Of a stretch of 64,000 nt of DNA, positions 1 through 64,000 are shown one piece after another. How positions within the stretch are numbered: the first letter of the stretch is position 1; the number at the start of each line of letters is the position of its first letter. The DNA is from Dimorphilus gyrociliatus (taxonomy: Eukaryota; Animalia; Annelida). Under the pieces are notes generated by a model. That model was not told the origin of the DNA, did no database searches, and saw only the letters and a program-made list of their open reading frames with translations. A program made the translations under genes and the position numbers. The DNA is taken from assembly GCA_904063045.1 (NCBI GenBank), contig CAJFCJ010000020.1, forward strand, positions 798,916-862,915. The letters run 5' to 3'.

Positions 1-138
1 TTATTCATTAATTAGATCATCATATTTAGCAAATAATCAAAAATCTTGCCGATTATAGTACACTTATTATAATCACTGAAATAGTGCAATAATAATAATA
101 AAATATGAGACGAATAACAAGATCATATAATTAGAAAA

Positions 139-187
139 GGGACTTTTTAAATCTGTCTGCGCATGCGTGGGTATTTGCATTATAAAA
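139..187 (+). promoter_or_regulatory. Compact proximal promoter of the IRF gene: kB-like GGGACTTTTT (139-148), TGCGCATGCGT (158-168), octamer ATTTGCAT (173-180), TATAAAA (181-187)
   Basis: Motifs read directly within 100 nt upstream of the ATG at 233. Function is inferred from consensus matches only, and the kB-like site is imperfect. Confidence 0.4.
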
Positions 188-232
188 TATCTTCTATTGC
201 TATCACTTCTGCTCTAGCTTGCAATTAGTAAC

Positions 233-1120
233 ATGGGTTCATCGGATAAGCCATCTAGAAAAAGGAAACACAGAAAGTCGTCTAGCAGTTCCACGACAAC
301 TTGCCTTAGAAAATGGATAAGAGATAATAATCTTACTCAATGCACTGGTCCAAGACCTTTGGATAGAATGCCCTTAAAAATTTGGCTGTAAGTAACAGAT
401 TTCTTTATAGAACAATCAATTATTATTTTTCTTTTTATATTAAAAGAACCAAAGTATTAAACGAAAAAATTGTACCTGGTGTTGTATGGATTGATAAAAG
501 TAAATTAAAGTTTCGTATACCTTGGAAGCATATGTCAAGATCGTCGTTTGACAAAGATCGAGATATGGAATTATTTAGGATGTATGCTCAACACAGTGGA
601 AAGCAGGATAAAGATTGCAAACAATGGAAAACCAATTTCAGATGTGCTTTGAATTCACTAAGATCTATTGAACGAGTAAAAGATGAAGACCAAACAAATC
701 AGGATGAAGCCTATAGGGTTTTCCGTTTCAAAGAACAAATAAGTAAGTAACTAACTACACTATTGTTATTAAAAATTTAACTATATATATATAAGCAATG
801 TATATTGATACAAATACTTATTAATACGTTCTATAATAATATTTCGCATTACAGATTTCGAAGTCGAAACTGATTGCATAGAACATACTGAAAGTGCCAC
901 TGACGGAGCAAGTTATCCGGTATCGCCCATCATAGACGAATGTGTGAATTCGTCTGATAACGAATCTGATGACTTTAGCAATGTTATTCTACCTGAAGGT
1001 TTCTCATTAAATTCCCCTATGGATAGTATAGATATACTATTTAGCTGTCAACATCAAGATGATCAAAATGAACAATCGTTATACACAATACCAGATTTCG
1101 ATTCGATTCTGGGCTGTTAA
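233..1120 (+). CDS. IRF: Interferon regulatory factor family protein, 3 exons (233-387, 447-742, 855-1120), 238 aa; IRF DNA-binding domain plus short acidic tail
   Basis: Spliced translation RMPLKIWLTKVLNEKIVPGVVWIDKSKLKFRIPWKH...FRMYAQHSGK...WKTNFRCALNS...YRVFR matches the IRF winged-helix tryptophan-repeat domain. Introns are GT-AG, and the exons sum to 717 nt in frame. Confidence 0.93.
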
Positions 1121-1546
1121 AATAAACATGAAATAGGTCAAAAACATTCTTTCATGTGATTTTAAATTGTACATAATAATTTTGCAATTGTTTTTTATTG
1201 AAATAGTACATATATTTTAAAGTTGTGTGTTTAAAGCTTACACTTACTTATACCTAGAAAGGTAGTTTTTTTTAATATTAAATAGTGTTCTGTTTTCATT
1301 TATTCGAATTCCAGTCCTTATTTATAATAAATATAGCATTGTAACATATGGTTCAATTAAAAAATTCGCTCTCAATTGTCACTGTTTATTGAACGGACAA
1401 GAAAACAATAAAAAGAAGTTTGTTTGCAAAATAATGCTCTTCGTTCTATTATTCATACCTTTCCCGAAAAGCCTTATGCGTAGGTCACAGAACGATATAA
1501 TGTGAATGTCAAATTGTTAACGTAACTCTGAAAGCATAATATTTAT

Positions 1547-2403
1547 TTATTCATTAGTTACTTTTCTAATATCTCTTTCTGAATCAAAGTAGCCCCTTTG
1601 TAAACTTAAAGATGGTACCAGCATATTCATTTGACTTATATATTCGTTAGCTTTTTTAATTTTTGCTGCATGCTTAATCTTTGCTAACTCCCAATTTTGT
1701 TTAGATATGTCGCCGTTTTGAAAATTTTCATATTCAAGCTTTAAAATTTTTAATGCATTTTTTCTAGTTGATACAGCTCGTTTCCTCATTTCAATCCAGT
1801 CAGCTGTCGCTTCATTTTTAATAAGAATTTCATTCATCTTAGCTGTCATGTGATCAACGTATGGAGACTCGTAACCGTACTTTAGGGGTTTTCCAGCTCC
1901 CTATAAATAAGTTTTTTTATTCATTCATATAACCATATGACTATGTATAACCTTCAGGTTTTTCATATCGGTTTGTTTGAGACTTTGTTCGACGAGACTG
2001 TTGACCATACTATCGATTCCACCAGAAAAACTCATGGTTTTTTGTGAATATTTTGAATTTTTGCTTTTGTTGCGGGGTGATTTTTGTTTAGATATATCAT
2101 TCTTTACAATTTCGAATGCCCTATTAAATTCATTAACAAGCTGCAAATTGTTTGAATTACGTCTGACCATTGTTTGATGAGCTGACATTAACTCTTCCAT
2201 AGCACATCCCGGTTTGAGGTAAAACATTTCATAATATTTTGAAGCATTCGACGAATAGAGAGAACTCGGCGATTTTTGAGAGAGAACCCACATCTGGAAT
2301 TATTAAGACTAAAGCATTAGAAAATAAAGAATTTATCGAGAAATATATTAGATCGTATTTCTTTTACATGAAATATAGACTGCTTTCTGATAAGGCTATT
2401 CAT
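1547..2403 (-). CDS. DNAJC28: DNAJC28-like protein, 3 exons (2403-2368, 2293-1952, 1900-1547), ~243 aa; degenerate J-domain plus DUF1992-like region
   Basis: The spliced junction gives SLVEQSLKQTDMKNLKGAGKPLKYGYESPYVDHMTAKMNEILIKNEATADWI, matching my recollection of the DNAJC28 motif (IQESM..GDFDNL.GKGKPL...Y.D..T..LN.IL..N....W). Preceded by J-like helices YYEMFYLKPGCAMEELMSAH...FNRAFEIV. The first exon (MNSLIRKQSIFH) is the least certain. Confidence 0.8.
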
Positions 2404-2454
2404 TCTGCCCAAATATATAATCAAAATCAACTAATTTATGAAGAATTGAGAAAT

Positions 2455-2465
2455 ACGCATGCGCA
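2455..2465. promoter_or_regulatory. NRF-1-type palindrome ACGCATGCGCA upstream of the DNAJC28-like gene
   Basis: Read directly, about 50 nt upstream of the predicted ATG. The same motif precedes the IRF and polyubiquitin genes. Confidence 0.45.
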
Positions 2466-2724
2466 AGAATAGTAACCGTAAAGGCCAATATAAAGAACGA
2501 ATTATTAATAATTAATATTGATGTTATAATTAATTTTATAACTATTTTTAAATGTATTTGTAAGCAAATAATTAAGAATAATCACAAATTTTACATTTAA
2601 AAAAAATATAAATATCCGAATATACTTCAATGAATATATATAATAAAAATAAAAATAGATATATATGTATAGAAGAAACTTTTACTAGATAATATAAAAC
2701 TTTATCGCTTTAGCCGATAGATAA

Positions 2725-5700
2725 CTAAATACAATATACATTCCAATATATATGTGATTTGGATATTTTGTAACTCAAAGGTTTCGTTTCTTTTGTTTGT
2801 TCATTCAGATAACAAATTCCAGTGTTTACATTCCTATGGACAGAAGAGCAACTTCTTGTTGTTAGACATTCGCTAAGACATTCTAAATCTGACGCCGTTT
2901 TCAATTTAATAATATTCCAATTTTCTAGAATTCTATTCAAGAATGTTTGCACTGGACAATCTGTTATATTAGAATCAATTATTAATATACCAAAGCTATA
3001 CACACTAAAAGTGTACATACTCTTGAAACATTCTTCATTTCTATTGAAATATTTGTAGGAAGAATGATGATGGTAGTGATTCGGTTTTGTTTTTCTACTT
3101 TCCATACTTAGATAGCATTTCTTAGATGTTTTTGAATATTCGGCGGATCTGAATGAGATAATAAGAATTCATTGTTGTAAACTTTTCTATTAGTTTTTAT
3201 CTACCTGCAAATAAAGTTGGCGGTGAGACACGAATACAAGCAAGACTCTTCTGTTTGCTTATTCAGAATCTTTTTATTATAGCCGATTAAATATTGATTG
3301 TTGTGCGAAGTAAAACAGCTATAATGATTCGAATCGTCTTCACATGTTTGCTCGTAATAAATGTAATTGATACTGTTCTTTAAATTTTTAGCGTTTTGCG
3401 AAGAAGTGTATCTACTTAAGTAGCATTTTTTTTGTAGTTTGTGATAGTTAAGCGATCTGAAATGATTAATCGATTAGATATCATTACGTAATTCTTATAA
3501 TTAAGACTTACTTGCACAAATTAGGCTTATTTAAACACAGTTTTAAACATTCATCCTCCGATGAAACCTGTTTCACTAGTTCGTAAGAACCAACAAGATA
3601 ACTATTCGCATATCTCTTATGATAACAATCGGGATTACAGCTAGATTTCTTTTCGAAATAAACGTAGCTGTTATGATTGTTGAATGCTTTTGGATAATGT
3701 TTACTAGTTGATTTGCTTATATAGCACATTTTGGTTTTTCTATTGTAGTTTGCAGATCTGAAAAACGCATAATATAAAAGTTAAAATCATAACATAAAAA
3801 TATTATTTTTAAGTTTCCATCTGAGAGAAAAACTTACTTGCAAAGAGATCTCTTACACAAGAATAGACATTGTTCCTCCGTTAGGCCAAATTTGGATAAG
3901 TAATATTTTTCTTTGAGATATTTTCCGTTGACATGATTAAAACAGGGATAATTTCTAGCGCAAATCTTTTCCCAGTATTTATATTGAGTATTTTCTTTCC
4001 ATAATAGAGGTTTTCTATTGTGTGTCTCCTCGCTTAGATAACATACGTTTGTCTTCTTATTATAATATGCCGACAAACATGAAAATTTCTCCTCTCTTAG
4101 ACATAATTGTTTGCATTCGAGCTCATTCTGGACTTTAGCTTGCTTTTTATTCTGTCCTAATAAATATCTATTATTGTGTTCAGTAAAGTAGCATTCCGGT
4201 TGGCAAACGTGCTTCCTTTCCCAGTAGATTCTATTTTTCGATAGCTGATATGAATCGGGTTTAGATTTCTTAGTTTCTCTTGAAATATAGCAAATTTCCG
4301 TATCCTTGTCATACTCAGCAGATCTGATACAAAAAATCAACACCACCGTTATATAGTACTCTCAATAATTTCCAAATAAACATTATCAACTCACCTACAA
4401 CCTTTAACCGATTTGAGGCAAGACGATTTACAATGCTCCTCCGATGAATCGGATATCGTTTCAATATGATGATTACGCAATGATCTATAAGGGTATTCAT
4501 CAAAGCATTCATCACCGCAGTCAATGTGCCAATGAATATGAGATTTCGATTGTTGAAACGACGAATACTTAGAAATTCTTGTTTCATCGTGTAAATTGCA
4601 TTGTTTCGTTTTGTAATCCCAATCTACCGAACTAAATATAAAAACAATGTAACAAAAGATTAAAAGAAATAAATTTAAAAGATCTAATTTCATTTAATAA
4701 TCTTACATGCAGGAACCAAATGGTTTAGTTTTCAAACAAGTTTTAACGCATTCTATTTCCGACTTTGTTTTTAATGAATCAATTTGGTGGGATGATAAGA
4801 AATATCCAGGGAATGGTATGGCAATACATTCTATAATTGTCGTAAAGATGAAAGAGTGAAATGATTTCCCTTTTTTTATTATGATTAATTTTACCTGGTT
4901 GACAATAATCTTCCTTTTCAAAGTAATTGTAATAATCATTATCTTTGTAGAATTTTGGATGAGAGTCTTTCGTTTTTCTTGATAGATAACAAGTCTTTGT
5001 TTTTTTATTATACGAGACAGATCTAAATGGATCATTACAAAAGTTATATGTTTCAATTCAATTATAAAGTCTATAATTAAGTTACAAACTTGCAAGGTAC
5101 TTCTCCAATTATACATTGTTTTACGCATTCGTCTTCAGTCTTGTCAGTGTATGTGTAAAAATCATCATCCATATATCTATTTGCGTAAGTTTTAAAACAC
5201 GGATAGTTACTTTTGCAGATTTTGTGATAATGGCCAAACACTTTATGATCTTTAAAGCTTTCGTGTTTAGTGAATTTTGATTCTGAACTTAATTTACATT
5301 GCTTCAATTTACTATCGTAATCGAATGATTTACAATGAAATTCGTCAATTGTATAACAAGCCTCCATACATTGTAGAATGGTATGCTTTTTTAAAATTCT
5401 ATTACTGTAGCCTGATAAATACTTTCCCATTGAATATTCGTAATAGCAATTAGAATCGCATTCGTGATTTCTGTACCAATAAACAAAGTTCTTGTTTGAT
5501 TTAAATTCATCTTTCTTGGTTATGTGGGTTTCCTCAGACAAATAGCATATTTCTGATTTTTTATCGTATTGTATAGATTTACAATAACTGTTTTGTAAAC
5601 AGAAACTTTTACAGTTTTCTTCTGTATAACCAACAATTTTTTTATTATATTTTATAAGGTATCTGCCCTGAATTGAATTGAAGCATCCGCATTCCATTCG

Positions 5701-6933
5701 CCAATATACATAATTGTTTGAATTTTTGAATTTTAGCGGGCTTTCCTCTTTACTGGCCAAATTAATATAACATGAGTCAGTCTTTCCGTTCCTTTGTACC
5801 GATCTAAAAGTAGTTGAAAGTTTTGAATGGTAATAAAGTTTTGTTTGAATATAAAAATTGAATATATAAAATCATCTTACCTGCATTTTCCTCCAAATGT
5901 AAGGCATAATTTTAAACACTCCAAATCTGATTTTATATCGTCATACTTCTTTGCATAGCTACCATCAAGGTATCTATTATCGTATCTATTCAATTTGCAA
6001 TTTGACAAACAATGTTTATTTTTCTCAAAGTAAATATAGTTCTGATGTTTGATGTAATTCTTCTTTGGACTTTCGCTTCTTATTTCTTTACTTAAATAAC
6101 AGATTTTAAGAAATTTATTGTATTGAACTGAATGACAATTTCTATTCTGTAGGCAAGTTTCCAAACAATTCTCCAACGATAAGGATGGTAGGCTGGTACT
6201 TTCGTGGATGTTTAATTTTATGTTATCGTATGCTTCATAGCATGGATACGAATGGCAAACTTTTTCAAAATACCAAAGATTTTCAACATTAATTTTGAAT
6301 GGAGAATTGGGTGAATCTCTTGTTTTTTCGCTCAGATAGCATATATTATGCTTACTGTCGTAACTGGCCGCTTTACAATTAAAATCTTTGGCCAAAAAGC
6401 AAGCTTCTTGGCATTCTAGGAAAGTTCTATTCTTTATTATCTTTCTTTTAGCTTGAAGCAGATGTCCTCCCTTCAAAGACTTTATGTAGCAATCTAAGAA
6501 AAGTAATAAGATGTCATTTTAGATATTAACTCTTTTCATTACAAAAAAATAATATTTACTCGCATGGCAATCAGATCTTCTTTGCCAATAAATGTAGTTG
6601 TGACTACTTTTGTAGTAAAGAGGCCTAGTATCTTTAGTTTCCAACGAAAGGGAACATAGTCCAGTCGATCTATCATATTGAACAGATGCGCATTTGTAGT
6701 TTGCATTCAAACAAGCAACTTTACAATCATGAGCATTCTTTTCGAAGCGCTCTTCAACATTTCCCTGTTCTAGATACCAGCCTTCATATCTTTCAAAGCA
6801 GTCATCTAATAAAGTTCATAAAAGTTAGCAATGATACTATTAATTTTCAATTAAACTTACCTGAAGCATCAATCAGTCCAACAGCAATGAAAGTTAGCAG
6901 CCATATGCAAGTTAAAAGTTTTAAAGAATTCAT
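2725..6933 (-). CDS. PAN-1: secreted multi-PAN/Apple protein, 14 domains, multi-exon
   Basis: Exon 1 (6933-6861) encodes signal peptide MNSLKLLTCIWLLTFIAVGLIDAS. It is followed by repeated C-F/Y...C-x3-C...C-x-S...CYL...Y-x-Y/W..C units joined in frame across GT-AG introns, ending YWNVYCI* at 2725. Confidence 0.88.
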
Positions 6934-6989
6934 TGTTCTCTACTTTGAAGCAAAGGAACGAATGTGTCCACTTCTCCAAAAACAGACCA

Positions 6990-7008
6990 CTTTTATAGTT
7001 TCCCGCCC
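6990..7008 (-). promoter_or_regulatory. TATAAAAG box preceded by GC box (GGGCGGG) for PAN-1
   Basis: Minus strand reads GGGCGGGAAACTATAAAAG, about 60 nt upstream of the ATG at 6933. Confidence 0.55.
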
Positions 7009-7483
7009 TGAACGTCAATTGGTCAGAACGGGTAAAAAATGCCGAGTCACAGTTAGACCCTAAAAATTTTTCCTGACGCTGCAAGAAAAAAGAGGGCTGA
7101 ACGATTCACCGGGGCCCTCAACTACACATTCTAGATATCTTTACGATAGAATTGGTTATATACGTATAACCAACTAAAGTTGAAGACTTTCGGTCATAAA
7201 CGTCCCGTTTTATGAACCGTCTCATTTACATTGTTAGTTGATTTTTGGCTGAAGTTAGCATAAATTTTCTTTAAAAAGAGTTTGTAAACTTGTTTACCCT
7301 TTAAGAAGTAACTATTACAAAGATACAATCAATTTGTTAATAAAAAACAAGTATCTAGATGAATAATTACTTTTAATTAAGGATAAGAATTATATAGATA
7401 TAGATAAGGATAATTTAAAATAATAGCTACGCCTTCTATTTAACAAGCTTTTATTCAAAATATATCTAATAAGTTGAATAGTT

Positions 7484-10400
7484 TCAGTGACTACAAAGTA
7501 CATTCCAATAAGTGGACGATGTTGCAGTATGAAAAGCATCCGTTGCAGTATATTTTGTTACTTGATGTAAATCGCATCTTTTGGTTACTTCATTTCTATC
7601 AACTGATAAACAACCAGGTGTAATTAGGCATTCGCTTATACATTCAAGATTAGAAATTGTATAGAACGATTTTAAATCGTAATTTTCCAATTCTTTATGC
7701 AATTGTGTATCAATGGAACAATCTGTTAGTAAAAAAATGAAAACAAATCTATCATTTCTATTTTTAGTCAGTTTCTTAATGGAAATTTACCTAATTTACA
7801 TTCCGATTTACGATGATAATAGATAAATTGACTATTATCTTCATAATTCGAAGGTCTAGTAGTTTTGCTTTCTTTACTTAGATAACATTTTTTAGTAGAA
7901 ATAGAAAATTCAGCAGATCTACAAAAAACACAAGATAAGACATAATCGTTTAATAACTCTGTCGTCGAATAAGAGAATTTTAGTAATATACCTGCATATG
8001 AAATTCTTTGTTGTTAAACAAGCTTCTAAACACGATATTTCAGTTTGATCAGAAAGTGTTTGTGTATTATAGCCATTTATATGTTTCTTTTTATATTTTT
8101 CGAAGCATTTAGAACCTGGACTGGAATTCATTTTACAATTTAATTCATATAGTGAATAATCTTTGTTTGTACGTAACAATTCCGGATTAATATTGAACAT
8201 TTTACTTATAACGCATCTACTAGTTGACTTTTGATATTCAAACGACCTACACCATTCAAAGTAGGTTATGCATAGATTTAGACAATGCTCTTCGGAAGGT
8301 ACTATTTTTGAGTGGTCATTAAATCCTATAAGGTATTTATTAGAAACCTTCTTGAAATAGCAATTAGGATGACAAGATTTCTTCTTTGGTAGATAAACGT
8401 AGTCGTTAGTACCAGCAAACGATACAGCAGGTTTTTCATTATCGGGCAACAAGATCAAGAAACATTCCTTCGTGGAAATTTTATAATTTATCGCGCTTGT
8501 ATGATGAAAAAGAAAATAGAAAGCTTTAGTTAACGACAGTAATTTAATTCTAAATTGTACAACTAACTTGCATATAGCCATATGGCACCATCGTACACAT
8601 TCTTCCTCACTTAGATCAGTCTTTCTGTCGTAATACTTGTTTAAAAACTGTCCTGGATGTCTGTCGAAGCAAAGAAAGTCCTCTCTACATACTTTATCCC
8701 AATAGATATATTGGCTACTTGTTGACCAAATCCAAGGTTTAGAATGTTGCGTTTCGGTACCCAGATAGCACGTTTTCGTTCTTTGATTATATTCAGCCGA
8801 TTTACAAGATGATAAGTATTCAGAGAGACATAACTCTTGACATTCAAACTTATCTACTACTTGAACGGTTCTGACATTCTGACCCATAAGGTAACGATTG
8901 GTATACTTGATCATGTAACAGTCGAATCGGCATATCTCTTTCCTCTCCCAATATATCTTCGTCTCGGATGGTTTATAACCTAATGGCTTAGTTATACTAT
9001 TCTCCTTAGACAAGAAGCATTGATTCTTTGTTTTATCGTATTCCGTAGACCTGATTTTCACTATTGCTTTAGAATTTTGCAAAATACAATCAAAAAAACT
9101 ATTTTATATAAACCTGCAAGTTTCTTCAGAATTTATGCAATGCGAATTGCAATCGTCCTCAGATATATTTTCAATAATTGAATAATCATATCCATCTAAA
9201 GATCTGTAGGGGTGCTCCTTAAAACAAACATTCCCACAAGACACATGAAAGTGCATTGAAGCAATTAAAGTCCTAAACGATCTTGGCTGAGAAAAACGAG
9301 TTTCCTTATGTAAAACACAAGTGAATGTATCTTTAAACCAATCGACAGAACTGTTTAAAGTAAATTATTAATTTTTCATAATAATAAGAAAAGTAAAAAT
9401 TATCTTACTTGCAAGATCCGAAAGGTCTACGGGAGACACACATTTTAATACAATCCATTTCGCTGTCTACCTTCTCACTCAAAATATATTCATCTTTAAG
9501 ATGATAACTAGGAAACGGAAGTACTTTACAATCTAAATTTCGTAATGATATAATATGTTTTATTATTGTTGAGAGAATAATAAGAAAGTAAATTACTCGG
9601 TTGACATTCATCAAGCTTTTGGAAATAATTAAAGTTTTCATTATCAACAAAAGAATCGGGATTTGAATCTTTAGTTTTCCTTGAAATATAACACTTTTCT
9701 GTATTTGAATTGTACGATAAGGATCTGAGATTTAAAATTGAAATTGTTTTAAATTGCTATTCAATTTTGAAATATTCTTTTTGTTAATTAATTACCTGCA
9801 AGTTGTTTCGCTAAGAAGGCACAGTTGAATACACTCTTTTTCACTTTTCCCGCTAAACTGATCAGTTTTATCCTCAAGGAACTTTTTGGAATAAAGTCTA
9901 AAACAAGGATATTTAATTGGGCAAACTTTATGAAAATGCTCGAGATTGATATGTGATAATTTCATTTCTGGTTGTGTATCTTTTGATTCTATGCTAAGTA
10001 CACACTCCCTCTTTTCTCGATTATAGTCGATTGAAAGACATTCAATATCTTCAGCAATGAAGCATTGTTCTAAGCATTTAATGCTTGGAAAAGGTTTAAT
10101 TCTAATGGTATTAAATCCAAGTAAATACTTTTTGTAACTGTAGTCAAAGTAACATTCTAAATCGCATTTCTCACCTCTTTTCCAGTAGACATAATAAGGG
10201 TTTGATACAAAATTTTCAGGTGTTGTTCTATGAGTCTCCGTATTGAGATAGCAGAGTTTTGTTGACCTATCATACTGTACTGACTTACAAAGTATTTTCG
10301 AGGTTAGGCAAGATGCGCAACATTCTTCTTCGGTTCTTCCCGAAATAGTTTCTTCACTATTAATTAAGAATCTACCATCGTACATTTCATCGAAACAAGG

Positions 10401-11471
10401 TAATTGAATTTGAGGAATTTTACATATCTTATGGTAATAATCAAAAGAGTCGCTCGGTTCCCAAAACTGCGATTTAGTATCGTTAGATTCGCTACTTAAT
10501 CTGCATTCTTTCGTATTTTCGTTATATTCAAATGACGAACAATTAATTTGGTTATTAGTTAAGCATTCTTTAATACATAGGTGTTTATTAATCGATATCA
10601 GAACTACATCGTCAAAGCCGATTAGACGCCGCTTTTGAAAATGTTTAAAATAACAATTTGGTTTGCATTCATCATTTCTTAGCCAATAGACGTATTTATC
10701 GTCATTTTTAAAATAAATTGGTGATGTTTTATGAGTTTCAACGTTCAGATAACAAATATTCTCATCTTTTTTGTAATGTGCTGATTTACAAAAGAAATCG
10801 GCTGTTAAACAATAAATACGACAATTTTCCTCATCTAAACCATGAAGTGCTTTATGATGATTTTTCAGATACTTTCCAGTATGAGTATCAGTAAAACAAG
10901 GATATTCAGGTTCTGGAGCATAGCAGATTTTTTGGAAATGCTCTAAATTTGTATGCTCTAAAAAGGCATCATTCTTAGTGTCGTTGCTTTCACTGCTTAA
11001 AATGCATCTTTGCTTGTCTCTATTATAGTCAATTGACAAACAATCTAAATCAGATCTGATCAAACATTCTTCAAGACATTGAAAACTTGAATAAGAATCA
11101 AAAACCACAGTATTGAAACCTAGTAAATACTTTTTAAAAAAGTATTGAAAATAGCAATTTTTGTCACATTGATCATTCCTGAACCAAAAGATATATTTAT
11201 CAGAAGATTTGAATAAGGATGGTTGCGTTAAGTGAGTCTCTTCGTTCAAAAAGCAAGTTTTTGTTTCCAGATTGAACTGAGCGGATTGACACTTAAACTC
11301 GGCGGCTAGGCAAGATCCGAGGCATTCATCTTCTCCTCTTTCAGATATCAATTCTGCATACAATTCAAGATGTTTCCCGGGTATTGAATCAAAACATCTG
11401 CAATCTGCAGAAGCTAGTACAGCTAGTAGAATGAAACTGCGAAGAAAATGCACTTGCCCAACCAGCCGCAT
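7484..11471 (-). CDS. PAN-2: secreted multi-PAN protein, 14 domains (three copies of the 5/6 domain pair, then modules 7-14)
   Basis: True ATG at 11471 with hydrophobic leader MRLVGQVHFLRSFILLAVLASA. A 559-aa first exon is followed by in-frame spliced exons ending YWNVLCSH*. Confidence 0.88.
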
Positions 11472-11746
11472 TGTACAATTTATTGCTACTCTTGAGCAAC
11501 TGTCTGTTCAATTTCTATACATATCGAAGTTGCAACTTAAAAAATTGCAGTTAATTTAAATGTATGACTTGCATAACTTTTAAATCAACAAATTAGGCAT
11601 ACAGTAATCATGCTTGAGTATTAAAAAAAACTGTTCTTAGGTATTTAATTAGGTCATTTATTAAGTTAATTAAAAAATACTTAAAAGCTTAAAAATTGAA
11701 ATTAAAAAACTAATAAAAATGCATTAATTAAATTATTAATTAATTA

Positions 11747-13419
11747 TCAGCACATCTTATGGTAATGGTCAATAAGATGATGTTTCTTAAAATCGAGAGG
11801 CTTCGTATCCTTTGACTCCGAACTCAGTACGCAATTTTTCGTCAAACCATTATAATCAACTGATAGACAGTTGAATGTAGCAGTTGTAAAGCATTTCTCC
11901 AAACATTCTTCTCTACTTAGGGGATTTATCATCAGTGTATTATGACCCAACAAATATTTCTTACGGTAAAACTTAAAATAACAATTAGGATTGCATGCAA
12001 TTGATCTATCCCAATAGGTATAATAGAAATTCGTTTGGAAATGATGAGGAACTGTAAATCTTGTTTCGTCGGATAGGAAGCACACTCCCGTTCTGATATC
12101 GTATTGAGCCGATTTACAATTAAAATCGGCTGTTAGACAAGATAGTTTACATTCTCTTTTTGATTTTCCATGAAGGTATCTGTTGAATTTAGTCAGATAT
12201 TTACCATTTAACTGACTAAAGCAACCGTCGCATTTTAACTGCCAATATTCAAAATCACTAGATGATTTACACTTAAATGGACTTTCAGCCTTGGTTTTCA
12301 AATTTATAAAGCATTCATTCGTCTTTGAATTTCTTTGAACAGATCTATAAATTTCATAAAAGTTTTAAATTTCACATATAATATTCATAAAAGAATAGCT
12401 TACCGACATCCATCAGGATTTTGATAGCACAATTCCAGGCATTTTAAGTTAGAAAAAACAGAATCATACTTGTTTATATAAACTCCATCTAAATATAGAT
12501 TGTTTGAATACTGTAAATTACAAGATGTTGAACATTCAGCACTTTTTTCGTAGTAGACGAATTTAGTGTTATGGATGGTATTTGGAGGAAAAAACGATCT
12601 AACAGTTGAATAAATATAACATTTTTTTGTATGTTTGTTATAGTTTGTTGAACGGCAAAATTTGCTTCTCAAACAATTTTCCATGCAATCTTCTGGCTTT
12701 GCAACAGGTAGAATAACTGCTAAACGCTGTAGTTTTATATCCTCGACAGCGTTGAAACAGGGATAAACGGGGCAAACTCTTTCGAAATACCAACGATAAG
12801 GTTGCAAAGTTTGGAAAATCGCCCCATCTCGATCTAAGCTATTCAAATAGCATGTACTGGTTGAAGCTTTGTAGTTAATGGATTTACATTGAAAACTTTT
12901 TTCAGTTAGGCAGTTTTCTTGGCATCTTAATTCATTTATCATAGATAATGTTTTCACAGGCGTAGCAACCAGAAAGCTATCATGAAATGGTTTCAAATAA
13001 CAATCTATTCAAAAGACAGTAGAGATAAATTACTATAAATAAAAAATGTATGAACATCCTACTTAATAAACATTCTGGTTTTCTCTGCCAGTAGATATAG
13101 CTGTAATTAATTCCGTATTCTAATGGAATAGTATCTTTCGTTTTATCAAATAGGTAACATGTTTTAATTGGTATATTATACTGAAGAGATTTGCAAACAA
13201 ATTTAGCTTCAAGACAGCTAGCCTTACATTTATTTATGTAGCGAGTATAAAAAGTACGAATAGCGAAAGAAGTTGTTAAATATCTTCTGTCGTATCGGTC
13301 ATAGCAGACACCTGGCATACGAAAACCGGTGACAAATTTCAATTATAATACAAGTTTAGTTACATAATACCTGCTTCTGTAAAAGAAATTAGGACAAGTA
13401 AAATTAATAATTTAATCAT
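11747..13419 (-). CDS. PAN-3: secreted PAN protein, 6 domains (equivalent to modules 1-6 of PAN-1)
   Basis: Exon 1 (13419-13371) encodes MIKLLILLVLISFTEAG. Spliced in frame to VCYDRY..., ending HYHKMC* at 11747. Confidence 0.85.
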
Positions 13420-13583
13420 TCTTTTTTCTGTTTTCATTAAAACAACTTTCGGCTTGTATTTTGTAAAAATATATAAAGTATATATATAAAATATATAGTG
13501 CTTCTGGTACAATAAAAACTGAGTACATGAAAGCTACGATCATGGACAATAGTATAGATATATATACAATATTACTTCATATC

Positions 13584-16500
13584 TTAATTTTTGCATGCTA
13601 AATGCCAATAAGTATAAGATAAGTGAGTTTTGAAGGATTGCGGTTTTGTATCTTTTGTTTCTTTTTGTAGATAGCATCTCTTTGAAATACGGTTTCTTTC
13701 AACGGATCGGCATCCTTTCGTAGTTAGGCATTCATTTATGCAATCGTAATCAGATGATGTCGTAAGAAATTTCGTGTTGAAATTGGCTAGTACCTTATTT
13801 TTATAAGTCTTAATAGGACAACCTGTAAATGAAAGAGGATTTAAGCGATATAATCAACTTTTTATCAATTTGATGTAATTATTTACCTAAGTAGCATTCA
13901 GGTTTTCTATGATAATAAGTTAAGAAAGCATGACTCTTATAGCTTAATGGTTTAGTTGTCTTGCTCTGAACGCTAAGACTACACGTCTTCGTCAACGGTG
14001 AATATTCGGCAGATCTATAAAGAAATAAAAGAAGGTGAATGAAGAGCCTTCCAAGTTATTCACTTAATATATACATACCGGCAAACAAAATTGGCCAAAA
14101 AGCATGCTTTCAAACAGTTCTTCTCTGTTATTCCGAAAAGATTCTTGTTAGTATATCCTTGAAGGTATTTCTTGGGATAGGCGGTAAAGCACGGATAATC
14201 TTTCGTGACTTGCCCTTCACAAGTCAATTCATAGTAGTTGTACAAGAAACTAATTTTAAGTCCACCTCCAGTAATTTGATTTTTGGAACTGAGGCTACAT
14301 CTCTTGTTTATTTTGCGATAGTCAGCAGATTTACACCAAGAGCGATATTTTAAGCAAAGTTTAAGGCATTCAGTTTCCGAACCTACGTATCTCTGTAAGG
14401 ATGGGGAATTAAGATATCTGTTGGAATATTCTCTGTAGTAGCAGTCAGGTTTACAAGATGCTTTCTTCTCAAGATAGACGTAATTGAAATGAACTTTGTA
14501 TGATTTGGGATAATCTTTTTTGGTATGTTTGCTCAAATAACAAGCGTTAGATTGAGTATTGTAATTGGCAGAGCTGCATAGGGATTTTTCACATTGGAAG
14601 GCGCAAGCTTCTTCCGAAATTCCATTGTAGACCTTATAATATTTCAATTGTAGGTATCTTTGATGATATCTGTTGAAACATGGGTAAGCGTGACCACAAG
14701 TTTTTTCCCAATATATGTATAGGCTGCTTCCTCTCCATTTCGAAGCTGCTGTTTTACGATTGGCAGTACTCAAATAGCACATCTTTGTTCTTGTGTTATA
14801 TTCAGCAGATGCGCAAGTAAAAGCTTTTTCAAGGAAGCATTGCTGCTTGCATTCAAGTTGATTTGCAACTTTTACGGATTTGGTGTTTAGCCCTTGCAGA
14901 TAATAATTTTTATATTCTTTCATATAGCAATCCGCTTTACAAACACTTTTTCTTTCCCAGTAAACCATGTTATTGTGTGGCAAGTAGCTGGCTGGCTTAG
15001 ATAGTCTAGTTTCTTTAGATAAGTAGCACTTTTCAGTTGAGGCGTCGAAATAAGCAGACCTAGAAATGACATTAAATTAATATATGATATTATACTAAAT
15101 GTAGTATATACTTACTTGCATCCTTCAGATTTTAAACATACAGATTTACAGCCACCTTCCGAAGAATCGCTTTTGAGGGTGTAATGCTGATTGGCTAGAT
15201 ATCTGAAGGGATATTCATTATAACAATAATCTCCAGTACACGAAAGATGCCAATGAATATATAAACTCGAAGGTTTAAAGGCGGATGGCATCGTCAATCT
15301 AGATTCATTGTGCAAGATGCAAGTTTTCGTGCTTCGTCTCCAAGAAACTGATCTGTAATTGGTAGAGAATTTAACATATATAAGCGTATAATAAATTAAT
15401 GCTACTTACTTGCACTCTCCGGATGGTTTTTCTGTAAGACATAATTTTAGACAGTCGATATCGCTATCGGCTGATGTTGAACGAATGGTGTTGCCAACGA
15501 TATAATATTTAGGAAAAGTTAAGATTGCGCAATCGGTTTGACATTGAGAATGCTTTTCGAAATATCTATAATTTTTGTTGGAAAAGTATAAAGCAGGATG
15601 ACTGTTTTTTGTTTTTCTTGAAAGGAAGCACTTTTTTAATTGTTTGTCGTACGACGCAGATCTATTGAAAGTAAATTGAATATAAAGTATTGAAGTTACC
15701 ATGAAAAATATGTTGTACTAACCTGCATGGAAATTCACCAAATAAGCACAGTTTAACGCATTCCTCCTCGGTTTTCCCTTGGAATACGATATATTTGTCG
15801 TTTATATACTTGTTTGAATAGGATGTGAAGCAGTTGTATTCTTTATTAATGGGTCTGCATATTTTATGATAATTCTCCCATTCTGAAGATGATTTTGCGG
15901 CGTTAGGCTTTGTTAGTTTGGACTCGGTGTGAAGTCTGCAAATTTTTGAATTCCTTTTATAGTCAAAGGATTTGCAGCTTGGATCTTCGTAACATGCTTC
16001 AATACATTGGTTGCTGGTATAACCGTTATATTGTGTAAGAATGTAACCGTCAATATAGGTTCTGTAGTTGTAAACGTAATAGCAGTTGTAGTCGCATTTT
16101 GCATCTCTCATCCAATAAGTGTATTTACTGTGATTTTTAACCCAACCTGGTTTTGACAAGTGAGTTTCTTTATTGAGATAGCATTTCTTGGAAACTTTGT
16201 CATAGTGAATAGATCGGCAAACGTAATTGGCGGTGAAGCAAAGACGCTGGCAGGTTTTTTCATCTTTGTTGGAGAAAACTTGAGCATGATTTATCATATA
16301 AGTACCATCCATTGCGGATTCATAGCAAGGTGTTTCCTCAATGGGATCGAATTTGCAAATTTTATGAAAGTGTTCCAAAGTAATGTGAGGTTTCCATGCT
16401 GCTGGTTTAGTGTCCTTCGATTCGCGACTAAGGGTGCACTCACCGTTATCTCTACCATAATCAATAGATTTACAATCGTAATTTTGGTTCAAAAGACAAC

Positions 16501-16894
16501 TTTCCAAACATTGTCGACTGGAGTAAGAAAGAAATTTATTGTCGTTGTAGCCCAAAAGGTACTTTTTCCAATAATATACAAAATAACAATGTGGTTGACA
16601 TTCCTTCCTTCTATACCAATAGACGTAGTTGTCATTGTTCTTATACGTAGCTGGAGCGGAGAGATGAGTTTCGATATTTAGATAACAGATTTCATTTGTT
16701 CTATCGTATTGAGCCGATTGACATAAGCCTGGGTATGTTAAACAAGACCCGGGACATTCTTCTTCTGTTCGACCATCCACCTTCTTCACATAAGTAGATA
16801 AATGCTTATTTTGATATTCGTCAAAGCATTTGCAGTCTACAAGAGACTGTATAGTCAGAGCCAAGATTGCAACTTGAACAACTATTCGTAGCAT
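13584..16894 (-). CDS. PAN-4: secreted multi-PAN protein, 12 domains
   Basis: ATG at 16894, leader MLRIVVQVAILALTIQSLVDC. In-frame exons end YTYWHLACKN*. CCAAT (16974-16978) and TATATATA (16947-16954) lie upstream. Confidence 0.88.
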
Positions 16895-18643
16895 CTTTAA
16901 GTCTCTTTCACTGTGGAAAGAATGATTTCTTAAATAATTTACCCGATATATATAGTTGTCTTGAACGATCCTGATTGGCTGAAGAAAACGTCATAGTTAC
17001 ATAATATTCAAAATTTTGCTGACTTTGGAAAGTTTCATGAAAGAAATGAACTTTTCACTCGGGCCAGAAAATTGTCTACGCAAACGAATATTAAATTGAA
17101 TTGAGTCATAAAGATATTTGAAAATTGAATAGAAGAGTTAGAAAACAAAATTGAAGCTAAATTCGTAATCTTTTTGGACTCATTTTCTTAGTTTTTCCAT
17201 TTCTAAATCATTCTTTTAACATACAAAAGTATAATATTTATAGTTAATGGGGTCTAAAATTCATTAAAATGATTGCTTAAACCTTAAAGTGATTGAAAAC
17301 AATCAATTAAAACGTTTGGTTGGAGAGTTAATGATTAAAAATCATTAAATATTTAAGATATTCTAAAACGTTTAGTTTATTTTATTTGCAAGTTCGCCCA
17401 GGTAGACGCTTCTTTTACTTAGGTAAGCGTTTCTTCCGTACCTCCTCTAAATTTTTGCTTCGTCAGCGCTTTTACGCGTCGTTTCAATGTTTATTTGCTA
17501 TTTATAATATTTTTCGTTACAATTCAGACAAAGAAGATATTAGTATGGGCTTTTAGGACCACGGTTTTTATTAGACCCTATTATTTTACTAAATAGATTA
17601 ACAAAATAAGAGAATTATCCCTTTGCAATTAAGCAGATCTTTAAGATTAGATCTTTTATTGTTCTAGTAGTATATTCCTTTTTCCAGAGAATCGATATAT
17701 TATGATATTTTCAATTTATTTTTCTCAATAAAGTTTATTGAATTATAGATCGATAAATACAAATTTTCAATATGATTAGAAGAAGTATAGAGTAGGAACT
17801 GTTGAACTTTTCACCCCAAGGATATTTCAAAGGAACTTGATCAAGTGACAATGTTATTTAGAAGTGTTAGTTTATTAAATGTCACATATTTCATTAGAAG
17901 ATTAATTTATTTATCACGCTGTGTAATACATATTGTTATGTATATTTTGATAAAATAAACTAATTATTCAAAATAGGCTTGGGTAAGGAAATGATTGAGT
18001 TATTCCGTAATATATGCTAATGAATACATTTAAACAATCTTTCAAGGGCTGTTTAAATACAATACCATTTACCTGGTTACTTCTAAATGAATTACATAAT
18101 AACCGTAACAGGGTGTACCAGTCTCCAAATTCCAATCCTGAAGAACAATAAGAAAGACTGTTACTTTAGAAAGTCTATTTTTACCTGAAGATTTGACTAG
18201 AATTTTGATATCATTTGGATATATTATATATTCATATTTGAGTAGAATTTCCAGATATAGTTTATTGGAAATGACCGATATTTTCTAGAAAAAGAAAACT
18301 GTAGATGAAAAGACTACGTGACGACTACTTCTATTAGTCCATTTTAAAGAACCATCCTCATTATTGTCTTGTTATACTTTTAATACTTTGAAACTATTTT
18401 TTCAATAAGATCTGTAGTCTTACTTATTTGAATGATTCATTCTTTTATCATCAAAATATACCCTCTTCCCTCTTGGAAGATAAGTAAGAAAATGATAGTT
18501 TTCCAATAATAACTTGGTTTATTAAAATGAAACTTTAAAAGCCTTAACATTGAAAGCGATTACAAATAAAAGCCACACATGTTAACTTAATAATACGTAC
18601 AAAATCTAAGTATAGAGAATTTTGTATTATTATTCAATTTATC

Positions 18644-20803
18644 CTAATTTGTATGTGTCTTTTCGAAATAAATGAATTGAGAACTCGATCTCCAATGGTG
18701 TGGTATCGTTTGTCGGTTTTCATCGCTTAAGTAACAAATTCTGGTTCTCTTGTTATATTCGGCAGATTTACAATTAAACGAATGTTGAGTAAAGCATAAC
18801 TCTAAACATTCTGCATCATCCTGAACTACATATTCTTTCATATTGTGTCCTTGTAAGTAGTGACCATCGAATACTGTAAAGTAATAATAAGCTGGACAGA
18901 CTGTCTTTCTTTCCCAATAAACCATATCATGATCTATAATAAAGCTGTTAGGTTTCGTATATTGAGTGTGCGTTGTTAAGTAACATTTTTCGTTTCTTCG
19001 ATTATAATAAGCAGATCTATAATAATAAAGATTTTTAATACAAATACAAATCAAAGATATCAATCAAAGTCTTACCTGCATCCTTCCTTCGCAATCAGAC
19101 AATAGTATTTACACCTATCCTCTGTTGTATCAATGATAGCGTAAGCTTGGTTTGACAAATATCTAAACGGATATTCCGTGAAACATTTTCCATGGCACAT
19201 AACATCCCAGTGAACATAGTAATTCGATTGTTTGAAATTAAATGGCCGAGTTATTCTTGATTCGTCATGTAGGAGGCAAGTTTTTGTACTATCTCTCCAG
19301 GAAGCAGATTTGCAAACACCTTGAGGAGTATATGATAGACAAGACTCTAAACAATCAAAATCATCATTAGCCGATAAAGCTTTTAGTGTATGTCCTTTCA
19401 AATAGTAATCTTTGAAGGGTATTGCCATACAATCCGGCTGACATTTCAATTTCTTTTCAAAATACCTATAGTCCTGGCTATTAAAATATAAATTAGAATG
19501 AGAAGATTTCGTTTTTCTTGTTATATAACATTTTCTCGTTCTCTTGTTGTAAGATGCAGATTTGCAATGGTGTCCATTAAACAAGCAAATGCTAATGCAT
19601 TCTTCTTCACTTTGCTCTTTGTACTCTGTATATAAATCGTTCAAATACGCATTTGAGAAAGAGTTAAAGCATATATACTCTTTCGAAACGGCGCAAACTT
19701 TATGATAATTCTCCCAGAATGAAGAGTATTGCAAAACATTAGGCTTTGTTAACTTTGATTCAGTATGTAGCTGACATCTTTTACCATTACGGTCATAATC
19801 GAATGATTGACAAGTTGGTTCTAAATAGCATTTTTCCATACATTCAAGACTAGTAATATTGTTGTGCTGCGGACCGAGTTTAAACCCGGGAATATATCTT
19901 CTCCAATTGTACTGGTAATAGCAATTAAAATCGCAGTTCTCATCTCGCAGATAGTAAACGTAATTGTTATCAAATCTAATCCAATTTGGCCTTGATTTAT
20001 GCGTTTCTTTATTAAGATAGCATTTTTTTGAAGACTTGTTATAATGAATAGATCTACAAGTGAACGTTGCGGATAAACAAAGCCTGTGACACTCATCAAG
20101 TTGTTTATTATTGTGTAGTTTAGCGTGATTTGTCAAATACTGACCGTCTATTGTTTCTTGGTAGCAAGGAGTCACTTCAATATTATCAGATTTACATACT
20201 TTATGAAAATGCTCCAACTTAATATGGGATAAAAATGCGTTTGGTTTTGTGTCCTTCGATTCTCTGCTAAGTGTACATTCACCAGTCTGTCTATCATAGT
20301 CAATTGATTTGCAATCAAAATTTTGGTTTAACATACAGGCTTCTAAGCATTGATAACTTGTATATGAAAGATATTGCTGATCATTGTAACCCAATAGATA
20401 TTTTTTCCAATGGTATATGAAATAGCAATTTCGATGGCATTCCTCTCTTCTATACCAATAGACAAAGTTACCTTTAGTTTTCCAGATTGATGGACTAGAT
20501 ACATGAGTTATTTTGTTCAAGTAACAGAGTTTATTTGTTCGATCATACTGAGCGGAGAGACACAATTCAGGATAAGCCAAACAGGATCCACGACATTCTT
20601 CTTCACTTCTTCCCTCTATTTTCTTCGCATAAGTGGTCAAGTGTCTACCATTAAATTCGTCGAAACATTTACAGTTGTCTAAAATAAACAATTATTTAGA
20701 TATAAATACATAAAATAGGTATAAAACACTTACTGCCTGGGCAATTTTGAGCCGAAATAACAACGAAAAACACAACAAAACTTAAAATATTTAATAAAAA
20801 CAT
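18644..20803 (-). CDS. PAN-5: secreted PAN protein, 8 domains, closest paralog of PAN-4 but C-terminally shorter
   Basis: Exon 1 MFLLNILSFVVFFVVISAQNCPG, then a long exon highly similar to PAN-4 (e.g. WKKYLLGYND, CTLSRESKDTKP). Last exon ends YFEKTHTN*. Confidence 0.85.
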
Positions 20804-21237
20804 GCCTTCTTTCAAGTCGTTAGACTGATAGAAGACTGATTTTTGGTAAAAATTAATCCACTTATATGGTTTATAGGTGATAGGACTTAATTAACAAGAG
20901 TTGTGTCACTGACCTAATTATGACTGCCACGTCGGAAAAAACAATTTTTTATGGTTCCAGGTAAAATATATTTAAAAAGTGTACCTAATCAGGTGAAAAA
21001 CTAGGACATTTAAATACCCTTAGTCCTATTGATATTGAATCGTCGTTTTAAACGCTGATATAATATAGAAATAGTGAAATGCGAGCTAAACTGAACAGAT
21101 TCTATCTCAAACGCGAATGATGCAAGAAAATAGTTTTTCTTTTAACAACTAACATTTATTCAGAATGTTTAAAACTTGAATAGTGTAACTAAAAAACTAA
21201 GAAAGGTCGTGTAACATATAAAGAAACAACAAAGCAT

Positions 21238-22417
21238 TTAACATTCGTCCTTCTCAAAAAATGTGTAATAGTAGTTGGATTTGAGTGGGGTATCACCGTG
21301 ACTATCGCTATTGAGATAACAAACGTTTCTTGACTTTGCATATAGAGCAGACCTGCAGTTTGTGTCTTGGTTGCAGGCATCTTTACACGATTCTTCTGTT
21401 GAACCAGACAAGTTTGTATAGGTGTTTCCTGCGTAATATGAACTTTGATATGTTGTAATACAATCAGTGTTTATTGGTGAATCTCCACAGTCTAGTTCGA
21501 CATATGTATATGAAGAACTTTGACGAAATTTAGTGGGATTGACAGATTTTGTTTCTCCACTCATATAGCATTTTTTCAAAACTGATTGATATTCAGCTGA
21601 CTTGCATTGATTCTCTGCAACATTTCTGAGGGCACATTTTACTATACATTCATGTACGCTGTTTGCATCTTCTGTATAATCGTTATAACCCGCCAAATAT
21701 CTAGCATCAGTTCTGGTGAAAAAACATTCAGAATTACATGTCTTTTCAAAATATTCAGAGTTGGTATCACTTTCACTGTTTAGTGAAGTAGCTAATCGGC
21801 ATTGATTTGTTTGTGAATCAAAACTGGCTGCTGAGCATAAATTTTCAACAGACAGACACAAATGAACACAATGCTCTTCATTATCAGCAGTTACAGATGA
21901 AAAGTAATCTGTTAATCTTCTCCCACTTGTTCTTGTAAAACATTCGTAGTCCGTTTGAACATCTGCTCAATTATAGATGAATAAGTAAATTATACCGATG
22001 AAAATTAAAGAAATATACTTACTACCACAGGCTTTTCGTTCGAAGTATATTGCGTCTCTATTAAATTGTAGCCTTTCCGGATAGGTTGCTGCAGATTCAG
22101 AATGTAAATCGCAGATTTCGTTCTGGCAGTAATAATTTACTGATTTGCATCTATCAATATCTGTTCTACATATCTCCAAGCATTCTGGCAGTGTTAAGCC
22201 ATTGTAACTATAGTAGTGGTTATGATAAAATTTTGTTTCTCTTTGTTTTGAAAAACAATCAAAAACTGGATGAGTGCCTTCAAAAATCAAAATAGTGAAT
22301 TAGAAAAAGATTTTATAACAGTTACGTAGCCTACTTACAATCGTATATATCGCACTCTTGGCACGCAAAAGTTACCGCTATGACAGCAACAAAGATTAAA
22401 AACTTCGCTAAAATCAT
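21238..22417 (-). CDS. PAN-6: small secreted acidic PAN protein, 4 domains, 3 exons
   Basis: Leader MILAKFLIFVAVIAVTFACQECDIYD spliced to CTHPVFDCFSK... and ending FFEKDEC*. TATAAATA on the minus strand at 22477-22484. Confidence 0.85.
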
Positions 22418-23002
22418 GACTTCTTTTCAGTATGGTGCCTGGTGGAAGACTGCTACTTAACCAATGAATCCAGGACTATTTATACTGCTGAGTTGCGTAA
22501 TACGGACTTTCAGTTTTATAGAACTCACATTGAAATTCTTCAAACTGAAAGTTTTGCATAAGTCATGGTCAAACATTGCTTTCATCCCAGAATGTAAGCA
22601 GACAGTAAACACAAATACGCCTATTAGCTGTTCTAATATCACTGATTATTTTTCATAAAAACGCTTTAAAGGTGTATGAAATCTGCTTAAGATTCGCAGA
22701 ATTTATATCTTCACAATGTATATGATATACTAGTACGACATTAGATAGCAAATACAAAGCGTTTTCAATTTACCTTTTGACCTTGGGGACGTTTTATAAT
22801 ACTTTAAAACTATGATTAATAAGATGACCTCTAACTAAAAGTTCACAGCCGAAAGTTACATTTTAATGTCATGAGTCATGAGAAAAACTATCAAATATCA
22901 GAGCTTTTAAAACAAAAGGTTTATTAATTAAACGACTAAAATAAAAGTAATTAACAGGTAAAACTTAAAATTAAAATCAAGAATATTCAACTAGCATATA
23001 TG

Positions 23003-25134
23003 TTATTCTCCTGGGCATTCCAATGTCCAGTAGATGTATTTAGTACTATCGCTGAATGGCTGACTCTCAATAGTTAATCTCTTTTGAACTTTATTTTCAA
23101 TTCTACATCTATTCTCTTCTCTGTTAAATTCGACCGTCGTGCAAGCTTCAGATCTATTAAGGCATTCTTCGAAACATGTATCTTCAGATTTCGAATTGAA
23201 AGTCTCTCCCTCGAATTCAATTTTTGTCGAACGTTCAATTTTCTTATAATAACAATCTATTACAAGAAAAAAATGAAATAATACTGTTATTAAGCTATTT
23301 ATTAAGAGAGTTTCGTATTTACCTGGTTTACAAACACCTTTCTTTTCCATATAAATGATTCCTTCAGCTTTTACATATTGAAAAGGAAAATACAGTCTTG
23401 TGAACCTATTCAAATAGCATGTTTTACTGATAAATTCGTAGTTAATTGATCTACACTGTCTTTCCATACACAATTTAGCGCACTCTTTTTCTGATATACC
23501 ATCAACCGAGTCAAAATCGCTTTTTAATAAACGCCTGTTATACAAAGCAACAAAACAAGGATATTCTGCTCTGCAACCTCTTGCCCAAAAAATATAATCA
23601 TTATTCCTTCTTAGACGAAATCTTTGCGTCAATTGACTTTCTTTACTTAGGAAGCAAGTATTTGTTTTCTTATTGAAATCAGCCGATGAACATTGATTGT
23701 TACTTAGGCAAAAAGTCATACACTGTAAAGAATTTTTAACTTTAAGTTTCTTCCAATTGTAACCGCCTAAGAAATGATTTTCAAATTGTCTTAGAAAGCA
23801 GGCGGAAGAGCAAACATTATTCCTTTCCCAATAAATAACATTTCCGTGATCTCTGAATGAAAATGGTTTGGTTTTTGACGATTCTCTCGATATATAACAT
23901 TTTGCCTTGACTTTATCGTATTCCGATGATTTACAACCTGGAGTAAGTAAGCAAGAGGATTGACACAATTCTCTACTAGTTGTTGGAAATATTTTAATAT
24001 CGTTAAAGATCAAATGTTTCTTTTCGAATTCTTTGAAGCATGTAATTTCTAAGAAGATTAAAAAAAAACGATTTAACATGTTTCGCATTGAACAAAATCT
24101 TTTTATTAACCTCCTTCGCATTCAATATTTTCCTCTCGGCAATCGACTGCTTGAACTTTATTACAGTTACCTGGTTCGCAGATATCATCGTCATTTAAGC
24201 AAAGAGAACTTTCGCAACCACTTCCAGATCCACTATCATCTCCACTTATCTCGAAATCATCTTCTTGACAATCAACATCCCAATAAATATATCTAATAGA
24301 TGGCGCAAATACAGCAGCCTGCGATCTCCTTGTCTTACTATGCAACGTACATATTTTATTTAACTTGTTCCTATCTGCTGAACTGTTTTAAGACAAATAT
24401 TTAATTAATTACATTGGTGGATACTTGTTTATCTATTCTTTTAAACTCACAGACAAATTCCACTTGGTTTCATTGCTAAACAGGCCTCTATGCATTCCAA
24501 ATCATTCTTGGTGTTTAACGTTTTTAATATATCGCTTTTCAGGCGGAAACCAGGGGAAGGACCCAATATGCATTCTGTACATTTACCATCAATAAAAAAA
24601 AGTATTTGATTACTTGATATCTTTTACACACCTGGTCTACAGTCAGGTTTCTTCTCAAAATATCTTCCACCAGAGAGAGTAATAAAGCTGGATGGATTGG
24701 TTTTTCTAGTATATTTTGAAAACATACAGGTACTGGTTTTTGTATCGTAAGAAATAGATCTATGAAAGATAACAAATATATACAAATAAATAACAACTCT
24801 TCCTAGGGGAAGGGGAAAAAGTATGTTAACCTGCAATTTCTCTTTTCTTCTAAACAAATTCTTACGCAATCACCTTCGCTAGTATCGTAAACAAGTTCTT
24901 CAGAATCTCTTAAACTTCTTGAAAGTATTGTAGTAAAGCAGGGATACTTTGAATCGCATATATTCAATTTATTAAAACATCCTGTTCAAAATTTCAAGAT
25001 TTTAAATATTTAATTAATAAAATAACTATTTAAAACTGATTATGTAAAATCTACTTACCAATCGCATATACGTCTAAAGGCCTGTAACATATTATTAATG
25101 ATAAGCTTAATAGTAATTTGATTATCAGTTTCAT
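23003..25134 (-). CDS. PAN-7: secreted PAN protein, 6 domains (modules 7-12 type) with an acidic Ser-Gly/Cys-rich insert between domains 2 and 3
   Basis: Leader MKLIIKLLLSLSLIICYRPLDVYA. In-frame exons give YPCF...KPSGIC...YWDVDC-QEDDFEISGDDSGSGSGCESSLC...-ITCFKEF..., ending YWTLECPGE*. Confidence 0.85.
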
Positions 25135-25610
25135 TTGTTCTAAAGATATGTTTGTTGAATATTCAAAAACAAAGAAAAATTGATTTTTACTTTAACAAAA
25201 ATAACTAAAAACCAAAACGATTAAAATCAAAAACTAAGCTTGAATAGTTTGAACATTAGCCTTTTATACTTAATTTAGTACTCTATACTTTCGTATTGTG
25301 CTCATTTTATATTTAGTGTTTAAAACTTTCAAAACCGTTAAAACTATTAGAAAGTTATTAACAAATCGATAACAAAACTTTCTATATTTATTTTAAGAAA
25401 AAAAGTCACATGATCATTATTGAATATTAATTTGATTTATTAAAATTATTTGAACATTTTTGGAACAATTTCATAAGAGGTCAGACAAAAAAAAAAGAGT
25501 ATAAAAAGTGAAATGTCTGGAACCATAGGACTTTGTGATTGAGTAATGTAGCATAGAAGATTTTGAACTGAATTCTAGACTGATTATTCTGAGGAAAAAG
25601 ACTTTGAAAA

Positions 25611-27069
25611 ATGATGCCGTCACATCAAATATTAATTATTTTAATTATATTTAATCAATTACTAAATTTCTGCAAAGTTTACGGTAACTGTCTAAAGCAA
25701 GTGAATATTTTTAGTTTATATTAAATCTTCCATTTTTTTTTATCCATAGGCGATCATCCGTGTTATGACAAAGTAGACGGATACCCTTTAAATTTTGGGA
25801 GTACCGTACACGAGAATACTTCCCTATTCGCTTGTATTGATTTATGCTTAAAGACAGAAAATATCTGCAAGTAATATAGTAAAATAATGTATTGTATATA
25901 CTATTCTAATACAAATATTTCTCTTATATAGATCCTTTACGTACAATTTTGATTGGAAAACATGCCATTTAAGCTCTACTATACAAGAAACTCGCACTAC
26001 ATTTAATGAGTTTAATATACCTAATATAGCCTATTATATTAAAAAGGAGTTTTGCCGTCCATGTAATAAACTAATGAACCAGCGAATCTATTTAATTGAA
26101 TAATATTTTCTCTTTGATTTTCATCTCTTAGCTTGCTTTTTCAAAAAATACGAAGAGAGATATCTTCATGGTTTCAGCTATAAAACAATAAAAGATACTG
26201 ATACGCCAGATGCTTGCTTAGATTTGTGCTTGGCTGAAATGGAAACTTGCAAGTAGATTAAAAATACAAGTAATTAACAATAGAATCTATAAATATTCTC
26301 TTTTTTCTTATATTGCAGTTCAGTAGAATATAATATAGCATCTAAAAAATGCTATCTAAGTCGTTATACCAAAGAGATAAATCCGTACGCATTTAGGGAG
26401 AATTGTTTTTTCACATATTGGGAAAGAGTATGCGGAGAGGAACCAAAAGCTTATGCTTGTTTTGAAACTCACAATAATCATTGGTTACCAAGAGCTAATT
26501 CTAGATTAATATCTGAAAATTATGAAACATGCTTATACGAATGTCTGATTTCTAAAAAGCAGTGTAGGTTAGTAAATTTCATCTTTCGAATGAAAGAGTT
26601 TTATTAAAGGGGAGAAAAAGTAAAAACTTGTTTAAATAGATCAGTTCAATATGATAAAATTAGTCATGAATGCTACCTGAATGAAAATGATTCCGAAACC
26701 GAGGAATTAATATTCAATATATCTTTTGTACATTTTCAAAGGTCTTTAGATTGTACATCAGGTAAATAATCATTTTAAACATTATTCATCTCTTCAACAT
26801 TAACTAGATACTAAAGGTTTATTTTTATTTAAGATTGTTCGATTGAAGCTCATAATGGAAAAGTTTTAAAACGATTAAATATCGAATCGGAGAGATCGCT
26901 ATCAAATTTAGATTGTATTGAACAATGCTTTGCAACTGATAATTGTAATTCTGTTCAAAGAAACAGTGATTTGGCAGTTTGTCATTTACAAATTGAAACT
27001 AAAGACAATAGACCAGATAATTTTGAGAGTTCGCCATTCTATACTTATTGGCAATTTAACTGTCCTTAA
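25611..27069 (+). CDS. PAN-8: secreted PAN protein, 4 domains, head-to-head with PAN-7
   Basis: Leader MMPSHQILIILIIFNQLLNFCKVYG, then HPCYDK..., CFFKKY..., ACFETH..., DCSIEA...YWQFNCP*. All exons are shorter than the ORF-track cutoff and were assembled from splice sites. Confidence 0.82.
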
Positions 27070-27491
27070 TAAATGTTAATTCATTTAATACAAACTAAAA
27101 ATTGAACTTTGCGTATCTTGTCTTTTTTTTATGCATATTTAATTAAAAGCATTAATAAAAGGTACAGATTGTACTCTTTAGACTCTTTCAATCTCTAATT
27201 TTGACAAACTTTATCTTTAATGCAATTTTAAAAGTAGAATTGGTATTGTTTATTAATTGCAATTAGAAATAAAAATGCTCTATTATCTTTAAGGAAAGGA
27301 TTATGGAGAAAGGGAGATATAATAAATTTGGACAGCTTGAACAACGAAACAAAGTTAAATGAGTACATGTTATTTTTTACCGAGTTGAGTCATCTGTTAA
27401 TTGAGTAATGTAACAAAATGCTTATAAATTGAGACAGTTTTAGAAAGAAAATTTAGTTTTTCGGCTGATTTTCTTGCTGGCTAAGGAAATC

Positions 27492-29659
27492 ATGTTTTTA
27501 TACAAGGTTTTTAATTTTGTTACGGTTTTTGTTATAATTTCTATTGGATGTGTCTGTGGTGATCCAGGTAGTAATGTCGCCTGCGAAGGAGATTCTTGTA
27601 AGTATAATTACGTATGGGTTGGAATAATTATTGTCTATAATGAAAATATTTTAAACTAGGCTCCGCTGAATGTTTTACTTCAACCGATAATTTATGCTTA
27701 ACCAATTATGAAGAAATTTTGAATAATATTATTTCGACTGACTGTAGAGATGCTTGTATAGAAGCTCAATATCCATGCAGGTAAAAAAAACACTATGATT
27801 TTATTATTCATGAATTTATGAATAAATTAACATAATTTCGAATAGATCGTATTCTTACAATTCGGCGTTGGAAGCTTGTTACCTTTCGACGGAAACTAAA
27901 AATTCAAACCCATCTGCCTATGGAGAAGGAGATTGCACATACTACGAAAGAAGCGAAACCTGTAGTCCTAATTGTTTTATGAAGCCTACAGAGAAAACCT
28001 ATCTATATGGAAACAATGATAGAGAAATCGTCCTTACTTCTCGAGCAAATTGTATTGAATATTGCCTTAAAGATTCAACATGCTTATCCGCCGACTATCA
28101 AGAAACACGAAATACTTGTTATTTACAATGTGTTAATAGAGAAATGACACCTTCCAGAATGCGAAGTGCCAGTTACTACACTTATCTGGAAAAGGATTGT
28201 GGCGAAGTGGAAAATCCATGCTATCAAAAGTTTTTGGGTCGTTATTTTTCTTCGCCAAATTGCGAATTCTTAAGATCAGTTACAAAAGAAGAATGCTTAG
28301 ACGCCTGTTCAAATTCTGACAATTGCAGGTAATATATTAACTGAATATAGTTTATTTTAATACTTGTCCCCTAATTAGTACAAGTTAAATAAATAAAAAT
28401 GTTATTTATTCAAAACAGTACATTGAACTACCTTCCTGAGCAGAAATTTTGTTTCTTGAATAAAGATATTGCTGATAGCGATAATCTATTGGAGCAGACT
28501 AACTCTATTTATTTTGTTAAATTACCAAGTTGTCTAAGTAAGTAATATAATAAAATATAATAATTTGAATTAAAAAACAACTCTCTAATTATTTGTCTAT
28601 TAATATAAAAGGTGATGCGATTACTGAATACGAATGTTTCGATATTGAAAATGATCGGTTTTTGGACGAGATTTATAAAACAGTTGATGGTTTAGATGAA
28701 TCTGCATGCGTTAAATTATGTCTAACTGTTGAAGATATCTGCAGGTAATGGAGGACTATTTCTTTAAATTATGTATCTAATATATATATATATATATATA
28801 TATTGTATATTATAGATCGGTTAGCTATGATGAAGGTACCAGTAAGTGTCACTTGAGTCGATATAATAAGAGTACCAAGCCGGAAAGCTACATTGTAAAC
28901 TCTTCATACCGTTATTTTGAAAAGCAAGAAGTTTGTAAGCCAGGTAATGATTTGCGTTTTTTGGTTGAACAGCTTGAATAGAGTTTTTATTGTTTTGTAT
29001 TTTTGTAGATTGTTACTTTAAATTGGTTGAAAATACTTATTTGGTTGGCTGTAATGATAAAGTTGTAGATAATGTTGATTCGTGGGAGAGTTGCGTTGAA
29101 CTTTGCGCCTATGAAAATGGTTTAGACGATGGTGAATTCTTTTGCCAGTAAGAATTTTATATGGGCTGATAGGTCAACAGTAGCATTTAATTTACTTTAA
29201 TTCTTTTCTAGTTCGGCTGAATATCAAAAAGTTTTGAAGAGATGCTATTTGAGTAAGAGCACTGAAGATACAAATCCGTTAGGATCGAGAACGAGTTCTT
29301 CGTACAGTTATTTTCATAGAGTGTGCGAAAAACCTTCAGTAATAGAACCACAATGCTTTAAAGTATATAATAATACCCATATGGCTGGTTATACTGAAGA
29401 GATTTTAAAAGATTCAACTCCAAAATTGTGTCAAGAATCGTGCTTAAATAAATCTTATTGCAAGTAAGATGAAACTATATATTTTATTTGATAATTTTTA
29501 TTATCATTCTCTCTTCTTTCAAACAGATCTGCTCTCTATGCCAAAGTAAAGAAAATTTGCTATCTAAACAGTGATAATAAAGATAGTAATGACCTACGAA
29601 CAAATTTTTATTACATCTACTACGAAGCTACAGGATATTGTCCGCTACCTTCCAAATAA
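27492..29659 (+). CDS. PAN-9: secreted acidic PAN protein, 6 domains; paralog of PAN-6
   Basis: Leader MFLYKVFNFVTVFVIISIGCVCG. The last domains share SAEYQ(K/S)VLK(R/K)CY and SALYAK..CYLNSD with PAN-6. Ends GYCPLPSK*. Confidence 0.85.
28781..28802. repeat. (TA)n microsatellite in a PAN-9 intron
   Basis: About 11 perfect TA units read directly. Confidence 0.85.
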
Positions 29660-30181
29660 AGAATTTCGGTGCTGCTTGAAACTATCAAACCTGAATTCCC
29701 ACAGACGCTGCATGAATTTATACTTGTTTTTACATTTGTACAGTTCTCATTTTTGAGTTTTTTTTTTAAATAAAAATTTGTTAATGCTACAAAAAGGTTG
29801 ACTTCTTTTCTTCTATACAGTCTAAACAATTTTTAAAGGTTGAGATAAACCTTGAACACTTTAGAATATTGAACATCGCATCTTGAATTCTCTTAACAGA
29901 GATGCTTATTAGTCGTTTTCGTCTGACAGCGAAATTATTCAGTTTGAAGACAAGAAAGGTTTTTAGATTTATTCTATCTTTAGGCTGGAGATTGACCTTT
30001 TTTTAAACAGACTTTCGAAGTCGTTGGTTACTTATGAGGTCAATTTGAACGAAATAAATTTATAGCAAGCTACCGAATTGAACAAAGAGTACAGGCTAAC
30101 TTAAATTGAGTACTTTTGGTGACTATATAGGATTGAGTGAACTTGAAACGTCAGTTCCTATACAGCAGCCACGAGACGAAA

Positions 30182-33100
30182 ATGATTTTGAGGAAAGATT
30201 TTAATTTCGTTAAATTGTTCCTGCTAATTTCTCTCCTGTCATGCTGTCAAGGACAAGCTTATGAGAAAAAGGATTGTTTCGACGAGTTCGACGGTTCCTA
30301 TTTGGAGCAATTGGCTGTCATAGATAGACTGGAGACAGATGCTGAAAGCTGTAAAGCATCGTGCTTGACTGCTGATGTTAGATGCAAGTAAGTACAAGCG
30401 TATATTATAATAGTTTACCATATGAAAATAAATGCTTTTAATCAAAAAACAACATTTTTTTAATATCTTTCCAAAAATAAGGTCAGTTCAGTATGATAAA
30501 ACCAATCAAATATGCTCTCTATCTCTCGAAACTAAAGATACTAAACCAGAATATTATAAGAAAAATCATTACTTTGTCTATTGGCAAAAAAGAGCAGAAT
30601 GCGATTTAGGTAAGGAAATCTAACATATTTTTAATGAATCAGTTTAATAACAAGAAATGTCTGTTTTAAAAGATTGCCATTTAAAACCCCACGAAAATGC
30701 AATTCTTATTGGCTTGGATAATAAAGTATTGACGAGACTTTCAATGTTGGAATGTCTAGAAGCTTGCTTATTATGGGATCAATTCCGTTGCAGATCTGTA
30801 GATTATGGAATCAAATCTAGAATGTGCTACTTGAGTATTGAGACAAGATACACTAAACCTTCAAGATTTAAAGTAGACAATCTAGATACGTGGCATTTTG
30901 AGAGAAAATGCTCAACGTACTCTTGCTTTCAAACATTTGATAATAAATTTCTGAATTATGAGAGTATGTCTTGGGATTACCAGCCATCGGAAGAGGCTTG
31001 TTTGGAATCTTGTATACATGAAACTATACATAGATGCGTGGCTGTTCTGTATAATAAATTCTCGAGGCTCTGTCATCTATTAGATAGAACGAAAGAAGAA
31101 ACATCAGCTAATTTTGTGATGGATACAAATTTCGTATATTTGGAGATGAAAAAGGTTTGCAGAACTCGTTGTACATTGGAGAAATTTGTTGGTAAATATT
31201 TGGAGGGTAGCTTCATTAAAAAGGTATTCGCGTATTCCGATTTGGAATGTTTAGAATTTTGCTTTAAAAATGAAGCTGGTTGTAGATCAGTACAAAGGAA
31301 TAGCAAAACTCACGAATGCTTTCTTAATTTAGAAACAAAAGTAACAAAACCTTCAAAATACAAATCGTCGATTTTCTATACGTATTGGCAATTGGATTGC
31401 GGTTGTTTCGACGAGTTTAGACAAATGTTTCTTCAGGGTTTAAATAATAAAGAGATTTCAGCAACAACACCTGAATTATGTAAATCTGCTTGCTTAACTG
31501 CAAAGTTTAGATGTAAATCAGCGGAATTTAATACCCGTACGAATCAATGTTTTCTATCTAGAGAAACACGATATTCCAGACCAAGTAATTATAAACAAAA
31601 TCCAAATTACTATTATTGGAATAGATTACCAAAATGCGATCCTAAATGTTTTATGGAAGAATTCAAAGATTCATATTTAGTACTTCATAATACTCGCCAT
31701 TTATTTGAAATGGAAATATTAAAATGTCAAGAAGCTTGCTACTTTGCTAAAACATTTGTTTGTCGATCGGTCGAATATAACCATCTTACCAAAGAATGTT
31801 TACTAAGTGTTGAAACTAAAGATACAAAGCCAAAAGAATTTAAAAAGTTAACAGGCGTCACTCATTGGCAAAGAGTATGCAATATTAAATATCCATGCTT
31901 TTCAACGGTGTCTAATAGATATATGGACGATTTAGGCTACGTCTTTATTGCTAAATCTGAAAGTGATTGTATTAGGAATTGTTTCGATAGAGGCGTTTTA
32001 TGTAGATCGGCATCTTATAATACAAATAATAAAGAATGTCGTCTATCCAAAATGACCAAAGATTCGCATTCGAACAGCTATATGCAAGATCAATTCTTTA
32101 ATTATTTCGAAAAGAATATCAATTGTCGTCCGGATTGCTATTTTAAACGATTCGAAAATTATTCCTTTACTGGATCGCAACAACTTTCGAAGAAAACATC
32201 AAATGAATTGGATTGTATAAAAGCATGTATAGATCTCAAACCATTAGGTTCTTGTAAATCGGCAAGAAGAAGTACTAAAACTGGTATCTGCGTATTGCAC
32301 TTGGAAAATAGATTAACAAGACCCTCTAAGTTTAAAAAGGTTAAGGGAATCGTTTACTGGGAACTCACCTGTGGAGATAAATGTTTCGAGGAAAAACCAT
32401 TTAAATATCTTGATGGATACGAGAGTATTAAGATTCCAAATTCCAACGAACAAATATGCAAGGACGTCTGCCTTCGATCGCCGGCAACCTGCCTATCGGT
32501 TAGTTATAATCAATTAACAAAAATTTGTTCGATATCCACCGAAAGTTTTGCTACAAAACCGAACGCTCTAAAATCCGATACAAATTGGATTTATATGGAA
32601 AGAAAGGAGGTTTGCCAACCGAAATGTTATATGGATGAACACAAGGGATACTACTTGAAAGGATTCAATACGAAAACAGTTTCAGTTAAGAATGAATACG
32701 AATGTAAACAAATTTGTTTCACCGACATGGAAAAGAAATGTTTATCGGCCGAATATCATAAGACAACCTCAAACTGTTTCTTAAGTATTGAAAATCATCT
32801 CACAAAGCCAAAGGCATATACCATGCACAAAGATTACGTTTATTGGAATAAGAAGTGCGGTAAAGACTTTCCATGCTTTAATAAGCATATTGATTTTTCA
32901 TTGGAGAATCATTTCTATACAATCTTACACGGTAAAACGGAAGAAACCTGCTCGCAAGCTTGTTTTATGTCTTATTGCAGGTAAATAATTGTTAACCATC
33001 TCTACCTAGATTTTCTCACACTATAATGTTTAAATCTAATTAATTTTTAAATACGTCTTTTAAAAGATCGGCAACCTATGATTTTACGAGTGGAGATTGC

Positions 33101-36096
33101 TATTTGAGTAGAACGACGAAAGCCATGTATCCAAAGTCGTTTAAAAGAACTCCTAATTATGTCTATCTAGAAAAGAAAGATATCTGCAAGCCAAGTAAGT
33201 ATTAGTTAATATTTTCTCCCCTTAAAAAAAAGGGTGTAGAGACGAGTAGTATACTATTAATATAATTGGCAGACTGTAAAGTTCTTACCTTCTCGGGAAA
33301 AACACTGATTGGGTACGATGTAAAACAAGTTAAAGCGACGTCAAATGCAGATTGCATCAGAGCGTGTATGACTTACAAGGGTAATTGTAGGTTAGTGACT
33401 AAGTGATTTAACCTTGAAACTTATTTACCGTTTACTCCTGAATGTCTTTACATGTTAATAGGTCAGTTGAAAGGAATATTAAAACAAATATATGTAATTT
33501 ACACGTCGAAACGAAGAGTACAAAGCCAACTTCTTTTAAACCGAATCTATTGTATATTTATTGGGAATTGCAATGCAATCGTAATATGATAATTTACATT
33601 TCTCTATTATTTACTTAACATCATTTATCATTTTTAGTTTGCTTTATTGAATTTGATAATAGAAAATCAGTTGTGGAAGTTGCTGATCAAGTATTAACTC
33701 TGACCTCTGAAGAGTGCAGATCAATGTGCTTACAGAAGAAAAATTGCGGGTAAGATCTGCAATTTTTTTTTAATTTTCTCTTATCAATCATATTAGTATT
33801 ATAAATAATTTATCAATTAACTCTTTCTTCATTCTAGTGCTATACAGTGGAACAAACAAAATGGAGAATGTTACTTTTGGTCGGAGAATTCGCATCAAAT
33901 TGTTCTCAACAAGGAGTACAGTTTTTGGAGAGTTGATCCCAGTTGTAAAACTGATTGCTATTTGGCAAAGTACGAAAATAGATATCTTAGTGGATTAAAT
34001 ACAAAATCCCTAGTTGCCAACTCCGATTTAATGTGCGCCGAATTATGCCTTAATCATAAAGAAGACTGCAAGTGAGTGTTGTATTAATGAATTAATCTAT
34101 TTTAATTATTAACTATTAGTAATAATTTAAATAGTTATTAATTTAATGTTATCTTGTCTTAAAACCATAGCTCGGCGGAATACAATAAGAGGCTTGGAAA
34201 ATGTATATTATCTACGCTAACAAAGAATGTTAAACCAACTGCATTTACTGTTAGTACATCATACACTTATTGGGAAAAAAGATGTGGCGAAGACTCTATA
34301 AAAGAATACCCCTGTTTTACAACATTTATGAATACTTTCTTAACTGGTTTCAATACTAAAACGCTTTCAAACCAAACTCCAGAGTCTTGTATCAATGAAT
34401 GCTTAACAGCCGATTTCCGTTGTCTGTTAGTAAACTATTTAATTATTTAGAAAATAGCATATCTTAGAATAACGCGACTTGTATATTTTATAGATCCGCT
34501 GAATACTCTTTAAGAGAGAAAAAATGCTATTTAAGCACTGAAAATATGGATAGTCAACCTGAGAAAATTTCTTCTAGTTCGTCGTATATTTACTTTCATA
34601 GGAAGATTGAATGTGCTTCAAGTAAGTTGATGGGGGAGGGGAAGGGGGGAAAGAGTAAAACGATTTTTTATTGTATTGTAATAACAGTAATAACAATAAT
34701 AACAATATATTTTTTAATTTAAAACTAGAATGTCTACTTAAAGAGTATCCAAAGAAAGTGCTTATTGGCCATAATATAGATATTTCGACAGCGAAGTCGA
34801 AATTAGATTGTATAGAGAAATGCTTAACTGATTCGAGATGCAATTCGGTTGAATACGATTATAAAACTAGTACATGCTATCTGCAAGCAGAGACTAGAAA
34901 GACAAAACCTGTTAATTTCGAGGATTCTAAAGTGTATAGTTATTGGGAGCTAGTTTGTCAAGATCGTAAGTTTATAAGTCTTTAATTTAAACAATAGACT
35001 GTATGGAATTTGTTAAATTTTAATTAAGAATGTCTGTTATTTTAATAAAAAACAAACTATTTTATTTCAAATAGCTTGTTATTTTGAGGAATACAAGGAC
35101 AAAACTTTATGGAATAACAATAAGAAACAAATTCAATTGACAACACCGCTCATGTGTAAGTCGGCATGTTTAGCAGAAAAGACTTTTAATTGCCGGTTAG
35201 TCTATTTTCTTTCGTTTTATATTCATACTGTTAATTTAAATTATGTATTAAATTTTTCTCTTTTTAGATCTGCTCAATATAATAGATACACGAGAATTTG
35301 CTATCTATCAGAGGAAAATTCACAGACTAAACCGAATAACTTTATGAACGATTTAGCTTTCGATTATTATGAGAAGACTTGCGGTAGTGGATCGAACTAT
35401 TGCTTTAAAAAGAGCGAAAATCTACAATTGAATCATCTAACGAAATTTTACGAAGGAATATCTATAGATTTATGTATACAACGTTGTCTTACTCTACACA
35501 ATATCCACTGCAGGTAAGTGTAATAATTATTATTAAAATTAAGCGAATATTCTTATTAATTTACTTTGTTTAACAAAAATAGATCTATAACATTCCACAA
35601 GCCATCGAGCACTTGCTATTTGAGCGAAGAATCAAAAATAACGAAATTCAATCAAATCTCAAATCATAAGGAATATACTTACTATCACAGATTAAACGTA
35701 TGCAAACCAAATTGTAAGGTTTTGTACAGAAAGAATAAATATTTAGTTGGTTTCGATATCTATTCGTATAAGACACCTGATGAATCTACTTGCGTAAGAC
35801 AATGCTTGATGAAAGGAACAGATAAGTGCAGGTTAGTAGTGGAAAGATTTAAATTAATAATATTTGTCACTCCTTCTCACTCTCTCACTCTCTCTCTCTC
35901 TCTCTCTCTGTCTATCGAGAATATATTTGTTTGTTTGTTTATGTGTTTATTTATTTATAATATGTAATTTTTCAACAGATCGGTCGAGTGGAATAAGGAT
36001 ACATTTATTTGCTACCAGCAGAGGGAAACTAAAGATACTCGACCACAGAAATTTGTCAACTCGCCAAAATATAACTACTATCAAATTAAGTGCTAA
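30182..36096 (+). CDS. PAN-10: secreted multi-PAN protein, 19 domains; collinear paralog of PAN-1
   Basis: Leader MILRKDFNFVKLFLLISLLSCCQG, a ~2.3 kb intronless exon (within ORF 30657-32984) and many short exons, ending YYQIKC*. Confidence 0.88.
35873..35909. repeat. Imperfect (CT)n microsatellite in the last PAN-10 intron
   Basis: Read directly. Confidence 0.8.
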
Positions 36097-36804
36097 TATA
36101 GAATATACATTCACAGTAAATATATATATATATATATACACATACAAATATATATGTATATATTTCTTAATATGTATGCAATAATTAATTAAACTAATAA
36201 ATGAATTTACATTTATAATTAGTATTGAATTTGCCATTTTGCGAATGTACAGTATATAACGAGATATATTGAGAGGATTCTTCTTCTTTTCAATAGATAA
36301 TAAGAGTTTAATCTAGTTCCCATCAAACCTGTTGATTGATCACTATCCACTGTTGTCATGTGACAGAACTATTAACATGGAGTCAAAAAGGCTTAATTAA
36401 TGGGCTTAATTACGATATTGCTAGTGTCGAATTGTTCAGTTCCTCTCAATAAATACTATTGGATACTAATTCTCTTTAGTTAAGAGTTGAAATAGATTGT
36501 TAAGAATAGGATAAAGGAAGAGAGTATATTGTACATGTGTTTGCTTACTGCTGTGAAAAAGTGTAAGGATGAACTTTGATTTGATAAATTGTAGAACAAA
36601 CAAAGATCGTGTTTTGTTTGGCTGTAGGCAACGGTAGTGTGTAAAAAAAATGGCTGATAGGCCCAAATTTTGTACATAAGCGGCACTTTTACTTAAATCG
36701 CCGAAAAAGAAAGGTTCAAAATATAAAGAAGAAATTTATTGTTTGTTTATATTTCCCCCTCTCAGCTCTACTTGCAGTGATCTATTAAGAGTTATGCTAT
36801 TACT

Positions 36805-39800
36805 ATGAAGTTGTTACTTACTTGTTCAGTCATCCTATTACTACCATTTTTAGGAGAAGCTGTTTTTGATGTAGATAGTAAGTAATACTTTCATAATTCA
36901 AACGCATAAATCCAGAATATATACTTATATCCATATACAATATGTATATGTGCTGTATGCTAAAGGTTGCTACTATCTTGCAACTCGTTTAGTCCTAACT
37001 ATGAAAATAACTAGCTATTTGAAAAATTAACAGAGTGTTTCCAAAACGAAGTTGATTTCTTTCCTATCGAAGCTTCAACAGCTTTTGAAAATATTGATTC
37101 ATTATCATCATGCCAGCTAAAATGCTTAACAATTGAAGGGATTTGCAGGTTGGGCTTTTGATTAATTCTAGCCATTTTTTTTCTTGTTGGTCTATCACGT
37201 TCTCTCTTTTTGAGCCTAGTTTCGTATTATATTTTTCTACTATTCCGAGATGTTTTTTTTTCTTTTAATCTTTTAGGTCTATCTGGTACAATGAAACCAA
37301 TCGAATATGTTATATTCTTAAAGATTGGTTTTATAACGGTCATCCCGAACTATTTTCCAATAAGCTTAGACCAGTAAAGAAAAGAAATTTTATATGTCAA
37401 CCGGGTAACTTTTTATATTAAATAATAATAATAATTCTACATTATACATTATTATCATTAAAGATTGCTATATGGTGAAAGCAACTTTACCATTTTCACC
37501 AAGAATCGATAAACTGGTAAAGTTTATGACAAATTCATCTGAAGAATGTCGAATTCTACCTCTAATCATGTCAAATCAAAACTTTCTGTAAAAATTACTT
37601 AATTTTAATAATCTAAATATTTAATTAATTCTATATAATTTAAGTGTTGCCGATTATTTACCTGACGAGAGCGCATGTATATTAAGACAAGGTCGACATT
37701 CCATGGGAGAGGATAAATATTCGTATGAGAAAAAATGCAATTATATCAATGCCTGCTTTGACAAGACATCAAATAAGTTGTTAAAAACTAGTAAAACTGT
37801 TATAAAGTTAACTAAAACATTCGAGAATTGTGTGTATTCTTGTCTAACATCTGAAGTTAATTCGTGCAAGTAAGTTTTATTGCAAAACAAATGTATAGCA
37901 CTTAAATTCTCATTCATTCTTCTATTGTCATTTTTTAACATTATAACATTTAGATACTTTAATTATGCAAAGGAGAATCAATTGTGTTTTTTGTATAAGG
38001 GAGATAAAACCGATTATGTTGAAACTAAAGTAGGATGGGATTTCTACGAAAAAAAGAGCTTTTGTAAAAGCCGTAAGTTGTTTATTTCTTATACAAAGCA
38101 TTATTCTTATTTTAATAATAATAATATATTTAAAAGACTGTACATTCAATCAAACGACACCGCCTCAAAATGGTACTATTGCTCAAATAACAATAAAGAA
38201 GCCGGTATTCTCGACTTTACACTGCTTAATTATCTGTTTAAGTAGTCTAATGGGTTGCAAGTAAGATGACCTATCAAGTAGAGTAATCCTATAATATTAA
38301 TACATTTATTATTTTATAGATATATAACCTATGATCCAAAGACCTTTTCTTGTTATTTGAGCTATGCTGACGAACAATTTCCTCGGTTAACCACCCAATA
38401 TTGGAAGTTAGAGTGTAACAATCTAAATAGCAGTAATTAGAATTGTTTTAATAATTAATTGTTTAAAAAAAGCTACTGATTTTATAATTACCTCTTAAGC
38501 GTGTTTGATGCAAAATCATCCGGGATTTTATGTGGATGTTAAAGAATCGTTATCATATAAAACATATGTCAGTCAAGTAATTTGCGCTGATATTTGTTCG
38601 GCTAATAGCAACTGCTCGTAAGTAAATTTCATATATACTTATAAACATTTTAAAGAAGTTATCAGTTAAAAGTATTTATTAATTATGTTCTTAATTATAT
38701 AAAGTGGAGCAATTTTCGAAAAGGAGGGAGGTAAATGTACGACTGTTAAGGAGAAACTGATGAATAAGCTTAAATATAAGAAAGGAATGACTTTACTATC
38801 AAAATTATGTTTAAACGATGAAAGAGAAAGCGTAGAAAATCATCCTTGTTTTAAACCCTACTACTTTCGTGGGGTTCAAGGTCCTTTCTATAAGTCTGTT
38901 ATTAAACCAACGACAGAAAGCTGTTACAATTTATGCCTTCGAGAAGAAAATTTCTATTGCAAGTAATAAATGAATAAATAAATAAATTAGCATCTTATAA
39001 ATAGAGAAAGAAAAACTTAATATACTAATAAGCTTTCTTCTTTCAACCCTAAATATAGAAGTGGAACTTACTTTCCAATTTATGGTATCTGTAGTCTGAG
39101 ATCGTATAGTGAACCTAAAAAGCCTAATTCCCATTTCCCTTTTCCAATGATGACGTACTTGTATTTCGAGAGGACAGAACGCTGCCGACCTGGTTAATAC
39201 AGCAATATATAATAATTAGTCGACATTCTCATTAAAAATTACATTTATTTATAAAGACTGCCTCCTGAAGAAGACTGTTGGAGTACATCGCAATTACATT
39301 AGAGGATCTGTTAAATCCATCAAGGCTAAAGATCAAGAAGATTGCGTAACTCAATTTTTTATAAATATGGGACAAAGCAATTACAGGTTCATTATCTTAA
39401 ATGGTTTTACTCTTAAAAACAAAGAAAAAAGCATCTATTTCATTTTTTTCCCTATTTTTACTATTAAGTGACTTTTACTGGAATTCAACAAATAAAAAGT
39501 GTGCAGCCTTCCAACGAGGAACAGATGTAGCTAACATGCTACCTGACATTACATCTTTCGAAACCGATTGCGTAAAAAATTGTAAGTTAATTATCATACC
39601 TTTCCCTATTTATTTGATGTTTCACTATTTAATTATTTCCTGTTAAAACATCTAGACGGATGTCGAATGATAAGATCTTCAAAAGCAAATATTACGAAAG
39701 CGTACGAAGATTTGTACAAGACTTGCGAACAAAATTGCCTTGAGATTAGTAAATGCAGGTTAATAATTAAGAATAGATTTTCTACTGGATAATTGATATT

Positions 39801-42800
39801 AATAGCATAATACAATATATTTAATAGGTCGTTCCATGTATGGAAAGAAAAAAATGAAAATAAAAAATGCGTACTTTCGTTATTTCTCGAAAGAAATAAT
39901 CAATCAAATAAGATATGTTCATCGCCTGAAGATGCTTGTTTCACTGAGAAAACAGGGAAAGCAATACGCTCAAGTCCAATAGCTACGTACAACTTTATCA
40001 ACAAAACGCAATGTTTGAAACTCTGCCTATTATCAAATACCTCTTTCTGCTCGTAATTTATCTCCTTTTATGATATAATTATTGATATTATTTATCATAA
40101 GAATAATAAGTCTTTCCCCTTCAAAAGAGCCGCAAATTACAATTTGGAAACAAAAACGTGTACATTAATACTAGCTAGAAACGCTTCCTCAATTATCTTA
40201 CTTAATGATAGCAGCTATTTCTTTTATGAAAAGAAACAAGAGTGTTTACCAAGTAAGTAGCTATTATCTTTTAAACTGTTAAGGTAAAATGTCATAATAT
40301 ATTCTATTGTTTTTATAAAGAGTGTAGAATTACCGCTTTTCCTGGACATCTTGTTCAAGATCATTTTATTGCAAGATTTTCATCCGATAACTATGTACAT
40401 TGTCTACAACTTTGCATAAAGCAAGGCTATAAAAAATGCAGGTAAATAATAATAAACTAATTTACTATTATTGGATATTTAATCATAAACATATATAAAA
40501 ACAATGAAATGACTATATAATTAGAGGGGTTGATTGGAGTTCTGCAACAAGAAATTGCTATCTTTTGAACGAAACTAAACGATCTTCAATACTTGTTGAT
40601 ATAATAGAGAATATACATTTTACTCACTACGTTATTGAATGCAGTGATGAACCAGAGCGTCAGTATTTCGAAATCCATTAAAAAAACTAAAGTCAATTAA
40701 CTTTTAAGTTTTTCTCTCTAATAAATTAGTCACCAAGTTGGGAATGTGTTTCAAGAAAGTCAGTAAAGCCGTTGTACCTGTAGCTCTAAATAGTTTTGGA
40801 ACGAAAACTGCAGCTGAATGCCTTCTTAAGTGTCTACATTCGAAATCATACTGCTCGTAATAGCTATTTATTTCACCGATCAAATTTTTCATTTTATAAT
40901 GTCATTTATTGCCCAAAAATAGAGCAGCAACTTATGATAAGCGTCTTAAAAACTGCAATATTGGCTATTCGCTAGTACCATCAACATCAACTAACTCTAT
41001 AAGCTATGTTAGGGAAGATTCATGCGGAAAATGTATCACATCTAAATATAACAAATATCTATAATCGAAAAATTTACAAACCTTTTTCCTCCAATAGACT
41101 GTCATATTGAGAAAATTTCAAATGGCTATGCAATGGGATATTCAAGAACAGGTTTAAGATCTGCTTCTAGAATTGAATGCCAATTATCCTGTCTAATACC
41201 CAAAAAACTCGATTTTTATTGCAGGTTAAACTTTTCTGCTTACACTTTTAAATTGCTTTTTATGGTTTTAGTGGTTTTTATTGTTATTTTTTTTAGATCG
41301 GCTTATTATAATCCAAAAAGAAAAACTTGCTTCTTAAATGATGCTAACAAAAATTCGTATAAAGTTCCTTTAGCTCCGTCATTTATTAGCAATATTTACG
41401 AAAATTATATTATTAATTGCCTCCGAAGTCCGAAATCCAGTACGTACTTTCTCTATTATTATGATTATTAACATCAAAAATAGCTATTTATTTACAATTT
41501 TCTTTTCATTTGAAAACAGAAATTGATAAATGTTTTACACATTTTCAAAGAGCTTCGCCATCAAATATCCAATTTGTCGTAAAAACATTAGATCTAGAAG
41601 AATGCCTCGTAAAATGCCTCATATCTTCTTCAAAAGTATTGTAAGAGAAAATTTTCTATTTCGTCTATATAATTACAAAGCGTAAAATGAAAATATAACA
41701 CTCTTTTTCCCCCTCTCCATCCAACTTTATACTCTTTAGATCCTGTCAATATGATTATAAAACCAATAATTGCTATTTTAGTGAAGAATCTAATAAGACA
41801 GAAGAACTTGTAAAAAGTTCTTCATATGATCACTTTCAAAAGATTCCATCATGTCCTTTAAACGGTAATAATGTTAAAATATATATTTTAATGGATATTT
41901 AAAATAACCTCTTCTTCTTCTTCTTCTTCTTCTTCCTCTTATGTATAGGTTGTACCTTTGAAAAAGTAAGTAACCTATTTTGGACAGTTGCATCTATGTC
42001 AAGGAAAAATCATTATGAATGTTTTTACGATTGTTTAGTTTCAGACAATTGCAAGTTTGTTAAAATTTTTCTTTTCTTTAATTAATTATGTTTATATTTA
42101 GAGAAGAAATAAATGACCCTTTGTTTGTTTTCTTTCCTCCTTAATAGATATGTTCACTATGAGGCGGAAACACGAATGTGTACATCCCCGGCTCTTGGTA
42201 ATGTAACTCATGGAGCAAAATTAAATAATGCGTACAAAAAGGTTTGTCAGGGAAAGTTTGTAGATCCTTGTTTTGTTGAAAAGAAGGGATTATATTTGGA
42301 TGGTTGGAATAATAAGATTATTAAAAAATCAAATGAAGAAGATTGTAAAAAAGCTTGTCTAAACGCTCAATTTGATTGCAGGTAGACATTGCTGTTTATT
42401 TATTTTCTTTTGGTAAAATGAAAGCTTTACCTTCTTTCTATTTAACATCCTTGCTATGTAGCTCGGCGGAATTCTCGACAAACGGTCGTACTTGCTACAT
42501 AAGCTCTCATAATAGCACTACAAAGTCGAAGTACATGAAGAAATTATCATTCTATATATATTGGGAGAGAAAAGATCTGTGTCGTCCAGATTGCCATTTT
42601 ATTGAAAAGATGGGCAAGAAAATAACTTCTGCTATATTACATAGCCCAGCCAAATCACTCTACCAATGTCAAACTGCGTGCATGATAAAGAGTAATTGCT
42701 CGTAAGAATATCCTCAAAGTGCCAATTTGAGTATGGTCTAATTTACCATTCTAAAACCCAACAGATCGTTAACCTTCACGAAAAAAGACGGTTGTTTATT

Positions 42801-45800
42801 GAGTGATTCTACGAAATTGTCTAGCCAATCTCGTATTTCAACATGGATAAAATCATGCCCATCCTCAAATAGTAAGTAACCTTTACAAGCTGAAAAGTTG
42901 ATTACACAAAGAGGATGTGAAACTAAGAAATCTTTCATTTACAATTTGACCTATACATTTCTTGTTTTTTCCATAATTAAAAAAAAGCTGACGACTGCTT
43001 CGAATTTTTTACAAAGGATAAAGTTAGAACAGCATCGGTTACACTAAGATTAACAACAGATTCCATCGAGAAGTGTAAACTGCTTTGTTTACAGTATAAG
43101 TGCCCGTTAGTTCTATTGTTTTATTACTTGATATAATTATTTTTTCAACATTTTTCAACTATTTACAGAGCTCTTACCTTTCAAACGAAAAGAGATAAAT
43201 GTCTATTAATGAGTAAAGAATTTTATTACGTAAGATACGGAAAGAGATTAACGTCTCCTGATGAAATACGATTAAATACAAGAGATAAATGCAAAAGTGG
43301 GTAAAAAAAAATAACAAAAAAGAAAAGAACGAAATAACCAATTAACTTTCATTTATTAACTAATTACTATTTATAGTTTGTAGAGTGAAGCAAGTACACA
43401 ATAAATACTTTCCTATTAATGGTAGGAAAGTTATTAGACCAGTATATTCACCTTATTCTTGTTTGTTAAAATGCCTAAAAGAAAAGTCATTCAAGTGCTC
43501 GTAAGTTTAACTATTATTCAAGATATCACAACTAAAAATAAACTATTTTAGACTGATTCATTTCAAATTGGGAAATCCAGTTTGTACTTTAAGCTCTGAA
43601 ATGATTAACTTTTCTTCGAGCGGAATAGATTCCCCGAAAAATGAATATATTGCAATAAATTGCGATTATAACGGTAATAACTGTATAAGATATACATATT
43701 TTTATAAACGATTATTACTGACCTCGTTTCTCAGAATATTGCTTTAAGCGGCTGGACGGAAAGTTTCTTAGTGGCTTAAATACTCGTACTATATTATCGT
43801 CAAGTGAAGAGAAATGTAAACTAGCTTGTATATCGGAAAGAAAATTCCTTTGTAGATCTTGTGATTTTTATAAGCCTGATAAGCATTGTTACCTAAGCAC
43901 TTCGACGAGACAATCCAATGCAGCCCAGTATTCATCTAGTGCAAACTTTATTCATTTTGAAAGATTACCAGCTTGTCGATTTGGTTGTTCATTCGATTCT
44001 AAAATATTAACACATGAGGTAAAATATTCCAGAAAATTACATGGTATGACCAGCTTCGATTGTAAAGCAGCTTGCATAGTCACAAATGATTGCCAGTAAG
44101 TTAAAATATACCAACAATCTTTAGTAAATTGATAATCTAAACTAACTAAACAGCGGAATTGTACTATTGAATAATGGTACTTGTCTCCTCTCATCAAATT
44201 CTTCTGGAGTTGTTAAAAAATTTCCCTCGCCTGTCGCTACTACAAAACTGAATTGCAAACCGGCTGAAAGTAAAATTATTCTAATATCTATACCACTAAT
44301 ATTAAACTATTATATCTTTTAATCTGTTTAGCTGATTGTTTTACTATGAAAGTTGGCGTAAAAGTTTTAGATCAACCTATTAAGAGTTATATATTGCAAA
44401 ATGAAACTGCGTGTAGGATGGCTTGCCTCGACGAAATTGAATTTGAATGCAGGTATAAACAATAGTCAAATATGAAAGAAATGTACAATTCTTCAATAAT
44501 CTTTTGTTTTTTTCAAATATAGAATAGTCGCATTCTATCGGAACTCTGGAACCTGTAATTTATACTTTACTAAAAATGCCGAATTGTCTAAATCATTTCC
44601 CTCAACTGTTGTCTTTTCAAAACTTACGGAATGCCAGAAGGGTTGTGGATTTAGAACAATATACAAAAGAGCATTATCCGATAGTTCATCTTTTATAAAA
44701 TTAAAGAGCAATAGTTTAGAAAGCTGTAAATCGATATGTTTAAGGAAGAATAGAACAGATTGTATGTAAGTATATAATTATCATAAAATATGTAACAAAT
44801 AAGGTATTTGTATTAATTAATAAAGTTAATAAATTCATTTAAACAGTGGTATATATTACGACCGTAGACGTCGTATATGTAATTTGATAAAGAAAACTAA
44901 AAAAGTACTTTATTCACATTATAATTCGAATTACGTTTATGCTAGTTTGGACTGCAGTAATAAAAAACGTAACATTTTCTGATTTACCAAACTTAATTAT
45001 GCTAATTTCATGTGATTTTTAATTACTTTTCTAGGTCATTGCTTTACGAAATATGATTCACATTATTCAATTGGTCATAAAAAAGTCATTAAAGCCTCAA
45101 ATGAGACTGAATGTACAAATAGTTGTATGAAAGAGATAACCTTCTATTGTAGGTAAGTATACGTAATTAGAGTAAATAGAACAATTAATGAAATTTGTGT
45201 TTCCTTATTAGAGCTTGCCAATATAATATAAAACGGAGAACATGTTCTTTATTTAAGAATATCACTTCCCGTCATTTAGTCAATGATGATTTTACATTTT
45301 GGAAAAGATTAGACACATGCAAATATAGTTAGTCCTATTAATTAATTAAAACACAAGTATATAACTAAATGTGTTCTTAAACTATTGTTATTCCTTTAGA
45401 TTGTTATTTGAAAGAATCTAAAGGCTACTTCCTAAGTGTTACGAACAAAATATATCATCGCTCTATCGACATAGAAGTATGCAAAGAAAAATGTATGAAT
45501 GAAACAGCCTTCATTTGCCTGTACTATAAATATACAGTATATTTATATATTCTTACTTTTACCTGACTCTTCTTAGGTCGGCCGATTATGATTTAATATC
45601 AAGAACATGCGCTCTGAGCATTGAAAGTCAATCAACGAAGCCGAAGTTCTTTATAAAAAGAGAAAGCTATATCCACTGGGATAAAACTTGCAATGGAGTA
45701 GATTGGGATTGTTAGTAATAGTTTTCTTGAATTTTTCTTAACAGGAAATGTGCACAATTATATAATTTCACGTTTCTACAAACAGCTGATCCTTGTTTCC

Positions 45801-48800
45801 TCTCTTTTAACAATATGACGGTTCGTTCTGTTGCCTCGGAAGTTGTTAAGTTTTCAAATCCTAAAGATTGTAAACAGAGATGCATGAATAGTACAAAATT
45901 TGTATGTTCAGGAGCAACTTTTTCATCAAAGAAGCTAACTTGTACGCTTTATAATAACACGAAACCATCATTGAAGAAAGATACATATATACATACACTA
46001 AATCACTATTATTACTCTCTAAAACAAATCTGCAAACCTGCATTAGGTGTTAGCTGTTTTATGCAGGAATTTTCTAATAGAGAAACTGTAACGCATTCAA
46101 AGAAATCACTAAAAGCGTCGACCCTTCGCCGATGTCAAATGCTATGCTTCGCTGAAACAGACTTCATCTGTACCGCAATAAGCTTTCAAGAAAATAGCCG
46201 AAATTGTAGATTATATGAGACAAAAGAAGAAAGTATCCTTTCATCACTCCTTCAGGCAACTGGCTCAATATTTTCGATAAAACGTTGCGTAAATAAAAAT
46301 GGTCTGTTTAAAAGAATTTTATATATTAAAGCACTCAACTTTTCTGAATGTCAAATTCTGACCTTTTAGACGAATGTTTTACAACTCAAGAAGTCCATAT
46401 TTGGAAAGACTATAGTGTTTATCTATCGTCAAATTTTTGGTCATGTAGAGCTTTATGTATCGAAGATTCAAAGTGTAGAGCTTTTATTTTTATCAATTCA
46501 ACTTGTCATCTAAGTGGAACAATACCAATTAAAAAATTTGGCGAAGATGGATTAACCGGTCATATAAAGAATAATTGCGCTGATCGTAACTAACTTTCCA
46601 TCATTTTATTTGTTATTAATACTATTAATGTTTAACTTTCTTTAACTTTACACTTCCCAGTTTGCACAATTAAGGAAATAAGCAGTCTTCACACTTCAAG
46701 CCAGGATATTCAGTCAATTCGAGCAATATCAAAAGCAGAATGTATAAAGGCATTTTTACAATCGAATTACTCATTAGTGAAGTAAATATATTTGTAGATG
46801 TTGTGATACTATTCTCATTTTCAATCAAATAATATTTTCAGATCAGCAGAATACAACTCAGACTCAAGAAATTGTTATCTTAAACGAAAAGATATATATT
46901 CAGCATCTCAAACATATAAATTCAGTGGATCACATGCTTATTTTCAAAGAGATTGCCCTCATGAACGTTAGTAGACAATATTTTCATTTCATTAACTATC
47001 TTTACACTTCTTGGAAAACAGACAGGTGCTTCAGACAACAACGTGGTTATCATATGAAGGGCTCTTACATTAAAGCTATTTATTTAGATTTGATAAAGGA
47101 GTGTGAAGAGGAATGCCACAAGGATGAAAATTGCTTGTTTGTATTCAATATATCCATTAAATATTAATCAATTAATTACCATTTTTTCTCCTAAAAATAA
47201 AAGGTCAATAGACTATAATGGATCAGACAATCTATGCGTTTTACATTCCGATTCCAAAGCAACTAAACCTATTTTATTCGAACCACATAATACAACCACA
47301 TATTCTGAAAAAACAATATGTGACCAAATTCCTGGTTGCTTCAAAGTATTCATGAACTCTTATGTTAATCTTCGATTCAGTAAAATAGTTAAAGCTGTTA
47401 CTGCCGAAAGTTGCAAAAAGTACTGCTTGTCAACTAAATATTTCTATTGCAGGTGAAGGAATAGTTAATGATAATAATTGATTAGTTTAATAAAAAATGA
47501 TCATTGCTTGTTCATTAAAGATCAGCTATATATAGAGCTAAAGACAACAAATGTATTATAAGTGCTCAAGGTGATATCAGGACTCGTTTAAGAAAACGTC
47601 CTGGTTCTGTTTACTTACATAGAACTTTATGCAAAGGTAGGTAACATAGGAAGAGAAATTTGTTACATAAAATACTCTATTTTTAAATCTCTGTTTCTTA
47701 AACAGATTGTGAAATGGTTAAACATGTTAATAAAACGATACCAAAAGAACTATATCCAGGAAATAGATATCAATATTGTCCTTCATTTGAGGAATGTTCT
47801 AAAATATGCTTTTATCAGTTCCAACCTGAATGTCGGTTAGTATAATGATATATTTCGTAGGTTTGAATAATTTTAAAATTAATCTTTTTTTTATCAATGC
47901 TTTCCTCTGTCCGTTTGCCTCTTTTTTCTCTTTCTGTCTGTCATTCTTTCGCTAATATCTGCTATTTTTCTACTTACTCGCAGCTCAGCTTTATATAACA
48001 AGAGGAGAAGAACATGCAGACTTTTGTCGAATTCTAATGGAACCTGGAGCAGTAAATTGATATCTGATCCTAATTATATTTATTTCGAAAAGAAATGCAA
48101 GGGTTTATCCGGTAATTTTAATAAGATTTATTCATTTTTCTCTTCACCAAACTGCAACGTGTACAACATTATTGTTTCTTTCGTTTAAAGATAAATGCGA
48201 CTATGTTTATAGAAATAATTGGCTTTTAAAAAAATACTATAAATCTACTATTGTACCGAATGCAGATGTATGTAGTCGGTATTGTTTGGTAGACAGTTGC
48301 AAATCATTCTCCATTTCTTCAATACATAATTCATCTAGTTTGGTCTGCTATCTAAGCACTTATAATCGTCTTAGAGCGATTAGTAGTTTTGTTCAGAGTA
48401 ATATATCGACCCATTATGAAAAAGTATGCCAACAACATAAATTTAGTAAGTTGCACTTAAGTTATTTATAGTCTTGATTAAACATACATATTATATTTAT
48501 TATATTTACACTTATTAGTATGTAAGATTACTGAATTAGGACCAAAGACGTTATTAGGTCCCACTAAAAGTGATTGGATTAAATATAAAGGAACATCGAA
48601 ATTAACTTGTCAAATACTTTGCGATACTGAGAAATCGTTTGTTTGTACTGGAGCCAAATTCGATATTCAAAGCGGTGACTGCTTCCTCTACAAAAATCCT
48701 ATAAACACACCTAATTATGAATTTAAAAGTTCTACTACAAGTTTGTTTTTCATTAGAAACTGTGATGGAAAAAGTGAGTTTAAACAGAAAAATACGACAC

Positions 48801-50393
48801 ATTAAACAATAATGCCCTAAAATTATCATTTTATTTTTAGCTATTGTCCCTCCTAAGACTGTCAAATGCCCCCCACATTGGCACTATGTACATGAAACGA
48901 AGAGCTGCTACCATTTAAAGCATAACATAGCTTATAATTATGAGACAGCAAGCTCTTACTGTTACGCGAATGGAGGGAATTTAATTTCTTATAAAGATGA
49001 AGAGGAATTTAATAGTTTAACATCCACCTTAGAGAGGTAAGAGGATAAAATGAATATTGGTTAAATAAGCACAAATATTGACATGAACTAAATTAGATTG
49101 AGATTAAACCATGGCATCAATTCGGAAGTTTTGTGGTGGACTTCTGGACAGCTAACAGAAAAAGGTTGGAATTGGCAAGAATTAGATCCATTGGGTGAGC
49201 AGTTAGACCTATTTTTCTCTTTTTGTTTAATAAAATGAATGAAAATAGATTAAATGATTAAAGCTGTACTTTTTTAATTATTCTGTTCGTTAACTATTTA
49301 AAACAGCGAATCAGAGCTAATTCTTATGAGCTTTTCTTATTTTCAATCTTAATATTACTTAGCCTACAAGAAAAGGATATATCCACATCCCATTACTTTA
49401 ACAAAATGGTTTAAGAAGGAACCAAAAGATAAAGCAAATCACATGGTTATGAAATACGGAAGTAGAAAAGAACATATCATACGATGGGGATCAATGGCAG
49501 TAACAGATAAAACTTTAGCCTTAGCTTTATGTAAGGCAGATCCTGATCAAGGTTGAAAAACTTATCATAATTTGCTTGAATAAGCACCTATCATACAACT
49601 CCAGTATGATTATCTTTTTTTGTTTTTAACTAATCAGCTACAGAACAGTGTTGGAAAAATACATGTTTGAATAATGGAGTTTGTGTGGAAAAAAATCTCA
49701 CTTCTCCAAAAATTCCCACCATAGAATATTCAGGTCGAGGAATGGACGACGATGAAGAGGATGCTGAATCTACCATTTCGCTTTTTCATTCAAAAGTTAC
49801 AAAACTCGCTCAAGGTTACAAATGCCGTTGTATCAATTCAACTGGAAATAATTGCGAGTTACAATCACCTACTTTTAATGAGTCACTATCTGCTCTTTAT
49901 AAAGATTTCTTTATATCTAAAGTGGCTATGTCATTCGAAAAAGCGAGTCTTTATTGTAAGAGTAACTCTGCTTCCATGTTGATCTTGAGCACAGAAATGG
50001 AAGAAGAATACTGGACATCAGTTTTAGAAAGAGATAATCTCCAAGGAGTATATTGGTTGTCCGCAAAGAGACGGGACAATAAATGGTATTGGCTTGCTAG
50101 TTCTAAACATCTGACTGGTAAGTATTAAAAAGAAACTTTTATTTACCTTAATTAAAACTATGAGTAACAAAATACATTTAGCAAATAATGAAAGTTTTGT
50201 AATAGATTCTTTTACTATAAATAAATTAGCCTCATTCGAAATGACCTATACGAATTGGCATGAAAATGAACCGAACAATTACATGCATTCGGAATCTGCT
50301 GCTGTATTATGGTATACAGAGAAAGACGGTTGGAAATGGGCTGATGCAAATGAAAGGAACCTTTATCCATTCGTATGCGTTTCAATGAAATAA
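36805..50393 (+). CDS. PAN-11: giant secreted protein, ~3,100 aa: signal peptide, 33 PAN domains, C-type lectin, EGF-like, C-type lectin
   Basis: Leader MKLLLTCSVILLLPFLGEA. I traced the many exons with compatible splice phases and found no internal stop or second signal peptide. C-terminal KCPPHW...SCY...YC..NGGNL (CTL), CWKNTCLNNGVC...CRC..GNNC (EGF), FEKASLYC...WLS...NWHENEPN...WKWAD...FVC* (CTL). Individual splice choices are uncertain. Confidence 0.78.
41911..41935. repeat. (CTT)n microsatellite in a PAN-11 intron
   Basis: About 8 units read directly. Confidence 0.8.
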
Positions 50394-50724
50394 CAGAGAA
50401 AAACGTTTTTTTTTCATATTATTCTATTTACAACAATTATTTCATTATTCTTATTAATATAATAAAAAAATATTCATGTTTTCAATTTATTACAAAAACA
50501 AATACTTCATTTTTAATTTATTAAAAAACTAATATGGAATTAACACCATTAAAATGTCAGAAAAAGATAAAGTTAAAAGATAGAGAGAAGGGGGAGGGAA
50601 GAGAGAGAGGGGGGAGGGAGGCAAACTGAGAGAAAAAATCTCGTACATGAATAATCAGGTAGAAAGCGCCGCGCACTCTTAAAACATTTAGTAGTAAGCG
50701 GCAGGTTGTTGCCGAGCTTGGATT

Positions 50725-52890
50725 ATGGATAAACATTTGGCGTTACTGACTGGATTTTTAGTTTTATTTGGATATAAAGTTAATCCAGTAGATGCTTTCT
50801 TAAAGAATCCGCAAAGTCTGAATATTTCTATGGATTACAATGCATCGTAAGTAGTTAATTTGTATAAATGATGATTCTCTTCTGAAGTAGTACTTTACAA
50901 TCTCGTTTTTTTTTCTTTCTTTTTCCATTTCCACCCACCCAAGTAAAATAACTTAGATTGTATATGAGTTTAAAAATATCCTCTTAAGATTGTTATCTAA
51001 CACTGAATGATGACCTATTCCATAGGATAGGATAAACCGTATCAACTGAAAATGTCATTTGGCCATTAGGATTCTATTTTCCTTTAAGACTACTCTTCTA
51101 TAGATTATTGTTAAATCTGTTAAATAGTTAAAATAGGTTAATAGTTTGTTATCATAGGGTATTATCCGAGTTCATCTAGTGGTTGAATAGCAATCTATGC
51201 AGATATTTTTAGAATATTAACTATATAAATGAAGTGAACTGCATGTTTAATGTATTCTACTAAGAAACAATAAAAGTTACAATCGTATATAAAATAATAC
51301 TCTGAAATGCATATTTTTCATAATTAATGTTTAAGCATTGTCTATTATGTACATCCAAAAGTTACATATGGCGTTAGTTTATTACAGATATTTTACATTG
51401 TATTATTATACAAGTAAACAATATATATAGATATATTCGTACCCATAATAATCACACACAACCTTTTCATACATCAATGCAGTAAATTAAAGCAATGATT
51501 TACTAAAAAAATGTCTCATTGTAATATCTGCCTTGCTTCTGGACAAAAATATCGCTATTTTATTGCTTATAAAGAGACCTCACTATATCTTAATTGTTCA
51601 GTTAAAATATTACTTTTTAATTATTAAATATTCTATTGTATTATAAGGGTAATTTTCGCATTTATATCACACTTTATTTATATCATTACAATTGAATTGA
51701 ATAACAGATTTTTAAAAAAAAAAAACAATTTATAACACCTCTTTATCGTGTCAAAAAAGAATTTTATCAATTATACTAGCTATGTTAGACATTTGTAGTT
51801 CGTTTATATCGGTTTTGGGTGAGAAGTAATTGGTGGTTGTCGGCGTTTCAATATCCTAAAAAAATCATTAACGTTTTTTTAGTCTATTTTGGTGACGCTC
51901 CACTTTTCTGTAAATAAAAACACTTAGTTTGCCATCAAAAATCTTTCACTCGATCGTGAAAGGCCATTAAATTTATAATTAAGAAAAATGGTATAGGAAA
52001 ATTTTATTAACAGTTTTGTAGTGTATTTAGTATAAGTATATAGCAATGTTTTTTAATCAGGGACAGCTACTTATCTTTTGTTAGTAAAAGGAAAGTAATA
52101 TTTTGTCTTATTTTAATAAAATCTTTGGCATATAAAATTAGTGTCGTCATTTTCCTGATTAGCTATCATACGAGTAAGATGATCCTTGATAAAAAAAGAT
52201 TTAGGATCGATAAAGTTGACGCTGCAAGCTTCCGTATTGTTTCCTTAAGACAAACTAAGAATATTTCGACTTGCAATGTTTAAAAAGCCTAAAAGTAGCA
52301 ATTTTTTTTATCTCATTTTTTCCTATTATTGAATTTTTACTCAGATTTTCACCAATAATTCTTTATTAGAGAATAAGATTTGAGTGAAAGAAATGTGCAT
52401 GTTAAGTCAAACAACTATTTCCGAAGGCAATGATGCTCGTTTAATGATTCATAAGAAGTAAAGTAGAATATGAACAACAAGTGTCACCAGGAATAATTTA
52501 TATGTTTGTCAAGAATATTTAATTTATATATAACGTTTGTATACACCAAGATTATATCCTTCGTGGCTATGTCTTTCTCCGCTTCTCTGTTTTGTTATTA
52601 AAGAGCAACGAAAAGTCACATTTCCCTTTTTATATTGATTACCGATCACTCAAATTGATCTTCATTGGCTTAATACCTTGCTTTTCCATTTATTTCACAT
52701 GTTTATGAATCTATGACCATTGGTATTTTAAATCTGGTATATACAAATAAGGAAAAAAACATGTTAAGGGGCCGGAACGGCGGTGGGCAAAGTATAAAGA
52801 TATACGACGTGGTCTCCCTCATTGCCCATTTTGTGTTATAAATTACTTCTTATAAGTCTCTTCTTTCCCGTTTCATTCTCTATATTTCTC

Positions 52891-52955
<65 letters not shown>

Positions 52956-55132
52956 TTTCATTTCCCTTTTTACGGGCTCATACGAATAGCAAACTACTGC
53001 TAATTAACCTCTCCAGCTTTATCGATTTTTGAAACGATATACTTTCTTCGTATTATTAAAAGAGAATCGGATGGAAAGAAATAATATATTAAACTAAATG
53101 CGATATTTCAAAAATGTTTCTTTTATTCTTTCACAAAATATCCTTTAATTGATAAAAACGTTTCCCAACAGGCAATTAACTCTTTCGGAAGAGAGCCGAA
53201 TCAGTTTCCATTTAATGGAACGGTACAAAAAGGTTGGAAATATTGCAAGACCAGTAGAAAATGCTATGAAGACTGTAAAAGTTGAATTTGGATTAGCATT
53301 GATTCAAATTTTAGACTTTGACGAAACAAATCAAGTATTGACAACAAATGTTTGGAAAAGATATGTAAGTGAAACGGATAGATTTTTTTTTCTCTGCATA
53401 CAAATTATTATCCCATTCTCACCTTACGTAACCTACAAATATTCAATTTTCCCTCAATTTTGCTTGATTGTTTGATTTAGATATGGCTGGATGAAATTCT
53501 TCGTTGGAACCCTTCGGAATTTGGAAATATATCCAATATTCGCTTACCAGCACCTAAAATTTGGACACCGGACATAGTTCTATACAATAAGTAAGATTTT
53601 AATGATAATGACATACACTAAAATAGGTTAGATTTAAAGAGTTCAGTTAAAGTTTTTCAAGTAAAACCACTTTAGTTTAGAAAACGTGTGACCATACTTA
53701 GAGCATTGTCGATCTAAGGTAATAAGAAACTAGTAGCTTCCTTAATAAGTTTAATTCTTATTAAATAATAATAATGAAATTGACAAATCTTTGTCAAAAA
53801 AAATACGATTAGTCTGTAAACAAAGAAGGTAACAAATAATATAAAAAACTCCATTAACCTTATAAATGACCCCAGTATCTAGAATTTGGAACCTTATACG
53901 CTTATTATAATAAATACAGCGCTGATACCCAAGAAAAACAACACCTGGAATCAGTAACGGTTGCTCACTTTGGTCTTGTTAGATGGATTCCCCCGGCAAT
54001 TTACAAGTCCAGTTGCCAGATCGAGATGAGAAATTTCCCCTTCGATACCCAAACTTGTTTCTTCAAATTTGGTTCCTGGGTGTATGATGGGCATAAATTA
54101 GATCTCGTGTTTTATGAAGGAAGAGACGATGTGGACTTGAGAGAATATGTTGAGAGTTCCGAATGGAATGTTGTTTGTTAGTAATTTTTCATATGAAAAA
54201 AAAAAGAATTTAGGAACTCTTTTGTTTTTTAATGACAAAGCTTATTGGTTACATATATCTATTCTATTTTAGATACATCCGCAAAACGAAACGTTCGTAC
54301 ATATCCCTGTTGTGATGACGAACCGTATCCTGATTTGACGTTTCGACTGACAGTGAAAAGAAAAACAGCATTTTACATGTATGTGCTCATACTGCCCAGT
54401 GTAATGCTTTCGTTTCTCACATTGGTTCTATTCTGGATACCTCCTCAGAGACCCGATAGAACTAGCTTGGGTAAGTTTCTAGATTAATAATAATTGTAAT
54501 TTTTGTTAACAGTACGTCTATTATTCGCTTTTCTTTAAGGAATGAGCCTATTTTCAAGTTTTTTTGTTCTTCTCCTCATTCTCGTACAAAGTTCGCCACC
54601 TACTGCATCGATTTCCCTTCTGGGTGTCTATTACTGCTTGAATATGGTGCTCATAGCCATATCAACCATGGTTTCAGCACTAGTAATTAATCTGACATAT
54701 TATTTACAAAGGAGAAAACTCCCATTTTTAATTAAAGCCGTAAGCGATTTCAAATTATTGATCTTAAATGACAAAATGACAAAATGACGGAATTTTTAAC
54801 CTAAGAATTACATATATCAGATTTTTGTTCAACACCTCGGTCGACTATTATGTGTAAGCAGAAACAGTTTAGCTGATGAACCGAATGAAATAAACAAACG
54901 TACAAGTAGTTTTACTGAGCAAAGTTTCCCTCTACGGAATGGTAAAGCGAGCGAACAAACCCTATCGAAACGCAACGATTGGAAAATTTTAGCATCCGTT
55001 ATTGACAGGTATACGCTACTTTTCAATTTCCAATCATTCACTAAATTCTCGACTTTTTTATATTACAGGCTTTTTTTTATAATTTATACGATTGGTTTGG
55101 TTTTATCCTTAATTTTCGTCTTCCCCCGTTAG
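50725..55132 (+). CDS. Nicotinic acetylcholine receptor alpha-type subunit (Cys-loop ligand-gated ion channel), 8 exons
   Basis: Signal exon 50725-50846. WTPDIVLYNNA, Cys-loop CQIEMRNFPFDTQTC, loop B WVYDG, loop C YPCCDDEPY (vicinal Cys = alpha), M1-M3, short cytoplasmic loop, and DWKILASVIDRLFFIIY M4 ending FPR*. Confidence 0.95.
52895..52953. repeat. (TC)n microsatellite in nAChR intron 1
   Basis: About 29 perfect units read directly. Confidence 0.95.
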
Positions 55133-55335
55133 TCTAGGCGCCATCTATCGTTTTTTCAAATATAAATAGTTTAAACAGAGAATAAAATATATCAGCCTTG
55201 TATTTTCATAGTTTAAAATAGTTTTATTTTTCTAATGCAAATTCAGGAGTGAATGACAACATAAAAACCGCAAAAGCAGTTAAGCGGATAAAAGTTTTTG
55301 AATTCCAATAGCTGTAAACAATTAGAAGTTCAATC

Positions 55336-56739
<1,404 letters not shown>

Positions 56740-56977
56740 TCAAGATGGCGGAGGTAAAAAATTTTTTTAAATTTCTCTCTCGTAATTGTTATGACGAGAA
56801 TTTTTGAAAAAGCTTTTAACTGAATAATATAGTGTTTAGAATTATTTGATTTACCTTTTAGATTTTCACGCAGGCTTACTGGGTAAATTCAGAAATTAAT
56901 CGCTTAGATTTTCAAATGAAACTGAAACTCTACGCAACAACTGAAATTATATATGCGAAAATTGTATGTTTAACCAG

Positions 56978-56988
56978 GCGCATGCGCA
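56978..56988. promoter_or_regulatory. Perfect NRF-1-type palindrome GCGCATGCGCA upstream of polyubiquitin exon 1
   Basis: Read directly, about 125 nt upstream of the 5' UTR intron donor. Confidence 0.55.
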
Positions 56989-57184
56989 GATCCAGTCTTG
57001 TTACTAATGTCAATTTTTTATTTTTTCATTTGGCATTTTGTTATGTAAAATATTTTAGATTACTCGGCGTTATTTATTTGTAAAAGGAATACTTTATATT
57101 TTATTGCGTTAATTGTAGACTAAATACGCTGTAAGTGTTAACAAAAAGAGGACAAAATTTTGCGATACAACTTCCAACCTGGAA

Positions 57185-57207
57185 TGACGTCAGATTTATT
57201 TGGGCGG
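57185..57207. promoter_or_regulatory. CRE palindrome TGACGTCA (57185-57192) plus GC box GGGCGG (57202-57207)
   Basis: Perfect consensus matches in the intergenic region upstream of both polyubiquitin (-) and the 58750 gene (+). The target gene is unknown. Confidence 0.45.
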
Positions 57208-58749
57208 AATTTTCTGGATTGTTTGTTGGCATTTTTTGGTTGCACAAGGAAATTTTGCACAACGCTTACGTTGTTTTTCTATACTTGTGCCCAAAATTGC
57301 TTCCCGTTTCGCAATAATTTGAAAATATGAATCATTTATTATCATGTGATACAACATGACAATGCTATGTAGGTACTAGATTCTTAAATTATATTTTTGC
57401 ACAATTCATGATTAAATTTTATAATGGTGATATACGACTAAAATTTTATGTAGTTATTAGGTCATATTCAGCTTATTCTTTCTAAGAATTTTACATTATG
57501 TTTTAATACAATTGATGTCAAGAATAATGTAATTCCAAATGATATTATCATATTTAAATTACTAATCATTTTATATTCTTCTCTAAAAATAGAGAAATAG
57601 AACCTTGACGATACATAAACAAGTATATGAATTGTGTATATAATCTAAAGTTGCCTTAACTATTCTCTAACTCAAAAAATCAGAAGTAGAAGAAAATAAA
57701 CAACGAAAAAAGTTGGACTTTGGCCTAGGTGTAAGACAGGTCTTATCAGTTATTTTATCGAATTAAGGACTTTATATTAACAGACAAAATAGAAAAAAAT
57801 ACATGAAATCTATCAAAACAACAATTTATATTCTATAAGGCGAAATAAGCATACAATTCGTGTGAGAACAGTTTTATATTCTAAATATATATATGTATAG
57901 CTCTAACTACTGCGTCGCAATAAAAGAATCACTTACAAAATAGAGGAGTATATTGCAAATATAATACTATATTAAATATATACATATATATATATATATA
58001 TATTACATACATAGGCCTAAAAGAAATAACTAAAAACAAGATATATTATATATTTTAAGGGAAAGGTATATTAACATTACAAGACGTGCACAATATACAG
58101 TATATTTTTTACTTTTCATTACATATAATTTCGAAATGACATTGAACGATATGCTCAATGTCATCTATATATTATATACATTCAACTTGAATATAGATTT
58201 CATAACCTTTAGTATACACTATATTTAATCTGATAGACCCTTATTAGGTTAATAGGATCTGTATAATCTTTTGACTAATACTTTTAATTCTTGCTAATTT
58301 TCTTTCTTTATAAAATATATATACATGTTCTTTATTTATCCGTATATACCGTTTCATTGTATGGAACAATTGGATATATTAAATAGAATTCCATGTTCAA
58401 TTAGTCGCCTATTTATCATTTCATAACTTGGTTTTTATAATAAATGACACGATTTAGTGCTAATAAGTATACAGTTATATAGGTCAATAGCTTAGTCTTG
58501 TTTCTTTCTTAATCGTTAAAATGCATAATGTATATTATATATTTAAAGTGATTAAATACTGTTGTTTTTTTTGTTGACAGCTGTAAAAAAAAACATACAG
58601 TACTTTACGTAGCAGATGTCAATTTGTTCAAATATATCGATATAGATGGCGTTAGTGGATGGGTATACTTTTTCATTTTCTCCTGGACCGCACTGAAAAT
58701 ATTCACGAACTCTTTACAGAATTTAGGTAATTATGAACGTGTTTAAAAC

Positions 58750-59263
58750 ATGATTACAGATTCATTAAAAAGGAAGTGGAATGGTAATAGTACTGTTAAA
58801 GGAGAGTGGTCTAAATATCGAGTAATAGATAAACCGTTTTATCCATACTTTCTTTTGAATGAGACTCGGCTAAAAGGTCAGGTAAAAACGGATCACAAAC
58901 GCAAACTGCCCTTAGACCCTGTCACTACAGAAAAGAAAGCGAAATTGGAGAACGAGCCGGTTTGTATTACTTAAATTGTGTATAAAAAATATATAAATAA
59001 CATTCTATTTTTTATTTATTTACTTATTTGTAGTTTGAAAATGGTGAGCGATTTTATAATGATTTCATACACTTATTTAGATACATCCTGAAGAAATGAA
59101 GCAAGAGTTCAATGATATTAACTACTGGAAGATTTCTTTACCAGATATATCTGCAGAGTTATTGCATAACGAACGCGATGATAATATGGATTTGGAGGAG
59201 AATTTTAATTGCTATCAATATTGGAAAATGCCTCATCTTGAATTAGATTCAGAAAGTTTTTAA
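58750..59263 (+). CDS. Small (~130 aa) protein with bipartite NLS and two AF1q/C9orf40-type (WRNPLPNID-like) motifs; exons 58750-58959 and 59081-59263
   Basis: Phase-0 GTTTGT donor at 58960 and TTTAG acceptor at 59080 join ...KRKLPLDPVTTEKKAKLENEP to IHPEEMKQEFNDINYWKISLPDI...NFNCYQYWKMPHLELDSESF*. Family assignment is from motif recall only. Confidence 0.6.
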
Positions 59264-60733
59264 GTTCAATAATTGATACCATTTTTTTTCAAAATTGTCT
59301 CGTATTACTCTTTTATAAGTTAGTTGGCTTCGGCTTACGATTTCTGTATGGATTGTTTGTGCCTTGATAAAGCCTTGAAATCCACTAACGTGTTCAGATA
59401 ATTCCGATTTTTGAATAAATAGACTTTTTACTTTTTTTAAACTGTTTGTCAAAAGTATGAAAGATTGGCTCGAGTATGTGTATACACTACAGATGGCGGT
59501 ATTAAACGTGAGTGTTAGCCAATCACCGTTGAAGGAAAGTGTCACATTACAACGCATAGCGGGAAAAGCCTACACACAAGCGTTTTTGCAATACCGTAAG
59601 GTTAGTTTTCAAGAGTCTGCCTCTGTTTGGTTAGAAACAATTTAACTAAATCAACTGGACAAAAGGATAAACGAAACAAAGAGTTTGAAAGGTATTACCA
59701 TAATTATTTTCTATCGGGGCAGTTTATTTTCGTTACTGTTGGCTGATGCTCTCAATTAACTTAGTACCGTCTTATTGAGGGATTTTTTAGCGTATAAAAT
59801 TCTTTACGCGGTATCAGTTCCTTTGGATTGACAAATTTGCAAGCGATGAAAAAGAATAATTGAATAAGTGCGAAATGAAAACATCATTCAGTAACATTGA
59901 ATAGAGTTGATAGAATGCTCTCCTCCTAAAAGTTAGCATGCATAGACATGCGTATTATCGAACGACGCTGCCGTCTAAATATAAACCTTTATTTTCTTTG
60001 CATTTTTATAGCCCTATCAGAAATAATTCTTTCTTCTACGATAACCCTTCCCCCTTCCTATGTTTCATTATTTTTTCTTGGTAGGCGACGACCAGGTGCA
60101 CTTATTGTAATAAATAAAAGTAACGCTTAGTTCAACTATGTTTGTGTTTCACGATTCTAGACGTGCTGGACAGTAGTTTAAACGGATTTTCAAACACTTG
60201 TTAATAAGGTTGTCAGTTGTCTATAACGCTAGAGGTCGGTAGAGAAGCGTAGAAGGGTAAGCTAAAAGGCAACGAGTGGAAAACAAATAAGACTTTTTTA
60301 AAAGGATTACAGTCGTCGTTTAAATCTCGTCAAAAATTATTCTCGACAACTGAGCTCGTTAAAGTCGGCCAGTTATGTAATACAGCATCTCCCTCTCTTA
60401 CGCAATATAATATTAGATTGGCATTTTTGGATAGATGTTTCTTTTACTTGTACACCTGTTCCTAATAAATGAAAAGATTTTCTTTCTTGTCCTTTACTCT
60501 TAGAGTTATCATTTCAGATATGAACTATAGCTGGAGGACGCTTTCTGCTTAAAGGTCTCGCAGCGGACAGTAAGAAAGCCCCTGGGGGCCAAAGAGAATT
60601 TTATTATTCAATTTAAAGGGCTTCAGGGAGATAAGAAGGCCGGGTGGACAGTAGGTAGGAAAGGGAAAACAAATAGAATAAACGCAATGCGTGAATTACA
60701 AAATAAACTTGTAATATTGTGAACAAATCGGAT

Positions 60734-63700
60734 ATGCAAACTACAAGTCCAGTGTACAACATTAGAAAACCACAACCTCCGCCTAGGGATCCTGGAACGA
60801 AGATTCAAAGTGTGAGAACTTTTCAGGATGTGCCTAGGCCTAGTGTTCGACGTTTGAATAGGAGTCGATCAAGCCAAATTACGGCCTCTCTAGATCACAT
60901 GAATGCCACTGTTGATCTAGCTTCGCCAGCGCCCCCTGCAACAGGCCAAGTTAACCCTACTTACAGGCACGACTATGAGAATGTCCAAGCCTATTCGCCA
61001 AGGGAAGAGGAGCATAGAGCCAGAATAGAACATAAGAGTCGGCCCGTACCCGAATACTCTCCGATTGGGAGGCAGAAGTCGATATTGTCGAATAGAAGCA
61101 TGATAAGTTATAGGGAATCGACACCAGCTCCACAAACAGATAGCTTAAACAGATCGACATCAAAGTTCGACTCTTTGAGAAAAAGTTTCCTCGGGATCTC
61201 TCGCCCCAGTTTAAGCTCCTCTAGGATTACATTAATACGGGGTTTGGGATTGGGAAATGCTTTAACTTCATTATGCGCTATAACACTCGCATCCCTCGTC
61301 TTCGCCGTTTTGTCCATGATGCTTCTGTTCCAGTTTAGTGAGAAAAAAATGAGCATGAGTTCCAGCAATTCTGTTGTCACACAAACTGTATACAGCTCGA
61401 CGTCTGAAGCAGGCGTTGCTCTCACCTCTCTATCAGTTATGCTGAACTTGTGCTGTGTAACAGCAGGTATACTACAGTCTTTCTTCTCTGCCAAGCTACT
61501 TAAAGTACCTCAGGGCGAGGAAAGGTTTGTTTTCTTTATTTCTTTATCGGACCGTTTTAGGGAAGAGTAGTAATATAGGTCAAAGTAATTTACGAGCGGC
61601 GCTTCCTTTTAATGTACCCTCACCGCCTCGTAATTTTGACGTAAGGTGAACAATTGAAGCCTAATCGTAAGGAAAAAACCATAAAGAAAGCAAATATAAA
61701 AAAAGAAAGGGAAGATATCCGTTAGTTGATACTCGTAGGAGGGAGCGCTTGACGCCTGTTAAACCGTTAAGTTGACCCGGGGTCAACCCTTCAACCTACT
61801 GTTCGCTGTTTACGGAACTCTTACGACATCAAAAGAATCTCGAGAGCTCGTTAGTTTTCCAAACTACTCCTCCTATCCAACCTCGGCAGGTGTTTGAAAT
61901 TTTCAGGCCCGAGCTAATGGTTCTTTTCAGAAAATTTTATTTAATTCCTTACATTTTCAATTACCTTCCCCCTAACCGACAATTTAATGGTTCTTTCACT
62001 TCCGGTTTCAACTCCGATGACAGTTAGAAATGATATTTTATTAATTGGCTGTTCAGGACTTGGCATGTTTACGGGTCGATTGATGTGGTAGATAAGCGTG
62101 AAAAATGAGAGGGGGAATAGATTAAATTTACTGATACAGCTTGTAATAAAAAATTTAGGTAAATTGTTACTTATTTCTAAGGTATATAGTAACAATTTCT
62201 CAAGATTGGGTTTATATCATTTCTTAACAAAGTACGTAGAGGATAGAAGCTTTCAAGTAGTCTTATTTGCTAATTCATCATTCGTTGTAACTTGTGAAAA
62301 AGTCGATTGTACTGAAGCCCAAAGCTATTGTTAATGAATTTTAATACCTCCATTCTTGGGGGAAATAAATGCATTGAAATCGCTACGGTAAAAGGGAGTT
62401 TTTTTTGGATAATATTTATATATATATATATACTATACTGTATATATATTTATAGATATATCAATATATCTTTTATTTTTCAATATTAACACTATGGTTT
62501 TTTGAAATGCTTATAACGTATTTACGCCTTCGCGATTGATTGCATTCTCACTTTGCTTGCTCAGATCACCGTATAGTCTTTAATTGAAATTCCTCCGTTG
62601 TCCATGAGTATCTCGATTGAATAAAAGTTCTTCATTGGCCATTACAGCGCAAACTAGAATTTACTCGATAAAATAAAAATACCCTAGGTTCACTTTCACT
62701 AGATACAAAGAAACGTCTGTCCAGGTACTCAACGGGACGTCTCAACGATAGCGCGGGATGGGTATATATTATTTATAATACCTGAATATTTATGAACTAA
62801 GGTATTTCTGGAATTTTATTTTAAACTTCCAACCGAGGAGGGATACTTCACACATTAAATCACGTGACCGCAATTCCAAAATGAACTGTGGGCACCTCTC
62901 AGTGGAAAACCTTTGAACATATGTCGGAAGTAACACGCGACTAGAAAGAATGACAGTAAACGATTTAAATATACAAATAATACTTCAACTTGTGTATAAA
63001 AAACGCATTTGTGTCTCAATGGAAGTGAATTATAATAAAGTGAGCGGTGGGAAAAAAGAAAAGTGTTCAAAAAACCTTTCCGTAACCCCTTTATGCCTTT
63101 GTAATTTTTTTAAGCCCTATATATTATTGCCTTATGTTATTTCAGTTACCTTACTAAATTTTCAGTTTCTAAGCCTAGCTCTCAATATTCTTTTGATGTC
63201 TTTACCTATCCGCGAAACATCGAAAAATATTGCATAACGCTATTTGACAGCGTGAGAAACTTTAAATCACCAAAAATGAACAAAGATTCAAAACATGAGC
63301 TTTTTTCTAGTATTTCTTTTATTCTGTTTGAACCATTGTTCAACATGTTTAATCTGTACCAATCGGCTTTGTTATTTCGACGGTGATCTATTGTAGTAGA
63401 TAAATTAGTGAAGAACGCAAGATGGCATCAATAGTCGATAGCAATATAACAACAATTCGATAGGTGGCGACACCTGTTGGATAAACATGGTAACACTCTG
63501 TCGTCGAATCAGCCTTTAAAATAGTTTACTTTTAGTTTTTTTTACTATATAATTAGTTTTTTTTATATTTACAGAGCATTTCGGTACCTGAAAGAATGCG
63601 CCGGAACGCGAATGATTGCTGTGGGCGGTTTCTTCTTTTCAGTTCCATGCTTCTTAATAGGTTTGAGATGGACCATAAATGCTAAAGCGAACAACACTAA

Positions 63701-63955
63701 TTCCACTTTCTATTCACAGCTACTCTTCTTTATATCCTTCTTGAATTTCGGACGGCGTCTGCAATTATAGCAATAGTTGTCTTTACAGTTGGCGTAGCTT
63801 TTGTACTGGCCACGGTTGTGCACTCAATCTACTTTTGGAGATGTGAAAAAGCCGACGTAGACTTGGACGAAAAAACGAAACCGACAATGAACGGTGCTTT
63901 ACCTCGTAAGGCGGAACAATCAATTAGCCATTGTGAATTGTCGACACTCGTCTAA
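60734..63955 (+). CDS. TMEM221: TMEM221/Jiraiya-like multipass membrane protein, 3 exons (60734-61524, 63575-63660, 63720-63955), 370 aa
   Basis: Four hydrophobic segments (LASLVFAVLSMMLLFQ; EAGVALTSLSVMLNLCC; RMIAVGGFFFSVPCFL; AIVVFTVGVAFVLA), a long Pro/Ser/Arg-rich N-terminus and C-terminal ELSTLV*. Exon phases are consistent (1113 nt). Family is recalled, not searched. Confidence 0.7.
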
Positions 63956-64000
63956 AGCAATAACGGAGGGCGGACAGAAGAAAGTTATAAAAAAAAAATC

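What the first reader, a model, noticed from the sequence alone, without database searches (positions are those of the whole stretch)
2725..50393. 48-kb cluster of 11 secreted PAN/Apple-only genes (~126 domains): candidate undescribed extracellular matrix or glycan-binding system
Seen: 11 genes, each with its own signal-peptide exon, carrying 14, 14, 6, 12, 8, 4, 6, 4, 6, 19 and 33 six-Cys PAN domains. None has a transmembrane segment, protease or ZP domain. Established: animal PAN/Apple domains normally occur in a few copies attached to proteases/kringles (prekallikrein, factor XI, plasminogen, HGF) or to ZP domains (nematode NOAH-type apical matrix proteins), and they bind proteins or glycans. 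Inference: a lineage-specific family of long, soluble, multivalent PAN polymers co-deployed as a bulk secretion (cuticle, mucus, egg cocoon or adhesive) or as an immune recognition array.
Basis: partly seen in the sequence, partly recalled or inferred. Interest (0 to 1): 0.88.

Follow-up and report, generated by a model that had tools for sequence, protein, structure and literature searches.

The report
Cluster of secreted all-PAN-domain protein genes
A tiny marine worm (Dimorphilus gyrociliatus) has eleven neighbouring, actively transcribed genes for secreted proteins built almost entirely from 4 to 33 back-to-back copies of one small binding module (PAN/Apple). The design is real, conserved and unstudied, and its job, probably cross-linking a secreted matrix, is still a guess.

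Summary
The window is Dimorphilus gyrociliatus (annelid) DNA. My own HMM and splice-aware gene models recover 11 genes with 14, 14, 6, 12, 8, 4, 6, 4, 6, 19 and 33 six-Cys PAN domains.

- **Architecture:** each gene starts with a signal peptide, and none has a TM segment. Ten are PAN from the signal peptide to the stop codon, with no linkers. The eleventh (g11) is not PAN-only: it ends in C-type lectin–EGF–C-type lectin.
- **Family and fold:** Pfam PAN_1 matches are strong. An AlphaFold di-domain model (pLDDT 96) matches the plasminogen, HGF, factor XI and MIC4 folds.
- **Transcription:** RNA contigs confirm seven introns and show that g5, g6 and g7 are separate transcripts, where the public annotation fuses g6 to g5. 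g5 and g6 are far deeper than g7.
- **Distribution:** the family is nearly confined to this worm and one unnamed relative. The relative keeps g6–g10 in the same order, with pN 0.27 against pS 0.74 and 58 of 58 Cys conserved.
- **Function:** no evidence on tissue or ligand was obtainable. My best guess is stiff multivalent rods that cross-link a secreted matrix. A fast-evolving immune array is disfavoured.

No paper describes these genes. The scan had already noted g11 (s1-081082) and other PAN chains elsewhere in this genome.

The parts
2725..6933 (-). g1: 12 exons, 1160 aa, signal peptide + 14 PAN domains, net charge about +48
   Evidence: The public model P0003 fuses it to a DNAJC28-like gene downstream. 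The 3' end is not RNA-tested.
7484..11471 (-). g2: 8 exons, 1172 aa, signal peptide + 14 PAN domains, slightly acidic
   Evidence: My model is identical to DgyrCDS12445 / P0002. Pfam PAN_1 E 2.5e-48 on exon 1.
11747..13437 (-). g3: 4 exons, 504 aa, signal peptide + 6 PAN domains, basic
   Evidence: Only 146 bp lie downstream of the g4 stop, and the public annotation fuses g4+g3 (1451 aa). This is the least certain boundary.
13584..16894 (-). g4: 6 exons, 1002 aa, signal peptide + 12 PAN domains, net charge about +59
   Evidence: Domains 1-8 are collinear with g5 domains 1-8 at 48-72% identity.
18644..20803 (-). g5: 3 exons, 681 aa, signal peptide + 8 PAN domains, net charge +16; very deep RNA contigs
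   Evidence: Spliced RNA contigs in two runs show introns 19017-19075 and 20679-20733, and the contig ends near 20816. The model matches these.
21238..22417 (-). g6: 3 exons, 352 aa, signal peptide + 4 PAN domains, net charge -16; very deep RNA contigs
   Evidence: Introns 21963-22022 and 22278-22338. A poly(A) tail at 21134 sits about 20 nt after an AATAAA. Depth is zero at 22600-23000. The public annotation wrongly fuses g6 to g5 (P0005).
23003..25134 (-). g7: 7 exons, 576 aa, signal peptide + 6 PAN domains, with a 45-aa insert between domains 2 and 3
   Evidence: Introns 23257-23322, 24049-24110 and 24383-24450 are seen in RNA contigs of two runs. Model.
24111..24382 (-). g7 exon that carries the acidic SGSGSG / 6-Cys insert (candidate glycosaminoglycan attachment site)
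   Evidence: The exon is present in spliced RNA contigs. Insert sequence. Glycosaminoglycan attachment is inference only.
25135..25610 (.). 476-bp head-to-head intergenic region between g7 (-) and g8 (+)
   Evidence: Start codons at 25134 and 25611. The same head-to-head arrangement is kept in the relative's contig L002.
25611..27069 (+). g8: 7 exons, 350 aa, signal peptide + 4 PAN domains, acidic
   Evidence: An orthologue with 61-72% aa identity lies in L002.
27492..29659 (+). g9: 9 exons, 537 aa, signal peptide + 6 PAN domains, net charge -25
   Evidence: The model is identical to library protein P0014. Also.
30182..36096 (+). g10: 15 exons, 1568 aa, signal peptide + 19 PAN domains, net charge +52; includes a 2.3-kb intron-less exon
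   Evidence: Pfam PAN_1 E 3.4e-68 with 9 stretches on the 775-aa exon. Compared with orthologue P0001: 56% aa identity, pN 0.27, pS 0.74, 58/58 Cys kept.
36805..50393 (+). g11: 57 exons, about 3040 aa, signal peptide + 33 diverged PAN domains + lectin tail, 38 N-glycosylation sequons in the PAN part
   Evidence: One continuous open exon chain. The public annotation splits it into DgyrCDS12452 and 12453, and 12453 has no signal peptide and starts inside the array. RNA run X2 holds 0.54 of the sampled words of 39.6-49.6 kb. Not tested with laid reads.
48841..50393 (+). g11 C-terminal tail: C-type lectin - EGF-like - C-type lectin. The second lectin domain has EPN but WAD in place of WND, and lacks the C2-C3 cysteine pair.
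   Evidence: Phase-1 splice 48773 to 48841. Pfam Lectin_C at 23.6 and 21.8 bits on the two exons. Annotated P0011 carries PAN_1 + Lectin_C at E 3e-11.

Best explanation
SHOWN. Eleven tandem genes are arranged as seven on the minus strand and four on the plus strand, meeting head-to-head at 25.1-25.6 kb. They encode secreted chains of 4-33 six-cysteine PAN/Apple domains. The last Cys of one domain lies only 1-3 residues before the first Cys of the next. Ten of the mature proteins are PAN domains from the signal-peptide end to the stop codon. The eleventh adds a lectin-EGF-lectin tail. The array arose by duplication of whole multi-domain genes. The ancestral unit was two exons per domain, and the core genes (g1, g2, g4, g5, g7, g10) show an A-B two-domain super-repeat. 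The array is conserved gene-for-gene in a related species and is under purifying selection. g5, g6 and g7 are transcribed and spliced as separate mRNAs, and g11 is also transcribed.

INFERRED (about 45-50%). The proteins act as stiff, protease-resistant, multivalent extracellular binding rods. They would cross-link or organise a secreted matrix such as acidic mucus or glycosaminoglycan, cuticular collagen, or the egg-capsule wall. Seven members are polycations and four are polyanions, so they may also bind one another. Each domain position would have its own partner, so the chain is not a uniform repeat polymer.
For: - Domains and models. The models are validated by 7 of 7 RNA introns and by identity to two public or library protein models (P0002, P0014).
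- Secretion: signal peptides and no TM segment.
- Fold: AF2 di-domain model with pLDDT 95.8 and pTM 0.87. Foldseek hits plasminogen PAN (rmsd 1.5-1.9 A), the HGF N domain, FXI/prekallikrein apple domains, TgMIC4, SML-2 and LET-653. The profile hits plasminogen, HGF and leech LAPP in the PDB.
- Separate, abundant transcripts: a poly(A) site at 21134, zero depth at 22600-23000, and g5/g6 depth 5-7 times (X1) or 10-30 times (X2) that of g7.
- Own promoters: a TATAWA box at -72 to -58 in 7 of 11 genes.
- Conservation: g6-g10 lie in the same order in L002, with pN 0.27 against pS 0.74 and 58/58 Cys kept. A complete mRNA-like contig encodes an 8-PAN protein 52% identical to g5, from another organism.
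- Positional identity of domains.
- Material-like chemistry: Cys 7-8%, Tyr 6-10% (4.3% in g7), Lys 8-12% in the basic members. N-glycosylation sequons are depleted in g1-g7 and g10 (15 observed against about 70 expected). Net charges are +16 to +131 in seven genes and -10 to -25 in four.
- Known PAN ligands fit a matrix role: heparin for the HGF N domain (PDB titles), collagen for leech LAPP (PMC7191736), a fibrillar luminal matrix for the LET-653 PAN domains (PMC4970718), and galactose for MIC4.
Against: No spatial, stage or proteomic evidence was obtainable, so the tissue, the secretion and the ligands are all unknown. Contig word depth is a poor measure of expression, and no housekeeping gene could be laid for comparison. 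Charge complementarity and sequon depletion are suggestive only. No shared upstream motif supports co-regulation. The rod shape rests on one two-domain AF2 model whose coordinates I could not inspect. The disulfide pairing is assumed from the family pattern.
Confidence: 0.5

Rival explanations
1. Humoral immune or microbe-recognition lectins. The PAN chains, and g11's C-type lectin tail, would bind microbial glycans and agglutinate or coat bacteria on the worm's surface or in its gut.
For: PAN/Apple domains can be lectins (TgMIC4 and SML-2 fold hits). g11 ends in C-type lectin domains, one with an EPN motif. The genome paper says most expanded families in this species are local duplicates implicated in immunity (PMC7854359). 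Multivalency suits agglutination.
Against: One-to-one orthologues in conserved order in a relative with saturated synonymous change, dN well below dS, and every Cys kept. There is no sign of rapid birth and death or of diversifying domains, because domains keep positional identity across paralogues. The very high constitutive RNA depth of g5 and g6 fits a structural product better. The EPN lectin domain has WAD in place of WND and lacks a canonical disulfide.
Confidence: 0.15
2. Soluble binders with a non-structural role. Examples are pharyngeal or gut gland secretions that capture food or biofilm glycans, or scaffolds or inhibitors that dock extracellular proteases. Factor XI and prekallikrein apple domains dock kininogen, and leech LAPP blocks collagen.
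For: Fold and profile matches to FXI/prekallikrein apple domains and to leech anti-platelet protein. Each domain position is individually conserved, which would suit a set of different specific partners. The proteins are secreted and soluble.
Against: There is no protease, inhibitor or enzyme domain in or beside the genes. Up to 19-33 linker-less domains, oppositely charged family members and sequon depletion are unusual for soluble regulators. No data point to the gut or pharynx.
Confidence: 0.15
3. There are fewer, larger genes than eleven. As in the public annotation, neighbours such as g4+g3, g6+g5 and g1+DNAJC28 would be single transcription units, and the internal 'signal peptides' would be incidental.
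For: The public annotation has 1451-aa, 1012-aa and 1285-aa fused models. g4's first canonical poly(A) signal lies beyond g3's start codon, and g1 has none within 260 nt of its stop.
Against: For g6/g5 the fusion is contradicted by RNA: a poly(A) tail at 21134, a near-empty 300-bp gap, and separate contigs. The fused model puts g5's signal peptide in mid-protein. Every unit has an in-frame stop right after a complete last domain plus a classical signal peptide. Seven of eleven have a TATA box at a fixed distance. A related organism yields a stand-alone mRNA-like contig for an 8-PAN protein.
Confidence: 0.08

Closest known systems
Apicomplexan microneme Apple-domain lectins (Toxoplasma MIC4 with 6 Apple domains, Sarcocystis SML-2, Eimeria MIC5)
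   Same: These are secreted proteins made only of tandem PAN/Apple domains. The fold matches at E about 3e-7 to 1e-5. They are multivalent glycan (galactose) binders.
   Different: They come from protists and are not orthologues (about 15-18% identity). They have fewer domains, act inside an adhesin complex for host-cell invasion, and are not in a gene cluster. Sugar binding by the worm proteins is untested.
PAN + ZP apical-matrix proteins (C. elegans LET-653 and NOAH-type; arthropod PAN + cuticlin-N/ZP proteins)
   Same: Animal extracellular-matrix proteins with tandem PAN_1 domains. LET-653 is the best Swiss-Prot structural hit, and its PAN domains bind a fibrillar luminal matrix (PMC4970718). 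The arthropod proteins are the nearest non-dinophilid sequence hits.
   Different: Those proteins polymerise through a ZP/CUT_N module and often have mucin-like regions. g1-g10 have no ZP, no linker and no tail at all. The A-B alternation of the core worm genes is absent from the arthropod proteins.
Vertebrate PAN/Apple proteins (plasminogen, HGF, factor XI, prekallikrein)
   Same: Same fold for the single domain (rmsd 1.5-2.8 A) and the same six-Cys apple pattern. The HGF N domain and the FXI apple domains bind heparin and protein ligands.
   Different: They have 1-4 PAN domains attached to kringles or a serine protease. In FXI the four apples form a disc. The worm di-domain does not superpose as a pair on any of them (rmsd 10-13 A, TM 0.4 or less).
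Leech anti-platelet protein (LAPP, PDB 1i8n)
   Same: An annelid, secreted, PAN-only protein. It is hit by the family profile (E 4e-4) and binds collagens I, III and IV (PMC7191736).
   Different: It is a single domain in a blood-feeding secretion and is not a multi-domain chain. There is no evidence of orthology.
Uncharacterised multi-PAN giants (e.g. Octopus sinensis LOC118764742, 2643 aa)
   Same: More than 20 PAN_1 domains in one secreted-type lophotrochozoan protein.
   Different: It also contains Sushi repeats, is only about 31% identical over one stretch, has no known cluster, and has no known function either.

Membership tests
PAN/Apple domain superfamily (Pfam PAN_1, PF00024) | Significant match to the family HMM above the curated cut-off | tested here: met
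   162-226 bits against a cut-off of 21.4 on long exons, with 4-9 stretches each. g11 exons score 39-52 bits.
PAN/Apple domain superfamily (Pfam PAN_1, PF00024) | The PAN fold: an alpha-helix packed on an antiparallel beta-sheet | tested here: met
   AF2 model with pLDDT 95.8. Foldseek probability 1.00 to plasminogen PAN, the HGF N domain, FXI/prekallikrein apple domains, MIC4 and SML-2.
PAN/Apple domain superfamily (Pfam PAN_1, PF00024) | Apple-type six-cysteine pattern forming C1-C6, C2-C5 and C3-C4 disulfides | tested here: inconclusive
   Six Cys per domain sit at invariant or near-invariant columns. All 58 are kept in the orthologue. The connectivity could not be read because no model coordinates were available.
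Factor XI / prekallikrein-type Apple proteases | Four Apple domains followed by a trypsin-like serine protease domain | tested here: not met
   Only PAN families are hit in the exons. The models are PAN wall-to-wall, with no tail.
PAN + ZP apical-matrix proteins (LET-653 / NOAH / nompA type) | A C-terminal ZP (or CUT_N + ZP) polymerisation module, usually with a membrane anchor or cleavage site | tested here: not met
   g1-g10 have no residues after the last PAN domain. The g11 tail is lectin-EGF-lectin. There is no TM segment.
Apicomplexan Apple-only microneme lectins (MIC4 type) | A secreted protein composed only of tandem Apple domains | tested here: met
   g1-g10. This is an architectural resemblance only. 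Identity is about 15% and the lineage is different.
Apicomplexan Apple-only microneme lectins (MIC4 type) | Galactose-specific carbohydrate binding by an Apple domain | not testable with these tools
   Needs a glycan array or binding assay on recombinant protein.
Gel-forming mucins | Long Pro/Thr/Ser-rich O-glycosylated regions and VWD/C8/TIL assemblies | tested here: not met
   There are no inter-domain regions. Only PAN families are found. N-glycosylation sequons are depleted, not enriched, in g1-g7 and g10.
C-type lectin domain (g11 tail only) | Lectin_C HMM match and the Ca2+/sugar-binding motifs EPN/QPD + WND with the canonical disulfides | tested here: inconclusive
   Lectin_C scores 23.6 and 21.8 bits on the two exons of the last domain, and E 3e-11 on annotated P0011. 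EPN is present, but WND reads WAD and the C2-C3 cysteine pair is missing.

The most novel reading that the evidence does not exclude
The cluster encodes the protein parts of an undescribed kind of animal extracellular material. Linker-less, disulfide-stapled PAN rods of opposite net charge (for example g5 at +16 and g6 at -16) would co-assemble, with or without sulfated glycans or collagen. The product would be the worm's egg-capsule wall, adhesive or cuticle matrix. That would make PAN a structural building block in its own right, and not just an accessory binding module.
Probability: 0.2. Interest if true: 0.75.

Novelty: new variant of a known kind. Interest (0 to 1): 0.5.

Why it matters
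PAN/Apple is usually treated as an accessory binding module on proteases, growth factors or ZP matrix proteins. Here an animal with one of the most streamlined annelid genomes (73.8 Mb) spends about 33 kb of coding sequence in one 48-kb block on proteins that are nothing but PAN domains. It keeps them gene-for-gene in a relative and transcribes at least two of them very heavily.

That makes the cluster a good entry point to two questions: what PAN domains bind in invertebrate matrices, and how a linker-less disulfide-rich domain chain behaves as a material.

There is also a practical result. Four public gene models covering seven of the eleven genes are wrong (three fusions and one split), which would distort any expression or orthology analysis that uses them.

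Tried and rejected
- **Single-sequence AF2** of a three-domain piece failed (pLDDT 38). It was replaced by a 66-sequence alignment.
- **First gene finder** without an intron penalty over-spliced the long exons. It was fixed with a penalty and validated on RNA junctions.
- **Word-indexed protein search** found only 2 relatives. The exhaustive phmmer search was needed.
- **Literature:** no paper links D. gyrociliatus with PAN domains, none uses the DgyrCDS identifiers, and the text-held supplements of the genome paper and the Nature 2023 paper have no entry for these genes or for PF00024. Searches for PAN/Apple in annelid proteomes, mucus, adhesive or capsule papers gave only leech saliva and C. 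elegans LET-653.
- **Shared promoter motif:** no k-mer is shared among the 11 upstream regions beyond chance.
- **Other features:** no tRNA in the window, and nothing coding in the 1.75-kb g4-g5 gap.
- **Stage or tissue expression** could not be obtained.
- **A/B domain alternation** is clear only in g1, g2, g4, g5, g7 and g10. It does not hold for g3, g6, g8, g9 or g11.
- **Identity of the related species** (runs SRR23372228, SRR23372216, SRR23372229; JGI 3300022595) could not be established.

Full report
**Source and observation**

The window is AT-rich (about 30% GC) animal DNA. A protein search with the 775-aa exon at 30657-32981 returned DgyrCDS12445 of Dimorphilus gyrociliatus. Its contig, GCA_904063045.1 CAJFCJ010000020.1, holds the window.

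Six long ORFs between 7.9 and 33 kb hit Pfam PAN_1 at E 1.7e-25 to 3.4e-68, with up to nine stretches each and no other family except weak PAN_4. I built an HMM from the window's own domains and scanned all six frames. It found 64 domains on the minus strand (2731-24946) and about 62 on the plus strand (25755-48769), and essentially nothing elsewhere. Exactly eleven classical signal-peptide starts lie in the gaps between the domain runs.

**Gene models**

I wrote a small exon-chaining gene finder that uses a codon log-odds score, splice-site matrices learnt from the HMM-anchored junctions, and an intron penalty. Three results validate it:
- It reproduces all seven introns seen in RNA for g5-g7.
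- It gives g2 identical to the public protein P0002.
- It gives g9 identical to P0014.

The models have 1160, 1172, 504, 1002, 681, 352, 576, 350, 537, 1568 and 3040 residues.

In g1-g10 the first domain starts right after the signal peptide. Domain envelopes abut or overlap by a few residues, and the stop codon follows the last domain directly. The last Cys of one domain lies 1-3 residues before the first Cys of the next, so there are no linkers. No TM-like segment follows the signal peptide.

There are two exceptions to 'PAN-only':
- g7 has a 45-aa acidic Ser-Gly/Cys insert.
- g11 continues through a phase-1 splice (48773 to 48841) into C-type lectin–EGF–C-type lectin, ending at 50393. The public model DgyrCDS12453 makes the same PAN-to-lectin join.

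**RNA evidence**

Two runs hold the region. One is a coral metatranscriptome in which the worm is evidently a contaminant (about 33 base differences from the window). The other is a 2017 run of 'organism A'. Their contigs are spliced with GT..AG introns on the minus strand at 19017-19075, 20679-20733, 21963-22022, 22277/8-22337/8, 23257-23322, 24049-24110 and 24383-24450.

A poly(A) tail is attached at 21134, about 20 nt after an AATAAA. Depth almost vanishes between g6 and g5 and is zero at 22600-23000. g5, g6 and g7 are therefore separate mRNAs. The public 1012-aa model that runs g6 into g5, with g5's signal peptide in mid-protein, is a fusion artefact.

Contig depth of g5 and g6 is about 5-7 times (X1) and roughly 10-30 times (X2) that of g7. 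The tool warns that this is only a rough guide to expression.

For g11, the same RNA run holds 0.54 of the sampled words of 39.6-49.6 kb, close to the exon fraction. The public annotation splits g11 into DgyrCDS12452 and 12453. The latter has no signal peptide and starts inside the domain array.

Seven of the eleven genes have a TATAWA box 58-72 nt upstream of the ATG, against 5% expected per gene. The g4|g3 boundary (146 bp apart, fused in the annotation) and the g1|DNAJC28 boundary are inferred, not shown.

**Anatomy and history**

Introns fall into two classes:
- phase 2 in mid-domain (HMM positions about 36-48, some 63 introns);
- phase 1 at the domain border (some 50 introns).

The ancestral unit was therefore two exons per domain. 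The big exons of g2, g4, g5 and g10 reflect intron loss.

Domains resemble the positionally equivalent domain of a paralogue more than their own neighbours. For example, g4 domains 1-8 match g5 domains 1-8 at 48-72% identity, whereas neighbours within a gene share 25-45%. Whole multi-domain genes were duplicated, and the domains are old and individually maintained. In g1, g2, g4, g5, g7 and g10 the best within-gene match nearly always has the same parity, which indicates an A-B two-domain super-repeat. This does not hold in g3, g6, g8, g9 or g11.

**Fold and family**

A 66-sequence alignment of di-domains gave an AF2 model of g5 domains 3-4 with pLDDT 95.8 and pTM 0.87.
- Single domains superpose on plasminogen PAN (1.5-1.9 A) and the HGF N domain (2.4-2.8 A).
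- The pair hits prekallikrein and factor XI apple domains, Toxoplasma MIC4, Sarcocystis SML-2 and C. elegans LET-653, but with rmsd 10-13 A.
- No AlphaFold DB or ESM Atlas cluster representative matches the pair better than TM 0.58. The inter-domain packing therefore looks family-specific.
- The sequence profile finds plasminogen, HGF and leech anti-platelet protein in the PDB.

**Distribution**

phmmer of g2 against 1.84 billion cluster representatives found only 225 proteins at E<=1e-3 and 16 at E<=1e-30. The strong hits I traced are this worm's paralogues or proteins from Logan and JGI contigs of one or more unnamed relatives. More distant hits are arthropod PAN + cuticlin-N/ZP proteins, an Octopus protein with more than 20 PAN domains plus Sushi, and a hemichordate 'plasminogen-like' protein.

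A 14-kb contig of the relative (29% GC) carries orthologues of g6(-), g7(-), g8(+), g9(+) and g10(+) in the same order and orientation, at 39-72% aa identity. For the large g10 exon, pN is 0.27 and pS is 0.74 (saturated), and all 58 Cys are conserved. A 2.2-kb JGI contig is a complete mRNA-like sequence for an 8-PAN protein, 52% identical to g5.

**Chemistry**

- The proteins have 7-8% Cys, mostly 6-10% Tyr (4.3% in g7), and 8-12% Lys in the basic members.
- Seven are polycations: g1 +48, g3 +23, g4 +59, g5 +16, g7 +18, g10 +52, g11 +131.
- Four are polyanions: g2 -10, g6 -16, g8 -13, g9 -25.
- N-glycosylation sequons are strongly depleted in g1-g7 and g10 (15 observed against about 70 expected from shuffles) but not in g11 (38 against 27).

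**Interpretation**

The shown facts fit a conserved set of secreted, stiff, multivalent binding chains, with at least two members made in bulk. From what PAN domains are known to bind, I infer that they cross-link or organise a secreted matrix such as mucus, cuticle or egg capsule, and perhaps also bind one another through opposite charge. The known ligands are:
- heparin, for the HGF N domain (PDB entries);
- collagen, for leech LAPP (PMC7191736);
- a fibrillar luminal matrix, for LET-653 (PMC4970718);
- galactose, for MIC4.

I put this reading at about 45-50%.

An immune lectin array (about 15%) is disfavoured by one-to-one orthology, conserved order and purifying selection. A soluble regulatory or feeding role (about 15%) cannot be excluded. 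The 'fewer, fused genes' reading of the public annotation (about 8%) is refuted for g6/g5 and is unlikely for the rest.

**Novelty**

The genes are in the public annotation as unnamed products, partly mis-modelled. I found no paper on them. PAN domains, multi-PAN proteins and PAN-only lectins are all known. What is new is an animal family of linker-less, PAN-only chains of up to 19 domains (33 with a lectin tail), arranged as a conserved 11-gene cluster. I rate it a new variant of a known kind, of moderate interest until tissue and ligand are known.

Earlier notes of this scan already traced g11 as one gene with a lectin tail (s1-081082), flagged the g7 insert (s1-082932), and listed other PAN-chain proteins in this genome (s1-080450, s1-081083).

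Noticed in passing
window 18644-22417; also 11747-16894, 1547-6933 and 36805-50393: Public gene models of this region are wrong in four places. g6 is fused to g5 (1012 aa), g4 to g3 (1451 aa), and g1 to a DNAJC28-like gene (1285 aa). g11 is split into DgyrCDS12452 and DgyrCDS12453. RNA refutes the g6+g5 fusion.
   Followed up: partly
window 24111-24382 (-): A g7 exon carries an acidic DDSGSGSG stretch followed by six extra cysteines, between PAN domains 2 and 3. The Ser-Gly run next to acidic residues looks like a glycosaminoglycan attachment site. The exon is present in spliced RNA.
   Followed up: partly
window 20053-20145 (-): A minor RNA contig in run X2 skips 91 nt inside the large g5 exon (CT..AC ends, depth about 990 against about 40,000). 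The skip shifts the reading frame, so it is probably a rare aberrant splice.
   Followed up: no
window 18600-24590: A 2024 coral metatranscriptome holds full-length spliced g5, g6 and g7 transcripts that differ from the window at about 33 bases. A D. gyrociliatus strain evidently lived in that coral sample or aquarium.
   Followed up: no
window 55336-56709 (-): Intron-less polyubiquitin gene with six ubiquitin repeats (Pfam ubiquitin E 5e-198).
   Followed up: no
window 60719-61570 (+): An ORF with a Jiraiya (TMEM221-like) domain at E 5e-15. It lies in the only GC-rich stretch of the window (41% GC at 60-62 kb).
   Followed up: no
window 382-750 (+) and 1547-2293 (-): An exon with an interferon-regulatory-factor DNA-binding domain (E 3e-26), and a DNAJC28-like gene with its own ATG at 2293. 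Both lie just beyond the g1 end of the cluster.
   Followed up: no
window 52820-52990: A (CT/GA)n microsatellite, seen as SLSLSL / ERERER in the ORF translations.
   Followed up: no
L004 (JGI 3300022595, 2194 nt); L002, L003, L005, L006 (Logan SRR23372228/216/229): An unnamed relative, or more than one, has orthologues of most cluster genes. These include a complete mRNA-like contig for an 8-PAN protein and a 14-kb genomic contig with g6-g10 in the same order. The species could not be identified with the tools.
   Followed up: partly

Follow-up and report, generated by a model that had tools for sequence, protein, structure and literature searches.

The analyzed window is a 64,000-nt stretch of the Dimorphilus gyrociliatus genome (contig CAJFCJ010000020.1). 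At 36805 to 50393 on its plus strand lies one gene of 57 exons, the 9,216-nt coding sequence of which specifies a protein of 3,071 amino acids (aa). All 56 introns are bounded by GT..AG, their median length is 70.5 nt, and the frame contains zero in-frame stops. The exon chain was built with a splice-aware dynamic programme and then corrected by hand. The programme gave the plus strand a score of 424, compared to 8 for the opposite strand and negative values for shuffled sequences; as its codon table was derived from this same gene, the control is partly circular. Inspection of the sequence together with the depth bins and RNA joints led us to drop from the first models the spurious upstream exons (36535 and following) and a short exon at 47088, and to replace the last-exon acceptor at 50182. 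The coding sequence starts with the ATG at 36805, the very base at which the first of two public gene models (gene A) begins, and ends with the stop codon at 50391 to 50393. A likely polyadenylation signal, AATAAA, is found 68 nt past the stop (50461 to 50466, plus strand), and the next public gene (nAChR) begins at 50725. An Rfam scan of the window gave no matches.

Exon 1 (36805 to 36877, plus strand; phase-1 donor GTAAGT), read from the sequence, carries the start codon and the signal peptide (residues 1 to 19), with the n-region MK, a hydrophobic core, and GEA/V. The top Kyte-Doolittle window covers residues 3 to 21. This signal peptide is the only hydrophobic stretch in the 3,071-aa protein, and no membrane or glycosylphosphatidylinositol (GPI) anchor was found, which confirms the absence of a membrane anchor claimed in a preliminary description of this DNA. 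The protein contains 41 N-X-S/T sites. From its sequence, the gene is predicted to give rise to one mRNA of approximately 9.4 kb and to a secreted, unanchored glycoprotein of approximately 354 kDa. A model in which the gene continues the upstream plus-strand array of PAN domains (26.1 to 36.0 kb) was provisionally rejected because of the signal peptide and public start at 36805, the AATAAA motifs at 36196 and 36448, and the length arithmetic of an RNA contig described below.

Public databases already list the product, in the form of two partial predictions without names. The public annotation splits the locus into an unnamed upstream gene (gene A) of 618 aa at 36805 to 39982 and a gene (gene B) of 1,780 aa at 42176 to 50393 (DgyrCDS12453; CAD5124153.1; A0A7I8W6J3). 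Together, these fragments begin and end where our model does and share most of its exons. Between them, 39983 to 42175 (plus strand) has no public gene model, since gene A stops at 39982 and gene B opens at 42176. This stretch contains the rest of exon 15 (39983 to 40052), exons 16 to 25, and the first 28 nt of exon 26 (42148 to 42175), and all of its exon sequence is in frame with the PAN array. Furthermore, the public model skips three plus-strand exons that are present in the RNA contig: exons 39 and 40 (45212 to 45520; flanking RNA joints 45149/45209, 45327/45400, and 45520/45577), which are absent from the public protein fragment P0001, and exon 51 (48191 to 48445; 48190 to 48445 in the contig table), which encodes part of the array at PAN 32.

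Expression of the gene was observed directly. In run X1, the type of which is not on record and which we took as cDNA from its spliced joints alone, a single 9,265-nt contig contains 22 GT..AG joints across 44521 to 50337, with no other letters. The mRNA of exons 36 to 57 is thus seen as one spliced contig (44523 to 50337, plus strand; record 1 positions 5114 to 9265). Fifteen of the 22 joints were listed and all of them agree with the model; every exon in 44521 to 50337 is also compatible with the coordinates of the contig. On the basis of this contig, the exon borders at 47022 and 50230 were corrected. Splice joints were viewed directly in this interval, and exons 1 to 35 were joined by the model. 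Two further contigs lie partly on the gene and have unexplained loose ends.

The same contig bears on whether the locus is one gene. According to the public annotation, there would be two or more separate genes here, with a 2.2-kb gap between the two annotated ones, and our long frame would be an artefact of chaining similar exons. Indeed, a dynamic programme returns some chain in any case, and a contig across two genes is by itself no proof of a single transcript. However, the X1 contig contains 5,115 nt more upstream of 44523, equal to the 5,009 nt of coding sequence in the model plus 106 nt, and this upstream mRNA of approximately 5.1 kb bridges the two public fragments. Even if the 5,113 contig letters upstream of 44521 were unspliced, they would reach 39408, a position beyond the start of gene B and the stop of gene A. 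Moreover, gene B has no signal peptide and begins with an internal Met halfway through PAN domain 14, the end of gene A runs in a frame that departs from the PAN frame, and the gap holds approximately 10 canonical half-PAN exons with the same phase pattern. The share of sampled words (k-mers) contained in X1 was 0.55, compared to an expectation of 0.564 with all exons from 40401 on and of 0.484 with only those from 42176. This fits the presence in RNA of all exons from 40401 on, including those of the gap. Together with the near-zero scores of the opposite strand and the shuffles, these data make separate genes very unlikely. The single gene proposed in the preliminary description, running from a signal peptide through 33 PAN domains to a lectin-EGF-lectin end, is upheld by the open 57-exon frame, the spliced contig, and the profile matches, with the EGF part assigned by its Cys pattern.

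The central part of the protein (aa 26 to 2700; 37036 to 48851, plus strand) is an array of exactly 33 PAN/apple domains, each scoring 25 to 60 bits against a self-built hidden Markov model (HMM) seeded on Pfam-verified repeats. On P0001, Pfam PAN_1 (PF00024) matched 12 stretches with an E value of 9.8e-82 and 269.3 bits (cut-off, 21.4), and single exons reached up to 53 bits. Half-domain exons of the N-terminal third (pieces of 37 to 47 aa) gave, as expected, no Pfam match alone; they do match the profile seeded on verified repeats. Each PAN unit consists of an exon A (C1 to C4) and an exon B (C5 to C6), with introns lost in some units, and the exon phases are uniform for every repeat. The canonical spacing is C1-x24-C2-x3-C3-x6/7-C4-x11-C5-x25-C6. 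Most of the 33 domains have all six Cys; domains 2, 7, and 28 are without C3 and C4, which were lost as a pair. The mean identity between repeats is 21%. An AlphaFold2 (AF2) model of the PAN domain had a pLDDT of 96.6 and showed the five-stranded sheet packed on one helix that is characteristic of the fold; Foldseek aligned it to HGF N, plasminogen, SML-2, and factor XI with TM scores of 0.7 to 0.78. Searched with phmmer, the PAN part matched no PDB entry, so the profile was needed, and this matched every solved PAN class in the PDB. Repeated duplication of a PAN unit of two exons probably gave rise to the gene, within a local cluster of genes with PAN arrays.

Downstream of the array, the protein ends in two C-type lectin-like domains separated by an EGF-like module. 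Pfam Lectin_C (PF00059) matched P0001 in two stretches (E value, 3.3e-11; 44.3 bits versus a cut-off of 22.6). The stretch in CTL1 (aa 2706 to 2852; 48867 to 49535, plus strand) is the second of these; this domain is of the long form, has EPK in place of EPN, and lacks WND (motifs read by eye). Its PDB matches were a PLA2R-family receptor and NKR-P1B. CTL2 (aa 2940 to 3071; 49883 to 50390, plus strand), the other Lectin_C stretch, has EPN at 50268 and WAD at 50337. It aligned with E- and L-selectin at an E value of 4e-10 with EPNN conserved, and the EPN, Glu, and Asp positions account for four of the five Ca2+/sugar ligands of selectins, while the Asn of WND is replaced by Ala. Both inner-disulfide Cys, which would align to DEDCVE and DDAC of the selectins, are absent from CTL2 and, as judged by eye, likewise from CTL1. 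The outer disulfide pair of the core C-type lectin-like domain (CTLD) is kept. Since the inner Cys pair is missing, both domains are CTLD-like by profile but atypical, and the Ca2+/sugar binding of CTL2 may be lost due to the Ala for Asn replacement and the absent inner disulfide. CTL2 provides a natural example of a C-type lectin domain in which EPN was retained and the inner disulfide lost.

The six-Cys module between the lectin domains (aa 2862 to 2930; 49649 to 49855, plus strand) follows the pattern C-x4-C-x5-C...C-x-C-x7-C. It is called EGF-like based on this pattern and on a weak, non-significant local match to the start of the E-selectin EGF domain; there was no Pfam EGF match at an E value of ≤0.1. 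The module harbors a 44-residue acidic insert (49691 to 49822), in which Y-S-G-R-G is followed by DDDEEDAE, and the insert lies within one exon and is contiguous in the RNA contig. Structure prediction of segments, recommended in the preliminary description, succeeded for the PAN domain and failed for this end of the protein: the AF2 model of the CTL-EGF-CTL cassette, computed with no alignment, had a pLDDT of 35 and was unusable.

Sequence searches revealed no characterised or close relative. With the EGF/lectin exon as query, HMMER was run in full against 1.84 billion representative proteins and returned the gene itself only, as did a word-based homologue search with P0001. Atlas searches yielded small PAN or lectin clusters only; those joining Lectin_C, EGF, and PAN_1 are of 305 aa in Cnidaria and 236 to 246 aa in Mollusca, ten times shorter than the Dimorphilus protein and with no detectable orthology to it. 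A literature search found no account of the gene or of PAN expansions in Dimorphilus. The statement that the architecture matches no characterised protein thus holds insofar as no close relative was found; it is qualified by the small PAN and Lectin_C (plus EGF) proteins of other phyla and by the fact that the locus was already public in fragments. What is found here is a lineage-specific recombination of known modules.

Among solved structures, the selectin lectin domains are closest to CTL2, with EPNN and then Glu and Asp aligned. Selectins also resemble the protein in that CTL1 is directly followed by the EGF-like module. However, they possess CCP/sushi repeats, a membrane span, and a cytoplasmic tail, none of which was found here (there was no Sushi match), whereas the Dimorphilus protein has its lectin domains at the C terminus, 33 PAN domains upstream, the 44-residue EGF insert, Ala for the WND Asn, and no inner disulfide. 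The G3 region of the lecticans (aggrecan and versican) is similar in placing an EGF-type module and then a C-type lectin domain at the C terminus of a very large secreted matrix protein. The lecticans differ in their N-terminal Ig and Link domains, long glycosaminoglycan (GAG) region, and CCP domain, while P0001 matches PAN_1 and Lectin_C only and the protein has at most one GAG-like motif. Secreted chains composed solely of PAN/apple domains that serve as lectins or adhesins are known from the apicomplexan micronemal proteins TgMIC4 and Sarcocystis SML-2, which match the PAN domains described here in both fold and profile; EtMIC5 is another multi-apple micronemal adhesin of this group. Unlike the protein described here, the apicomplexan adhesins have 2 to 11 domains instead of 33, lack a C-type lectin or EGF domain, and belong to an unrelated lineage (approximately 15% identity). 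Finally, NompA, NOAH-1/2, and LET-653 bring secreted PAN domains to the apical extracellular matrices of invertebrate epithelia. These proteins also have a ZP domain and, in many cases, a C-terminal anchor in the membrane; in the Dimorphilus protein, no ZP match was detected in P0001 or in the exons, with the N-terminal third scanned exon by exon, and the anchor is likewise absent.

Regarding function, we slightly favor a reading in which a single secreted protein, a PAN chain with a lectin cassette, cross-links an extracellular layer or serves as its scaffold. A rod or scaffold with a lectin head, as the preliminary description had it, is plausible for a protein in which disulfide-locked domains are strung like beads with short linkers between them. 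The PAN chain would offer a long multivalent binding surface, approximately 0.1 micrometre if extended; CTL2 would tether one end to glycans of the Man/GlcNAc/Fuc type, and CTL1, having lost its sugar-ligand residues, would be structural or protein binding. In this way the protein could cross-link mucus, the cuticle surface, or an adhesive or egg-cocoon matrix. PAN arrays have several different roles in other systems.

The same secreted protein could instead act in humoral immunity as a multivalent pattern-recognition agglutinin, with CTL2 and some PAN domains binding microbial glycans. According to the genome paper (PMC7854359), the few gene families that have expanded in D. gyrociliatus consist chiefly of local duplicates with implied roles in immunity, and our gene sits in such a local cluster, but that report names no PAN genes as expanded, and neither "apple" nor "lectin" occurs in its text. 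The EPN motif of CTL2 is typical of Man/GlcNAc/Fuc-binding domains of the collectin and selectin type, the fold matches include SML-2 and MIC4, whose PAN domains bind galactose, and the high divergence of the repeats (mean identity as given above) would suit diversified recognition. On the other hand, 33 domains per chain is far above known soluble lectins. We regard an immune agglutinin as possible, though on balance unlikely.

The acidic EGF insert raises the question of a part-time proteoglycan, in which a GAG chain on the insert would make the C terminus a convergent, lectican-like (EGF-CTL) matrix organiser. The S-G-x-G motif next to the acidic cluster, from 49727 on, lies in an RNA-confirmed exon, and a neighboring gene has an acidic SGSGSG insert. 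Nevertheless, this is one candidate site only, its motif is short and was spotted by eye, and Link, Ig, and CCP domains are all absent. The nearest Atlas cluster is named versican-like, but the name is automatic and its score of 0.92 could come by chance. A proteoglycan is improbable.

The gene does not stand alone as a giant. The window contains approximately 114 PAN domains within 48 kb, approximately 80 of them outside this gene. The idea that the protein organises shorter PAN proteins finds no support here: the neighboring arrays are not short and comprise approximately 56 and 25 PAN domains. Neighboring arrays extend over 2.7 to 25 kb on the minus strand and 26.1 to 36 kb on the plus strand. 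As a doubtful, wider reading, the 48-kb cluster, whose several giant genes contain 114 or more PAN domains, may encode a dinophilid-specific extracellular material made of PAN bead chains, with this gene as the lectin/EGF-ended subunit that anchors or nucleates it. Such a material may be mucus, an adhesive, or the egg cocoon; this gene may be its sole lectin/EGF member, possibly GAG bearing, and the anchoring subunit may be a convergent analogue of lecticans.

The public gene model is corrected by these results: in place of two fragments with 2.2 kb of unannotated sequence between them and three exons left out, there is one secreted protein of 3,071 aa. Every domain type involved is familiar, and marine invertebrates have many mosaic secreted proteins, so we consider the finding useful, not surprising. 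Even in a genome renowned for being compact and for having lost genes, very large, intron-rich arrays of PAN modules are retained, and the gene is a concrete candidate for a part in the chemistry of the matrix, mucus, or cocoon of meiofaunal annelids.

The window has a GC content of ~30% (AT-rich, eukaryotic), and its + strand carries dozens of short open stretches in three frames at 36.8-50.4 kb, with the Cys spacing of half PAN/apple domains. Pfam matched PAN_1 on the longer exons of the target gene (E = 2.7e-14 and 8e-10) and Lectin_C on its final exons. Using a splice-aware dynamic programme with one retraining round, followed by manual correction, we obtained a model that begins with an ATG at 36805 and ends with the stop codon at 50391-50393, with 57 exons and a coding sequence of 9,216 nt (3,071 aa). 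Every intron is of the GT..AG type and 51 to 168 nt long, and the median of 70.5 nt agrees with the published median of 66 bp for the D. gyrociliatus genome (PMC7854359). The programme gave scores of 424 for the target strand, 8 for the opposite one and negative values for shuffled sequence, a control that is only rough because the codon table was derived from the target gene itself. An AATAAA lies 68 nt 3' of the stop codon. An upstream ORF of four codons (ATG at 36794; 36794-36808) overlaps the main start codon.

In public data, the gene is present only as broken, unnamed predictions. We searched the exon carrying the EGF-like module and the second C-type lectin domain (CTL2) against all 1.84 billion representative proteins. 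The sole strong match (E = 2e-102; next, 7e-9) was P0001, which is DgyrCDS12453 of Dimorphilus gyrociliatus (CAD5124153.1; A0A7I8W6J3; 1,780 aa) on contig CAJFCJ010000020.1. P0001 is public gene B (42176-50393); public gene A (36805-39982) encodes 618 aa with a weak PAN_1 match, and the public record holds no annotation between the two (39982 to 42176). P0001 starts at an internal Met within PAN domain 14 of our model. From 42148 on, 28 of the 32 target exons are identical in P0001. Exon 26 is common to both except for the part upstream of the internal start, exon 37 diverges only towards the 3' end (of 38 compared residues, the first 36 agree), and P0001 lacks exons 39, 40, and 51.

Among public runs, only X1 (2017) contains the target stretch; a single 9,265-nt contig from it aligned spliced to 44521-50337 with 22 GT..AG joints. 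The 15 listed joints agree with our model, and the positions of the listed pieces within the contig are consistent with the cumulative exon lengths throughout, including 483 nt for the three exons of the first C-type lectin-like domain (CTL1). Exons 39, 40, and 51, skipped by the public model, are present in the contig. The contig also set the exon border at 47022; for the last exon, the acceptor at 50182 was dropped for 50230, the one used in P0001, according to X1 depth bins. Since contig position 5114 corresponds to 44521, 5,113 further letters lie upstream. Two separate genes, as publicly annotated, are unlikely: even without splicing, these letters would reach 39408, a position beyond where public gene B starts and public gene A stops. 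Spliced according to the model, with 5,009 nt of coding sequence before 44523, they would leave a 5' UTR of 106 nt. Furthermore, the share of sampled 31-mers of 40401-50400 found in X1 was 0.55, close to the 0.564 expected for all model exons; the expected share is 0.484 for exons only from 42176 on and 0.350 only from 44521 on. Exons 1 to 35 are based on these length and 31-mer arguments, the public fragments, splice signals, and a strict exon rule. We conclude that the 57-exon open frame at 36805-50393 is one gene, as the preliminary description had proposed, and that it is expressed. Two more X1 contigs lie partly on the gene (at 44703-44907, 47551, and 48990), with loose ends off splice sites. 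One reads across the intron 44766-44846 and has dissimilar, AT-rich flanks. Possible explanations for the two are contig chimerism, minor aberrant RNAs, or a repeat.

With Pfam-verified repeats as seeds, the resulting profile found exactly 33 PAN domains between residues 26 and ~2700 (25-60 bits each), the number counted earlier. Their divergence was also borne out, with a pairwise identity of 21% on average and 35% at most. Such low identity suggests that the repeats are old or fast-evolving and makes an assembly chimera between them unlikely. The Cys spacing is C-x24-C-x3-C-x6/7-C-x11-C-x25-C, with C3 and C4 lost together in domains 2, 7, and 28. In each unit, exon A spans C1 to C4, with a phase-1 intron before it and a phase-2 intron after it, and exon B carries C5 and C6; a few introns were lost, which left exons of 225-516 nt. 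This uniform coding points to repeated duplication of a two-exon unit. An alignment of 43 sequences, comprising repeats of P0001 and of neighbouring genes, yielded a profile that matched in the PDB the PAN domain of plasminogen (6.6e-7), MIC4, factor XI, SML-2, HGF, and leech antiplatelet protein. With the same alignment, AF2 gave a PAN model with a pLDDT of 96.6, which Foldseek placed at TM 0.7-0.78 to the same folds.

At the C terminus, the CTL-EGF-CTL order described earlier holds for both lectin domains, which match Pfam Lectin_C, but the EGF assignment is weak. CTL1 (aa 2706-2852), a C-type lectin-like domain of the long form, by eye has EPK where EPN is expected and lacks WND. For CTL2 (aa 2940-3071), the nearest solved structures are E- and L-selectin (E = 4e-10); aligned to these, CTL2 retains EPNN, the next Glu, and the Asp of WND but has Ala in place of the Asn of WND and lacks both inner-disulfide Cys. 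The putative EGF-like module between them has six Cys and a 44-residue insert. Pfam returned no EGF match on the target exons, the similarity to the start of the selectin EGF was nonsignificant, and single-sequence AF2 gave no usable model. The insert, contained in one exon and contiguous in the X1 contig, reads Y-S-G-R-G and then DDDEEDAE (S-G-x-G plus an acidic run, from 49727). By eye, it resembles an acidic insert with DDSGSGSG in a neighbouring PAN array (24109-24387, - strand), and both look like glycosaminoglycan attachment motifs. A part-time proteoglycan would be an alternative reading of the protein, based on this one short motif. The whole protein has 354 kDa, a pI of 9.0, 207 Cys, and 41 N-glycosylation sequons. 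We found neither a membrane span nor a GPI-type tail; since the signal peptide is the only hydrophobic stretch, the protein has no anchor, in line with the preliminary description.

That description had also called the architecture unfamiliar. The modules and their co-occurrence are already known, as Lectin_C, EGF, and PAN_1 occur together in small cnidarian and mollusc proteins (Atlas, a database of protein clusters), but by sequence comparison the 33-fold PAN array with the CTL-EGF-CTL end has no detectable relative. The best non-self matches of the C-terminal exon were multi-CTL proteins without a PAN domain, and a word-based search with P0001 among lengths of 979-3115 aa returned only P0001 itself. 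Queries in the searches were exons of the target or sub-ranges of P0001. The protein resembles three families without sharing their defining features: unlike selectins, it lacks CCP repeats, a membrane span, and a tail; unlike lecticans, it lacks Ig/Link modules, a long GAG region, and CCP; and unlike ZP-PAN matrix proteins, it lacks a ZP domain. With apicomplexan multi-apple adhesins it shares only the PAN chain.

Together with neighbouring arrays detected by the same profile, the gene belongs to a cluster of at least 114 PAN domains in 48 kb. The neighbours for the most part have few introns, and two PAN subtypes alternate in them. One gene or a few genes on the - strand (2728-24985) encode ~56 PAN domains, many of which lie in long intron-free stretches (e.g., 9795-11507 and 19075-20691); the alternating subtypes abut, with ~3 residues from C6 to the following C1, and the array may exceed the target gene in size. 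Immediately upstream of the target, 26104-35964 (+ strand) encodes ~25 PAN domains, nine of them in an open stretch of 777 codons (30651-32981). AATAAA signals at 36196 and 36448 and the separate signal peptide of the target suggest that this array is a distinct gene. The neighbouring PAN proteins, called shorter in the preliminary description, are not short. Within the cluster, the lectin/EGF end was seen only in the target gene, and reading the neighbours' open stretches by eye revealed no other obvious domain types. Directly downstream lies a nicotinic-receptor-type subunit gene (50725-55132, + strand; public, 463 aa; Neur_chan_LBD and Neur_chan_memb). By eye, we further noted a polyubiquitin gene (467-codon open stretch at 55339-56739, - strand) and an IRF-like DNA-binding motif (...KFRIPWKH...) in an open stretch at 367-747 (+ strand).

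In summary, the gene is expressed, and its product carries a secretion signal, 33 PAN domains, and two C-type lectin-like domains, with no anchor. The main alternative for its function is humoral pattern recognition: the few expanded gene families in the genome are local duplicates linked to immunity, but PAN genes are not named among them (PMC7854359). In the scaffold role that we propose, the PAN domains would form an extended multivalent chain of ~3 nm per domain, of the order of 0.1 micrometre. CTL2 would tether or cross-link it to Man/GlcNAc/Fuc-type glycans in a Ca2+-dependent manner, and CTL1 may have a structural or protein-binding role. The protein would then be a scaffolding component of a secreted layer, which may be mucus, adhesive, the cuticle surface, or the cocoon.
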